Source: Phallusia mammillata (taxonomy: Eukaryota). Taken from it: a DNA stretch of 64,000 nucleotides. The stretch's first letter is position 1. Each line of letters begins with the position of its first letter. The position numbers and the translations under genes are program-made. Shown here one piece after another: positions 1 through 64,000 of the stretch. The stretch lies in contig OZ281494.1 in the NCBI GenBank assembly GCA_965637545.1, positions 6,572,001-6,636,000 of the forward strand, in the 5' to 3' direction. Under the pieces are notes generated by a model. That model did no database searches. It was given only the letters and a program-made list of their open reading frames with translations, and was not told the DNA's origin.

Positions 1-712
1 GATATGTTCTTCCTCGCTTGACATCTTTCTCAAGACATTTGAGAAACCAAAGAAGCCGTTTTAAATGATGTAGAATTCAAGCAGTGTGCTAATTCTACCT
101 TTCAGTCTCTTGACTGGCAGAATAAGACAGCCGGTTTCAGATGCACTTTATTTTCAGTGATTTAAAACGGATTTTTGACCACCATTTTTAAATAGAATCA
201 AAACGTCACAATTACAAACAGTCCAGACAATTTACCTTATATAACATAAAATTATCCACCTCAGCAAAGTTTAATACAACACCACAGACTTAGATACTGC
301 TGAAACAATGACTGGGCTACACGTGCAGAGACAAGAAACCGAGAAAGCAGGACGCACATAAAGTTGGCAGTTATGTCGTCACAATGAACGTATAGGTCAC
401 GGGTTACAACGGCGGGAAAAGTTTTTGCTATTGGGGAGCGTTACTGTCCGTTACAGTAGGTGATAAAACGTTTTTGCAACGGAGTGGAAATTTTGTGGTC
501 GCCAGGATCGCTGTGCCTGCAGCCACGGATGTGGAAATTATTTAGTTGTATAAGTTGTATAAAAGTAAAATAGTTAGAATCCAAATATATACGTTCAGAT
601 AAATGTTTTAATGCTAGCCTATTTGAGAAGGGTTGACAAAAATCATGGATTTTGCTTGTTTCAATAATAACATTGATAACTGTTGCAAAACATCAAATAC
701 ACTTTTTGTCAC

Positions 713-1349
713 CTTGAGTTTGAGTTGTAGTGTTGCTGGGTGGGGTGTCGCAATCAAATATTTGGTATGACATCACAGTCAATGAATGATAAAACACAGT
801 TGTTAAATTTGGTGGCCAAGAAAAAAACAGTTTGTATGCTTTCCCCACATAAGTTATTTTTGTTAAGAACATCTTTGCATAATTCCTTGTCAAAACCTGT
901 TTTCATGTAGACGCGACGCCAAAGACTGTTGGACGCCGAATACTTTCCTTCCATTACAACAAAAATGTAGTTAAATATTTTAACCAAAAGCAAACCACTT
1001 ACCTGGTTGACCAGGCAACCAAAAGTTGAACTCTGAATTTAAGTCGAAAACGACACTTTCCAGAACTTTGAAAAGCAGCAAGCGATTTGGACTGTTGTAG
1101 TGAGTGTCATTTAGCTGCCAGACACACTTGCTCACTTTATTTTTGCCATACCCCGTGCTGTGAACCAGAATGCCTGAACTATCGGAATTAGGGAAAGGAA
1201 TGCAAACGCTTGCTGCCAGCAAAATCAAACCTAGAAAAAAAAAATTTGTCGTTTAGTTTATAATTATATCAAAGTACTGTTTATGTGATAAAGATCTTGT
1301 ATAACTTACCGGCAAATCCTGTCATTAAATGCAGTTTCGTTGTCGACAT
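713..1349 (-). pseudogene. X1: WPP/CUB-like receptor family member, frameshifted; signal and domain exons only, 3' part unresolved toward the window start
   Basis: Exon 1 (1349-1310) MSTTKLHLMTGFA|gtaag; exon 2 (1230-1003) GLILLAASVC..FWLPGQP; exon 3 aligns to X2 only if one base is removed from the A7 run at 821-827. The acceptor aligned to the paralog AG reads GG, with an in-frame AG 3 nt downstream. Confidence 0.8.
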
Positions 1350-2808
1350 ATTTCACCACACGAACACGTATTTTATGCTCGTTACTAATCTAACTAATAC
1401 CGACAATAAGCTCGCATAATCGATAACCTACTACGTGACATATTGCAGGTTTATTCGCCGCATTCTGCTATTGGTTCGCAAGTTAAACGTGTCAACCATA
1501 ATTCATATGCATAAAAGAGGAAGGACAGTGATTCAAGATATTTTGAACTAATCTACATTTGTTTGACCTTTCTTCGATTAAAATCTTATTTTACGGCTAA
1601 TTCAGTCCAATAAAGTCATTTCATCCATATTTTATTTTTGATTCATATTTTTATTTTGGAGAGTAGATCGTTGCGTAAAACAACACAGGAATGTTACTGA
1701 ATAGAAAAAATAATTCAGAGGACTAGCAACAATGTAAATTCTTTGTTCGCTTGGAATTGTTTTATTGTTTCTTTACTCGTACTTTTTTCTGTTGTATAAA
1801 ACACGTATCGGGAAAGATAGTGGTCAAAAAGCAAATAATAAAATTCGAAGTTACATGTTAGGTACGGCTGCAGTAAATGAACACAACAAAACCTGATTGC
1901 AGACCTAGGAATTTCGAAAGCTGACAAAACAATGCAAAACGTCGGGATTAGAAAACGTGATCAAGTATGAGCCCAATTGTCGTTGGACTTCACACAAAGT
2001 CATATCATAATCTAGTGACAACATAATCTTAGTAAAAAAACAGTAAGACAAAGTAAAGAACTTAACACAAAATTTAATACACGTGTTTTACTAAGTTACA
2101 TAGTAGAAGTACTAATCAAAATGAACAGCAAAAGCTGAACCCAAGTCCAGCATTTTTGCACGCAGAAAAATATACAGCGGCATAATTGGTTTTCTTCTTA
2201 ATTAACCGGAGGTTTAATTATCCATGGTTTACAAACTGAAAGATCTCAGATCTAGCCTTAAATGTAACTTACACCTGAGTGTTTGATATAAAGGTTTAAG
2301 GTTGTCTGGAAGGTACATTTAATTGAATTTGCCTTCAATCACTAAAATTACCAACAAACATTCATTTGCTTTTCTGAATTCACGCGTTGTAATAAAACTC
2401 CGAACAATCAGCAGCAGGTTGTTGGTTTGGAGCTAGATATTCTACAATCTCAGCTTGTGGAACGACACCGATGCTCGCGTAATCTGCAATACAGAAGTGT
2501 TAAATAAATATTACGTGACAAACGTCCACAACGATATTGTTACGTGTCGTGTAAAAATTGACAAATTTGTTGTAATGAAAAAGTGCCTTGTGACAAATAG
2601 AGGATATTTTGGTCATTTTTACAATGACATTTTTCTTCATGTTGGTTTGTTATTTTCTTGGAATCAAATTTAAATATGTCATCTATTGTTAATTGCAAAT
2701 GCATGAAAATAATGTGTATACGGATTGGAGTAGTAGGCATTCCATGTCCCCAATAACGGCGATTGGACAAAATGTTACCCAATAATCTTAGTTCCATGCA
2801 AATTTTAC

Positions 2809-4771
2809 TTATTGGCCTAGATGCGCCACTGAGCATAAATTACAGTCAAAAAAACTAATGCGTAAACTAAATAAGATCCTCACCGTGTTGTAAGTTGGAA
2901 GACTTTGTCACGTGTTCAGCCGAAGAAGTAGGCTGATGCTTTTCTTGTAGCTTGTCTTGATTTGAGAACTGCACTGTTGCAGCGGTCCTAAACACATTAG
3001 TATGCATTTGCAAACTTGTTATATATACGTGTTTGGATGTGTAAACGGATTGGTAATGTTAAATAAAAAACATGTCAGTGGTTTCACAACTGTCGTGGTC
3101 GTTGGTAGAACAATTTCAAGTACATGCCAATCGCTTTACCAACACACATACATGTATACAATACAAATGTATACAATAAAGGAACATTTGAAACATTTAG
3201 CAAATAGTTGTAAATATCAATAAGGAACCTCATCATATGGTTATGACGACGTTTTTGCAGCAAAGAAATGATGAGCAGTAGGCAGAATATCACCAGAACA
3301 ATAGTCGCAGTTACAATAGCGATCATTTCAGTCAGTGAAAAAGCTGGAAAAAAAGGTAAGTTATAATAATGGTAAATTAAATTTTTGCTTGGCACACCAA
3401 AACACTGTAGGAAAACATAAATCCAACTTCTAAACTCAGTTATTGATATGTTTAGATCTTTCGAATCGTATGTTGCAAATCTATGGGAAATAGTTTTCAT
3501 CCAAAAAATAACATTTGTATACTAGTATCAAGAATATATAATTGATCAATGTAAACATGTAGCATAAAAAATGGTTTGATTTTCAATATCTACCTTTTAG
3601 CAATCCTTTAGATGTTGTTTCTATCACAGTTCGGTTAATTATACCGACCGGTGATATCATTGCAAAATTGGATGACTGTGAAGATGAAGGGTAGATGATA
3701 GAGGAATCGATTTGTAAAATTGAAGAACTTGTGGCTATTGTCGTCAATTGTGTTTTCACTTTTGCTGTTGTTGTGGTTCTTGCTGTTGTTGTTGATGTTG
3801 TTGTATCTTTCGACTTATTTGTACGTAAAATGAGTGGAGTCTTCATCGTCGTTGCTTTTGTTGCTGTTGTCTCTTTCGGTTTGTTTGTGTTAAAAATCGC
3901 TGATGTTGTGGTCGTTTTGGTTGTTGCAATTTTTGTCAACTTCTTTTCCGCATGCACTGCATTCGCAGATATTAAAGATAAATAACGACAAACAAATTAG
4001 TTGGTTTTAGGTAACTTAGGTAACGAAGACCTAATTTAATCTATTAAATTTCATACTGATAATATTAATAGTTTGCAAAGCGATTCAAAAATGTTAAATG
4101 TATTTTATGTGGTTACCTTTAGATCGAGTTGCATTGTTCTCAAATTTTGTGGAACAGTCAAATATTTGGTATGACATCACAGCAAAAGAGTGATAAAACA
4201 CAGTTGTTAGAGTTGGTGGCCAAGTAAATAATGTTTTCATATTTTTCCCGCACAAATTATTTTTGTTGAGGATATCTGTGCATAGCTCTTTGTTGGAACC
4301 AGATTTCAAGTAGGCGCGGCACAAATGACTGTTAGACGCCGAATACTTTTTAGCTATTAGAGCAACAAAATAGTTATTTTTGAGTATTGTGAAACAAAAC
4401 AATCCTTGCTTACCTTGCTCATCCGGCAACCAAAACTGGAACTCAGATTTTAAACTGAAAACGACAGTTTCAATAACTTTGAAAACCATCAAGCGGTTTG
4501 AACTGTTGTGGTGCGTGTCATTGAGCTGCCAGACACACTTGCTCACTGCGTTTTTGCCATACCCTGTGCTGTGAACCAGGATGCCTGATGTTTCGGAATT
4601 AGGAAGAGGAATGCAAACACTCGCTGCCAATGAAAATAAGCCTGAAACAAAAAATGGTTGGGATGCATTGTTTTATGTCGATCAGATTATAGTAATGTCA
4701 ACCTACTAAATTATGAACTGATATTGCTTACCGGCAAATCCTGTCACTAAAATCAGTTTTATTGCCAACAT
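2809..4771 (-). CDS. X2: single-pass receptor, CUB-like WPP domain + Thr-rich mucin stalk + TM; apparently intact, last exon uncertain
   Basis: ATG 4771 MLAIKLILVTGFA|; domain exons lie within ORF 4094-4630; Thr-rich exon ORF 3583-3957; TM exon AFSLTEMIAIVTATIVLVIFCLLLIISLLQKRR; cytoplasmic exon 2987-2884 in matching phase 2. Confidence 0.8.
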
Positions 4772-6118
4772 TTTTTTACCGCACGAACACGTATTTTGTG
4801 TTCTTGACCAACCCTTTGCAAATAGATGCGTTTTGCTCTTGGCCAAACCCTTGCAAACTAAACAAAGTTGATGAATTTGAAGATTATATGTTGCGGGATT
4901 TTGCTCCCACATTCGACTATTGTTTTATAAGTTGAGTCAAAGTGTGATCCATATTAATGTGCATAAAGGTGGAAGGACATTCGGTCATGATATTTTTAAC
5001 CAAGCTTCCTTTTTGGTTGACCTGTACCAGCTGATAAACTCACTTTTTTCAAAAATCTATATTTCCGGCTATTATAATCAACTCCAAATTATTTGATTCA
5101 TGCTTCTACTTTGGTGAGAGAATTATGAATTTTGATTAAATAAAGCAACAATCTCACTTCAATTGTGGTCTGATTAAATTAGCGAAGGCTCAACACAAGA
5201 CGATGTGGCAGTCAAAAAACAGATTGATGCATATTTTTTCTTGCTGAACTTTGTTTTGAAGCTTCTTTGCCTTTTGCAGGTTCATTCTCCCTTTGTAATG
5301 TTCTGCATGGGAGATCACATGTGTGAAATGAAAAGTTAAGTGAAAGTTTTACATTTCGAACCAAGTGGTAAATTACGCATGATGGTTTTCACTTTAGTGA
5401 AACATACATTTTTATCCTAAATCGTAGTTCTTAATATTGTCGGCGTCTTATCATTTATTGGCTTTATGCTTTTACTTTTCTAACCAGGTTTTTCTAATTT
5501 TTAGATGCAAAGTGGTTAGGCTTGATAACGTCAAAGCCGGTTCGGACACGAATGAAATACATCGAAAAATCAAAAAACTCCTGTTTTTGACTTTAAATCA
5601 AATATTAACAGTTTAGATTTACCAAAATTAAAGCTGCGTATTTAAAAATCAACAACAGATTGCAGGCGATTACAATGATAAACAATATATCAGTAACGGT
5701 ATTTCTTGTAGTATTTATATTTAGCCTTGTTGACAATTCTTCAGACTTTTCTGATATTTTTATCGCACATAAGTTTTTTTTATGACGCATTGTATGAACA
5801 TGGTGATTCTCATGATGTTTGGTCTGGAAGTGTTGGCTGATATTTTTACAATGTTTATGCGTGGCATATAAACTTGAACTTAACATTCAGCGCAATAATG
5901 TTTCGACACGTGACCACTTGTTCGTCATAAAATCGCACCGTGGAATTTACTTATTTAAATTTTAGCTTACTCAATAAAACAATAACACTTTAAAACAGGA
6001 TGTTGTAGGCGAAAATATTCCCTGGTGTGCATTCTTGTGTCGGCATCGTATGGGTTTGAGGGTTGGGTTTTCTGTAAGCGTAGTTTGTCACCTGAACTGT
6101 TGTTACTTTGCTTTTTAA

Positions 6119-7384
6119 ATGTCTTCTCGTTATGTACACGTGTTTCTGGCAGTTGGACTGGCCAGTAAGTCGCGTTTATTTTAAGATGCTTTTAGTAAGG
6201 CTAATCTTACTGGATATGCACTTCTTAAATATTGACAAATATTTTCTGTTTTTACAGCTTCGTTGGGTTTGACAGCAAGCTATTGCCTTCATCTGCCAAT
6301 TCCAAACACTTCAGGTTATTTGGCTCACAGTACAGCGGTGTGAGTGGAAGTTTAACGATTCTCTTCAAGCCAACAGTGGATGTCGTATGATAATTTTCAA
6401 AGTTTTGGAAACTGCGTTTTTCGATCTTAAATCTAAGTTTATATTTAGATTGCCCGACAAACCAGGTAAAGGTTACAGCGTTTTTTCAGTGATCGTTGTA
6501 TAATGCATTGAAACTATATCTGTATGTGTAAGATGTTGATGCCTCATGTTCAAGGAGTGGATGGTGTCGGATTTACGTCAAAGTCGGTTCAGATATGACT
6601 CAATGCAAACGCTTGATAAGTGAAACAAACTTGTGCAATGATGGCATCAAAACTTCATTGATGTGGCCACCTGTTATCACCACAAGATTTTACAAGAGTT
6701 CAGCGGTGATGTCATATCAGTTTGTAGACTGTGACTCCAGTTCAATGTCAGGTACTGCTGTGTGTTTGGAACACAATATAGCTTAAAATTAGTCTGGTTA
6801 AAATTACAGGCATTTCTTCTACAGAAACCCCGACAGACCAAACTTCGACCCAATCGTCAGCACGATGTGATAGGCCTAATAATTTTGAAGGTAATCCAAC
6901 ACAACAACGCAGTAAATAAGTCATTGCTTCATGTAAAATGTCTCTTTTATTTGCAATCGAGAGTAGTTTAAGGTTGGATTCGGCAATGTACCGGCCGCAA
7001 ATTAAAATGAACTTTACAAAACCAGCACTAACTTGTTTTGTTGTTCTTTAGAGCCTTCCACGTGTTCATGCTCATCAATTCTACTGGGGCTGGTCGTGGT
7101 TATTTCCATTTTACTTTCAATTGCTGGGACAGGATTGCTGTTCATGGTTTTCAAATCTAGGTGAAACCGAAGAAAAAAAGATGTATTTTGCGGTTATGAG
7201 ATATTTCCTTTATTTCAGACGATTACAAAAGCCACAGAGAAGTTTCAATGAAGTCTACAGCATCGCCGATACGTTGCCAGCTATTTCTAATGGAGTCAGA
7301 ACAGGCGAAATCAAAGTTATTTACGTACCCGCCGATCCATCAACTGATAACAAAGTTGTTTATAATGATTTGTACAAGTTGTGA
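6119..7384 (+). pseudogene. X3: WPP-family receptor with C-terminal ITIM, frameshifted in exon 2
   Basis: Exon 1 MSSRYVHVFLAVGLA|gtaag. Exon 2 has only 7 nt (vs 30 in X8) between HS and CEW, which shifts the frame. The WPP exon, stalk exon, TM exon (ILLGLVVVISILLSIAGTGLLFMVF) and tail ending KVVYNDLYKL* are otherwise open. Confidence 0.85.
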
Positions 7385-7968
7385 ACTTTCGAATTTTGTC
7401 TATTGTGGTAATTTTCGTTTCGGACATGGAGAAAATTGTGGTAAATTTCGTGAATAGTTTTGTTGTTTAGGTCTTTGGTCAAATCGTTTCAATATGGTGT
7501 AGCCTTGACTTTTCCCGCTCGGACAAACAAAAAGATTTTCATGATCATTATAGCTTGGTTTGTGTTAATTTGTTTTGGCATCAAGTTGACCTTAATACAA
7601 ACCCACACGTGGAATTTCTTTTTGTGTTACTTACTTTAGAGTGAGACAAGCACTAGGCAAAGTATTTAATCAACTCACCTAAAATATCATATTGTTAAAG
7701 ACATCATAGGTCAAACCACTTCCAAATCGTCTATTGAAAGACCAATAGGTCATTTGCACCTATATAGCAGGTTTTGCATACATTTATTACACAATGGTGA
7801 CCGTGAATATTTCGAGCATCGAATTTGCATGACTATTAGGATGAACTCCAAAAAAGTCAACCCCTATGCAAAAATGGTTAATTTTAACTGACTGGCAAAT
7901 AGTGATGAACGTTTTAAGTGCAGAGAGATTTCCTTTGTGGTCTGTTTAGCTATATCCCGACAAAATTA

Positions 7969-8625
7969 ATGTTGCTACTGTTTCTATTTCCTCCACTAAT
8001 TTCAGGTTTGTAGAGTTAAAGGTTTGTTTTTCAAGACGTAAGCTTAGAAAATAAAAAGTCCATGCGTAATGCCGTTTGTAAAAGTATAGCATGCTATACT
8101 TATTATGCACAATAAGTCTGCAATTGCAAAAAGTACAATAAAATTTGAAGTTTGTGATAATGTCATGTGTAAATGATTTGTATAAGCATAAGACTCTGCT
8201 GATACCATACTCAAATAAACATACATTTGGTCTGTGTGTGTAGCAATAATTTCTGCAGACAATTTATCAATCACAGTATTTGGTTCTAATGGCCTATGGG
8301 ATCGTAAACTTATCCAAGGACCATTTTAAGCAATAAAACATGAACCCAAATCTTTATTATTCAGCAACTTGCTGTTTGTTCTTGTATAAATCCTATGTTC
8401 ACATTGCAGTGTTCTGTATCAGCTATGCGGAAGGAACAAACTGCACGATTGTTGAAGATACCTTTAACGGAACAACAAGGTATATCTACATCGGCGCTGA
8501 CAGCTTGGAAACTTGCGAATGGATTTTTAATGGCACATACCGCACAGACGTTGTCTTTGCATTGACGCTTTTCGAACATGAAGCACTGAACGGACAGCAA
8601 GGAGAAGTGTTTACTTTGCCAAGTG
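7969..8625 (+). pseudogene. X4: divergent family member truncated after the first domain exon
   Basis: Exon 1 MLLLFLFPPLIS|gt; exon 2 VFCISYAEGTNC...CEW...FTLPS|gtgag. The WPP exon present in paralog X9 (20409-20722) is missing because about 780 bp are absent near 9030. Confidence 0.75.
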
Positions 8626-9743
8626 GTGAGTTTGGCTGTTTAAAATTTGAATTGTGGTTTGTATTGAAAGCGTCAAATCAAACAAGACGTTTTCAAGTAG
8701 GCACGCTGTTGTCAATGATAACGGAACTTAACTTGTATTTCAGCAAAATATTGTTGCAGTTAAATAGTTTTGAAATATGTTTGTAAAAAATGATTTTTTG
8801 TCACATCAACTCGTCATCAATACAAAACGTAATATGCTGCTTTAGGCGCGTTACAGTAAATTATTATCTGACAGACGAGCTGAGTGTAATCTATAATTAC
8901 ATTTTTGTGGTGTGGTGTGTTTCATTGCATGTGTTTTACATCGTTTTTAGAAGTTTTCAAAGGACGGTAAAGTATCAATACTAAAATTACATTTGTCAGA
9001 AGAACTTTACAAAACGGCGGTAACAGTTAAATTACAAGAACTGCAAATGTACACTGTAGTTGTCTTTATTTGATCCGTTGCCAAAAAATATGTCAAGTAC
9101 TTTCCTGTCAATACAAGTAATTGTCATGGTAACAGTTAAACTCTCACGACATTCAATTTTATAATACCCGTTTCAGGAAAAAAATCAAACATCACGAGAC
9201 AAATTGTACTGTGTGTTTTAAATTGTGTTTAACGTCTGCACTAAACGTTTACTCGCATGCTTTCCTGCGTAGTACTGTACAATAAACTATTTGCATTTGT
9301 GGTCCATACTTTGGTACAGAAAAGAGAAACAAAAACAAATATAGTAGTTGGCTTAGCATTATTAGATTAAAATAGTTGGCTTAGCATTATTAGATTAAAG
9401 ATGAACTTGACATTTACAACATAAACAATGCACGTCTATTTACACGTAAACGTGACGTCAGGACGTCAGGAACCTTCTGCGCTGTTATGTGTGTGAGGAA
9501 CTTGCTGTAACAAATTACGGGAAGTGATACTGAACCATGAAACAGATTTTCAATAATCGGGCCTGCAAGCGTCAAGTCTATTATGAGTTTTCCGAACTAT
9601 CGTTATGTTGTAATAAACAACGAAAACCACGTGCAATAGTAAGGGTAAGGGGAGAGTATGAACATATATGTTCAGCCATGCGCAAGTTATTGTCACATGT
9701 TGTGCTTACGCAAACCGTTTCCGCAAAAACATCCCAAGTTAAA

Positions 9744-12283
9744 CCAACACACATGCATGTATACAATACAAATGTATACAATAAAGGAACATTTGAAACA
9801 TTTAGTAAATAGTTGTAAATATCAATAAGGAATCTCATCATATGGTTATGACGACGTTTTTGCAGCAAAGAAATGGTGAGCAGTAGGCAGAATATCACCA
9901 GAACAATAGTCGCAGTTACAATAGCGATCATTTCAGTCAGTGAAAAAGCTGGAAAAAAAGGTAAGTTATAATAATGGTAAATTAAATTTTTGCTTGGCAC
10001 ACCAAAACACTGTAGGAAAACATAAATCCAACTTCTAAACTCAGTTATTGATATGTTTAGATCTTTCGAATCGTATGTTGCAAATCTATGGGAAATAGTT
10101 TTCATCCAAAAAATAACATTTGTATACTAGTATCAAGAATATATAATTGATCAATGTAAACATGTAGCATAAAATAATGGGTTGATTTTCAATATCTACC
10201 TTTTAGCAATCCTTTAGATGTTGTTTCTATCACAGTTCGGTTAATTATACCAACCGGTGAAGTCATTGCAAAATTGGATGACTGTGAAGATGAAGGGTAG
10301 GTGATAGAGCAGGGGTGGGCAACATACGGCCCGCGACGGGATTTTGAGCGGCCCGCGGACAGTTTTCGGTCTTACATGATAATGTGGCCCGCGGCCACAG
10401 TCTGCCGCAACCCCCATTACTTGCTTACTACGTCAAATTACAGTTGTAACGCTCCCCAATAGCAAGTTTTCCCGCCGTTGTTACCATTGCACCATACGTC
10501 CATTGTTACGACATAACTACCAACCTTGTGTGTGTCCTACTTTAACGGTTTTCTTTGTTTTCACACGTATAGCCTAGTTCAGTGGTTCCCAACCATTTTA
10601 TGTCGCGACCCAAATACTTCTCAAAATTTGGTTTTGTGGATTATTGCGAACCATAAACATATATTCTTACTATTTCTTACTATTACGAATAATATTCGTT
10701 TATTTTTAACCAACTTAGAGCTGGCTCAAAGCATTATCAGCCAGACAACGCTTAACAGTGATCTCACACAAACATTATAACGTCACAATCAGAATTAACC
10801 ACTACCACGCCAAATTGTCATGAAATGATTATTGGGCAACAATTTATAGCCTTGGGGAAATAATAAAAAAAAATAAAAAAAAAATATAGCAAAACGACCA
10901 TTCTGTAAGTCAAAATGTTTGAACATCACTGCCCTTGGCCTGGGAAATAGTCTATGCGGCCTACACGAGTGTCGATAAATCGTTTGGTAGCTTTTATAAA
11001 CAAAAAGGTTCCCCACCCCTGCTTTAGGTGGTCAAAAATCCGTTTTAAATCACGGGATAAATACGCGATGTATGTATCGATTCAGGAATCCGGCCCGCCA
11101 AGTACTTCATTTTCCCATATCAGGCCCGCCGACTGGAGAAGTTGCCCGCCCCTGTGATAGAGGAATCGATTTGTAAAATTGAAGAACTTGTGGCTATTGT
11201 CGTCGATTGTGTTTTCACTTTTGCTGTTGTTGTGGTTGTTGCTGTTGTTGTTGATGTTGTTGTATCTTTCGACTTGTTTGTACGTAAAATGAGTGGAGTC
11301 TTCGTCGTCGTTGCTTTTGTTGCTATTGTCTCTTTCGGTTTGTTTGTGTTAAAAATCAATGATGTTGTGGTCGTTTCGGTTGTTGCAATTTTTGTCAACT
11401 TCTTTTCCGCATGCACTGCAATTGCAGTTATTAAAGATAAATAACGATAAACAAATTAGTTGGTTTCAGGTAACTTCAATAATATCGGCACGCAATGCTT
11501 TCGTTGAAGACCAAATTTAATCTAGTAAATTTCACCCTGATAATATGAATAGTTTGCAAAGCGATTCAAAAATGTTAAATGTATTTTATGTGGTTACCTT
11601 TAAATCGAGTGGCGTTGTTCTCCAATTTTGTGGAACAGTCAAAAATTTGGTATGACATCACAATAAAAGAGTGATAAAACACAGTTGTTAAAGTTGGTGG
11701 CCAAGTAGACAATGTTTTCATATTTTTCCCGCATAAATTATTTTTAGTGAGAACATCTATGCATAGCTCGTTTTTGGAACCAGATTTTGAGTAGGCGCGG
11801 CACCAACGACTGTTAGACGCCGAGAACTTTTTAGCTATTAGACTTAGAGCAACAAAACAGTTATTTTTGAGTATTGTGAAACAAAACAATCCTTGCTTAC
11901 ATTGCTCTTCCGGCAACCAAAACTTAAACTCAGATTTCAAACTGAAAACGACCGTTTCAAGAACTTTGAAAACCATCAAGCGGTTTGATCTGTTGTTGTG
12001 TTGAGTGTCATTAAGCTGCCAGACACACTTGCTCACTGCATGTCTGCCATACCCGGTGCTGTGAACCAAAATGCCTGAAGAATCGGAATTAGGAAGAGAA
12101 ATGCAAACGCTTGCTACCAATGAAAACAAGCCTGAAAAAATCAATCGCTGGGATGCATTCAGACTATTGTTTTGTCAAAGTACTATTGTTTATTAAAGTA
12201 CTTATTTTACTATTGTCCATAGAGTAGTAATTAGATTACTTACCGGCACATCCTGTTACAAAAAGAAGTTTCTTTGCCGACAT
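9744..12283 (-). pseudogene. X5: recent paralog of X2, disrupted by a hAT MITE in the Thr-rich exon and cut off after the TM exon by the duplication junction
   Basis: ATG 12283 MSAKKLLFVTGCA|; domain ORF 11575-12144; MITE at 10310-11154 gives SSITGAGNFSSRRA*; the cytoplasmic exons seen in X2 are absent. Confidence 0.85.
10310..11154. mobile_element. hAT (Charlie-like) non-autonomous element / MITE, 845 bp
   Basis: TIRs CAGGGGTGGGCAAC / GTTGCCCGCCCCTG (13/14); perfect 8-bp TSD TGATAGAG at 10302-10309 and 11155-11162; single TGATAGAG at the empty site in X2 (about 3696). A second hAT-type end, CAGTGGTTCCCAAC, is nested at 10580. Confidence 0.95.
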
Positions 12284-12942
12284 TTTTTACCGTACAAACA
12301 CGTATTGTGTGTTCTTGACCAATCCTTCGCAAACTGATGCGTTTCGCGCTTGACCAACCTCTGCAAACTGACCATAGTTGATGAACTTAAAGATTATATA
12401 TTGCAGGATTTAGATCCCACATTTTACTATTGTTTTATAACTTGAGATTAAGTGTCATCCATATTAATGTGCATAAAGGTGGAAGGAAATAAAGTCAAGA
12501 TAATGTTAACTAAGCTTCCCCTCTTTGGTTGACATATTCCAGCTTATAAAATCTATGTTTTTTGGGCGAGCAGAATTGTGGTTAAACATAGCAGCAATCT
12601 CCCTAACATTATAATCTGTTCCGAGTAAATGAGCTAAGTCGTCACACAAACTTAATTGGTGCAAGACTATGTGACGATTGGAAAATTCTTTTGTGCATAT
12701 TTTTCTTGCCCGCCTTTAAATTGAAGCTTCTTTGCCTTTAGCAGGTTTTGCCCCCCTCTGCAATGTTCGGAATGGGGATCACAGGTGTAGGTGAAAGTTT
12801 TACATTTTGAACCAAGTAGTGAATTTCTAATGCTGGATTTCATATTAGTGGAAACTACATTTTATCCTTAATCTGAGTTGTTACTTTAATGGCGTGATTA
12901 ACCGGGTGAATTGTGTTGCTTTGTATATTGTTTCTAATCATA

Positions 12943-13066
12943 TACTGCAGGCAGTGCACACTGTTTCGACCTATATGGTCTCATCAGTGCAGCTGGCGAC
13001 GAGAGATCGGCCTTATTGGCTAGTGCAGCCATCCAACGGCACTCCCGTTCGTTGGGAGTAATAGAG
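12943..13066 (-). mobile_element. Penelope-like / retrozyme-like terminal relic
   Basis: Hammerhead plus about 70 bp of adjacent sequence that recurs, partly inverted, at 23054-23203. Confidence 0.65.
12944..12993 (-). ncRNA. Minimal type I hammerhead ribozyme fold (Penelope-like element relic); cleavage triplet reads GCC
   Basis: Minus strand GCUGCA CUGAUGA GACC-AUAUA-GGUC GAAA CAGUG-UG-CACUG C C UGCAGU. Core CUGAUGA/GAAA and stems I, II and III all pair. Confidence 0.85.
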
Positions 13067-13234
13067 TAAAAACCTATGCTACACCTAATCTGTGCGATGC
13101 CACAACTGCGCATACTGTTTCCGACTCTTTTCTGACATTTTTATCGCACATATGTTTTTTTCTGACTCATTTTTTTAACTTATGTGTGGCATATAAACTT
13201 GAACTACCTGAACTGTTGTTACTTTGCTTTATAA

Positions 13235-13569
13235 ATGTCTTCTCGTTATGTACACGTGTTTCTGGCTGTTGGACTGGCCAGTAAGTCGCGTTTATTTCAA
13301 GATGATTTTAGTAAGGCTCTTACTGAATATGCACTTCTTAAATATTGACAAATATTTTGTGTTTTTACAGCTTCGTTGGGTTTGGCAGCAAGTCATTGCC
13401 TTCATCTGCCAATTTCCAACACTACAGGCAACCTATAAAAGTACAGCGGTGTGTGTGGAACTTTCTCTTCAACCTAGCAGTGGATGTCGTGTGATGATTT
13501 TTAAATTGTTGGAAACTGTGTTTTGTGGTCATAAATGTACGTTTATATTTGGTTTGCCCTGCGAGCCAG
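13235..13569 (+). pseudogene. X6: 5' fragment of a family member (paralog of the X3 5' end)
   Basis: Same exon 1 as X3 (MSSRYVHVFLAVGLA). Exon 2 has an in-frame TAA, shares the agtacagcggtgtg deletion with X3, and no WPP exon follows. Confidence 0.8.
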
Positions 13570-14131
13570 GTAAGATTTCAGGCTTTTTTTAGTGATCGTT
13601 TTGTAATGTATTGAAAGTCAAGTTTTTATGTGATGTTTTGTTATTTGTATCAGTTACTTTTTATAGTTTTCTGTTTTGCATGTTTTCGATTTGCTTTTTT
13701 TCCTTTTTTTGCTGTGTTGTTATTATTATGTTAAAATTATCGCTTGTAAAATGAAGCACTATTTGTGGTAGCCTGATTTTCCGATTGTGCGTACCTCGTT
13801 TGATCATAATTCTATTGCCAAATCGAGAAAAAAAAACATCAATGTGAAAAAAACATGTAAACTATCATTAGAATAATTACAGAGTAGAAATATATATCCT
13901 AATGTATAAGATAATAAGATGAAAAAATTAGAATTAATTACTCATCGGAATTCACAAAGAGGGAAATTGTTATATTGGCTGTGGAAAAATAATTGACTCT
14001 AGGAATAGTTATTAGTGTTTAAATTTAGTTGAAATCTTGCAACATTTAAAACAATAGGTGGGCGTTAGCTTATAAAAGAAACTGGCTCAACGATTGTTTG
14101 TAAGTTGCATTGGCTGAGCTTTGCTTTCAAC

Positions 14132-16578
14132 ATGCTGCAGTTTCCATTTGAATGTCTTTTTGTGACCCTAAAAATTGTAGGGCTTTGTCTAACGTCAATA
14201 ATAACCAGTGAGTAGAGGTTTTAAATACTTCAACATGAAACTTGTTTATGACGGCTAATTTGTGTTTTCGTAGCTTCGTTGGCTCTGAAACAGGGTTTCT
14301 GCCTACCTCTGCAAAGCTGCGACTCTTCAGGCTATTTGGTTCAAAGCACAGGTCGTAACTTTCCTGTCACTGGCAAATGTGTATATCAGTTTAATGAATC
14401 TCAACAAACAAGCAGAGAAAATGTTATGATGGTTTTCAAAGTGTTGGATGTTGGATTCTTTAATCAGAAATCTCAGTTTATTCTCCAGTTGCCTGATCAA
14501 CCAAGTAAAGTTACATTGTTTGGTTGTTACGGTGTAAGTTTTAACTGTGACTCTATTTTAGATGTAAAGTACTCATGTCCAAGAAGTGGTTGGTGCCAGA
14601 GCTATGTTAAACCTAATTCAAATGCGAATGAATGTAAACGATTGCTAGATGAAGCAAAATTGTGTGCTGATGACATTAGAGCTTCAGTTATGTGGCCGCC
14701 TGTTATCACCACTACATTTTATTTGAGTACATCAGTGATGTCATATCAATTTGTTGACTGCAATAACAACACAACGAGAATTACAAGCAAAGGTGAACGT
14801 TTTGTAAACATACGAGGCTTAACACAAAAACCGATGTATCAACCGTTTGTGACATAAGTGATTTAAATTAGCTTTCTTCTACAGATAAGTCATGGAACCC
14901 CACAACAAAACCTAGCATTTACAATGACAACCAACATACTGTTAAAGGTATTTTTGGTCGGATCCAAATATACTGACATTTCTTCTGACACTACCTGTAA
15001 CTTTATCCCACGTTTTGCCAATATTTTTTTGCCACCTACTCTGATATTATTTAATGAGGTAGTCACAAACATAAATATTTTGTTGATCGTTATTGTTTTA
15101 CACAGCAGGTATTACAAGTAACCCATCTACAACAACGACAACAGAAGATATTACAACATCGCGTAGTAAAACCACAGCTGATGCGGAATTCACTACAACG
15201 TCACCGAATAAAATTACATCACAGGTTAAAATGATAGAAGGTGGGTTAAGAAAAAAAATAACATTTATTTGTCTATTTTGACATAAATTAGATACTTCTT
15301 TGTCTCTTACGTGAAGTCGTGGCAAACTACCAATTCAAAAATTAGACTGTAGCATAGTTGAAGGTTTGTAAAATAATCATTCTCCCTTACAGATTTATTA
15401 TTCGATATTGTTTCTCTTTCCTCCCTTCACACGACTGACAACGTAATGTAATAATTTTGTTTCTACGTTGGTCTTGTTTGTTTTCTATGCTTTCCGGAAT
15501 GCTTCATTTGATGAAAAAAATCCCCCTGCAGATTCTTTATTAGTGAAGAACTCCCCTTACGTTAGTGCAATAACACAACGATAACGTTTGAGGCAAAAAT
15601 GATTTCGATTTTCGTGGTTTTGTATTATTGCAGACAGTCCACGGAACCCAACAAATAAAGCTGATCACATTCACAATGGCAAACTATATATTGTTAAAGG
15701 TATTTTTACTTGTGACATAAGAACTGGTGTGTTTCAAGATACCAATAACCTGATGAGGGCGTCTCGTATGGCTGTTTATAACAAAAGCGTTGGAACAGCT
15801 TATACATTATAGCCTAGGTGGCAACAAATATATGATTCATCTAAAATAATCCACAGCTTTTGTAATTGTAGAGACTACATGATTAGCATACGCCCTTAAT
15901 AAACCAAACAACAATGCATATGGTTTGATTCAATTTACATATTCTTTATCAAGTAGCAGATTTCAGTATTATATTTACTCAATGCTTTGATGATATTTCA
16001 GGCTTTTCCGTGACTGATATGATCGCCATAGCAACAGCGACAGTTGTGTTGGCGATTTTTTGTGTGCTTATCGTCGTCGCGTTGTGTCTTAAGCAGCGAA
16101 ATTACAAAAGGTAAAGCGTGTCAGTATTTCGATGCTTTTCTTTTTAAGTCACCGCTACTTTTATTGTCCAAAAATATTATTCCCAAAGCACTGTTTTTCC
16201 AATAATTTGTTGGAATGCATTGAAATACTATCTAGTAAATGTTTGTTGTTTAAAATTGTATACATGCACTTTGATCAAGCGTTCAATTCACACATAGAAA
16301 CATCAATTCAGACCAATACCAAGAACAAAATTATCAATCAAGAAGTTTGCGTGCTGCTTCTGAAATAGTGATTGAAGACCATTTCATTTCTCCGCCACCT
16401 ATGTCACACCACGGTAAACAAATTTGTAAAACCTGTTTGTCACGTTGAGTAATAAAACCTTTTTGTAGACTATGGCAGTTTGGACGTTGCAGCAGAACAA
16501 GACAACGATGATTATCTTGCCCCAATCCGACAACCAATTCCCGAATACATGGATTTTAATGAACCCAATCGGAATTAA
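14132..16578 (+). CDS. X7: apparently intact WPP-family receptor with multi-exon stalk and Tyr-motif tail
   Basis: MLQFPFECLFVTLKIVGLCLTSIIT|; domain exons 14274-14504 and 14562-about 14792; several phase-1 stalk exons; TM GFSVTDMIAIATATVVLAIFCVLIVVALCL; tail ending DYGSLDVAAEQDNDDYLAPIRQPIPEYMDFNEPNRN*. Confidence 0.85.
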
Positions 16579-17270
16579 AATAATCTGAGTCAACGTATTT
16601 TTTGTAATGTTTGTGATGCTATCCGGAAATTTTTTTTTATATTTGTGTACATTTTATGGTGTGATTGTTTACTTTGATTTTTTTTTCTTCTTCTTAGTTC
16701 CAAACCCCTTTTTCGATGTTGAAACATTTTGTTTTTATCATACTAAGTGTTAGCCTTTTGATTAACCAGCTTTTAAAAAAGCACTAATCTTTCTCGAATA
16801 TGCGTACCTGATTTAATCCTAATTCGTTCACAATATTCCAAAAATAAAACATCACTAAGACAAAATAATGTAGAGAATATTAAGAAAACAAGAAAGAATA
16901 TCCAGGATATGAGAATAGGTACTTGTGACATATTTGCATTGCGAGCGGAAAGCCGATTTTACATATTTTCAACGAAACGGCGTCCAGACTTACTATCACC
17001 ACCGCTATCAGATAATTAATTAAACGTTTCCAAATTACCGTCAGTGTACTTAGTTTGTAAATCTTATTAGGGTAATTTTATGCCATGACCTATGAATTTG
17101 AAGTTCAGCGAAAGAATGCTTTGACACTTACTTTGCGGTATAAAACTCAAGCGATAAATTTACTTTAAATAGTTTGTTGTAGCCGAAAATAATCACCGAT
17201 GTGCGCTCGTGACTCTACGGCATTGTTTGGGTTTAAGAGTCACATGGACAAACATTTTGCGTTTTTGCAG

Positions 17271-18353
17271 CTTTGTTGGGCTTGGCAGAAAGCTACTGCC
17301 TTACTATGCCAATTTCGGAAACTTAAGGTTATTTGCTACACAGTAGCACGTTTAAGAAACAAGAAGTACAAAATTGTGAGTGGAAGTTCAACAATTCTCT
17401 TCAACCTAGCAGTGGATGTCGTATGATGATTTTTACAAATCAAGTTCATGTTTAGATTGCCCGACAAGCCAGGTAAAGTTTGAAGCTGTTTTTCAGTGAT
17501 CATTGTATAATGCATTGAATCTATATCTGTATGTGTTAGATGTTGATGCTTCATGTTCAAAGAGTGGTTGGTGCCGGAATTACATCAAAAACGGTTTAAA
17601 TATGACTCAATGCAAACGCCTAATGAGTACAACAAACTTGTGCATTGATGGCATAAAAACTTCAGTTGTGTGGCCCCCTGTTATCACCACTGGATTCCAC
17701 AAGAGTTCAGCGGTGATGTCATATCACTTTTTAAACTGTGACTCCAGTTCGATGTCAGGTACTGCCGTGTTTTGAAAAACAATATTCCTTTAAGGGCTCT
17801 GTATAAAAATTACAGGTGTTTGTTTTATAGAAACACCAACAGACCAAGCAACGACCCAAACCTCAGCACGATGTAGCAGGCATATTGATTTTAAAGGTAT
17901 ATAAGTCAACACAATAACGCGGTAAATAAGTTATTGCAGCATGTAAATTTTTTTTATTTGCAATCGGCAAGTTGAATGAACATTACAAAACCGACACTAA
18001 CTTGTTTTGTTGTTCTTTAGAGCCTTCTGCGTGTTCATGCTCATCAATTCTACTGGGGCTGGTCGTGGTTCTTTTCATTTTACTTTTAATCGCTGGCACC
18101 GGATTGCTGTTCACGGTTTTCAAATCTAGGTAAAGCAATAGTAAAAAACGTGTATTGTGTGGTTTTGAGATATTTCCTTTATTTCAGGCAATTACAAAAG
18201 CCACAGAAAACTTCAAATGATGTCTACAGCATGGCCGATGCGTTGCCAACCATTTCTAAACGAGTCAGAACAGACAAAGTGAAAGTTATTTACGAATCAG
18301 CCGTTTCATCAACTGATAACAAAGTTGTTTATAATGATTTGTACAAGTTGTAA
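17271..18353 (+). pseudogene. X8: ITIM-type family member with premature TAA
   Basis: TAA at 17324-17326 where X3 has TCA; 30-nt in-frame deletion later in the same exon; WPP, TM and KVVYNDLYKL* exons are paralogous to X3; exon 1 not found. Confidence 0.85.
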
Positions 18354-18769
18354 ACTTTCGAATTTGTCTATTGTGGTAATTTTCATTCTGGACATTTGTG
18401 GTAAATTTCGTGAATAGGTGTGTTCTTTAGGTCTTTGGTCAAATCGTTTCAATATGGTGTAGCCTCGACTTTTCCCGCTTGGACGAACAAAAAGATTTAC
18501 ATGATCAGTATAGCATGATTTGTGTTCATTTGTTTTGGCATGAAGTAGACCAACACAAACCCACACGTGGATTTTCTTTTTGTGTTACTTTCTCAAGAAT
18601 GAGACAGTTGGCACTAGATAAAGTATTTAATCAACCATTTAATCAACGCATCCAAATTGTTTATCGAAAGACCAGTAGGTCATTTGCACCTATAAATAAC
18701 AGATTTTGCATCAATTAAATACACAACGGTGACCGTGAATATTTCAAACATCGAATTTGCATGACTATT

Positions 18770-19510
18770 TAGATGAACTTAAAAAAGTCGACCCCTATGC
18801 AAAAAATGGTTGGTTTTACCTGACTGGCAAATATATACCTAGTTATGGACGTTTTAAGTGCAGAGAGATTTCCTTTGTGGTCTGTTTAGCTATATCCCGA
18901 TTGACGAAAGTAAAAAGAATGTTGCCACTGTTTCTATTTTCTCTACTAATTTCAGGTTTGTAAAGTTAAAGATTTGTTTTTTAACACGTAAGCTTAGTAA
19001 ATAAAAAGTCCATGCGTAATGCCGTTAAGTCTGCAATTGTAAAAAGTACAATAAAATTTGAAGTTTGTAATGTCATGCAGTGCCGGAAGGGTCTCCTGGC
19101 CTGTAGGCCATTTTATAAGTGGCCCGAAAAGTACATTTTATAAGTGGCCCGAAAATCAGGATTGTCAACTAAAAAATTAGAATTGCATATGCATACAATT
19201 AAGTTGATTGCATTTGCATACAATTAAGTTGAACTCCATAAAAGTCAACCCCTATGCAAAAATGTTTGGTTGGGCCTGACTGCAAATAGTTGAGGACGTT
19301 TTAAGTTCAGAAAAAATCGCCAAGTTGTCTGTGTAGCTATATCCCGATTGACGATAATAAAAAAAAATGCTGGTACTGTTTCTATTTCCCCTACTAATTT
19401 CAGGTTTGTAAAGTTAAAGGTTTGTGTTTTAAGACGTAAGCTTAGTAAATTAAAAGTTCATGCGTAATGCCATTAGGTCTGCAATTATAAAACGTACAAT
19501 AAAATTTAAA
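18770..19510 (+). repeat. Local tandem duplication (about 300 bp) of the X9 upstream region + signal-peptide exon, with an unrelated fragment at the junction
   Basis: About 18770-19075 and about 19215-19510 both match about 7840-8150; each has ATG...CTAATTTCAG|gtttgt (18919, 19367). The spacer starts CAGTGCCGG at 19078 and contains short tandem repeats. Confidence 0.8.
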
Positions 19511-20722
19511 CTGTGAGTAGCCATAGAGTATCGACACTGTGAGTAGCCATAATTTCTGCAGACAATTTTTTGATCACACTATTTGGTTCTGCATTTGATT
19601 TTGGTGGCCTGTGAGAGCGTAAACTTATCCAAGGACCATGTTAAGCAATAAAACCTGAACCTAAAGCTTTGTTATACATCAACTTGCTATTTGTTCATTG
19701 TATAAATCCCATATTCATATTGCAATGTTTTGTATCAGCTGTGCGGAAGGAACAAACCGCACGTCTGTTGAAGATGGCTTTAATGGTACAACAAGGTATA
19801 TCTACACCGGCGCTGACAGCTTGGAAACTTGCGAATGGATTTCTATGGCATACACCGTGCAGATGTGGTGTTCGCATTGACGGTTTACAAACACGAAGCA
19901 CTAAACGGAAAGCAAGGGGAAGTGTTCACTTTGCCAAGTGGTGAGTTTGGCTGTTTAAAATTTGAATTGAGGATTGTATTAAATGCGTCAATCGAAAATC
20001 AAAACAAACAAAATTTTTTTTTGAGGAGACACGCTGTTGTCAATGATGACGGAACTTAATGTATCTCAGCAAAATGATGTTGCAGTTAAATACTTTCAAA
20101 ATGTGTTTGTAAAAAATGATTTTTAGTCACGTCAGCTCTTCATCAACATCTAACTTATCAAAACGTAATATGCTGCTTTAGGCGCGTTACAGAAACCTGT
20201 GATAGGCGAGCTGAGTGTAATCTATAATAATTACATTTTTTCTGATTTTATAGGACTGTAAAGTATCAATACTAAATTACATTCGTCAGAAGATCTAGTT
20301 GAACTTTACAGAACAGCGGCAAAACTTTCATTGATGTTTTGTTCACTTTTAAGTAATCAGATGCATTAAACACAACGTTTCCGAGTTAATGATTTAAAAT
20401 ACCTTTAGGTTTACAGGTCAACTTTCCAAAAGGTGACAATTTTAAATCAGGACTTTGGTGCCAGCTTTATGCAAGCAACAACCACCCACCAATGAAGAAA
20501 TGTGCGAAACGCTTTTCACATATCTGCAACAAAGCGCTTAAAATAAGCAAGCCGTGGCCACCTCGCATGACAACGTCGGTCTACTTCCTAAAGCTGGAGT
20601 TAGCTTTTGAGTTCTTGGATTGTGACAAAGATTTGAGTTTGACCACAATCCAGCATATCATTCATGCCACTACACCAAAAACTGCATCTACTCAGCGGCT
20701 ACAACAAACTCCCAACCTGCAG
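19367..20722 (+). pseudogene. X9: paralog of X4 with dead acceptor and -1 frameshift but retaining the WPP exon
   Basis: Acceptor ttgcag of X4 reads ttgcaa; 1-nt deletion near 19840; open exon GLQVNFPKG...WCQLY...KPWPPRMTTSVYF...FEFLDC. Confidence 0.75.
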
Positions 20723-22046
20723 GTACAGTACATTTTGTTTCTGAGTTTCTTTGGGTGACGTAGAATGTATCTAATATGCAAAATAATGTATTAGCTGTAA
20801 TTTCTGTAATTAAAGTGCAACAAAATAACAACGGGAATAATGTTTCATTCTGCAAGTTATCTAATTCCAGTCATATAACATTTTCACGTCACAGGTGTTC
20901 TGTGAATGACAACGGCTGTGTTAATCTTTTATTACCGGTAATCTTGTTTTAATTTTTTGTAGATTTGTTGCTGCTTGCTACTTTGAAAACATCCATCATA
21001 TTGTCAACAACAACTGTGGTTACAGCCGCACAAGTCCTCTAATGTTATACCAATAGACGTGTGAGTCAAATGAAAAACAACTTGTTAAAACGCGGGATAA
21101 ATTGATACAAAAACTGCAAATGTACACTGTAGTTGTCTTTATTTGATCCGTTGCCAAAAAATATGTCAAGTACTTTCCTGCCAATACAAGTAATTTTCAT
21201 GGTAACAGTTAAACTCTCACGACATTCAATTTTATAATACCCGTTTCAGGAAAAAAATCAAACATCACGAGACAAGTTGTACTGTGTGTTTTAAATTGTG
21301 TTTAACGTCTGCACCAAACGTTTACTCGCATGCTTTCCTGCGTAGTACTGTACAATAAACTATTTGCATTTGTGGTCCATACTTTGGTACAGAAAAGAGA
21401 AACAAAAACAAATATAGTAGTTGGCTTAGCATTATTAGATTAAAATAGTTGGCTTAGCATTATTAGATTAAAGATGAACTTGACATTTACAACATAAACA
21501 ATGCACGTCTATTTACACGTAAACGTGACGTCAGGAACCTTTTGCGCTGTTATGTGTGTGAGGAACTTGCTGTAACAAATTACGGGAAGTGATACTGAAC
21601 CATGAAACAGATTTTCAATAATCGGGCCTGCAAGCGTCAAGTCTATTATGAGTTTTCCGAACTATCGTTATGTTGTAATAAACAACGAAAACCACGTGCA
21701 ATAGTAAGGGTAAGGGGAGAGTATGAACATATATGTTCAGCCATGCGCAAGTTATTGTCACATGTTGTGCTTACGCAAACCGTTTCCGCAAAAACATCCC
21801 AAGTTAAAACAACGGATGTTGGCTCGAATAATAGCTGTGTCGTTGTCGCGGTGTGGATGTTATTTTGAATATGATTGCGGTTCAACGTTGACATGATGTT
21901 CGGACTTCAAGCAGTGCTATCGTCGCTTGATTTCCAAATTATTATTATTATTGTTATATCCTGCTCGTTGTACATTGTTATTACATTGAGAGTAAGGGTT
22001 AATAAAGTTTATGATAAACAAATCATGCGTCACTTCCACGTCACTG

Positions 22047-22095
22047 TGACGTCAGTGTGGTCTTTTCGTACGATCACAAGGTGGAGGGAAGTTCC
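22047..22095 (+). promoter_or_regulatory. CRE palindrome plus NF-kB-consensus site upstream of X10
   Basis: TGACGTCA at 22047-22054 and GGGAAGTTCC (GGGRNNYYCC) at 22086-22095. Motif match only. Confidence 0.3.
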
Positions 22096-23053
22096 CGTGA
22101 TATATGGCTGGAAGTAGCTCTTATGCTAATGCGGCTTCTCTCATAGTGAAAAAACGGTTGTGGATATTACTGGAAAAGCAAATTGGTAGAAACAACACTC
22201 TGGCATTTAACTATCTTCCACGGTCATAAAGAACACGATTTACACGTCACCGTAAACTTTGACGGGGGAAGCAAAAGTTTATGAATTACGCTATAAGGTT
22301 TGCGCTAAGCTTGCGCTAATTACGACAACATAAACATGACGCGTTTAATCAACGGAAGTTGTTCCCGCTTAATTGCTTCTCTATCGCGGGGGTGTTGTTA
22401 CTGTAGAAGGTATTTTTGTTAAACGCAAACATACTGTTTGGACCTCAAACTCAAAACGTGCTCTTGTGTAAGTACTGTTAGCATTGTTTAATCACTGATT
22501 TATTTTAATGTTCTATTATAAAATCTAAATTTTTTATGCTATTGCTGGAGTATTATATATATTTTTTTTCTTGAGCTTGTTTAAATATACACTGGATTTA
22601 TTGCAGTAATTGTTGTAACGGCGTCGACATGTTTTGCTGCTTGTCCGGGAAACATTGTGGGACGTTAAGGAACTTTGTCAAACAAAGCGACACATGAAGA
22701 GTTGTGTACATGGAACTTTAATCCTCCAGCAGATGTAGGAAACAACTACCTTCTGTCCATTACTGTGCTGCAATTTAAAACCACATTCAGCTTTTATAAT
22801 TCTGGAAAGAAAATTGCAATTATTAAATTTCCCGATGGTGAGTTTTATTATTCCAATTCCTGCTAATTTGAGTAAAGCTTAGTCACTTGACAGCAATATT
22901 TGTCTTTGGTAAATAATTAATCTATGCAGTGACTCAGTTGTTTTTATATTTCTTGATCAATAGATAAATAGAAGAAATTTGTTTTTATCCCTTTTATGTG
23001 GTATTTCAACAACTGAACTCTTCTTGTAAAAGCATCGAGCCAATAAATGATAA

Positions 23054-23103
23054 ACTGCAGACAATGCACACTGTTTCGACCTATAAGGTATTATCAGTGC
23101 AGC
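23054..23103 (-). ncRNA. Second hammerhead copy; GUC site intact but core mutated (CUGAUAA, stem II mismatch)
   Basis: Minus strand GCUGCA CUGAUAA UACC-UUAUA-GGUC GAAA CAGUG-UG-CAUUG UC UGCAGU. Confidence 0.75.
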
Positions 23104-23203
23104 GGGTGACGAGAGACTATGATACTCCCAACAAACTCGAGTGCCCTTGGATGGCTATACTAGCCAATACGGCCGATCTTTCGTCACCAGCTGCACTAAT
23201 GAT
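23054..23203. mobile_element. Penelope-like relic with direct + inverted segments, in an intron of X10
   Basis: 23054-23112 is a direct copy of about 12944-13003, and about 23113-23200 is the reverse complement of about 12985-13065, ending in gctgcactaatga. Confidence 0.7.
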
Positions 23204-24850
23204 TCTGCCGCTCGAGCTTTTGTTTTTCATACAACTCTAAGATTCTCTAAAAGTGATTTATTGCAATCGTTATTTGTTTTATTCCACTTCCTTTAAACAT
23301 TTATTTACGTCGTAGGCACAAGATTGAACCAAACTTCAGCTTTGACGTCTGCATTCTGTGGAAGTTACATCAAGAATCTCCATTGTAACGTCACAATTCC
23401 TGGTTGTCAGAGTCCAAACACAAGCATATCGTGGCCATCGATATTGAACACAGAGTTTTGTAACTTTGAGATTCAGCTCACTTATGCAATCATCACATTT
23501 CCTGGCGGTTGTCCCAGCAAACAGGCTTACGCGAGTAAAACAGGTATTGACTTCAGTTCATTAATCCCCATCAGACTCAATATTCTATGTTTGAGCTTTT
23601 ATTTTTGAACTGCAAAAGGGTTACCTAATGTTGTTGTTCAATTTTTTGTGATATCTATAAATCACTAAATTCTTTTAACAGAATTAACACATTAACAGAT
23701 TCTACTACTGCGTTTCAAACGACATCAGGATCAAATACAACTACAGAAGTGATTACAATTGCAACTAAAGTACAAAGAACAACTGCAATTGCAACAACAG
23801 CAGAAACAGCAACAATTACAACAACAGGAATAGGAACACAATCGTCGTTGAAACCAAACTCGACTTCTTCACCACTGTCAGCCGACAAAAGTGTGACAAC
23901 ATTATTCAGCAAGGAAACCACCAAGGATAAGGGTACAACCATAGGCGCCGAGTAGGCACCTTGGTTTTCTATCGCACGGTGGCGGCCACCGTGGATATGT
24001 TGGGTTGTTCGTAGCGGTATTGTACGAAATATCGTCAAATGAAGAAAATTAGTAACATTTTGTTTTTAAACAAGCGTACCGGCGAAATAACCACAAAACG
24101 TGCCTTAAAACAGCAACATACTTAGGTTAGTGCCTTGTTTATGACGCCAAACACACAATTGTCTGCCAGTGAATGTCTGGTCATTGTGTACAACGCAAAT
24201 GTGGTGTAATAAATGGTTATCTCAGGATATAAAACAGCAACAACTTGACGAAACATTCTTTGGACGTTGCTAAGCCAATGACAAACGTTACAGCAACGTG
24301 TGGCAATTTCCAACTAAATATTAATTGAAACAGACCTTTTTTCTAAATTATGACGAATTCTGCATTCTGTGGGAAATTTATTGAGGCTTTCAGTTCTTGT
24401 GATTGCACTCATTAGTGACGTCACACAAAGTGACGTCATATTTTACATTCGCCACCTTGATTTTTTGTAAAACTCGGCGCCTATGGGTACAACGTCCACT
24501 TTTAATTCAGTAGGTAACTGTGCAGGCAAAGAAATTCATTGTCAAGCTGTAATAAATGTTTAATATAGGCATGACGTGGTAAAATCATTTATGTTTGGGC
24601 TAACGTGTTTTAATTGTTGTTATTTTTCGCTTCAAGCAGAATCTTCCACATCTGCTCCAGAGCAAACAACAATTAAAACTGTCAAAACGACGGTAAAGCA
24701 TTGGCCCAGAGACGGCGGGGACACAGCAAATAGTCTTAGTAGCATAATATGTGATAATATGTAAGCAAAATGCGAATATGTTTTAAATTTCAAACTTGCT
24801 ATACACTCATTGGCTTGTATTTGTTAAATGAGCTTTTTAAGTTTTAATTG

Positions 24851-25082
24851 CACTAGAAGAACCGGTGTGTTGTAACAACACGCCAATTTTGAAGCCGTAT
24901 ACAACACACGACACACCACGCCGTGTTGTCAGGTGGTGTGTTGTTCGTCCCGTGCGGCGTGTCGTTTAGCGAATACACATCGATTATCGCGGTAACAACA
25001 CACCTGCCGTGTTCTTAAAACACACCGTTAGTGTGGTTGAAACACACCGGCGTGTTGAAACAACACACTGTTTTTTCTAGTG
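24851..25082. mobile_element. CACTA/EnSpm-type MITE, 232 bp
   Basis: Ends CACTAGAA...TTCTAGTG with an imperfect TIR of about 34 bp; 2-bp TG flanking duplication; many GTGTTG/CAACAC subterminal repeats. Confidence 0.85.
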
Positions 25083-25554
25083 TGTTATGTCATGTTTGCG
25101 TTAGTACTTTACTGCGTTTTGTAATTGATGAGGTTGGAAAAGAAGTAGGTTGTTAACAAAATCTATACGCAAAATCTTTATGTAACAGTCCAACTAAAGC
25201 GTTTAAACTAAACCTATTTATTTTTTATCCTACAGACGACATTATCAAAAAGTATAGTAAAATATTTTTTCTGTGCCTTGTGTTGGTGGTTGCACTGCTT
25301 ATTCTGTGTATTGTGTTCCTCGTCACAACTAACGTGGAGCTAAGGTACGTGTTTACCACAGTAGATTGTTTATTACCTTAGATTTGAATACTCGAAAATA
25401 TCTAAACCAAAAATTGATTGATAGCTGTAATGCTGTCATAGCAAAGACCACTATCAATAAGTTTATGTGTTAGTGTTGCAGAAGGTCACGACAATAGTTG
25501 AAGATTTATTTGTGTCAAAATATAAATTACTACATCCTTTGAACTTCGACCCAT

Positions 25555-25662
25555 TTTTTCACGGGGTTCGAACCCATGACACTCCCGGGGACGAATGACG
25601 ATGAAGGCTTTTTATGTCTGTATGTGGGTCAGGCGCGCCAGACCATTCGGCCAAGTTCCAGC
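25555..25662 (-). pseudogene. tRNA-derived relic (SINE head or tRNA pseudogene, Leu/Ser-like)
   Basis: A-box TGGCCGAATGG and T-arm ATGGG-TTCGAAC-CCCGT on the minus strand. The acceptor and anticodon stems do not form properly. Confidence 0.5.
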
Positions 25663-27117
25663 CCTATGCCCCATTTGCATCTGAGCTCAGCTAGCTTCTC
25701 ACACTGCGCTATGGCACCCTCTTCTGGGTGTTTGTAAACCTAGTTGAAACATGCTTTTTTGTTAAAAAAGTGAGGTGTAGTGAAAGAATTAAACGCACTC
25801 TTCTCAACAATATTTTACTTACTATCGGGTAAACTATTTTGAAGAAAGTCAGAAATTAACTGAAAATGTGATTTGTTGGATTCAGAAAACTGTAAAAAGT
25901 GAACAAGTTGAAAAAAGATCAAGATCTCTTTCTTACCTCCGTTTCGCCTTGGACGGAAAGTTTCAGAAACCGAAACATTCAACCCTCAAACAATTCCCTT
26001 GATTCTTGAACGCATCTACAGCATTAGCTGTGTAATACTCGGCAGTATATCATCTTACCTGAAGCAGATGTATTTCTTTAGAAAAGTAGAAGGCTAACCA
26101 AGCTTGTTTGGCATTAACCGTCTTATGCAGACCATTTGTGCAATATTTGAAAAATGCTCAAATAACTTGCTGTTGTAGACGAGTGTGAAGTAGAATGTAA
26201 AATCACAATTTGCGGTCTGCTAAAGATTTATTCTGGCTATGCCAGTGGAGGAGACGTACCCTGCTATTAAATACGTCTAATTCTATTTTGCAACACACTG
26301 CATCATGTAAAAAGTTACATGTTGCTTACTATCGTATATTTAACTCAAAATCGAAACAAGGACGGCAAATGTATGTGAAATTGATATTTTAAAATCAGTT
26401 CAGTTTGATTTTAAATATTATTTTCAACGAAGCCTATTGGAGTCAATATTATCTTTCGAAAATAAGATTTGTTGGTTTTCAACGGAAATGAAAGTGATTT
26501 ATCCACCATAGCTAACTTACTGCGGACAAGAGTTTTTAGCGCAACCGCTTTGTTTTTACAAAGTTATGTCGTCTTTAGCTCAGCTATAAACTTCTTCTAC
26601 CCAGTGTAACTCGTTGGTTTATCTAAACTGACACCATTCAGTCGTTGACTGCTTATCGAGGATAAAAGTGAAACTAATAAACAATTATGTAGCGTGTAGC
26701 GAATCCACCCTCGATCGATATTTCGCATCTGCTACACCAAATAAATCATATTTCATAAGACACAGTTTTAGTTGTCTCGTAACTTTGTTAAAACGCAATG
26801 AGGTTGGTGCATTTTGTCAGTTTGTGTGTCTCGTTTCGATTGAACATTACATTTGAGGACAGAACAATAAAACATGCTGTGGATAATAACAATTTTTAAA
26901 GCATGTTTGTTTGCTTGCGTTCCCTAAATATATTTATTCGGACGATACCTTAATGTGTTTGTTTTTATTTTTCGCCAAAACTGAAACCGATTTTGTTGAT
27001 GGTCGGTGGTGACCTGTTAACAATGCAGGATGCTTTCTGTTTTACAGCAAATCTGTCATATATAATTTTATGTTACCTTTGGAAAGGTATTTTCAGGGAT
27101 ACAGTCTAATCAATGAA

Positions 27118-29643
27118 ATGTGCAACAGTTTGCTGATCTCGATAATACTATGTATAGTTTTGGGTAAGTTCTTTGAATTTTGCCCAGGAAATATCAATAT
27201 ATATATATATGTTACTTAACATAAAGCAAAGTAGCCTACTAGAAGCTTATGAATTGTCATTTCAGTATAGTTTATACATGTCTAATGCTACAATTTATGG
27301 TTCGCAAACTTACCTCTGGATAAATGTGTTTCTTGTATTTCTTAAGCTGATTCCAGTGATGAATTAGAAAAGCGACACGATTACATTACTTGGGAAAATC
27401 AAGATGAAACGATCTGGACATTTAAACACAACTTGTCGGAAAATATGCTTTCATTGCTAATTATCAGAGCTAATAACGTCAAAATTTTGCTTCCTGGTGG
27501 TAATAGTTAGTATTTTGTGGTAGTAAATAAATACAATGTTTCTAAAAAACAAAAAAAAAACGCAAAATTTTAACGTGGGCTAATTTACGATCAAGTAGTA
27601 ATAAATCTGTTTTAGTTTAATTTATGTTGAAAATTACATAACAGGTGTTTGGCACTTGACTCAATAAGGTTTAAACATTCGGTAACAACTGACTTGAATC
27701 CGTTTCGATTATATCAGAAAAAAAAGTAGGAATTTCAAAGACTACAAAAAACATTTTATTCTTCAATATAACATTGTTACAAAAAAATAGGACGCAAAGA
27801 TGAAAAGTTAACGTTTTTGTGTTTAATAAGTTCATTTAATGAAGGTATCTATTGCACCTAACTACAATTAAGTTATAAAACTCGGGTTCGGGTCTGGTTA
27901 CGGATTTTAAAATTGGGCCTTCTGACAACTTTCGGTTTGAGCTCATGTTAAAACAGAAAACAAATGAACAGGAAATCGCTGAGTAAACAATCGTGATCAT
28001 GTTAAGAGCTTACACGGGCTTTACTGCGGGTTATGTAAACGTTGTTCTTGTTTTACCAAGCTGTGACAAAACTAATAAATCATGTTTCTTTAAGGCAGGA
28101 GCTACACGTCTAATATTGATGGAACAGATTACTGGTGTGGAGTTTTTGTTTATCCCAACAATTCTGGTGCAGGATCTTGTCGCGCAAATGTCACTTATTC
28201 CGATGTTTGCGAAAATCCTTCGACGGCTAGTTTGCCATGGCCTCCACAACTTGAAGTTCAAAAAATTAAGCTATATAGGCCATCTACCATACTATATAGC
28301 TATGCTTGGTTGAATTGCAAAGAAAAGGCTAATCCACCTAAAGCTTCAACAGCAGCTGCCGTTACGACGCCTGTAGAAGGTATGGAGTCAAGCAATTCAC
28401 GTAACTTATATTTTTAAGACCTCACATCGTTTTTGCTGCAGAACATAAAACTACACAATCAGATACAACTGTTCCTAGCTTTTCCACGCAAACATCCAGA
28501 ACATCAAAACCCCAATCGCAAGGTGGTTTTACAAACACAGGTTGGTCACAAACTACGTTATCTGTAGGAATAAATACCTGATTTAAAAATGAGCCTACAG
28601 TTATGTTTGTTATCCAATGCCTTGTTTATCTGCCTTTACCCCTTTGCGGTACTTGTTTTGTTGGTATAGGCTATTGTGCGATCGTGCGATAAAAATGCAA
28701 AGTATCGTTTAAATCAGATCAGATTTGATTGAATAAATATAGTTGAATTGGGCGGCTCTGGAGTTACTCAAAACACTGATCGTGGTCAGTTACAATAATT
28801 GACATAAATATTAAATGTGTTTGTAGACTTTGTTACGCCGAGTACCAGCACAGAAGACACAGTGATAAGTGATGAAAAGCTAACTAAAAATGGGATTACA
28901 ACAATAATTCTGGCAGTTGCTTTGGTGATAAGTCTTGCAGCACTGGGAATGACCTCAATCTATCTGTACAGGTGAATCATATCTGTAAATATCAATCGAT
29001 TAAAACACAGATCACAATCTCCAAACGTAAGCAAACATAAAAAAGTATTAAAATACATTTGGCAAACAGCAGCGCAAATCAATCAAATGTTTTATTTGCT
29101 CACATATTAACATAAGGATTATCACATCAGACATTTTTTTCTCAGCACTGCTGCTTAATTCAAGTGTTTTTTTTTCCTTTTCAATCAAGTTTAAACCCAG
29201 CGTGGATAGTTTGGATGTGTCTGTATGGTTTAAGCCCCTTTTAAGTTTTGGTGCAAAGTCCTTTCTCTGTTTACTGTCAAAACATTTTCTTCTTTCTGAC
29301 TTATGACTGTATAAGATATGTATTTGCCACATAAGTATGTCAAACGGGAGGAGTAAAATGTGAACAAAACATTTTTTGCCCTGTGCTATTAAATACTTAA
29401 ACAACCTAATTTCTCGTCCGTACAATCTCCACAAACTTATCGTCTTAAATTTAACAGTTGGTATTTTCATTCAGATTTTGTAAAGAGGAGAGATCCAATC
29501 TAAGTAGTAAAGATCACAAGCAAGTGATCACTAATGATTGTAAACAACACCAAGAAAAAGAGAGCGCTTGTTCAGCAGGAGAAATGGTCAACAACGTATT
29601 GTACGATTCATACCAGGGTTCAACTGATATCTCTAATTACTAA
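27118..29643 (+). CDS. X11: apparently intact divergent WPP-family receptor
   Basis: MCNSLLISIILCIVL|gtaag; exon ending KILLPG|; exon YWCGVF..SC..VC..LPWPPQL..YSYAWLNC; stalk exons; TM ITTIILAVALVISLAALGMTSIYLY; tail ending EMVNNVLYDSYQGSTDISNY*. Confidence 0.8.
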
Positions 29644-30157
29644 CTATACTTGTGTTTAATTCGGTGCACCTCTGCTGCCTTCGAATAAAATCACTTTATC
29701 ATATCTATATGTACAAAGTTTACACACATTTCATAGTTATTTGCTGAAAATTGCAAATAAAAAAAAACCTTCGGCATAAAAATGTTTTTTATGTACATTA
29801 ATAAAAGAGATGCAAATTCTTGATGCTGCAGTGATGCTCAACAAAACTGTCAGTTGATTTATATTGTTTGCCGAATCCATGTCGATGAGAGCAATAACAC
29901 AAAACGAACTTTATCGCAGCAAAGCTAGTTTGCAAAACCGGACGATATACTATTATGAAACATTGTTAACATTTACCGATTTTGTTGCGTGTCATTACAA
30001 ATGAACCTGGAAAAAACGTAGTGATGTAACTCGTAAAAACGACACAATAACTATAATTATTTAATGACGATATAAATATATTAGGAACTTACAATGGCAA
30101 TATCAGTTATGCCGTAGTCAAACATAGAAAATAATAAAAGCACGTGACAAAAAGGAA

Positions 30158-31747
30158 ATGGTAGCAGGCGTTATAAGGCTTGTCCTTTTTATTTGGCTTT
30201 GTATTTCTTTACTGTCGGGTGAATAGGCTGAGCTCTCCAGTTAAAAACATGAAGGTTGGATGTCTTTAACTTCTTGTTGTGATTCTGGTTTCGTATGCAT
30301 CACAGACTCTTGCCAATTGTGACGCTGAAAAGGGTAAGACGAATGTTATTGTGGTAATTGGACACCTTACTATTTGAACCTTTCATTTTTGCAGAAGAAA
30401 ACGTAAAACTTAAACAACAGATTGTACATGTTAACACACTTGTGAAAGTCATCAAAAGTAAACCAAGAACCGAAGTGATAGGTAAAAGTCAGAGTACTTA
30501 CTAACTTTCACTTAACAAGTCAAATAAATTATTTTTACTTTTCAGATTATCCAGCTGATCAATATTACTTTGAGCCTGACCCCACTGGCAAGGCCATACC
30601 TGAATTGAGATATCTCCTTCCTTTTTTGTTGCCAAAACAGAGTTTTACAGCATGCTTTTGGCTTGTCTTGATGAGTATGTCAGGTCCAGCTCCGATCGTC
30701 AGGATTACTGACTCAACGGGAAAATGAACCATTTTGTTCTCCAAATTGATCCTTCAGTTGGTATATTTGGCGGATAATTATTGCGGATTGCGAATGATTT
30801 GGAAGAGATCAATGTCCAACTTCCGAAAACTATAAAATTCAACATCCCAGTAAGAGAATGTATGTTGTGTTAATGCGAGCACTAAATATCGCATTACTAA
30901 AAATAACAATGCCAATTTGAGTTAAACTTAAGTGGTATCAATGCTTTAAAAGGCTTACCAGACCACAAATTATTTATTTTAAGAACCATATATGTCTATG
31001 GGCCAATACTACATCTGGAAGCATCGGTGTCGATCTAAACGGGGAAGATTATTGGCAAATGAAGGTTTCAAATCCCGGAGCCCCTGGATCTCAGTCCGCT
31101 GACACAAGCCTACAACTGTTCTTTGGCGGGCGTAATGGAACAGCAATATTTAAGTAAATAATAGCTCCGTAAACTTTTTAAACCTGTTGTAGCGAGGTGT
31201 TTATTCGAGGTACATCGTAATAGAATGACACAACTTGCGAATACGCCGCATAAGACGAGAGTCAGAGAAAGAAGGCAATCTGCCCGGTTCACTGTAGTAT
31301 GAACGCACACGATAACGGTAGTGAGAGAGGCCGCTACATGACCTCCCTCCAGAAACGGACATAATAAAATTAACACATAAAACGCGACGGAGTGCGAATT
31401 TGACGCGTGTGCGTGTGTTGGCCCGAAGGTAAAGTTTCTGGCGGTGAGGCCGCTACACTGTTTTATTTACACATTATTTGTCGGTTTCTAAACATTTGAT
31501 TGTTTAAACTTACACAACATTTATTTGTTGCAGTGGAGCAGTCACGACATTAGTTTTATACGGTCGTCTCCTGAAAAGAATTGAAATGCAGCGAATGATT
31601 TACAACTGTCAACGGCCTGCTGATGATTTAATGTCTACTGACCTGGACAAAGTTCAATTAACAGGAAGTGTAAAATTCTTCACCGAAGAAACATGTATAA
31701 CCAATAATGATATAGAAGGATGGTTTTACCAAGCCATATTATTGTAA
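30158..31747 (+). pseudogene. Pentraxin/LamG-domain pseudogene, paralog of the gene at 33368-35185
   Basis: Signal MVAGVIRLVLFIWLCISLLS; FTACFW; NHICLW..SG; LYGRLLKRIEMQRMIYNCQRPADD; same exon boundaries as the paralog. Frameshift near 30721 and an in-frame TAA shortly after. Confidence 0.8.
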
Positions 31748-33367
31748 AACAAAAATACTGCAATTCACGGTATGCTGTTTTTGGGGTGTTTGTTTTTAAA
31801 ATAAAAAAAGAAACATGAATTTGTTTAAAAGCGTTGTTCTTTGTGTTTTGATGTTTTGGGTAAAAAGTTTTGTTTCTACAATTATTATGCGGTAAAAATA
31901 CAAGGAATATATAAAATTGATGTGAAATGTGTGTTTGCCGTGTTGTAACGTACTAGCATGTTTATAATCCAAACATCATTAATCAGTGATGGTTTATGCC
32001 ACTAGTGTCTGAAGAAAATGAATAAAGTATTGCGAACCTCTTTATTTAGAAAACAAAATGTGGTAGATTGCTGGTTTGTTGGAATAGGAAACAGACCACA
32101 GCTAGGCAAAATTTTCTTGGGGTAAAAACAAACGTTGAATTTTACGAAATTGCTACATGTTTCGGGCAAATGTTTTGCACAGCTAAAAAAAACAATGCCA
32201 GTTTTGTCACATAGATTTATGCCCCCGTCATCGCATCTAAACTGACAAACAGGCTGAACCATTATTTTATGATGCTTTACCCAAGTCTTTATCTTAACAA
32301 AAACTTAAGGTTGCGTGATGTAAGCATCGTATTTTTTGATCTGTAATTATCTTTTTTGCCTACAGTCGGTAGGTTTCTGATGCGAGTTAGCTTTCTGATA
32401 CGAGCCTTTTTACATGGAGCGTTTAGGCGTTTTCGATACGCTTATTCGCTCGGCACAGGTGGTTTAAATACGCTTAGGAAAACTCTTTTGTGAACAAGTA
32501 GGTCAACTTAAAACCATATGTAGTTTTTTTATAATTTGGTGCCGAAAATAACGGGGAAATTTGAGGTTAATGCTGAACAAACGTTCCATACACCAAGTTG
32601 AATATTTAATTAAGTTTTTTCGTCCAACTGGTGCAAAGTTATACAAATTAGTCGTTTTTTATGTATATAACCCACAAATAACTCTAATGAAACAAATTTA
32701 ATAGATTTGTACAGTCATATCAAGGAATTTTTCAATGCGCTACATGGCCTGGAAATGTATACAGTTTCAGTATGTAAAACTTAATACAGTTTTAGTATGT
32801 AAAACTTATGAAGTCAGAGTGATCTATACACTTTGAATGTTTCTTCCAACTATTCCTGAGGGTTTCACAATAAACAAATTTATACAACTGTTCACAATAA
32901 ACAAATTCATACATTTGGTGTGTCTAAACTCGACGTAAACAGCTGCTGCTAACCAATTAATTTAGATTTGTTCGGAAGAATAGACTAACAGTCTAAAAAT
33001 ACTTTAAAATTAACAATTAACCGGCCTTATGTTTGTATATCACTTTACCATAACCACCATATCGTTTTTGCGCAAAGCTGAAAACCTTGAATGTGATTCG
33101 GTTCGGCAGCCATGTAATTTTACGCTTTAGCGAATCGAAATCGTGACGTCACACAATGCGCATCAACGATACGATTCGATTCGCTCATGTAAAAGGTTTT
33201 CAAAGTTTGCTCGTTTATTTTGGCTAAAACACTAGCATACGTCGTCAAGTTGATTTGCATGTGTTTATTTCTAGATGTCTGAGTATATTGCACTTATTTC
33301 CGAAAACATTTCGTCAAAATAAAAACACTACACGAACAAACATTTCCAGCGAAAATAAATCTTAACA

Positions 33368-35185
33368 TCACTCGAAAAGAGTACTTTTAATTTGTTCGTA
33401 GAATAGATAGAGCCATTCAAAGAAGGACTTTTCTCTGCCTGGACATACAACATCGGACCAATATCTGACGTTTCCCAAAAGTTCAACCTTTTTAAGGCTG
33501 GTGAAAAATACATCATCTGTCGGACGTTGACAACTGTAAGCAATCTGTTGTATTTCACTTGTGGTGAGAACACGGTCGTACGCCACAACATTGGAAATGT
33601 AGCCTCTGTAGAAAAAGCAAGAAATGTGTTTCCGGTTTCTTGCAAATAAATTAAATTTAATATGAACCAAACAAATTCATGTCTATCAGAAATCCGACCT
33701 CGTTATTATAAAACACCATGTGGGTTCGATTCCCTTTTTCTAAGTATGCCTGGGAGACCGGGCTGACTTGGCATAAAGTCTTCAATGAGCTGGCGTTCTA
33801 TGACATGAAAATGTGGTTCGATAAAACAAGCAAAAGTTTGTATGCAGTGGCAACTTTCATGTGGACGTTTCAACACTTTTACTGGCAAAAACAGCCGTTG
33901 TATATTTAGACTGACTGCATCTGAGCCTGATTACATTGCTGGTAATCTTCCGTAAGTACTTACTTGAAAAAAGCATCATTGTGTGTACCACCCAAAATAA
34001 GATGCTTGTGACTGTTACCATTATGGAACGGGAGGTGCTCCGTTTTGCTGTGCTCGATTACATGACCGTTCAGAAATGTCGCAACAATTGCCGTTGAGGG
34101 ATCATGGTAGACACAAACTTGATACTAAACAACAAAGCATATAGTTGTAGGTAAAAGCGTTAACTAATTGCACATTGCAATGATAAGTTTGTAGCCGTGT
34201 GCAATGTCTTTGCATACACATGATCAAACCTAACTTGGATAAAATAAATTGGGATACAAGTTTTTAGTGTACAGTGATAATTTTACCATAAGAATCACAT
34301 ATACAAAGATATGCTAGAAATTTAAGTTCAACATTAACGACAAACATAAAATAACTTGTACTGGTAAAATAAGGATAAAACTTACATTACTTTATAATGA
34401 CTTAATTGTAGTTTACTTTACAACCAGGTTGGGACATGAACAAATTAGCGACAACTTATTGCAGAAATTAGCTTACCGGGTAAGACAATTGCAGCTTCAA
34501 AGGATAAACAAAGACTCTGCCTCCCGCCGAAACTCGGATATTTGCAGGAGGAAACGTCTCGACCACAAAATTGTTGGCAGAGTTAGTGATATCGATAAGT
34601 CTGAATATAGGAGTTATGGCCGAAAGATCGCTAAACTGGGCCCAGAAACAAACTGTAAAATCTTGCTTCAAGTCAGGAAGCACATCCAGATACATGATCA
34701 TAGTTCTATTGTTGGTGTTGTTGGGAAAGATAAATAAGTCGTTTGGAAACTCTGGTAGAAAAAGAGATGTTTTACTGTATGAAACAAATTTGCCACATTG
34801 AATACATTACTTGTGGTTGGTTTGTCTGGTTCGGTTGTCAACACTTTTATAACCTCGCCTAAATCTGCAACAGCGGCTGAAATACAAAACGTTTGTTGCT
34901 AAAATCTACTGCAACGATGCCAATGTATTATGTTGTTGATAACAAAAACCCAATGGTGTTGATGAAAACTAGGTACAAACTGAACCACTCGGAAAGAAAC
35001 TTGATTATTAAGAAGAAGGCGCTGCTAAATTATCTACCTGTGATAAAGCAACAAAATCGTGAATAAATACAAACAAAATTCTGACACATACCTTTTTCCG
35101 ACACACATTGTTGATTATCTGCCCCAAGAACAAACGAACCAAGTAACACGACCAATAGTGCTGTGAGAATGTGTGTTTTCATCAT
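33368..35185 (-). CDS. Secreted pentraxin/LamG-domain protein
   Basis: MMKTHILTALLVVLLGSFVLG signal; exons ..QDFTVCFWAQF..| YQVCVYHDPSTAIVATFLNG..LILGG..| GYISNVVAYDRVLTTSEIQQIAYSC, which follow pentraxin strand order. Splice phases are consistent and there are no stops. Confidence 0.85.
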
Positions 35186-35258
35186 GTTAGAGTCAAAACC
35201 TGCTTATAGTGAGGGTGACAAGAGTCAAATGAAGTTGTTTAAAGAAATATTTGCCTTG

Positions 35259-35560
35259 CAATGAAACCAGATGTTTCTTATTTGCGCGTGGTTTCTGCAA
35301 AATGATCTGTCAGCAAAACTTGAGGTTTCTGGCGCCTACGCGATTATCCGACCATTGTTTTATTTTTGTTGCGTTTTTTCATATTTTCCATGCAAAAGCC
35401 TGCGGTGGATGCCAAAATTGTTTCCAAATTATCTGCGTTGCAATGAAGCCAGCTGTTTCTTATTCACGTTTGATTGCTTTGTGCAAAAAGATCTGTCTGC
35501 AAAGCTTTAGGTTTCTGGCGCCTACGTTTCCCAATCATTGTTTAATTTTTTGTTGCATCT
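35259..35560. repeat. Diverged tandem dimer (about 180 bp period) upstream of the pentraxin gene
   Basis: caatgaa(a/g)ccag(a/c)tgtttctta...ggtttctggcgcctacg occurs twice. Confidence 0.75.
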
Positions 35561-36142
35561 GCTTCTTCGATGCATGAACAACCAGCAGAAAAAATCGCTA
35601 CGATGTGTTAACATTTGTCTGGAAACGTTTTCAATTCAAATACGCGAAAAAAGCTGATACATCACGTGATGCATGTTTGTCATCAAATCCAAAAACTTTT
35701 AAACAAAGTGGTTGTTTAAAAATCTGCACTTTAACGTTATTTTATTTGTGTATGCTTTTGTTTGAACCTTGCCGTTTCTTTACAGCGACAACTCAACCCG
35801 CCAATTTGTGGCGTAGCTTGTTCTTCAGCTTGTAGACTTATGTTTTTTATCTAAAAAAAGTTTTTTTTTACTTGAACAAAAGTAAAACCTCAAATTATTG
35901 TCCATCTTAATCCTTAAAAATAAATAGTGGCCGTCCTAATAGCTTTAACAAAAACAATAGTGGAAAACTGTCGGTTTGTCTTAACCTTAATTTTCGTTTT
36001 CTTCAGTTCGCTTTTTTGTTTTTGTATTGTCGCTGTTATTTTTACAACACTAAAAGAAGAAAACCTAAAAAATGAAGCGACCGATTCAAAGTTGGTCGTA
36101 TGGTCTGAGCTGTTTAATTTGTGTGGGATCTACAGTGTATAT

Positions 36143-36403
36143 CAGTGGTTCTCAACTGGTGGTCCATGGACGTCCACTAATTAAGTGATAGAGATGATTG
36201 CATATTACATGTTGGAGGAGTATTCAAATTTTAGCTGTGACTAATTGTATCTCACTTGTTGAAAGACGGTTTCAAGGAATTTGTTTCAAGCCCAATAGGT
36301 TGTTTCGTATGTGAACTTCAAACTTGATCAAAAATGAAATGGTCCACAAAGTTATTTTTAATGAGCCGGTGGTTCATGGCCTGAAATAGGTTGAGAACCA
36401 CTG
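36143..36403. mobile_element. hAT MITE, 261 bp
   Basis: Perfect TIRs CAGTGGTTCTCAAC / GTTGAGAACCACTG; degenerate 8-bp TSD gtgtatat / gtctctat (6/8). Confidence 0.85.
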
Positions 36404-38809
36404 GTCTCTATGGTCACAGTTTGGAACCAGTAAACAAGTAACGGCCAAAACAACTAAAAACCAGGAGTGAATGACAAGCTGTTTGTTAAACACAAACATG
36501 TCACTGCTATTTAAAATGTGTAAACAAGTTTATGCTAAAGTTTTTATGCCGTAAATCATTGCATTCGTTTCGACCTGCAGAAAAACCGCTTCGTGTCTGA
36601 TAAATCTTTCAGACAAATTTGTTGATTGGTCGGTAATAAAAATAAATAAATGACCATTAGTTAGCTCTGAAATATAATATAAGTTATTTATCTTCATGCT
36701 TGTTAATTACAACAAGTCACGATGACTGCCCAAATTGTTGCACAAACGAAAAAACCAAGTGCATCGCAGCGTGGGTATTACAAATATTTTAGTTAAAACT
36801 TCCTATCAGCAGACGTGATACAATGCAGTTGCAATCTGTTCAATATTATTACTGCGTTTTGTCCAAACTCCAGACGGGGCGACCCTAGGGATCACCACAA
36901 CAGATACATGCGGATTATGGGGATATAACAGTCATATACGAAATGAATTGCGGTATTTGTTTTGCACAATTGTGGTTATCAGCTGCAAAAAGCTGCATTG
37001 TGTGTTTGATTATTTATATACTAACATTTTAATAGATTTTCCTGATTGAAAATTGATTCGTTTCATTGCACGACATTTACCCACCATTGTAATTACCGCG
37101 CTTCGCAGTTTGAACTGTGTTGGTAATATCGCCATACATTGCTGAAAGTGAGTTTTAGCCGTGTTTTGTCTAAACAAGATGAGAGCACAAAAAATTCAAA
37201 GCACTTCTGGCTGTTAGTTTTCATGAAACCGCAAAACGCTAAAGTTTTTACGCCGAACAACATCGCATTTGTTTCGACCTGTGGACGACTACCAACCGTT
37301 GCTTTCAAACAGTTTTAAATGTTTCGGCCGTTTCTTAACTGCTGCGTGTCTGCTTTGAAACTGTTAAAAAGTTAGCCGGTTGGTTGCATTCTACTGACGT
37401 GTCATTTGTTTTAACCTGGTAACCATTTGCTTCTGAACACATGCATATTCAGCCTTTATAAATGTAGTGTTCAATCACTAAAAGTAAAAACACTTGCACA
37501 CAACTTAATCTCACAATGTTTCATAATAGTATATTGTCCGGTTTTGCACACAAGTTCAGCTGCGATAAAGCTCGTTTTGGGTTATTGCGTGCCCTCACCG
37601 ACATGGCTTCGGCAAGATATAATATTAAATCAACTAACAGCGTCAGAAACTCTTTACTTGGGCACAAAGAAATGCAGCTCGGGTCTTATACCGGATAATT
37701 TGAGGTGCGGCGACCAAAAAAAGATTCAAGAAAATGTGAATAAACCCAGGTATCCGCTCACCCATTCAAAGTTACATTCTGGTTTTCATTGTACCGCAAA
37801 CGCCCTTTTCAGAACTGATGCTGTTATTGCATACGTTTACTGCGTATGCTTGCTTAAAGAAACAGACGTATGCGTTTGTTTGAACCTAGTAGTTGCTTTG
37901 TGTGTATTTGTGTGCAATAAATAAACTTTTAGGCTGTTGCAATGTTTGTAGCATAAACAGCTTATAGTGCTAGTTAATGCCGCATTGGTGAATGTGTTTT
38001 GAATTTTCAGTTTTTACTCATTATTTGGCAACCGTATTAAGCCTGGCGACTGTCGCAATGATTACAAACTAGTAGTTGGAAACAGCCGATATGTCAGAAC
38101 ACGCTGCTATTCAAACCATTGTTTGAAATAAATGCTGGTTTTCGTGAAACTGTCAGCCATTTCATACGAAAGTTTTTACACTGGAAAACATAATATCTGT
38201 TTCAACCCATGGGCGTATGCCCGCTTTTTTACATGATGAAAAAAAATGCAGTGGCATTTTCCTTTTTTATTAATTGTCGTCTTTTTTAAAAACCATTGCG
38301 CAACACAGAAAACTTCTCTGGCCAAATTTGGACATGACAGGTGCTGTCTTAAAATGGTTGTCTGTCTTGTCATATTGGCAATAATATAGACTGGTTTTCA
38401 TTAGTGAAGCGATTTGTGCATATTAATACAAATTCGTTTAAATGAAGTTAAATGAGTTTGAAATTTCCGTTAAATTAACGGCGCAGGACACTAACGGTTT
38501 TCATGGTTGTGGTTGTGTATATTGACGTATGTCAGCTTTCTCCCCTTTCCCGCAACCCCAAAAAATTACCTAAATGTGTCAAACTAAAAGACTTGATTAT
38601 TTTATAACTTGTCACTATTAACAATATTTGGAGTATGTGTCAGCTATAGCTAATTAGTGCCAAATATTTTGAATCAAAAGAGTCAACCTAAAGTTATAAG
38701 GCAAACATCCCAAACGTTTTTGATCTTGTTGAAACGAAAACATTCACAGAACTATGTAACCAGTCGTCACTTTTATTGTACTGCAATGAACACACAGTCA
38801 TATTGCAGT

Positions 38810-39560
38810 TTATTTAACTTCCATTTCTTCAAAGACAACAATTTCATCAACCGGATTAGTTCGCTTTTTCACAGAGGCCTGAGAGAGAGGTATATTTGTC
38901 GCTCCTCCTTTATGTCGTCTAAACCCCATATCCATAGTAGGATCCACTTCGTTTTGACGGACTTCTCTGTATCTGAGATTTGTTATAACGGTTAAAAATC
39001 TCGCCAAAGGGGCAGTATTACCTCAAGTATTTGCATGAAAAGTCAATCACCGTTTCAACCTAAGCAGTTATGTTGGTACACTTATGGAATCAAAAAGTAA
39101 CCAACAGTCACCCCGATGAAATCGACAAACATTTTACAAGCATAGTTTCTTATTACAAACATAAAACAACATAGAAGAGTACCCTTGCTTAAGAAGGGCA
39201 TGAACAATACTTTTCTTGTTAAAATACTAAAATACTTGGATTGGTTTGAACATGACAGTTGGTGTTTAAAACCGCAGTTTAATGTTGAGTTACCATTAGC
39301 ATGTTTAATACTATAAATGACATGCACTTAGCCTTTAGGGACCTGCTTTAATATATTTGCGTCTCAATAATCACTTGCAATCCATCGGACGGTCAGTTTC
39401 CTTTAGTTTTGAAGTGTTTTTTTTTATAAATTTACCCACCTTAGTTGGTCCATGTTGCCTCGAATATAACAAATAAACATAAGAATAATTAGGTTTGTGA
39501 GTAAATTCAAACAAGATACACCCAGACCAACGTAACTGAACCAACTATTATCATCCATCA
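38810..39560 (-). CDS. 3' exons of a small single-pass membrane protein with an ITIM-like LRYREV; 5' end unresolved
   Basis: TM exon 39560-39440 VMDDNSWFSYVGLGVSCLNLLTNLIILMFICYIRGNMDQLR|gtgggt (phase 2) splices in phase to the last exon ..YREVRQNEVD..EIVVFEEMEVK*. Confidence 0.6.
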
Positions 39561-40437
39561 CTGTCAGCTTGTGGTTGACTTGTGCGACGGACCAGCAAGT
39601 TTTATTTGAATTTCCGTGCATTCATAATAATTTGCATTCCATAAAGTCACAGAAGGTTCGTTTTAACCTACTGCCACTTATTGTTTTGGGCTTAATCCAA
39701 GTTCTTCTAATAATCTTTCCTTGCAGTAATTAAACACACACATTTATTTCAGTGCGTTTGAACTCATTCCGATTGCACTCTAAACATGCAGGCATAGGTC
39801 GCGTATCCAGAATCGAACAAGTTTTGGGATAAACCAACATTCAGTTATGTGTAGACACCAAAACTTAAAAACGAATCATGGCAACCATGACACAAATCAA
39901 CTTCGCTAAAACGATCGTGCCACTGATTAAGTCTGCTGCAAGTTGATTAGGGAAAGGCATTTTTGTTTGTGCTTAGAGGCACTTGATAGTGTCTTTTTGG
40001 TAATTTTCTTTGTCTCTTTCATGTAGTTTTTTGTTTTGGTTATTTGGAATGCTGCTAAAGTTGATAAAGACGCCATATCTTTGTGTATGGCTTTGTTTGT
40101 TTACTCATGTTTTGTTTTAAACTATTGTTGTTTAGAAGGAATTAATTATCCAGTTTTTTGTCAAATTGGTAATGTAAATGCCTTGCCCAGAAAATGTATC
40201 AAAGTTCAACTGTAGTACAGACTTTTCTCTGTTGTGTCCATACTGGTCAATTTTAAAGGTGCATTTTCTGTGCCTCATTTACATTTGATTGTTGGTCGCA
40301 CGGTTCATCACTGGTTAATTTGCATCCTGGTTGTTGACGCCGCTTCAATAGTTGCTACTTCCGCTGAATAATGCTTTGCTGCAGAGCTTGGTTTTGCGAA
40401 ACTATAACAGTTTGCAGAAGATAGAAAAGTCGACACA

Positions 40438-42306
40438 ATGGAAGTAAAGTTATGTTTGGTGCTGATTTTAACAGGTAAGTGATACTTTTCAGCAAAAATA
40501 AATGACAAGAGACTTTTCAAATGCTATCTTTATCCTAGAATACGGTGATTAAAACGGCTTGCTGTTTTCAAAGGCATAAGTAGCGTTATTTTACGCTACT
40601 GTAATACTTCTAAGTTAATGTTGACAAAAAAATTATAAAAACTATATACGTTGAACGAAAAACACTTAAATCAGTGTACTATGCACAAATAGAAAATGAT
40701 TCCAGGTGCAAACGAGTTTTATGTATAACATTTTGTATTTTTAGGCTTTACTTTTCCGCTCGCTGTGCTTTCAACCAGCAAGTGCGGTCAGTATTTTAAA
40801 GGCAACTGGCTTGGTATTCTTCATATGGTTGGTACAAACGAATCAAGTTGTAAGTTGACCCTTGTGCCATCCGTTGGTAACCTCACTGGGATAGCAATGC
40901 AGATTATGCAGCTGAAGACGACCAACCCAACATCTCAAAGTACATTTGTAATGCCAGATAAGAACAAGCTACTCAGTCAGCCTGTAGATTTTTACAACGC
41001 TCCCAAGCAGCAGTGCATGATATTCACACAACCCGGGGCAACGCTTTGTTCTAATGCGGACTTTAACGAAACATGTAATACGCCGATTATCACAACGGCA
41101 AGTCAGTGGACACCAGTGGTCGAAACCCAACTCTTTGACGCCACGATTATTGTGTCATACACGTTCCTAAAATGCCAGAGAATTCCGGTTACTCCAACAA
41201 CGACAACCGCTACTAAAGAGGCAGGTATGATATGGAGTCATTCAAAATATCGAAACAAATAACCGCATTCTTAATCAAAATACCTTTCAAAAGCACGATA
41301 TGTAGTGCATTTTGCCTCTGTTTGCTGCAAGTAATGTGAGGCTATGTTAATAATACCTAAAGTAAACAGGTGATAAGGTTGAACATAAATCTTGATACCA
41401 ATACATAATGTTTAGAAAATGTCTTCTGTTTTTTTTTAGACAAAGTGTGGCCATCTCACACAAAGTTTCGTTTAAATCAGAATCTTTACGCAATTTATCA
41501 TGGTTAATGTTTGGTGTTTTTCATTTTTAGCTTCTGGAATTGGTCTTTCCCTTGCAAACGTCATCCTAATTGCAACATCCATGTTCTTGATTTTGCAGGC
41601 ATTGATCTGTGTAGCATTTGTTAGGTTAGATTTTAATTCTTTATTTAGAGTAACTGCTCTGATTTTAATTTAGTTAATGCATTTCCAGTTATTGCTTCCA
41701 AATCAAGAGAAAAAATAGTCGACCATCAATTACAGGTAATAATAGCTTTTGTGTGTAAAATTCATGTCGCTTTACCAAAAAGTTTCCTATGTTTTTAATA
41801 TTTTTTTGGGCAGGGTCGAAAACTTTTCATAAAACGAGCCAAATTTCCTACATTAACTGTACCGAACAACCAGGTAAGTTATTTTCTATAAAATACGTAC
41901 AGTTTGAATCGTTTAGGTCAAGTGAGAAATATAAACTTGTTAGGTATGTACATATATGTGGTCAAATGTTAAGGAAACGTAACTTAATTGTTAATTTTAA
42001 CTAACATAATTGAAATCTTTGATAGGTTTTGATGGAAGCCTTCCTAAATCGGATGTGGATGTGGATGGATATTTAAACTCAATAAGTAACTTATTTTACG
42101 TCATTTTATAAATTCCACGAGTAAATGTCCATCTGCTTTCAGGGACCGGAACTGGCACGCAAAAAAACGGAAGTTACGTCAGTGGACCCCTACGTCAACA
42201 ACAGAATCAGTCATGTTTATTTGAACTAAATGTTGCATCCAAACAATACCACATGTGCCAAATGAGCCTTGGTTTAAGTCATTTTCGGGGGCAAAAGCCG
42301 CTATAA
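40438..42306 (+). CDS. X12: divergent family member with the whole ectodomain in one exon; exact C-terminus uncertain
   Basis: MEVKLCLVLILT|gtaag; single exon with C..GIL..C..MPD..C..C..C..QWTPVV..VSYTFLKC; TM LANVILIATSMFLILQALICVAFV; tail exons ISYINC and DGYLNSI. Confidence 0.75.
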
Positions 42307-42386
42307 ACTATAGAATCAGTGTTCTTTTATTTTTTTAATAGCTGCATATTAAAACGTATTATTTTGTCCTGACCTATAGTGTACAA

Positions 42387-42705
42387 CAGGGGTGGGCAAC
42401 CTTTGTCGCTGTGGGGCCAAATACAATTGCGATGATTAGATCGCGGGCCGTACCTCTGTATAACACAAGGTGATTTTACTTCGTTGCATACCAAAAAAGC
42501 CTTACTACAAGCAAAATTCGCATTTAATTTTAGCAGCATATTGTCAGGGCGCAGAAAAAAAGCACCTGGCGCACTAGTCTGCTTAAACAAATATAATAAC
42601 TGGACTCGTTTGCCAGTACATTTGAAATCCAAGTGTCTCTGCGGGCCGCACAACCTTTATTCAAGGGCCGCATGTGGCCCGCGGGCCGTAGGATGCCCAC
42701 CCCTG
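42387..42705. mobile_element. hAT MITE, 319 bp, same terminal family as 10310-11154
   Basis: CAGGGGTGGGCAAC ... GATGCCCACCCCTG; TSD gtgtacaa / gtgtacag (7/8). Confidence 0.9.
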
Positions 42706-43213
42706 GTGTACAGGTTACATAAACGAAACAAGATCAAAAATGAAAATAAAACTTAATGTGATGGGCAGATCGCTGTAATAAACAACCCAAAAGAATGTTT
42801 ATATTTAGCACGGTTGTACTCGGGGCATGTCCCATATTTACAAGCTTTGTTCAAGTAATCATATGTGAACAAAAACATATCTTTAAAATTGTGTCTGTTT
42901 TATGCAAATGTTGTATTTTATTCGAATATTTATCTCCTAAATCAAATTATCGCGAAATTCATGTTCAAGTCCATAGATAAGAAGTTTGAAAATCCCAGTT
43001 TTAAAAAATTCTCGCCTGGTTTTACCACTTTCTAAATCGTGATACGTAAACCTGATGTCATACAACTTACACATAGCTTGATTAGTTTTCTGCGATTTAA
43101 GTACTTCCGTATGTTGACACTTAATTACTCAAGACCATATTTACATATAATTGCTTTCACCGCACAAGTTTCGCTGTATTAGTTTATCAGTGTTTGAAAA
43201 ATAAAAGGAGAAC

Positions 43214-45229
43214 ATGAAGACTTTGTTACTGCTAAGCATAGGTAAGATTTGCTTGATAAAAATATTTACAGATTATATTCAGTCAATCATAGAGTAAAAG
43301 CTCATGTGTTGAAAATACCTAGTTTTTGGTTGTTAAGGAAAAGTCGTTTATCTTTTTAGCAAAAAAGGGGGAAAGCGACAACTTAAAAAGTAATATAGCA
43401 GAATACAATGTACACACGTCGATTACAAACGTTACGGTCTGCAATGCACCCCTTTTGCTCGACAGTTGGTTGTTTGTGGATATCATTTTTGTTTTTGTAA
43501 AAACAGCTTGCTTGTTATTAAGTGTCTTATGATGTCTAGACCGTTCGATTTTCTTACTGTTCGTTGCCACACTTGTATATTCACAGTCTTTGCTACGACG
43601 AAGTTGATCCGGTGCACAATTGCACAGCTTGCTTGAGGCAGGAATTTTTTGGAACTTTGTATCATGGAAGCAATCAAACCACACCGGAAGACTGTAGCAC
43701 AACCTTTGTTGCAGTAGCACAACGCACGGACCTTGTGGTTGTGTTCAATATTCTGCAAGCCAACTGTCCGTCCCGACATGAATCTACGATTGGAGTTACA
43801 CTTTGTCAAACGGTAGAAGCAATTCTTTGTTGTTATTATAAGGTTATTTAACTTTAAACAGAAAGCGGCTGACTAATAACTTGATCGCATTGAAACCGTT
43901 AGCTGCAGGTTTTTCAAGTGTTGTTGGTGCCAACATTAAAAGGCAGTTCATCTCACAGTAATTACTCTACAATGTTTTTGTAGATTAAAACTTATTTGTA
44001 CGTTATGTTTTGTATGTTACATCTTTTGAGCACATAATTCACTATCCAAATAGGGTCAGAATTGTATGAGTAATATCTATAGTGCTATCGGTTTTATCTT
44101 TTCTAACGTATATTTAATACTGTTGTTTTCTTGTCAAGACATGATGTTTGATTTCGCTGATGGCACCGTCTCAAATATGTTACAACCTTGATGTTTAGCA
44201 TTTGTAAGTCCCGCCTCAACCACTCATTCTGGATGCAAAGAATATGTTGAGCTGCAAAACTTTTGTGGAGGGACAGCTATGACTCATATGAGTGTGAAAT
44301 GGCCGCCAGTGTTTTCGAGTCATGCTGCGAAGTATGCTATACTTATTCAGTTTAAGGTTATAAAATGCCCTACACAGTTTTCGATTCCGAAAATTCCCAC
44401 ACGAGTACCAGGTAACGCCAAAAAAAAAACGCTACAGCAAAAGTTTTTGTTTAGTTTGAGCAAAGTTGTAATGAAACATCACGTGTAAACATGGCTTTTC
44501 TTTTGATTATTAGTGCTTACCACCACCACTACGGCCCTATCCAGTGCTGCAATCACCAACTCAACCGTGTCTACATATGCAATAACAACTCCGAAACTCC
44601 TTGGTATTTTGCTGAGAGCAATCTTCTTCATTTTCTTAACAGAGATTATTATCTTTTTACTCTGCAACAGGTAAGTATAAACTATAAACCCAGTCAATAA
44701 AGTAAGCGTAACATTTCTTGTAAACCCATGCTGAAAATGAGCAATATACGTCCAGATAATAATCTTTCGTACACTTGCCATTGCCAAACGGTGATGGGAT
44801 TCAAACCCACAACAATTAAATCATTAATTCATTTTTTTTGTTTCAGCCCCAATAATAAAATAATAGCAGTGTACATGTGTTTTTAAGCCTGGAAATAAAG
44901 GCATTTAGTAGACACTAACGTTAAGTAACGCTCCGCATAACAGTCCAGACCATGTGCACATTTGTACAGGTTGTGTGTACTATTGTCGCCCGCGCATACT
45001 TGGACGTTTATGGTTTCAGGAAGACTGCACAAATTATAAATATTTTTTACTATCATAAACGGATTGAAAAAGCTACCAAAACGTTGGAGGAGGATTTATC
45101 TTCAGGTAAGGGGTTTCATCCTTTGTTTCAGTAATATTTACTATTCTGATAACATTTCATGCAAAGGTAATTCAGTCAACGATAACGAACAACCAGTTCC
45201 AGTATTGGACAATTATATTTCCCCGATAC
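43214..45229 (+). pseudogene. X13: family member with TGA at the conserved Trp of the WC motif; TM carries Arg and Glu
   Basis: MKTLLLLSI|gtaag; QP*CLAFV..GC..FC..KWPPVF with TGA at 44189-44191; TM exon 44514-44670; tail VLDNYISPI. The exon 1 to exon 2 phase is also unresolved. Confidence 0.7.
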
Positions 45230-46330
45230 GTAAGTACTGCAAGTTAGATAAACTCTCAGCCTTTAAAACGAACACAAAAATGATGTTTTTAAACTATACT
45301 ATTTCGTTTCCTCATTCGATCCACAACTTTTTTAGAGAAAAATGTCAAAAGAGGAATCCTACCATTGGTGCTTGAGCATTTGTTTGTATTATACTGCTGT
45401 TTGTCTATTTTTTAAATTTGGTAGGGAATCGATCATTGTTGCCACTTGTGGAATTCATACAATTTTTGTATCCTGTTTTGCAAGTCCACAAGTTATAACT
45501 TGGTGTAAAATATAAACTAAGCTTGGATATAGCACAGGCAACATTATCGTTAGTTTTTATTTTGAACTTCAAGGTTACCAATCGAAATCCGAGATATTGG
45601 AACATCCGGAATATATTAACATCACTTGCAGCTCAAGTGATAATGTCGATGCTGTATACGAGAAATGCTCGTAAAAAGGCTCTCCTGTCAACTTTCACGG
45701 AATAAAATACATTCATATATTACTTTTATCGAAATAATTTAAGGGTTTGAAATTTGCTGATGGAATTTAATAAACCTGTTTGAAAAGTTTTTTTTAAATG
45801 TTTAAGCTATAGGTGCAATTGTCCTGGAATACTTTAATATGTATAACTTTTCCAATCAATCAGTGCAACACTAAGTTGTCTAGTTTATGCGCTATTGCAT
45901 TTGCCTAAAAAATACAGACCTGTACAAAAATTGCGATCAATCTGTGGGATTTATTTAATACGTAATAATGAAACTTATCCACACATTAACCGTATAACTA
46001 TCTTACCGTTTTATTATTTAATGATAGCTCGATAGATTTTTGAATACTAACAGTCAATAAATTTGGAACAATCCCAACTAACATGGTTTTTCGTGTTTTT
46101 TTTGTGACGCATGAGAACGCAGCTATTTTTATTTGGTTGGATAAATTTTACATTGATGCCTGTTTGAAATATATAAACAATCACAAAACTGATTTGAGCA
46201 CTAAAACAACCAGCGGTAATGAAACAGTATTAGGCAACGGAAGAGGTAAAAATTCTACACAAAATCTGCATATAAACAATAAAGCACAGGCATTACAAAC
46301 TCTTAAACAACGTCGTCGTCAATGTGCAGT

Positions 46331-49300
46331 TTATTTGTAGTTTGAATAAGTGTCGAAATCAGACAGATAATGCATGACGACAGAGTAACAATACTTGTAA
46401 AGTTCCTGTAAACACATAAACATTATTTGAAGACCTAATCTTTATTTCTGAAGCTTACGTAAAACACTACCTTGTTGTCGACCATATTCGGTCTCATATC
46501 TCTCAGGTCTTTCACGGTTCGAAATACATCCACCCGCTTTTGTGCCTTTAAACGTTCGAGAATGTTGAAAAGAGCGATGAAGGTTCCCGTTCTCGTTGAT
46601 CCGTTACTGCGACAAACAGCGTTTGCTTGAGAATTTCTAAACTTTGGTCACCAAGCCGAGTTGGAAAATTTAGCAAAGATGGGCTTCAGGTGTAGACCCG
46701 ATTTGTGTTTAGGATTATTGAAAATTGTGGCTTACAAATTTCAGAATGATACAGGCACAAGATTTATCAACACACAATATTTGGTGTTTTGCTTCTAAAC
46801 ATCTTGTTATTAACCTGCAAGCAACTAACACACACTGGCAATTCTGTTTGGCCCTTCTTAGTTGCATTTCTTCGATATTTTTGATGAAATCCATTTCTTT
46901 AGGTGGTCGTTCCACGTCACTCCATCCCTTGACTTGCAAAAGCATCAATCGCTGGGCACTACAAGAATATTTTCCCTTGTAAGTATTGCAACACAAAATG
47001 TAATGTAGCTAGATTAATACAAGGTTCTACCATTTGCCTAATTGTTTCATGTTGGAAAAAGTGTATGGCAGAACTTACAGAGAGGAGTAGTCAAAGACGA
47101 GATACAGGGGCAAGACGAGTTTAACAATAGCACCTTGAGATGATTCAAGAGTTTGAGGATTTGAAACTTCTGCTTGTGAAGCTTGATCTTTGCAGTATCT
47201 GCAAATACGTAAAACATAACTTCAGATTAGGGTTTTAATTTATTAAGGGCGACAAGTTAGATCCCTTCTTTTCAATCTAAGACTCACAACTCGCCGTTCG
47301 AACCCAAGCTATGTTAAAACTAAATCGGCAAACCGAACCTGTGCCTTCGACGAATTAACACCACCAGCACAAAAATGAGAAGCAGCAGAAGCAACAGCCC
47401 GATCACCAAACCAGCAATCATTGCAGTACTTGTTGCAGAATTGGCCGTGTTATCTTCATGAAAACAACTTGGAGTGGGATTACCCGGAGTTGTTACTGCC
47501 AGGTTGGATGTTATGTTTGTGTTGATTGAACCAGTGACAATCACTGTGACCTGAAATACAAAAATGTTTGTTAGTTACAGCAAAAGATACGTAGCAAAAG
47601 ATACGTAGTTTCAATGCAAATAGTGAAAAAAATTATGGTTACCTCAATATCATGCGAAGTAGAGTTTAAAACATTTTCTAATGTCGCGGAACTGTCGGAA
47701 TAAGGAACAGATATTGTTCGATTCCAACCTTGGATATTAATCGCTACCTGTAGGTATTTATGGTGAAAAATTCTTTTTATTTGGATAATTTTTTTTACTT
47801 CACTTCTGTTAAGAAGCACATCAAGCAAATATTACAGATTTTGCTTCGTACTTGTGCTGTTAGTGCGTTTTCATTGATGAATTGATCGAGTCCAGTCCAA
47901 CCGACAAGCACAGTTGAAGCTTTGCATGGAAATGTCTCTGCAGTCGCGTTTACTAAAAAACGTTTTTTGAGGTTTATACAAGTATTAGACGTAACACTTT
48001 GGCTTACCTTCAGGATGGCAACTCGATGGGGGGTTTTCAAATGTTGTTACTACTTTGGTTGTTGAGACGTTAGCTTTTAGGCATCCTTTAAGCATTGCTG
48101 TGATCTGTTTATATTTTAAAGTGGATAAATTGATTTGCATGATGATTTCATTTTTTAGCAAAAATTGGATTAATGTGAAACAATAAAAAAAATAGTAAGG
48201 ATGTTGTGTTTGTCGAAAACAAGACTGTAGGTACAACCACCAAATATGAAAGAGATAAAAAATATTTGTTCGCCGACTATAAACACCGTTTACTTTAATA
48301 TTATATCTTTTTGAAAAGCTTAGGTTATCAATTGTAGTGGATCGATCTGCATACGGTGCCGTGATACTTCTGTTTGTTTCCAAAACATGAATCTTAACCT
48401 AAAGACAACATCAGAAACAAATCAAATTTTTTATAACTTACGTTAGATTATCTTTAGTTACGATTAGTTCTTACTTGCACTGTTAGTTTGTTGTTGTTGA
48501 TGATTTGTTCAAGTCCAGTCCAATTGGCAATCACAATTAAAGAGTTGCATGGAAAAACTTCCACACTTGCAGCGACTAAAACAAACACAACAATAATTAC
48601 AACCTTATACGGTCAAGTTGGAAAGGAACACATAGATTACATCAAATCAGCTGACAAAATCGTTCTTCGTTTTTGTAATCACTTACGTTTCACTTGACAA
48701 GCGTAGTAAGTCGGTTCTCCAGTGCAGTTTATGCTTGACTGCCCCCATCCTATCCCATAATGCAACGCTCCATACTGGCAAATTGTAATGTTAGAAACAG
48801 GAAAGTTTGCCGGAGATCCGTTGCTCCAATACCAGCCATGCAACGATGTGTTGTAACGAGCTCCAACAATAACTTTAATATCTAGTAAATGTACATGTTG
48901 GTGCATCCAAACTGTTGTTGTGTGGTTTGAACCAAATGCTCACCTGGTGCCAGGAACGATCCATTGTATTGTACAAAACTTTCAAATGTTTCATTAACAC
49001 TTCGCAACTTGTCCGAGTTGATGCCTTTACTTTTGTAGTTGTATATTTCTTTATGACCGTTTACAGTTTGAGAATACAATGTGAATCTTACTCTCCAACC
49101 TGCAAAATATATTTGTCAAGTGATCTGTTTTGCACAATCGCGTAATTAAAAGCAAGTGATAGATCTTAAATTTATTGCCAAGTGACTCAACTTAATTATT
49201 TTGAGCTTAGTTAATATTTTGACAAAGACATTATCTGCAGCGTTGGGCAGTCATGTTTATAGTCTTGAAAGCACATCCGAAAAAAAATCAGAAAGAGTGT

Positions 49301-49843
49301 CTGAAAATATTTTGGTAGTAACCACTGAGGTGTGGTGTGTATATGACAAAGATTTTTGTATAAACAAGATGGTTGACACGAACCAGTCGGTTTTTCATTT
49401 AAAATAAAGTCACATGTTGTCCCGATAGACACTTCCCATTTGGCCTTGCCTCGTGTGGCAAATCCTGGAGCATCGCAAAAGTAAATTTCCTGCATCGCGG
49501 TTTCAGATTCACTGAAAAAAATGGGAGAAATGTTGGGGCACTTGTCGTTAGGTAAGGTTTTTTTACGTCTTTGAATACTAAAATTACCACCATTGATCAA
49601 AACTAACATTCGTAAAGTTATGAAATTAGATTTTGTCGCGAATATTGAGCTTTACCTTTTATACAAGTCGAAATACCACAGATGTCCGAGAGATTTTGTT
49701 GATTTCCAGAAATCCACTTCAGTCCGATTTTTTGAGTATTCCACCCAGCAAAGAACATTTCTCCTGGGCAGTGTTTGCATCCACAAGGTCGTCAGATAAT
49801 AACAAAACACTGTCCTTCACTGCTTGAAATGTGTTTTCAGAAC
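46331..49843 (-). pseudogene. RPTP-B: lectin-FN3 receptor PTP paralog lacking all of D1 and half of D2, with a frameshifting deletion in the first lectin exon
   Basis: Exons paralogous to RPTP-A (lectin, 2 FN3-like, TM MIAGLVIGLLLLLLLIFVLVVLI, C-terminus DFDTYSNYK*). About 200 bp are deleted near 49730, and no D1 exons lie between 47130 and 46958. Confidence 0.85.
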
Positions 49844-52666
49844 CTGCAAATTTTTCTTGGTTTTGTCGTCGCGTAATGCATTTACCTTGACCGAATGGAA
49901 TGAAAACGCATTTTTACCTATGTTTACCTTTGAAGGACACACATTTAAAACTGGGATCAGACCCAAAGCGTTCTATTGAAGTCATTATACCGAATCAAGC
50001 CGGTCCTGGTCGCCTTGTGTATGAGAAGGCACCAACAAGATAAACCTAGGTCTGGTGTACTTTCGTTCATAAAGGTTTATGGCATAATCGCTGCTGTGAT
50101 AAACGGTTCAGCGCTGATCCTTTTTAGATGTTAATCTTAGCTGCCCAGTGATACCAACTCGACTCATATCTATTTGTGAAGCACCGCAATAGGTGCCCTC
50201 AGTTTAAAAAAACCTCAAACGTTTTGTCGCACTGGCAATGTCTCCTACAAAGCTGACATGTGCAGCATAAGTGACAGGCAACTGTGCTAGTGCTTTGATG
50301 TTCGACGATCTTAGAACTATGCCTCTCAGTTGGTAGAGCGGGTGACCCTGAAAGGCTTTTTTCCTTGGTTTGTATCCCATGGCAGTTCTGATATTTCTAT
50401 TGCCTTGCCATATGGGAATGTTTGCGAGATCGGTTTAATTCGGTATAACGCCTTTGATACGCCTGGCGTACAGTGATTAATCCCTGTTTGGTTTATTTGT
50501 TTAAATTTAAACATGCACATGTCCAACAAGACTTTGATAATTGACACTTACTTTCAGTTTGTCCCTGTAAGCAATAAACCATCAGCGAAAGTTCTAAAAA
50601 CTTGTTTAACCAATCTCCAGTCATCACTTGAGTTTTGGGTTGGCGAACAGATTGTGCTGAGCAAAGTACTTAAAACAAACAAATATTTGCTTTGCAACGT
50701 CATTTCATACTGGTTTGAGTTTCCAAAAGCGTTTGTGTTTATAAAAAATTATTGTGCTCAAATCGTCATTCACAAAAGCTACCGGCTTTGACAGAAAGTT
50801 TTACAAGTTGTTACACTTGTTTTTAAATCAACCAGCTCTTCCGTATTTGAAAATGACTGTACAAAGCTGCAATTCCATTTAAAACCGTAATTGGTGGAAG
50901 TCAATTAGCTAGTTCTTGTTTATCAGGCTACATCACCTCCACATCTTAACCGTACAACAGCCATACTCAATTAATGTTTTTCGTTGCACATCTCTCATCT
51001 AGGCATTTGGCACCGACCATGGCTTGTTGTTTTTGCCTCTAAGTTGTCGTCAAAATATATGCCTGTGTGTACGTATAGGAGATAATGAACAACGTTTTAA
51101 CTGTGAGCTCTGTTAGTAGAGCGCCTCCTCACAGCAGTTTCCTGTTGTTGGTTAGATCTGACTTGTCCTAAACGTTTCTTGCTTATTGCACGAAAATACG
51201 TACAATGACTTGGTTTGGAATATCTCATCTTGTATATGGTATGTGCACTGTGGCATAACTAAATCATTATTTATTGTGATTGTGTTTAAACCCTTGTGTT
51301 TTGTTCAAGGTAACGTACACCGACAAGGAACAGTCAAGCCAATATTATTCTAAAACAACATTACCTTAACGCTTAGTGCGGACAAGTTTACATCATGTAA
51401 AACTTTGTCAAGCAGAAAACTTTCGAGTAACAAAATAGCGTAACGTTACAAGGGCGTGGATTACTTTTTTCTTCTTAGATATGTATCAGATAAGATACGG
51501 GGTTACCACAACAACTCCATTCGTAATCTTCTCAAAAGAGGTTAGCGAAAAGTTCGTTTGTTTATTACAAGAGAAAGAAGAAATATAGAGAGCGAAATGA
51601 ACCAGTGCGGCTTTATATATATACCCCGGGTAAAGGCGTTAAATCGTATGCATGTGCTCTTGCGATTGGCTCTTGCACAATTACCACACAAAAACAGCGT
51701 CCAATCACAGCACAGGACAAAGCACAAAGCTAAATTGCGTAACCACCATATCACAAACTTGCATCTACATCCTAATTAACTGCAACAGGAAATATTTCAA
51801 AGTTCAAACACGATTTTACAATCCAGTTGAATAAAACTATTGCACCATTTGACTTTCTTGCGAGCTTTGAGCTAGCAAGTTAAAAGCAAGCGAATTACGT
51901 AGCTACTATTTCGAAATTTGCATAAATTATATCGCAACCGCTACAGTTTTAAGACAGCGGTTAGCCACTTACTTCGTGCCCTCCCGACCCTAAAATAAAC
52001 CTCAGAGCATATAGCCCCAAAAGTAATATGTAAACTTGTGAAACTTCAAATTAAAGTTTTTTTTTTCTCGGAGCATGATGCGGACAATTCAGGTGTTCAA
52101 GTTTGGGCATGATTTCTGTCCTTGTATATAGATTGGTGAAGTTATTGTGAGTTCCTACATTCACAGACAGCAATTTTAAAGTTGGTCGCATGGAAAAATT
52201 GATTGAAAAATCGTGAAAAATGCAGAACAACAAGAAATCAAAACATAAAGCAAAATGGGCATTTGCGGTTTAATACATTACAGAAACAAAAAGGTTTACT
52301 ATCACAAGAACAAGCACTTCTACGGTAAAAATGCATCGTTCATTACACGTTTAAAAAGTTATATAGGCTGTTACAAAAGTAAGGAAATCAATTCGGTAGG
52401 TGGACCGGAAACCCTCAACTATGATCTGATGCTAGAGAGTTTACAAAGATGCTTACAATAAAAAACAACACGTGCCAGTTTGACAATTACTTGTAGTAAA
52501 ATGAAGTAAAATGCGTTGTGGGTGTTACGTAGAAATGGCTTAAGCTTCATCATAACGTGTATACAAACCAAGAGTCTGTAAAAAGTCTTGAACAATGTTT
52601 GTTAAGCAACCACGTTTGTATTTGTGTTTGTGTTTTTTTCGGATTCACTTAGTCTTACTGCATAGT

Positions 52667-55600
52667 TTACTTGAAGTTTGAATAAGTGTCGAAATAGGAC
52701 AGATATTCAAAGACGACCGAGTAGCAGTATTCGTAGAGTTCCTGTAAACACATAAACATTATTTGAAGACGTAATTTTGTTTCTTACGTAAAACAGAACC
52801 TTGTTGTCGACCATATTAGGTCTCATATCTCTTAGGTCTTTCACAGTTCGGAATACATCCACCCGCTTTTGTGCCTTCAAACGTTCGAGAATGTTCACCA
52901 GAGCGATGAAGGTTCCAGTTCTCGTTGATCCGTTACTGCGATAAACAGCATTTGAACTTGATTTGTTTGGGGGATTTTGCAGCTTTACGAATAAAACAGT
53001 TTGGCAATGATAACGTCATTTTCTTAATCGGGGCATAATCTGCATTTCAGACAGTCGTATTTTAGACTTTTTGAGTTTAGTTGAGTTTAGTTCGCTTGGT
53101 AAAAGCACATATAGCGTCACAATGGCACTGAACAAGCCGGAAATGAACAAGAGCGTCGCAAAGTTGAAACGTTATGGAGCCAAAATGTGAATAGCACAAT
53201 TGGTGGATCATGACTAAACGCGCTGCAGCTATGCAACGTATGACTTAATGCGGGAATTAAATTACAATCGCAATTTCTTAATGAATTAAACTCATCTGTT
53301 TTTCACCTGCATCCTACCAATACACACTGACAATTTTGTTTGGACTTTAATCGTTGTATTTCCTCGATAATGTTGATGAAATCCATTTCTTTTGGGGGTT
53401 GTTCCACGTCACTCCATGCCTTGACTTGCACAAGTATCAATTGCTGAGCAGCCTAAATACGGAATAAAGAGTTTCAATGAGCAACACTACCTAGTATTTA
53501 CAGAGAGATTACCCTATTATACAAAAATCAAAAACAAGAAAAAAAACACGTCAGTTGTGAACAGCAATGTTGTTTTTAAGTTTTCAACTTACAAAGGCGT
53601 TGGTTACAGACCAAATGTTGACAGTTATCAGATGGTGAGCGTTGCTTTCACTCACATCACATACAGAAACAGAAATGTCTTCATATTGTATGGCTGCGTC
53701 GATTGGAATCTGAAAACGATGTATGGCATTTAGTAGAGGGTCCGGCTGTTATAGAAAAATGCAAAATGTCAGATTTACTTGAATGCTGTTGTCCAAATCA
53801 ACGACAAGTGAAGCTCCTCTCTCCACGATCATCTTCCAGAAGTTGTTTTCTTCTCCTGGAGCCGGATTTCTTGCTGCGATGAAGAATTCTGAAGAGCCAT
53901 GTTCCTGTAAAGCGAAACATTGAAGTAACATTTTCAAAAAGATACTGTATTAAATATAAGTAGGGCACTTCGCGTAAAAGAATGAGCCTGAACCAATGTG
54001 AAAGTAAATTTTATTTTGACCTGAATATAGGAAGCATCCAACTGTTGAATGCTTTGGCTTTTATTGTCCCAAAGGTTGACCACCGTGTTCTTGTCTGTAA
54101 AATAAAGTTGGAGAAATATTTTCAGCAACCTTTAGGTTTATTTATTCCTTTTTTTGAGCACTCGTAAAACGTTTTGTTACTTAAAAAAAAACAGGTTACG
54201 TATAATTTGCTATGTTGACGCAAACTAGCAAACGCCAGGTGTTACGCGGTGACGACGCATACGCGACCACAGAACGGTTGGGAATCACTGATTTACATGT
54301 TCGCAGGTGTGGGTGATTTTCCTGCCATTTCTCGCCAAATCTCCACGATGACAATACTTCAAATTCTTTGTCTTGCATTTTCTTGCTGCAACAGAAATAA
54401 TCTTTCAAACTTAGAAAGTTTAGCTTGTAGATTTGGCTTGAGTTAATATACTACCAACTGCTCACATTTCACTTGAAGTCATCGATTGTAGTTCTTGCAC
54501 ATCTTTGTTTGTTTTCTCCAAATTCTCACGTTCCATAAGCAGTTTGTAGACGTACATGTATTGATTCTGTAGAAATACAGAATTAGTAAAGAAGACATGA
54601 TTAACAATTAATGCGTTGCTAGTCTTAGTCACAACATATACTCTCTATTAAAGAAGCAAACCTGGATTGTAATTGAAAACCTGTTTTCTATTTGTTAGTC
54701 GAGACAGAAAACGTGCAACAACAGTTTACCGCATTTTGGATCATGTCTGTTCGATTTTCTCTCATTTTCAGAACAGTTCGAGGCACATCAACTGCTCCTT
54801 TGTCGTCAAGTTCATGAAACAAAGTGTCCATCGCTATGTAAGTACCTGTGCGTCCCACTCCAGCACTGCACATAAAAAATGTGTAATGGATTGATCAAAA
54901 TAACAAAGAAATGGTTTTACCTGCAGTGTACAATGATTGGAGCATTTGTGTTTTGCAAATCATCGACCATGTTACGTAGGTGGATCATGTTGGATGTAGT
55001 TACTGGAATCCCATGATCGGGCCAAGTTGTAAACTGCAATTGTGTTATGGTTCGTTGCTCCTAGATAATATAACGAGACTGTTGTGTAGAGAAAAAATAT
55101 TACAGGTAAATTTTGAATTTTTACACGTAGTTATGGCAACTTCTGTGATGAAATAAGTTTGAATGCAAGCAAAGGGAAGGTTTAACCTGCAGTATAAAAA
55201 AAGTAAAATAAAATGTCATGCATTGACTAAATTACAAGTCTTTTATGCATTAACGTGTTTTTATGGAAACCGACATTACCCAAACCGTTGTTTGTTATGC
55301 AGTTTACTTACTGTTGTCGTGGAGATGACGAACTGTCGTTGAACAATTCCTCCGATGGTTGTTTCAAGTTGTGTTCGGATTTTAAAGTTCGACAATTCGG
55401 TTTCAGATTCAACATCTGGCCAATATTGTTCACACTTTGCCTGTAGAAAGAGGTTTTCCATCAAAAACTGATATCTCGAAATAACTTTCTTTCAACAAAA
55501 CATCGGTTGATGATTATGAAGTGAAGCTTTCTATTTGTGGATGAATGAAGCTTGGATAATAGGGTTTCAGTTCTGGTAGAAAATTCGTCAGCACACGAAG

Positions 55601-58600
55601 CTCTTTGTACGGGAACAATTATCACCGAGTTATAAACGTATTGTGAAATTCAGGGAGGTACCGCACTTTGTGACGAATAAATTTTGCTGGTAGCATGGCA
55701 AAGTGGCTAATAGCTAGCAAATGTAGACAGCATGAAAATAGATCATCAACATTATCTTTGTGGAGAGCTTTGGCTGGTTAGTTTAGTAAGTAAACAGAGG
55801 CAACCTTTCCGTTTTCCACCATGGCAGTGAGCATTACGATGATTTTGGAGTTTTCCTTCCAAACCATCAACCAGAAATCGTTGATTGTCTCCTTCTTCGG
55901 TCCCTGGGTGGCGATAAACTTTCTCTCGTTATCGTAACCTGGTATATAAGCGGCGTTGATGTAATTGTTTCCACCGCTTCCTTGCAAAACCACTCGAGCA
56001 TGATCGTCTATTGAACAAACACAAGTTATACAGAAAGCCAATTACACACGTATCAGTTACATTGTAGTGAACGGTTAGGAGATGAACGCCATTCATTAGA
56101 AACTTTGCTCTGTTGTAATTATTACAATTGACGTTTTTAGTTTCCCCGCGCATATACATTAAGTTAAGTCTGCAATATTCCCTAAGTACGCGATAAAGTG
56201 TACAATCACTTTGGTGGAAAAACTATGTATAAGTGATTGTCTGACGCAGAGATGTTTGACTAAAAATGTTAACAAACACCGATTTCTCTTGTGTGACGTA
56301 ATAGTGCATCAACCACGTGAGTAACGGGTCTCTTAACAGTTGTGACGTCATAAACGTTTTTACCCGGTTTGCTTAAACGACAAAAAGACGTTTCGAGTCA
56401 ATCCTTAGTCATTTTCACTGTATTATGTTGGCGACGATGAAACAGAAACAGAAACAGAAACAAAGTTTGCGGTGGCAATGATGTTTCGTTTTTTTATTCT
56501 GACTCTGTTATGCGCAACCCAGCATCTGGGCACCATTCAATATTGATTGACACAATGCTATTGTATAAAGTTTATCCATCGTTATACAGTTTACAGCTTG
56601 CATCTAATAGCAACCAACACACGGAAATAAAACTAGGAAATTAAAGTGCTTTGGTGTAAAAATGCTGTTTCAGATTTTGATTTGTAACCAAATTCTCAAT
56701 CCAAACACTTAGAACTATTTTTAAGTACATGTGACCCACGTTTAGACTCTGTGTTTTGATACTCACAAGGGAAAATATTCTTGTAGCGATTTCTAACAGC
56801 ATTTTGTGGCAACTGTGACACGTCCCTTGTTCTTTGGTTGTTTTTGCATTGTATTTTGATTTTCTAAAATAAAATTTGGTAAATCACAAACAATGCAAGT
56901 AAAAGTTTTCCCCTACTCGTGGCATTTCGTTTAAGAGTTAATTAATCATGTTATCATAACTTGCACGTTGTGATTGTTTGTTAATTCAAGATTTAACCCA
57001 AAACTTGATGTGATAAGGCATCATTAGAATCCACTATTTTTCATCTAAACAGGCCACAAAATACAAAGTGACGTCATCATTACGTGGTATTTGACGTCAC
57101 ATCCCACGGTGTGTTGTATACACAGTATCAAACTTTCCCTGGTGTCGTTAACTTCCTCTTCATAGTTTACACAACAAACCTCAAATTCGTTGGCAAAGAG
57201 AAATCCCGACTCAGCATTTTTCTTGAACAACTCAAACAAGTTCGAATTCGACCCGGCGTCAAATGCAACGTTTTGGTAGACACCGTTTCCAGCTTAAAAC
57301 AAGTTTTTAATGAAAATTGACAACCTACTGATAAACATGGGTGCCAAAACCTAAAGAGAAAAACAACAAATTTCAAAAAAGAAACCAATAAATGCTCTTT
57401 CCTTTTAATTTGTGCTTTCCTGACATCTTATGGACGAAAAGGTTTTATCTCTGTGAAAAAAAATTACCCTCCCACATTAGTACCTATGCCTATGTATAAA
57501 CTTTTTGCAGTAACCGATCCGATAATTTACTCAGGTAACTCGTATCTACCTTGTGGTGACCTCAAAGATTGATGATTGAAAACTCCCACTTGTGGAAGTT
57601 GATCCTTGCTTGACCTGTAAACACAATAGAATGTTAGTTTCAGGTCAGTATTTCAACGAAGGTGCTTCCTTATATTTAGATATCCATTGGGAGTTTTAAA
57701 TTAATTCATATTAAGTTAAATGACTAGGTGGGTTTCGCTTCCTTTTTCTGGGCGATTGACTCACAAGTAACGACCGTCAACTTTCAGGGGAAGTTAAAAT
57801 CACGATGTTCCTTTTGATAACAATTTTTCTGACATAGACAAGAGCTACGAAGCAAATTCGCCTTCAGCCAAATCTGTTCAGAACAAACCTTTGTCTTCGA
57901 CGCATAAACATAATCATCAACCCAACAATGATAAGTAGCAAAAGCAACAGCACGTTCACCAGACCAGCAATCATTCCAGCACTAGTTGCAGGATTGGCCG
58001 TGTTAAAACAGCTTGGAGGAGGTTTGCCAAGAGTTGTAACTGTCAGATTGGATGTGATGTTTGTGTTGATTGAACCAGTAACTATGACCGTGATCTGTGA
58101 TATAAAATATTTTTGATTTGTTATTTGCAGCCAACTACGGCGTTGTTCAAATTTCAGTCTCTTTAGTTTTGGCACAAAATATGCTTACCTGAATATCATA
58201 AGATGTAGAGTAATTAAGACCTTCAATTAAAGTTGATTGAACCGAATATGCAACAGAGAATGTTTGATTCAAACCCTGTACTTGAATCTCAACCTGTATG
58301 TATTCGTAGGTAAATTTAGTTGGTTCGGTGCATTTTTTACGAATTTAACGCAAATAGTAACAAACAAAACTTATATTTAAACCTGTGCTAACAAATCGTT
58401 GTTGTTGATGAATTGATCAAGTCCAGTCCAACTGACAAGCACAGTTGAAGCGTTGCATGGAAATGTTTCTGCAGTCGTGTTTACTGCAACAGAAAGTTTA
58501 CTGTTTCCTTTTTAACAAAATTTGTAAGTATTAAAACAATTTCTGGCTCTTTCAAACTTGGGGTTTTTTGATCACTTTTCTGCACCCTATAAATTCAGTG

Positions 58601-60626
58601 CATATATGAAACAAAATTGGTTAATTTCACCTGCAGGAAAACAGCTTTGAGGGGGATTATCCGGCGTTTTTATTTTTAGATTGGATGTGATGTTTGTTTT
58701 GATAGAACCAGTGACAATCACTGTGATCTGGAATATAAAATACTTAACTGTGCTTCTTTAAGCCTTTAATCGGTTGTATAACAGAACATGTCCTGCAACT
58801 AATCGCAGAAATGAATTTTCACCTGAATTTCATAGAATGTTGAGTGAATGAGATCTTCTATTGTGGTCGAATTGTCCGAATACGGAACAGAGATTGTTTG
58901 GTTCAAACTCTCGACTTGAATCTCAACCTGCATGCTGTTTGGTTTCAAAAACTGATTTTTTTGTTTAATCACAGACATGCCTTTAACCTGTGCCGGTAGT
59001 TCGTTGTTGATGATGAATTGATCAAGTCCAGTCCAACTGACAAGCACAGTTGAAGCGTTGCATGGAAATGTCTCTGCAGTAGCATTGACTAAAATTCGAG
59101 ACGTTACAGTAAATGTTTACAAAAGTTAAATAGGGTCACGAGGTCACGAGATTACGAATTACTTAACTTAAACAAAACATTTCACACAAACATTTTATAT
59201 AGCATTCAATATGTATTTTTATTTGGCTTTAAAAGTTAGTAATTATTTACATTTCACTTGACAAGCATAGTAAGCCGGATCACCACTACAGTTCATGCTT
59301 GACTGCTCCCATCTGATCCCATAATGCAACACTCCATGCTGGCAAGTTGTAACGTTGGAAACAGGAAAGTTTGCCAGGGATCCGTCGCTCCAATGCCAAC
59401 CATTTAACGACGTGTTGTAACGAGCCCCAACAAACACGTTAACTTCTAGAAATACGGTAAATGCTTTTTAACATGAGGTAGAAGTTGTACGTTTTAAGGC
59501 CACGCGTTCACCTGGTGCCAGGAACGATCCATCATAATTGATGAAGCTTTCAAACGATTCATTGATTTTTCGCAATTTGCTTCCATGCATTTCACCGATG
59601 CTTTCATAAATAAATATTTGTTTTTGGCGTTTGGTTGTTTTAGTGTCGGAAAATAAAGAATATCGTAATGACCATCCTGCAAATGTTTGTAAGTCCAATC
59701 AAAGACATTAAAAAAAGATTTTGTTGTCATCGATTAAAAGCTAAAACCTGACAAACCTAAACCATAAACAGTAGAAATAAGTTTTAGTTTGAATATATTA
59801 TTGTGATCCAATCCGAGTTGTTGATCTAAATGCGCGCTAACCAACCGTTCCAATTTCCATTGTCGTCTTCGCGTGCACAATTTTTTCCAATGTTCACTTT
59901 CCACTTCTCCTTATTTCTGTCTTTCCATGCCTCACAAATGTAAATTGATTCCGTCGTGTTTTCAGTATTCCTGTTCAACATAATTAGGTTTAATTGATAG
60001 TGACAAATTTGTAAGCATCTGTTTTTCACCTTTTGTACAAGTCGAAATACCATAGATGTCCGAGAGATTTTGTATTTTTCCAGAAAGCTACTTCAGCCGA
60101 ATTCGTTGAGTATTTGCATCGTTCGTATGTTTTAGATTGATCATAAAAAACAAACATCCTCTGCAAATCTAAAACAACGTTTTGTTGACACAGGCAGTTG
60201 GGTCTTTTTTGCACCTTTGCCAACCTGCTGTGTATTTGTCTGTCATGAGTTGAGTGAGAGTTGCGTTGATCTGCTGGTCATCAGTTATTGCAAGATTTCC
60301 ACCCAGCAAAGAACATTTCTCCTGTGCAGTGTTTGCATCCACAAGATCATCAGATAATATCAACACACTGTTCTTCACGGATTGAATTTTTTTAGTGCAA
60401 CCTGTGAAACACCTTTTTTAGTGCAACCTTTCTGCAATTGTTTTGCCAAATAAGTTGTTTAACGCATTAATCGGTTTAGTTTTGAAATTGCAGTGTATTT
60501 GGCACAAATAATTCCAAAAAATGGCAATGTTAAATAGTAGGAGTGACACTTACATTTAGTTTGTGCGGTTATACTAAAGACCATCATGGAAATAATCACC
60601 ATCTTGCTAATGTAAGCCCAAGTCAT
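52667..60626 (-). CDS. RPTP-A: receptor tyrosine phosphatase with C-type-lectin-like and FN3-like ectodomain, TM, active-looking D1 and degenerate D2; possible lesions in the 5' lectin exons
   Basis: NRYKNIFPY, YINA, IATQGP, DFW-x-MVW, KCEQYWP, WPDHG, VHCSAGVGRTG, IQNANQY; D2 motif GCSNGSTRTG; C-terminus FDTYSNFK* resembles the PTPRA/PTPRE type; lectin exon GWHWSDGS..C..W..C..YACQ. A frame change near 60170-60220 and a TAG near 59826 need intron or lesion resolution. Confidence 0.85.
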
Positions 60627-62029
60627 TATGCCTGGTTCGTCACAATAAACAAACATACGGTCAATTTATACTTCTGCTTGCTGCTACCATTTGCTGCAGG
60701 ATATGTTATGTTTTAAAAAGCACAATCATCGAACAGTTAGGCTGAAAGCTTTTCACTCTGTTACTCCTGACAAGCTGAAGACCGTAATCTTGCAACACTA
60801 GTCAACACGGCCAATGTATTGTCACCAGCTGAACCGGTAAGACTTTTTCTGTCTGCAGCTTTTTACTGCAATCGTTTCAAATGATAAAGTAACTAAATCA
60901 TAACTACTCGCGATGCCAATTTGCTTCTGGACCACGATTATTTTGCAATTGAACCGGTCCTTATCTGTCCTGAAGCTCTGTAACTGATATTAGTTTATTC
61001 ACAGCAGTCTAGCTAAAATATACAACATTCTATTTGATAAATTTACCTTACAATGTGCTGTACAAAACAACATACACCAACCGCTTTTTTTACGCGACTC
61101 TTGTTTTTTGTCACCTTTTTTATCAATTTTACTTGACTCAAGTTTATATAAACGGGTGTAACTGAGGGGGCCTCTCATATCACAGATGATGGCATAAGCA
61201 TTTAGTATTTTTCGTCTGTTTGGGCCGCTGTTTTTATCATTAGGTATACAACACATGTACACTTTCTCATTCTTCAAGATGCCAGCTTGCATCAGGTATG
61301 CCTACCTATATTGCACATCTGCACAACTGACGGTACTGACTCTAACGTATTGCTGATTAGCTTTAATGGAGTTTTTTATATCTTGTAGAAATTAACGACA
61401 ATGGCTGAAAGAAAGAGCACTGCGTATGAACGCATGACTCAACGCTGCATGAATATCTCATCCTCTATTTGTTTTTTTTTAATTCCTATAACCTGTAGCA
61501 GCGGTTAACGTAAATCACACCAAGCATGCAAGAGACGGTTTACGTAATCAATTCCGTTTACCACGCATTTCCGCGAAGTAAGCGTAGGTAGTGTATCTGA
61601 CTGTGATTCATACTGGAACTTTGGTATTGTGAATGCACATAAACGCTAAGGGGAAACTCCTATTCAGAAACACTAAATTTGTAGGCTTTGCTTTGATCAC
61701 AAACGTTGAAATTGACTGTTATCCCCGTACTTTTCCTTCTGTCCTTCCTAGTGCTGTATGTTATACGAGTGTCCTGATTGCGTTTTTTCATTAGTTCTTT
61801 TGTTTATCTAAAAAGGCTCAAGACATGTTTCCACTTTGCATTTAAGTTCAAGTATTTTTACACTTTGGCTGCAGAAATACGTTATGAATTAACAACTGTC
61901 ATCTCGGTGTCCAAGATGATTGAAACAACATTGTTCTACAAAGTTAATTTATGTTGCAATGCAAATCAACAATGGGATTGAATTAATCAATTTTGTCGCT
62001 GCAAAATATTGTATTTTATTCAATGACTA

Positions 62030-62345
62030 TTCCTTATTTCCAGAAAACAAACCAATTGTGTATTTGACTGTCATGAATTAAGTGAGAGTTGTGTTGCTCT
62101 GTAGGTCATCAGTCATTGCAAGATTTCCACCCAGCAACGAACATTTCTCCTGTGCAGTGTTTGCATCAACAAGATCATCAGATAATATCACACTATCCAC
62201 TACTGCTTGCATGGAAATTCCGCAACCTGACAAACAAGCTAAGAACTGTAATGATAGTTCCACAATATGTTACAGCGGAGTACATTTTACATGTTGGCTG
62301 GGACGATCCAAATCATCACAAACACCACCCTTCTCGCCATCATAA
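62030..62345 (-). pseudogene. Relic of a third lectin-RPTP 5' end (signal-like exon + partial lectin exon)
   Basis: ILSDDLVDANTAQEKCSLLGGNLA is nearly identical to 60169-60378, followed by an in-frame TAA; no downstream exons. Confidence 0.75.
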
Positions 62346-63203
62346 TTCAAAAATGTTCTGCAAATCACTTATGTATTTAAATGCATTCCAATAGTGAGTG
62401 ATTACAATTTTCCTTGAAAAGTGTTGATTTTACAACCAATCTGCCACATAAAGTGTTTTAATTCATTGAATAATTTAATGTAGATTTAAACTGCTTTGTT
62501 TTCGTAATATCCAACACAAAAAAGACAAATGCAGCTCCAAAAGATCACATTTATTGATTTCCAGTAACTCGAAACATCAATCAAAAACTATTATTACTCC
62601 CAAAACAATCTACTGACCTATATTTCACGGCGAATAGACAGGAAAGTCATTTCGCCTTACGTTCTTCTGGTGTTTGTCCAATCAAAAGACTACTTAATAT
62701 GGTTTGCAGCATTTGTAGCGCTTATTATATTTGAAATATATCTAAGAGCCAAACCATTCACTAGATTACACATAAATCAATCCCGGACATTTGGCTTTAC
62801 TAGCTTGATTGTATTGGTGTGCAATACAGTTAGAAAATAACGAACAACACATACAAATGAAAAAGATTTTCCCGTTTAAAGTTGTTGTTCGTGACATGAG
62901 ACACACATACTTAGTTTTGATTTAATGCACATCCAAAAAAAATCTGAGCTTCATTTAATTTACAAATACGTACAAAGTGTTTCTAGTAATTTAATGTAAT
63001 GGTTTAGAACGCACAATATCACATTAATAATGACACAAAAAAACACAAACATTTTCACCACTGCTATTGCAATGATACATATTTATTGTAAAACGATTAG
63101 GTCATCGCAATGCTAAAGACAGACATTTTCCAGGAAAATGGGGGTGGGAACAATAACATTCCGAAAATATATTTTAGATGATCCAGATGTAGTCTCAATA
63201 ATA

Positions 63204-63270
63204 AAAAAGCCAGTTGTACTGCTACGAAAGATTGTGAAATACTCTTTCGTAGCAATACAACTATCTTTTT
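63204..63270. other. Long hairpin in the putative 3' UTR of the 63.3-64 kb gene
   Basis: Arms 63212-63231 and 63243-63262 pair at 19/20 with an 11-nt loop, extended by 6 more pairs after a 2x2 internal loop. Confidence 0.7.
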
Positions 63271-63343
63271 GAAATCTTTTTGAAAAAGCTATCGAAAGCA
63301 GAAACACAAATAAATACAAGCACATTCGAGTGGAAATCTTGGT

Positions 63344-64000
63344 TTAGGTTGCTAGTTTATTATGGTACTTGTTGGCAACATTCTCTTTGAAATTTTCGTA
63401 CACCCGCTCGTTTGAATTTTGACCGAGAGTGGATCCTGCAAAAACGTCATATCACTCGCTTAACTAGTTTTTGTCTCCGTGCACTTTCCATTCCTCACCT
63501 TTTGTTGTTTGATTTTGTGACTTTGCGTTTTTTTCTTGGTGAGACATTTTTTTACGTAATAGCAAAACTACCAACACGACAATCACAAACACCAGAAACA
63601 CCATTCCACCAGCCAAAATCCAAAGGATTGTCAGATAAATACCACCATTGTCCACTGGTTGGTTTGTAGGTGAGGATATAGTCAATGCTAAAACATACGA
63701 CAGGGTAACCTCGTGTATAGGCTTAAGTGAGGCCTTCCTGAGTATTTATTGAAACCATAGTCATCGCATTTAATGTTTTCTGACTCAAATTAACAAAAGA
63801 TTTAGTTAATGTCCAAATGCTGTAGGATAAATTCCTGAATAGGATGAAAATGGCTAATTATTTGACTTTCAAGTTTTAAACGAAATGATAGAAAATATAA
63901 TGCTCTTCTCACCTGGAGGAAAGCAACTCGCCGGGGGATTTCCGAAGGTGGTTACGGTAAGATTGGAAGTGACGTTGGCCGTCAGCACACCAACAAGCAT
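63344..64000 (-). CDS. 3' end of an FN3-TM receptor related to the RPTP ectodomains, with a short Tyr-motif tail and no phosphatase domain (5' part outside the window)
   Basis: ..TANVTSNLTVTTFGNPPASCFPP| matches the RPTP FN3 ends; TM IYLTILWILAGGMVFLVFVIVVLVVLLL; last exon GSTLGQNSNERVYENFKENVANKYHNKLAT*; AATAAA near 63085 on the minus strand. Confidence 0.7.

What the first reader, a model, noticed from the sequence alone, without database searches (positions are those of the whole stretch)
713..45229. Tandem array of 13 copies of an unassigned, fast-evolving Cys-rich 'WPP' receptor family
Seen: 13 loci on both strands share signal exon - ~150 aa domain - Thr/Ser stalk - TM - Tyr-bearing tail. 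They keep Cys spacing, an SG-x-L start, C-x-W, an LP exon end, WC, WPP/WPS/WTP and a terminal SY-x-F-x-x-C, yet distant members share little else. Only X2, X7, X11 and X12 look intact. Inference: the first half follows CUB-domain strand order but the second half has extra Cys pairs, so this may be an undescribed CUB-derived recognition domain. Birth-and-death turnover like this is typical of immune, allorecognition or gamete-recognition receptor clusters.
Basis: partly seen in the sequence, partly recalled or inferred. Interest (0 to 1): 0.9.

Follow-up and report, generated by a model that had tools for sequence, protein, structure and literature searches.

The report
Sea-squirt array of CUB-like surface receptors
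This sea squirt carries a row of 13 related genes, most of them broken, for cell-surface proteins whose outer part is an altered version of a known binding module (the CUB domain); the family seems confined to sea squirts, I found no paper on it, and its job is untested.

Summary
A profile built only from other species' sequences finds 12 window ORF pieces; shuffled controls find none. About four copies look intact (X2, X7, X11, X12); the rest are frameshifted, truncated or interrupted.

The ectodomain is best read as a divergent CUB domain. Evidence:
- the N-terminal half keeps CUB-like motifs;
- an AlphaFold model (pLDDT 83) has CUB domains as its nine best PDB matches, at a modest Z of 6.5-7.2;
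- protein-language-model neighbours are mainly CUB clusters.

Pfam and PDB sequence profiles do not match, so membership by sequence is not met.

Relatives are few. Named ones come only from the ascidians Clavelina and Ciona, where they are also in tandem arrays. One tail motif, N-x-x-Y-x-x-hydrophobic, is shared across genera.

The immune, allorecognition or gamete reading has no support. dN/dS is 0.27-0.42, X7 has one synonymous variant in its domain exons across two DNA runs, and two small RNA data sets showed nothing.

Earlier notes of this scan describe the same array continuing upstream of this window.

The parts
708..1252 (-). X1: domain only, pseudogene. There is a frameshift inside the C-terminal half and the conserved WC has become WR. 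The downstream exons lie beyond the window start.
   Evidence: 77% DNA identity to X2 and X5
2392..4771 (-). X2: probably intact.
- Signal exon 4771-4732
- N-half exon 4641-4414
- 60-nt in-frame intron
- C-half exon 4353-4117
- Thr-rich stalk about 3956-3594
- TM exon from 3343 (TM helix 3326-3258)
- Last exon 2483-2392, carrying DYASI...EYLAP
The splice donor after the TM exon is uncertain. The conserved WC reads LC.
6236..6783 (+). X3: pseudogene. Frameshift inside the N-terminal half; the C-terminal half ORF (6532-6783) is intact.
   Evidence: paralogous block with X8
8340..8783 (+). X4: signal and N-terminal half in one ORF. The C-terminal half was lost by a deletion of roughly 740 bp relative to X9.
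9743..12174 (-). X5: domain ORF intact (12111-11614). The stalk exon is interrupted by about 850 bp (10309-11155). The 3' part, 9743-10309, is 98% identical to X2 3138-3703.
13349..13589 (+). X6: fragment of the N-terminal half only. It is 85% identical in DNA to the X3 5' region.
14132..16578 (+). X7: intact 7-exon model, 334 aa.
- Signal 14132-14207
- N-half 14274-14504
- C-half 14562-14792
- Stalk 15109-15240
- TM 16002-16110
- Tail exons 16298-16413 and 16469-16578, with DYGSL...DDYLAPI...EYMDF
All sites are GT-AG. The ectodomain exons are phase 1-1.
17261..17772 (+). X8: pseudogene. The N-terminal half is truncated after RMMIF; the C-terminal half ORF is intact.
19665..20755 (+). X9: N-terminal half frameshifted (19764-19945). 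C-terminal half exon at 20432-20632, separated by a longer intron.
22575..25378 (+). X10: probably degenerate.
- N-half 22684-22842
- C-half 23333-23494, with WPS and the terminal Cys displaced
- Stalk 23629-23952
- TM 25262-25330
27118..29643 (+). X11: feasible intact 6-exon model.
- N-half 27347-27505, lacking both N-terminal Cys
- C-half in ORF 28094-28414
- Stalk 28442-28540
- TM 28827-28971
- Tail ending GEMVNNVLYDSY
40696..41259 (+). X12: domain intact in one exon (40780-41190), with no intron between the halves and WTP in place of WPP. A possible 10-nt first coding exon lies at 40696-40705. The downstream TM and tail were not resolved.
43618..45229 (+). X13: degenerate.
- N-half 43618-43767, which lacks the LPDG end
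- C-half 44192-44380
- Thr-rich piece 44507-44671
- Tail motif DNYISPIR at 45208-45229

Best explanation
The array is an ascidian-restricted family of type I membrane glycoproteins.

Each intact gene encodes, in order:
- a signal peptide;
- one ectodomain of about 145 aa, carried on two phase-1 exons;
- a Thr/Ser-rich stalk, presumably O-glycosylated;
- one transmembrane helix;
- a short cytoplasmic tail with Tyr motifs.

The ectodomain is most likely a derived CUB domain.
- It keeps the first disulfide (CG...C-x-W) and the aromatic-CG of the last CUB cysteine (WCG).
- It has lost the third CUB cysteine.
- It has gained an insert of about 30 residues with its own Cys pair, then WPP and a terminal Cys.

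Inferred mechanism, not shown:
- The CUB-like head binds an extracellular protein or glycan ligand.
- The stalk holds the head away from the membrane.
- The tail motifs recruit PTB or SH2 adaptors or the endocytic machinery. These motifs are N-x-x-Y-x-x-hydrophobic in X11, Clavelina and Ciona, and YxxL/I plus Y-[LI]-[AS]-P in X2, X7 and X13.

Shown: the array grows and decays by tandem and block duplication, patchy gene conversion, replacement of tails, and frequent pseudogenisation.
For: - Family and architecture.
- Relatives: only 13 hits at E<=0.001 in 1.84 billion representatives, two of them (P0006, P0012) looking like low-complexity repeat proteins rather than relatives (my reading). The named ones are Clavelina lepadiformis and Ciona intestinalis proteins with the same layout; the rest are unnamed ORFs on metagenome contigs that I take for ascidian host DNA.
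- Tandem arrays elsewhere: five same-strand copies in Clavelina L008 and three in L001, with an intron at the same place after LP-x-G.
- Fold: the model of P0001:24-168 has pLDDT 83 and pTM 0.78. The nine best of 48,161 PDB chains are all CUB domains (Gpr126, TSG-6, neuropilins, cubilin, enteropeptidase, C1s), at Z 7.2-6.5, rmsd 2.5-3.5 A, 88-98 residues aligned. About 20 of the top 36 are CUB.
- Protein-language-model features: 40 of 60 neighbours of P0001 are CUB clusters, top score 0.91. X12 gives 0.89 and X7 0.81.
- UniRef names the homologue CAK8680512 'CUB domain-containing protein'.
- Purifying selection on the domain: X2 against X5 gives dN/dS 0.27 at dS 0.25.
- Tail motif [ED][ML][IV]xN[VE][LI]Yxx[YFI]: present in X11, all four complete L008 Clavelina copies, P0008 and Ciona P0013.
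Against: - No Pfam family, CUB included, matches any of about 50 member sequences, even at E 10.
- Family profiles find no PDB sequence of a CUB protein.
- Foldseek has no hit at E<1e-3.
- VIA Z of about 7 is within the range the tool calls common for unmatched models. GOLD, cupin, nucleoplasmin and P-domain jelly rolls score only about 1 Z unit lower.
- ESM Atlas structure matches are generic.
- No RNA evidence in this species: two small RNA contig sets cover none of the X5-X7 exons.
- Ligand, glycosylation, disulfide map and tail function are all inferred.
Confidence: 0.7

Rival explanations
1. The ectodomain is not CUB-derived. It would be an independent or otherwise related jelly-roll beta-sandwich (GOLD-, MAM-, cupin- or nucleoplasmin-like) that merely resembles CUB.
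For:
- Foldseek top hits are cupin, Kex2 P-domain and GOLD.
- Pfam CUB models do not match.
Against: - With the deeper alignment the top nine PDB matches are all CUB, and they carry the highest sequence identities, 12-17%.
- Three members independently have CUB clusters as nearest language-model neighbours.
- CG...G...C-x-W...L-x-[IF], then [DE]...LP-D-G, then aromatic-CG, follow the order of the CUB consensus motifs (read from the alignments).
Confidence: 0.17
2. One reading: the cluster encodes polymorphic self/non-self receptors (immune, allorecognition or gamete recognition) under diversifying selection.
For: - Tandem expansion with many pseudogenes, and deep divergence between members, about 20-25% identity.
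- Membrane topology with Tyr tails.
- An earlier first-reader note of this scan reports variable loops in copies upstream of this window (unchecked).
Against: - dN/dS is 0.27-0.42 in all pairs tested.
- X2-X5 replacements are spread evenly rather than clustered (my reading of the alignment).
- In two DNA runs the X7 coding sequence shows one synonymous change (14485) and one stalk replacement (15115), while its introns and near flank show about 7-8 variants.
- Some members group with other species' sequences.
- The two DNA runs come from one study and may include the assembled individual, so this evidence is weak.
Confidence: 0.12
3. In this species the array is mostly or wholly a decaying relic, and none of the copies is a working gene.
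For: - About 9 of 13 copies are broken.
- X2 has lost the conserved Trp of WC.
- X11 lacks the N-terminal Cys pair.
- No RNA contigs were seen on X5-X7.
Against: - X7 keeps a complete 7-exon reading frame with consensus splice sites and all conserved residues.
- dN/dS is well below 1 between copies.
- X11 keeps the cross-species tail motif.
- The RNA sets laid were tiny, 22-34 million letters of contigs.
Confidence: 0.12
4. The proteins are structural, mucin-type surface glycoproteins (an anti-adhesive or protective coat) rather than ligand-binding signalling receptors.
For: - Long Thr-rich stalks, for example about 120 aa in X2.
- The ectodomain is small and single.
Against: A folded Cys-stabilised head under purifying selection, together with a tail motif conserved across genera, argues for specific binding and intracellular coupling.
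Confidence: 0.1

Closest known systems
CUB domain (Pfam PF00431; as in C1s/MASP, neuropilins, cubilin, TSG-6, Gpr126)
   Same: - Beta-sandwich of similar size; best structural matches at Z 6.5-7.2.
- CG start, C-x-W second Cys and aromatic-CG.
- Encoded by two exons with phase-1 borders. That this is typical of CUB modules is from my own knowledge.
   Different: - No Pfam or PDB sequence match.
- The third CUB Cys is lost.
- An insert of about 30 residues with its own Cys pair (a short helix in the X7 model) follows the WCG.
- WPP motif, and a new terminal Cys after SY-x-F-x-x.
- The last CUB strand (GF-x-x-Y) has no clear counterpart.
CDCP1 (Trask) and DCBLD1/2 (ESDN): vertebrate single-pass receptors with CUB-type ectodomains and Tyr-rich tails
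   Same: - Type I topology.
- CUB-like ectodomain that standard profiles recognise poorly.
- Cytoplasmic Tyr motifs, including YxxP-type sites, that dock SH2 proteins. This comparison rests on my own knowledge.
- CDCP1-type CUB clusters are among the language-model neighbours.
   Different: - One CUB-like domain only, on a mucin stalk.
- No LCCL or discoidin domains.
- No detectable sequence homology.
- Multigene tandem arrays restricted to ascidians.
Uncharacterised ascidian proteins: Clavelina lepadiformis LOC143461689, LOC143461630 and LOC143462528; Ciona intestinalis LOC101243407
   Same: Same family. They share the domain motifs, the intron position, the stalk-TM-tail layout and the tandem arrangement, and some share the NxxY tail.
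   Different: At most 36% identical to any window copy. The X1-X9 clade of the window is a separate local expansion with another tail type.
Botryllus fuhc-region genes (fester, uncle fester, BHF) and Ciona s/v-Themis
   Same: Ascidian surface-protein genes, in part clustered, that are invoked in self/non-self recognition (my own knowledge; see PMC12065747 and PMC9265791 in the list).
   Different: Different domains (sushi, EGF/Ig, PKD/REJ, fibrinogen-like). No homology was found, and no polymorphism comparable to those loci was seen here.

Membership tests
CUB domain (PF00431 / PROSITE PS01180) | Significant match to the curated sequence profile | tested here: not met
   Pfam scans of 7, 7 and 36 member sequences at E up to 1-10 gave no CUB, CUB_2, CDCP1_CUB or CUB_animal hit. 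PROSITE could not be run. UniRef's automatic name for CAK8680512, 'CUB domain-containing protein', suggests some profile does hit that homologue.
CUB domain (PF00431 / PROSITE PS01180) | Jelly-roll beta-sandwich of about 110 residues with CUB strand order | tested here: inconclusive
   The AF2 model (pLDDT 83) has CUB domains as its nine best PDB matches, at Z 7.2-6.5, rmsd 2.5-3.5 A and 88-98 residues aligned. Z is below 8, Foldseek E is above 1e-3, and other jelly rolls are close.
CUB domain (PF00431 / PROSITE PS01180) | Four conserved Cys forming the C1-C2 and C3-C4 disulfides | tested here: not met
   C1 (CG) and C2 (C-x-W) are present in most copies and are lost together in X11. C3 is absent in all. 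C4 is kept as WCG. Three further Cys are added. Pairings were not determined.
CUB domain (PF00431 / PROSITE PS01180) | Module encoded by two exons with phase-1 borders | tested here: met
   The X7 exons are 231 + 231 nt and the X2 exons 228 + 237 nt, all phase 1. The same split occurs in Clavelina and in L001. That this is typical of CUB is from my own knowledge.
Ascidian 'WCG...WPP' receptor family (defined here) | W-C-x-x-Y...C...C...W-P-P...[SY]-[YF]-x-[FVI]-x-x-C second half, after a CG...C-x-W...LP-x-G first half | tested here: met
   A profile built from non-window members finds 12 window ORF pieces at E<1e-2, nine at E<1e-11, and none in shuffled controls.
Polymorphic allorecognition or gamete-recognition receptor loci | Excess non-synonymous change or high allelic diversity in the binding domain | tested here: not met
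   dN/dS is 0.27-0.42 between paralogues. There is one synonymous variant in the X7 domain exons in two DNA runs. The sample is very small and possibly not independent.
Polymorphic allorecognition or gamete-recognition receptor loci | Expression in blood cells, the colony or tunic edge, or gametes | not testable with these tools
   Only small RNA contig sets were available. They laid nothing on the X5-X7 exons.

The most novel reading that the evidence does not exclude
The arrays could be an ascidian-specific recognition receptor system of a new type. A remodelled CUB head with an extra disulfide-stapled insert would diversify by duplication and tail swapping. It would be coupled through a conserved NxxY/YxxΦ tail to engulfment-type (PTB) or SH2 signalling, and used for microbe, self/non-self or gamete recognition. 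This would be an invertebrate-chordate counterpart to multigene immune receptor clusters, built on a fold not used that way in vertebrates.
Probability: 0.12. Interest if true: 0.75.

Novelty: new variant of a known kind. Interest (0 to 1): 0.45.

Why it matters
The family shows a common extracellular binding module remodelled enough to escape standard sequence annotation. It has lost one cysteine and gained an extra disulfide loop and new signature motifs. It has also expanded into tandem arrays in the closest invertebrate relatives of vertebrates.

It gives ascidian biologists a defined, unannotated family of surface receptors. Working copies, pseudogenes, a cross-genus tail motif and a Ciona member all make it open to genetic testing.

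It also warns annotators: short in-frame introns can make two exons read as one ORF and add spurious residues, including cysteines, to a predicted domain.

Without expression, ligand or polymorphism data, its biological importance remains open.

Tried and rejected
- Pfam scans of window ORFs, of homologues and of all 36 alignment rows gave nothing relevant.
- PDB sequence searches with whole-domain and N-half profiles gave no CUB. The only hits were spurious: a designed Kelch-like repeat protein and others.
- Two word-based protein searches recovered essentially only the Clavelina query P0001, plus one short unnamed fragment in the second search. In the first, low-complexity stalk words swamped the search. 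In both, the family is too divergent for shared 5-mers.
- Foldseek against PDB and the ESM Atlas structure search gave only generic jelly rolls.
- The first structure model, of X7, included the 19 residues encoded by the in-frame intron. That stretch had pLDDT below 50, and the model gave a less specific match list. I treat the second model as the better one.
- RNA evidence: the candidate RNA runs held next to none of the stretch. Of the two laid, only high-copy repeats at 11100-11154 and 12945-13000 were covered.
- Rfam gathering scan of the whole window: nothing.
- A guess that ORFs at 30.5 kb and 33.5 kb were pentraxin-like was not supported by Pfam and was dropped.
- Literature searches for the family, for the LOC identifiers and for CUB expansions in tunicates found no description.
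- The species was not identified. No database protein is more than 36% identical to a window copy.
Full report
**What the window is.**
The window is AT-rich (GC about 36%), has no N runs and gives no Rfam match at gathering level. Earlier notes of this scan call the genome a sea squirt and place further copies of the same array upstream of the window start.

**The observation.**
- tblastn and an HMM seeded from the three longest ORFs found related pieces at thirteen places on both strands. Wider profiles confirmed them.
- A profile built only from the 22 non-window sequences finds 12 window ORF pieces at E<1e-2, nine of them at E<1e-11. Five residue-shuffled versions of the six-frame pieces give no hit below 0.01.
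- The family is therefore real and the count of 13 is right.

**Gene structure.**
- For X7, a splice-aware model joins seven exons with GT-AG sites into a 334-aa protein. In order they are: signal (14132-14207), N-terminal half (14274-14504), C-terminal half (14562-14792), Thr-rich stalk (15109-15240), TM (16002-16110) and two tail exons (16298-16413, 16469-16578).
- The two ectodomain exons and the stalk exon are phase 1-1.
- X2 has the same plan. Its exons lie at 4771-4732, 4641-4414 and 4353-4117, followed by a stalk exon that may run to about 120 aa, a TM exon and a last exon at 2483-2392. The donor after the TM exon is unclear.
- X11 can be joined into a 6-exon gene, 27118-29643.
- X12 has the whole domain in one exon with no internal intron.

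**The short in-frame intron.**
- In X2, X5 and X7 the domain reads as a single ORF of 178-192 aa only because the intron between the halves is 60, 66 and 57 nt long, in frame and free of stops. It is bounded by GTAAG-type donors and pyrimidine-rich AG acceptors.
- Clavelina and the other foreign loci have a longer intron at the same position, after LP-x-G. Other X7 introns are 55 and 66 nt.
- All three copies of this clade with an intact domain ORF keep it in frame, while the broken X1, X3 and X8 do not. That is unexplained and could mean it is sometimes retained.

**State of the copies.**
- X2, X7 and X12 have intact domain ORFs, and X11 has a feasible whole-gene model.
- X5 also has an intact domain, but its stalk exon is split by about 850 bp (10309-11155). 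Its 3' part, 9743-10309, is 98% identical to X2 3138-3703, while the rest is about 86% identical. That marks a recent conversion or patch duplication.
- X1, X3 and X9 carry frameshifts inside domain exons.
- X4 lacks the C-terminal half, X6 is a fragment and X8 is truncated. X10 and X13 look degenerate.
- The block holding X3+X4 (6090-9748) is a copy of the block holding X8+X9 (about 17437-21813), at 82-88% identity with a 98% identical patch.

**Relatives.**
- An exhaustive HMMER search of 1.84 billion representative proteins found only 13 hits at E<=0.001. Two of them (P0006, P0012) look like low-complexity repeat proteins rather than relatives, on my reading.
- The named ones are Clavelina lepadiformis proteins of 286-360 aa and one Ciona intestinalis protein. 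All are 'uncharacterized', except that UniRef auto-names one Clavelina entry 'CUB domain-containing protein'.
- The rest are unnamed ORFs on metagenome contigs that contain introns. I take these for ascidian host DNA, but that is inferred.
- No relative is more than 36% identical to a window copy.
- Clavelina has five same-strand copies within 22 kb, and one metagenome contig has three.
- A tree of the C-terminal half is short and weakly supported. It puts X2, X5, X3, X8, X7 and X9 in one local clade, X12 with the Ciona protein, and X11 with a foreign ORF. The array thus appears to mix old lineages with a recent local burst.

**What the domain is.**
- Sequence profiles fail. There is no Pfam hit for about 50 members, and no PDB hit for family profiles.
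- A first AlphaFold model of X7 (pLDDT 75.6, with the in-frame intron translated and disordered) gave only generic jelly-roll matches.
- A second model, of Clavelina P0001 residues 24-168 with a 36-row alignment, reached pLDDT 83 and pTM 0.78.
- Foldseek still had no hit at E<1e-3.
- An all-against-all alignment to 48,161 PDB chains ranked CUB domains first to ninth: Gpr126, TSG-6, neuropilin-1 and -2, cubilin, enteropeptidase and C1s. Values were Z 7.2-6.5, rmsd 2.5-3.5 A and 88-98 residues aligned. About 20 of the top 36 were CUB.
- Z near 7 is not decisive by the tool's own calibration.
- Protein-language-model neighbours are CUB clusters for all three members tried: 0.91 with 40 of 60 hits for P0001, 0.89 for X12 and 0.81 for X7.
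- Read against the CUB consensus (my own knowledge), the order CG...G...C-x-W-x-[IF]...L-x-[IF], then D/E...LP-D-G, then aromatic-CG, is kept.
- The third Cys is gone. After WCG comes an insert with two Cys, which forms a helix in the X7 model, followed by WPP, a long strand and a terminal Cys.
- I conclude at about 80% that this is a remodelled CUB domain. Sequence-profile membership was tested and not met.

**Tails.**
- X11 ends GEMVNNVLYDSY.
- The four complete Clavelina copies in L008 end ...[ED][ML][IV]-x-NVLYQ-[PQ]-[IFY]. P0008 has EMISNVLYRQF and the Ciona protein EMVYNEIYNQY.
- This N-x-x-Y-x-x-hydrophobic motif, kept across genera, resembles PTB-binding and tyrosine-sorting signals. 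That comparison rests on my own knowledge and its function is untested.
- X2, X7 and X13 instead share DY[GA]S[LI] and/or [DEN]-x-Y-[LI]-[AS]-P.
- So tails have been exchanged within the family. This agrees with an earlier first-reader note on the neighbouring window.

**Selection, variation and expression.**
- Nei-Gojobori dN/dS values are 0.27 for the X2-X5 domain (dS 0.25), 0.32 for X7-X2, and 0.33-0.42 among the C-terminal halves of X3, X7 and X8. This is purifying or relaxed selection, not diversifying selection.
- Two DNA runs from one study cover 11100-17100 completely and differ from the window at about 7 and 18 sites.
- The X7 coding sequence has one synonymous site (14485) and one stalk replacement (15115), against about 7-8 variants in its introns and near flank (codon positions worked out).
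- Those runs may include the assembled individual, so this is weak evidence.
- Two small RNA contig sets cover none of the exons and touch only two very high-copy repeats.
- The immune, allorecognition or gamete idea is therefore neither supported nor excluded.

**Literature.**
Full-text searches for the family, for its LOC identifiers and for CUB expansions in tunicates found no description.

**Verdict.**
- The CUB-derived reading is supported at fold and motif level. The recognition-receptor role remains a hypothesis.
- This is a new variant of a known kind of domain, in an ascidian-restricted receptor-like family that turns over by duplication and decay.
- It is of moderate interest until expression, ligand or population data exist.

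Noticed in passing
window 12958-13006 (-), within the repeat at 12945-13000: A weak type III hammerhead match (Rfam RF00008): 23.9 bits, E 0.06, below the gathering score of 48.5, with the CUGAUGAG...CGAAAC core. It lies in an element of extreme copy number (word depth about 1.6e5 in DNA runs) that is also present in RNA contigs. This fits the separate first-reader note on a minimal hammerhead and suggests a ribozyme-bearing repeat family.
   Followed up: partly
window 11100-11154: A second very high-copy repeat (word depth about 9e4), also seen in RNA contigs. It ends exactly where the X5 stalk exon is interrupted (11155). It is not similar to the 12945-13000 repeat.
   Followed up: partly
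window 4354-4413, 11790-11855 (approximate), 14505-14561: The introns between the two domain halves of X2, X5 and X7 are 60, 66 and 57 nt long, all multiples of three and free of stops. In the broken X1, X3 and X8 they are out of frame. This could be chance or could reflect intron retention ('exitron').
   Followed up: partly
window 9033-10309: A mosaic of two recent copies: 9033-9748 is 98% identical to 21106-21813 (downstream of X9), and the abutting 9743-10309 is 98% identical to X2 3138-3703. This indicates a recent rearrangement or gene conversion inside the array.
   Followed up: partly
window 46328-46625 / 52664-52954, 48672-49011 / 59236-59579; TM pieces at 47353-47439 (-) and 57864-58175 (-): Downstream of the array, another gene pair shares duplicated segments (78-88% identity) and similar TM exons followed by RRR. 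This is the region another note calls a receptor tyrosine phosphatase with a C-type lectin ectodomain. I did not examine it.
   Followed up: no
L008 (Clavelina lepadiformis CAUIVY010000128.1, 5984278-6006101): Five tandem same-strand family members lie within 22 kb. Four have complete stalk-TM-tail parts ending in NVLYQ. The adjacent gene carries a weak fibronectin type II hit.
   Followed up: partly

Follow-up and report, generated by a model that had tools for sequence, protein, structure and literature searches.

Clusters of fast-evolving, single-pass receptors with tyrosine-containing tails underlie self/non-self and immune recognition, as seen for KIR and LILR, Botryllus FF/FcoR, and Hydractinia Alr. 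In the vertebrate paired receptors (KIR, LILR, CD300, and Siglec-5/14) the members of a pair share more than 80-90% ectodomain identity. The inhibitory members have at least one validated ITIM, while the activating members have a short tail and a Lys or Arg in the transmembrane (TM) helix that recruits DAP12 or FcRγ. The tails of CED-1/Draper/MEGF10 and of LDLR-type receptors combine an NPxY motif with a second tyrosine motif, a form suited for docking of PTB adaptors.

The FcoR (fester co-receptor) genes of the tunicate Botryllus schlosseri constitute a multigene family found in tandem, haplotype-variable clusters (PMC12582321). They encode single-pass proteins with an Ig-Sushi-Ig-Ig ectodomain and short tails containing ITIM, hemITAM, 'core' YxxI/L/V, and [A/D]VYxxV motifs; ectodomain and TM/tail parts swap between genes, and alternative splicing switches the tail motifs (PMC12582321).

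The window analysed here, 64,000 nucleotides of the Phallusia mammillata genome (contig OZ281494.1), is best read as a stretch of a tandem receptor cluster under birth-and-death evolution, of which about half has decayed. It resembles the FcoR clusters in being a tandem multigene family of single-pass proteins with short, multi-tyrosine tails and exchange of modules. However, a single CUB-like domain and a mucin stalk replace the Ig-Sushi-Ig-Ig ectodomain, a canonical hemITAM is absent, the conserved motifs are NxLY and YLxPI, and the family has no known partner gene or link to allorecognition. Like the vertebrate paired receptors, the genes lie in tandem, evolve by birth and death, include many pseudogenes, and join different TM/tail modules to related ectodomains, but none of the intact genes has the high pairwise identity, the validated ITIM, or the charged TM residue of those systems. 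The family would be a further case of such a receptor cluster, in the invertebrate group most closely related to vertebrates, and it is distinctive in being ascidian-wide, in having a CUB-like head rather than Ig or lectin domains, and in using its own motif vocabulary (NxLY and YLxPI). Since Ciona and Phallusia permit transgenesis and knock-outs, the receptor question is directly testable.

Gene Organization of the Cluster

The genes, here given X numbers, are as follows:

696..1252, minus strand: X1, a broken ectodomain remnant with split frames
2383..4672, minus strand: X2, ectodomain ORF 4097-4672, Thr-rich stalk 3586-3996, TM exon 3343-3229 with a weak donor
From 2473 (phase-compatible AG) or 2483 (strong AG) to the stop, minus strand: X2 tail exon, ..IGVVPQAEIVEYLAPNQQPAADCSEFYYNA and stop
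6236..7384, plus strand: X3, pseudogene with the 'ITIM' type of tail, ectodomain 6236-6783, stalk 6782-6916, TM exon 7052-7160
7219-7384, plus strand: X3 tail exon, ending STDNKVVYNDLYKL and stop
8340..8783, plus strand: X4, ORF for the N-half of the ectodomain
9842..12144, minus strand: X5, ectodomain ORF 11578-12144, TM exon about 9948-9842
14252..16578, plus strand: X7, ectodomain 14252-14854, stalk about 15087-15231, TM exon 16002-16110
From 16479 (in phase), plus strand: X7 tail exon, ..KQRNYKS LDVAAEQDNDDYLAPIRQPIPEYMDFNEPNRN and stop
From 16469 (strong AG, out of phase), plus strand: alternative X7 tail exon, ..RLWQFGRCSRTRQR and stop
17237..18353, plus strand: X8, pseudogene duplicate of X3, intron 17473-17539, TM exon 18021-18129
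18188-18353, plus strand: X8 tail exon, ending STDNKVVYNDLYKL and stop
19698-20109 and C-half 20393-20650, plus strand: X9, frameshifted duplicate of X4
28094..29643, plus strand: X11, ectodomain C-half exon 28094-28414, stalk about 28405-28578, TM exon 28827-28971
29475-29643, plus strand: X11 tail exon, ending EMVNNVLYDSYQGSTDISNY and stop, with the C-terminal NxLY motif of the family
40729..42111, plus strand: X12, intact single-ORF ectodomain 40729-41259, TM exon 41531-41624
From 42039 (in phase) or 42026 (strong AG), plus strand: X12 tail exon, reading S LPKSDVDVDGYLNSI.. or VRF and stop, respectively; a candidate GTAAC donor lies directly after ..YLNSI
44150..45229, plus strand: X13, likely pseudogene, C-half exon, stalk and TM exon ending at 44670, TM LLGILLRAIFFIFLTEIIIFLLC with an Arg and a Glu
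From 45132, plus strand: X13 exon, ..VLDNYISPI followed by a GTAAGT donor

In the common gene plan, an exon for the signal peptide is followed by two exons for an ectodomain of about 150 amino acids with Cys residues, separated by a phase-1 intron after LPxG, then by one or more exons for a mucin-like stalk rich in Thr and Ser, a TM exon whose donor is in phase 2 in every case, and a single short tail exon. The proteins are predicted to be small type I membrane glycoproteins, and they make up an undescribed family that appears limited to ascidians. The phase-1 intron, the phase-2 TM donor, and the one base that opens the tail exon are common to X3, X8, X11, and Clavelina P0009, and the TM-tail junction of Ciona LOC100187535 is likewise in phase 2. 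X7 is the best-preserved gene of the cluster; its counterpart of the family intron (14505-14561, 57 nt) remains in frame. The pairs X3+X4 and X8+X9 represent a segmental duplication of about 11 kb with 86-91% identity. X5 is 84% identical to X2 in the ectodomain and 99% in the TM exon, but its tail exon is absent; the homology to X2 stops near 9743, and a repeated element extends from there.

All copies belong to one ectodomain family, as the preliminary description proposed, and in the alignment each of them displays WC..Y..C..C..WPP..TT.FY.S..VMSY.F.DC. The same ectodomain family is indeed joined to unrelated TM/tail modules: the C-halves of the X3 and X8 ectodomains are 57 and 43% identical to that of X7, far below the identity of classical pairs, yet both genes have TM and tail exons unrelated to those of X7. 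The tail regions of X2 and X7 can be aligned, intron included, at an ectodomain identity of only about 37%. Together these relationships indicate that TM and tail modules have been swapped among ectodomain lineages.

A profile search gave 17 relatives, all annotated as 'uncharacterized', and all those with a named source were ascidian (Clavelina, Ciona, and Phallusia). Pfam had no match for the family, and no CUB domain was detected at E<=1 in the window ORFs or six full-length relatives. In the predicted structure of a Clavelina ectodomain (pLDDT 81) the top 21 VIA structural matches were all CUB domains, with Z-scores of 6.2-7.9 (<8) and 94-103 residues superposing at about 3 Å with 10-18% identity. 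The best Foldseek match was a GOLD domain (E 2.6e-3). The X7 model (pLDDT 66) matched the CUB region of C3/TEP with a Z-score of 6.8. The ectodomain is predicted to have a CUB-like β-sandwich fold. The CUB domains of single-pass CUB proteins (neuropilin a1/a2, Kremen, CDCP1, and the TSG-6 CUB) superpose on it, but the family has an extra Cys-containing loop/helix region and no Pfam CUB match, and with Z-scores below 8 the likeness is no proof of homology.

Tyrosine Motifs of the Cytoplasmic Tails

The motifs listed in the preliminary description are present in plus-strand frames. KVVYNDLYKL followed by a stop is found at 7352-7384 (X3) and 18321-18353 (X8), NNVLYDSY at 29590-613 (X11), DGYLNSI at 42064-84 (X12), and DNYISPI at 45208-28 (X13), while X7 has YGSL (16471-82), DDYLAPI (16507-27), and EYMDF (16543-57). 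The recurrence of DxY[LI]x[PS]I is real, and the motif returns as ENVYL[TA]PI in Ciona and as ENVYLQPI in a cDNA-derived Phallusia paralog; three instances of D.Y[LI].[PS]I itself were counted where about 0.15 would be expected over six frames, for a pattern set after the fact. In the broader form [DE/N]xY[LI]x[PS]I it is carried by X7, X2, X12, X13, Ciona, and the Phallusia cDNA.

A second motif, Φ-x-N-x-L-Y, is found at the C-terminus of X11 (NNVLY), X3/X8 (VYNDLY), Clavelina, and Ciona proteins. When C-termini from the three genera were aligned with MAFFT, the N, the L, and the last Tyr of [IV]xN[VE]LY were invariant in all eight sequences. VYNDLY, VNNVLY (twice), IDNVLY, ISNVLY, and VDNVLY all place an Asn three residues and a hydrophobic residue five residues before the tyrosine, while RTNELY of Ciona P0027 lacks the latter. 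The tails of the family have two tyrosine motifs conserved across ascidians. Judged by known consensus sequences, Φ-x-N-x-L-Y would have the form of a PTB-domain or NPxY-like docking site. Sites of the pYxxP type are ligands of Crk/Nck/Abl-type SH2 domains, and by the same kind of comparison [DE/N]xY[LI]x[PS]I has a pYxxP character that may suit such domains. The tails resemble those of CED-1/Draper/MEGF10 and LDLR in being short and disordered, with a second motif of the YxxL/P type besides an N-x-x-Y that has a hydrophobic residue at -5, but the ectodomains of those receptors are unrelated, with EGF or LDLa repeats, and the residue at -2 is Val, Glu, or Asp in the X family, not Pro.

Pseudogenes and Transcripts

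X3 and X8 are both pseudogenes. X3 has a single genuine lesion, a 23-nt deletion near 6330, which is independent of the lesions in X8, a TAA at 17324-26 and a 28-nt deletion in an ectodomain exon. An apparent second frameshift in X3 turned out to be a 67-nt phase-1 intron (6466-6532) that is also found in Clavelina P0009. The last 14 codons of X3 and X8 are identical, while dN/dS for the whole tail is 1.28; positions 7133-7367 of X3 are unchanged in DNA contigs from two other samples. That both copies with the proposed ITIM are dead is correct, but decay is not special to them: breaks or truncations are also seen in X1, X4, X9, and X13, and X5 is tailless. In X13 a TGA (44189-91) replaces a conserved Trp codon, so its DNYISPI lies in a likely pseudogene. 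No RNA contig from two RNA runs contained the X2 or X3 exons, X7 was not found in any RNA run, and no transcripts were seen for the window genes; the sequenced RNA probably derives from something other than the relevant adult tissue.

Possible Functions of the Tails

The preliminary description saw true paired receptors, where ITIM tails of the X3/X8 type would recruit SHP-type phosphatases and the other tails would activate. VVYNDL does fit the consensus, written (S/I/V/L)xYxx(I/V/L) or (I/V/L/S)xYxx(L/V), its C-terminal block is invariant between the two copies, and two unrelated TM/tail modules are found on the same ectodomain lineage. Tunicates also have ITIM/ITAM machinery, and a family with ITIM and hemITAM has been published, the Botryllus FcoR (PMC12582321). 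However, the ITIM expression also matches 26% of shuffled X3 tails, so the match is not significant, and its tyrosine is not conserved: in the C-terminal alignment this variable column holds D, N, S, or T in the other six sequences, and the invariant tyrosine is the next one, that of the terminal LYKL. VVYNDLYKL aligns with the family-wide C-terminus, and X11, first assigned to the activating class, has the same NxLY motif. Each X3/X8 tail has only one ITIM-like motif, six residues from the C-terminus, and both are in dead genes. No ITAM or hemITAM expression matched in any tail, and the core of the TM helix is uncharged in X2, X3, X7, X8, X11, and X12; TM charge (Arg/Glu) is seen in the pseudogene X13 and in no intact gene. 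Nor are the motif classes partitioned between genes, since a single tail of Ciona P0027 contains ENVYLTPI, NNVYETV, and TNELY, and that of Phallusia P0015 combines YLxPI with further tyrosine motifs. The division into inhibitory and activating tails therefore does not hold, and a true paired-receptor system is very unlikely. The 'ITIM' of X3/X8 appears instead to be a by-product of a lineage-specific tyrosine within the NxLY motif, not a separate inhibitory module. This calls for caution with ITIM assignments made by regular expression only, as another conserved motif accounts for the match here.

The explanation found moderately probable for the locus as a whole is a birth-and-death ascidian receptor cluster with swapped TM/tail modules, whose tails have two tyrosine docking motifs. 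When the CUB-like head binds a ligand or brings receptors into clusters, tyrosines of the disordered tail would become phosphorylated, and adaptors might then dock on the NxLY and YLxPI motifs. The tyrosine motifs could alternatively be mainly sorting or endocytosis signals (NPxY-like Φ-x-N-x-x-Y together with YxxΦ such as YQPI and YNDL) in cargo or scavenger receptors resembling cubilin/amnionless or LDLR-type uptake receptors. The hydrophobic -5 and Asn -3 of [IV]xN[VE]LY are those of FxNPxY, several versions have a YxxΦ-type residue at +3 (YQPI, YRQF, and YNDL), and the CUB-like head recalls cubilin, but Pro is absent at -2 and YLxP lacks a hydrophobic +3 residue. The TM/tail part of Ciona P0027 gives a weak match to Pfam Amnionless, which at E 0.077 is below the cutoff and not significant, and the Clavelina tails, with 7-8 tyrosines in acidic or Asn-rich surroundings (YESI, YESV, YELP, and YEME), are of a kind typical for kinase substrates. 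A primary role in sorting is regarded as rather unlikely. It is also improbable that the cluster is largely a graveyard whose tails are relics with motif matches of no present function. The many broken genes, the lost X5 tail exon, the missing RNA, the X3/X8 tail dN/dS of about 1.3, and the weak TM donor of X2 would all suit such a reading, but the ectodomain ORFs of X7 and X12 are intact, the splice sites of their TM exons are canonical, and each gene has a tail acceptor in a compatible phase; the motifs are also kept in annotated Ciona and Clavelina genes and in the Phallusia cDNA.

Tail Acceptors

The phase-2 TM donor of X7, X12, and X2 does not match the strong acceptor in phase, and the only compatible acceptor is a second AG 10-13 nt downstream, giving tails from 16479, 42039, and 2473, respectively. 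As the exon phase demands this downstream AG, the tyrosine of YGSL in X7, counted among the tail motifs in the preliminary description, probably lies in the intron. The frame that contains the docking motifs hence needs the weaker, second AG, located within a conserved Ser codon, while the stronger, first AG leads to motif-free tails of 3-20 residues: VRF in X12, ..RLWQFGRCSRTRQR in X7, and ..RLREHRCRSTS in X2. The tandem arrangement is conserved in these three divergent paralogs. The intact YLxPI-class genes might in this way each carry their own on/off switch, although this is considered distinctly unlikely. If true, 'pairing' of signalling and non-signalling forms would be made within one gene through the choice of splice site. 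The splice-switched tails of Botryllus FcoR3/4 represent a similar idea, whereas the candidate here is a frame-toggling tandem acceptor.

The Ectodomain and its Relatives

One ectodomain is common to every gene of the cluster (X1-X13, the copies of the CUB-like receptor gene). By tblastn and alignment, copies of it are found at the following places:

696-1252, - strand, ectodomain copy
4097-4672, - strand, ectodomain copy
6236-6783, + strand, ectodomain copy
11578-12144, - strand, ectodomain copy
14252-14854, + strand, ectodomain copy
17237-17772, + strand, ectodomain copy
20393-20650, + strand, ectodomain copy
23297-23500, + strand, ectodomain copy
28094-28414, + strand, ectodomain copy
40729-41259, + strand, ectodomain copy
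44192-44485, + strand, ectodomain copy

The C-terminal half carries the signature WC..Y..C..C..WPP..TT.FY.S..VMSY.F.DC. The window has a eukaryotic composition (36% GC, tttcag-type acceptors, no N), and Rfam gave no matches within it at the gathering threshold. The cluster has as its neighbour a receptor tyrosine phosphatase gene (52700-60700, - strand) with HCSAGVGRTG-type catalytic exons, a transmembrane (TM) segment at about 57900-58000, and, further upstream, lectin-like exons. Parts of this gene are duplicated, at 83-90% identity, 6-10 kb away (46443-46958 and 48672-48888).

With the X7 ectodomain exon as query, a word-based protein search gave no matches, and with the alignment of relatives it recovered only two proteins of that alignment. 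A profile of seven window ectodomains gave 17 matches among 1.84 billion representatives, and all those bearing a source name are ascidian "uncharacterized proteins". They include P0001, P0009, and P0016 from Clavelina lepadiformis, P0017, P0010/P0027, and P0012 from Ciona intestinalis, and the cDNA-derived P0015 from P. mammillata. Tandem rows of these genes are also found in Clavelina (locus L001) and Ciona (locus L002).

Pfam finds no domain in the family. The ectodomain of Clavelina P0001, modelled from a 17-sequence alignment (pLDDT 81), was compared with known structures in an exhaustive search, and the top 21 matches were all CUB domains (Z 6.2-7.9, about 100 residues at about 3 Å), among them those of TSG-6, Gpr126, cubilin, neuropilin, C1s, MASP, Kremen, and spermadhesin. 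The X7 model (pLDDT 66) best matches the CUB region of C3/TEP1 (Z 6.8). Foldseek gave no significant match in the PDB for either model. The models thus indicate that the ectodomain is likely to have a CUB-like fold, which is a likeness of fold, short of proven homology.

A literature search on ascidian or Ciona CUB and ITIM proteins returned nothing relevant and no paper on these receptors, which form an undescribed ascidian family. Among published systems, the nearest is the Botryllus FcoR family, where Ig-Sushi ectodomains are combined with tails containing ITIM, hemITAM, and "core" tyrosine motifs, with recombination of modules from gene to gene and switching of the tail motifs by splicing (PMC12582321). 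The Phallusia family differs from it both in ectodomain and in tail motifs.

Gene Structure and Probable Exchange of Modules

Each gene encodes, in this order, a two-exon ectodomain, a Thr/Ser-rich stalk, a TM exon, and a single tail exon. The ectodomain intron is in phase 1 directly after LPxG (X3 6466-6532, X8 17473-17539), and Clavelina P0009 has a phase-1 intron at the same place. The equivalent segment of X7 (14505-14561, 57 nt, GTAAAG...TTTTAG) keeps the frame and contains no stop codon, so that the spliced and the retained form would both be readable; in the first AlphaFold model of X7, pLDDT falls below 50 exactly at the segment that it encodes.

All TM exons end in phase 2, with one base supplied by the tail exon. 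The donor is AG|gt in X3, X8, X7, X11, X12, X13, and Ciona LOC100187535, and CT|gt in Clavelina P0009. Since this donor and a strong acceptor join X3, X8, and X11 in frame, the tails of these three genes are confirmed.

The TM and tail modules appear to have been shuffled between ectodomains. The C-terminal halves of the X3 and X8 ectodomains are 57% and 43% identical to that of X7, while their TM and tail exons are unrelated to those of X7. The tail regions of X2 and X7 can be aligned, intron included, while their ectodomains are only about 37% identical.

The C-terminal Motif

In its observations the preliminary description proved largely right, and the tail motif strings that it quotes are all present at their positions in + strand frames. 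It read the ending KVVYNDLYKL (stop) of X3 and X8 as an ITIM. A MAFFT alignment of eight sequences places this ending in register with the other C-termini of the family:

C-termini aligned with X3 and X8
X11: ..MVNNVLYDSY..
Clavelina: ..LIDNVLYQPIYQ (stop); ..LVNNVLYQPIGQ (stop); ..MISNVLYRQF..
Ciona: ..LVDNVLYHQY..; ..RTNELYFV..

All eight sequences have N, L, and Y without variation; the tyrosine so conserved is the last one of X3 and X8, while the "ITIM" tyrosine falls in a variable column. The ITIM match thus arises because a lineage-specific tyrosine sits inside a family-wide Φ-x-N-x-L-Y motif, and X3 and X8 are a clean demonstration of what this "ITIM" really is. When the X3 tail is shuffled, 26% of the shuffled versions also contain a match to the ITIM regular expression. 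VVYNDL was also considered as a Grb2 YxN site and rejected, as its Asn is at +1 and not at +2.

The X3 and X8 tails differ with a dN/dS of 1.28 over their whole length, yet the last 14 codons are identical, which suggests that the C-terminal block was under constraint for some time after the duplication.

The YLxPI Motif and its Tandem Acceptors

The DxY[LI]x[PS]I motif that had been proposed as a recurring docking site proved genuine and conserved, as it reappears in Ciona and in the cDNA-derived P0015. D.Y[LI].[PS]I occurs three times in the six-frame translation of the window, against about 0.15 expected.

Alignment of YLxPI-type motifs
X7: DDYLAPI
X2: VEYLAPN
X12: DGYLNSI
X13: DNYISPI
Ciona: ENVYLTPI (ENVYLAPI in another assembly)
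Phallusia cDNA P0015: ENVYLQPI

In X12 and X13 the motif exon ends at a possible donor; no NxLY-type exons were found downstream.

The strong acceptor of X7, X12, and X2 does not match the phase of the TM donor. A second AG 10-13 nt downstream, in a conserved Ser codon (AGT/AGC), alone restores the motif frame:

Tandem acceptors and the tails they give
X7: upstream (stronger) AG 16469, tail ..RLWQFGRCSRTRQR (stop); downstream AG 16479, DDYLAPI
X12: upstream (stronger) AG 42026, tail VRF (stop); downstream AG 42039, DGYLNSI
X2: upstream (stronger) AG 2483, tail ..RLREHRCRSTS (stop); downstream AG 2473, EYLAPN

The upstream AG thus gives a truncated, motif-free tail and the downstream AG a tyrosine-motif tail, an arrangement conserved in three divergent paralogs. 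No homologous candidate was found for an intermediate exon (3n+2 nt) that would bring the strong acceptors of X7, X2, and X12 in frame, and the Clavelina and Ciona relatives are also without one. With the strong acceptor out of phase and no rescuing exon, the YGSL tyrosine of X7 is probably intronic and, judged from the sequence, tails with the motif would in this class depend on the weaker acceptor. Upstream of the second AG, X7 and X2 have conserved D-Y codons with synonymous changes; these were rejected as proof of coding, since the flanking intron aligns too. The tandem acceptors might act as a tail switch, a reading of low probability.

Broken and Intact Copies

Both ITIM-bearing copies had been singled out as pseudogenes. 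Their lesions are real: X3 has one, a 23-nt deletion near 6330, and X8 has independently acquired a TAA at 17324-26 and a 28-nt deletion. There is nothing special in this, as broken copies are the norm in the cluster. X1 runs over more than one frame, X4 and X5 break off at a repeated element (9033-9748) and so lack their 3' parts, X9 is frameshifted, and X13 has a TGA at a conserved Trp codon (44189-91). From their sequences X7 and X12 look intact, and X2 and X11 are plausible.

X3+X4 and X8+X9 form a segmental duplication of about 11 kb with 86-91% identity. The repeated element, about 700 bp, has a second copy at 21106-21813; the two are 98-99% identical and of far more recent date than the duplication around them. 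At one of the copies the tail exon of X5 and the 3' part of X4 have been lost. The element is probably a recent transposon insertion or conversion tract.

A look for an intact ITIM allele in other haplotypes, as advised in the preliminary description, found none in DNA contigs of two other samples. In these the X3 tail (7133-7367) has no differences, and they show no indel at the X3 deletion site, though rare alleles could escape contigs. A deletion allele of the X3 pseudogene, or else an artefact of the assembly graph, may explain a depth-5 DNA contig of sequencing run X4 in the interval 6653-7057. In this contig about 6675 is followed by 7057, so that the last part of the X3 ectodomain exon, the stalk exon, and the intron before the TM-exon acceptor are missing.

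X7 was not found in any RNA run searched. Two RNA runs compared with 2300-8299 gave only low-complexity or repeat matches, at 5438-5479 (a short repeat of very high copy number, with a summed contig depth of about 26,000 in sequencing run X3) and at 3762-3804 (a Thr-codon low-complexity stalk attracting unrelated RNA contigs), which are no evidence for expression of X2 or X3.

Possible Roles of the Receptors

The evidence fits best with a birth-and-death cluster in which single-pass receptors, CUB-like and with mucin stalks, have shuffled TM and tail modules. The disordered tails would expose two conserved tyrosine motifs as putative docking sites, and ligand binding would lead to tail phosphorylation and adaptor recruitment. 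Crk/Nck/Abl-type SH2 domains prefer sites of the pYxxP form, and Φ-x-N-x-x-Y sites are recognised both by PTB domains (Shc, Dok, Dab, Numb, CED-6) and by endocytic adaptors. A serious rival reading takes the family for endocytic receptors. A mostly dead cluster is less likely: many copies are broken, while X7 and X12 look intact.

The paired-receptor model of the preliminary description, with ITIM tails set against activating ones, is also less likely. Different tails do occur on one ectodomain family, but the dichotomy is unsupported. X11, placed in the activating class, has the same motif class as X3 and X8, no tail matches an ITAM or hemITAM, and the TM cores of the intact genes contain no charged residue. 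The sole charged TM of the cluster is the predicted helix of the pseudogene X13 (LLGILLRAIFFIFLTEIIIFLLC, 44598-44670), with Arg and Glu in the core; given the TGA at the conserved Trp codon, these may reflect decay rather than pairing with an adaptor. Ciona P0027 has ENVYLTPI, NNVYETV, and TNELY together in one tail, and Phallusia P0015 also has several tyrosine motifs in one tail, so the motif classes are not divided between genes. The tandem paralogs upstream of Ciona LOC100187535 (L002 53-133, 1875-1955, 3665-3745, and 6217-6285) have AVYEFAN..AEMVDNELYQSH or ..AEMVDNIIYN at their ends, so that tail types are mixed in the Ciona cluster too, all with a C-terminal NxLY-type motif.
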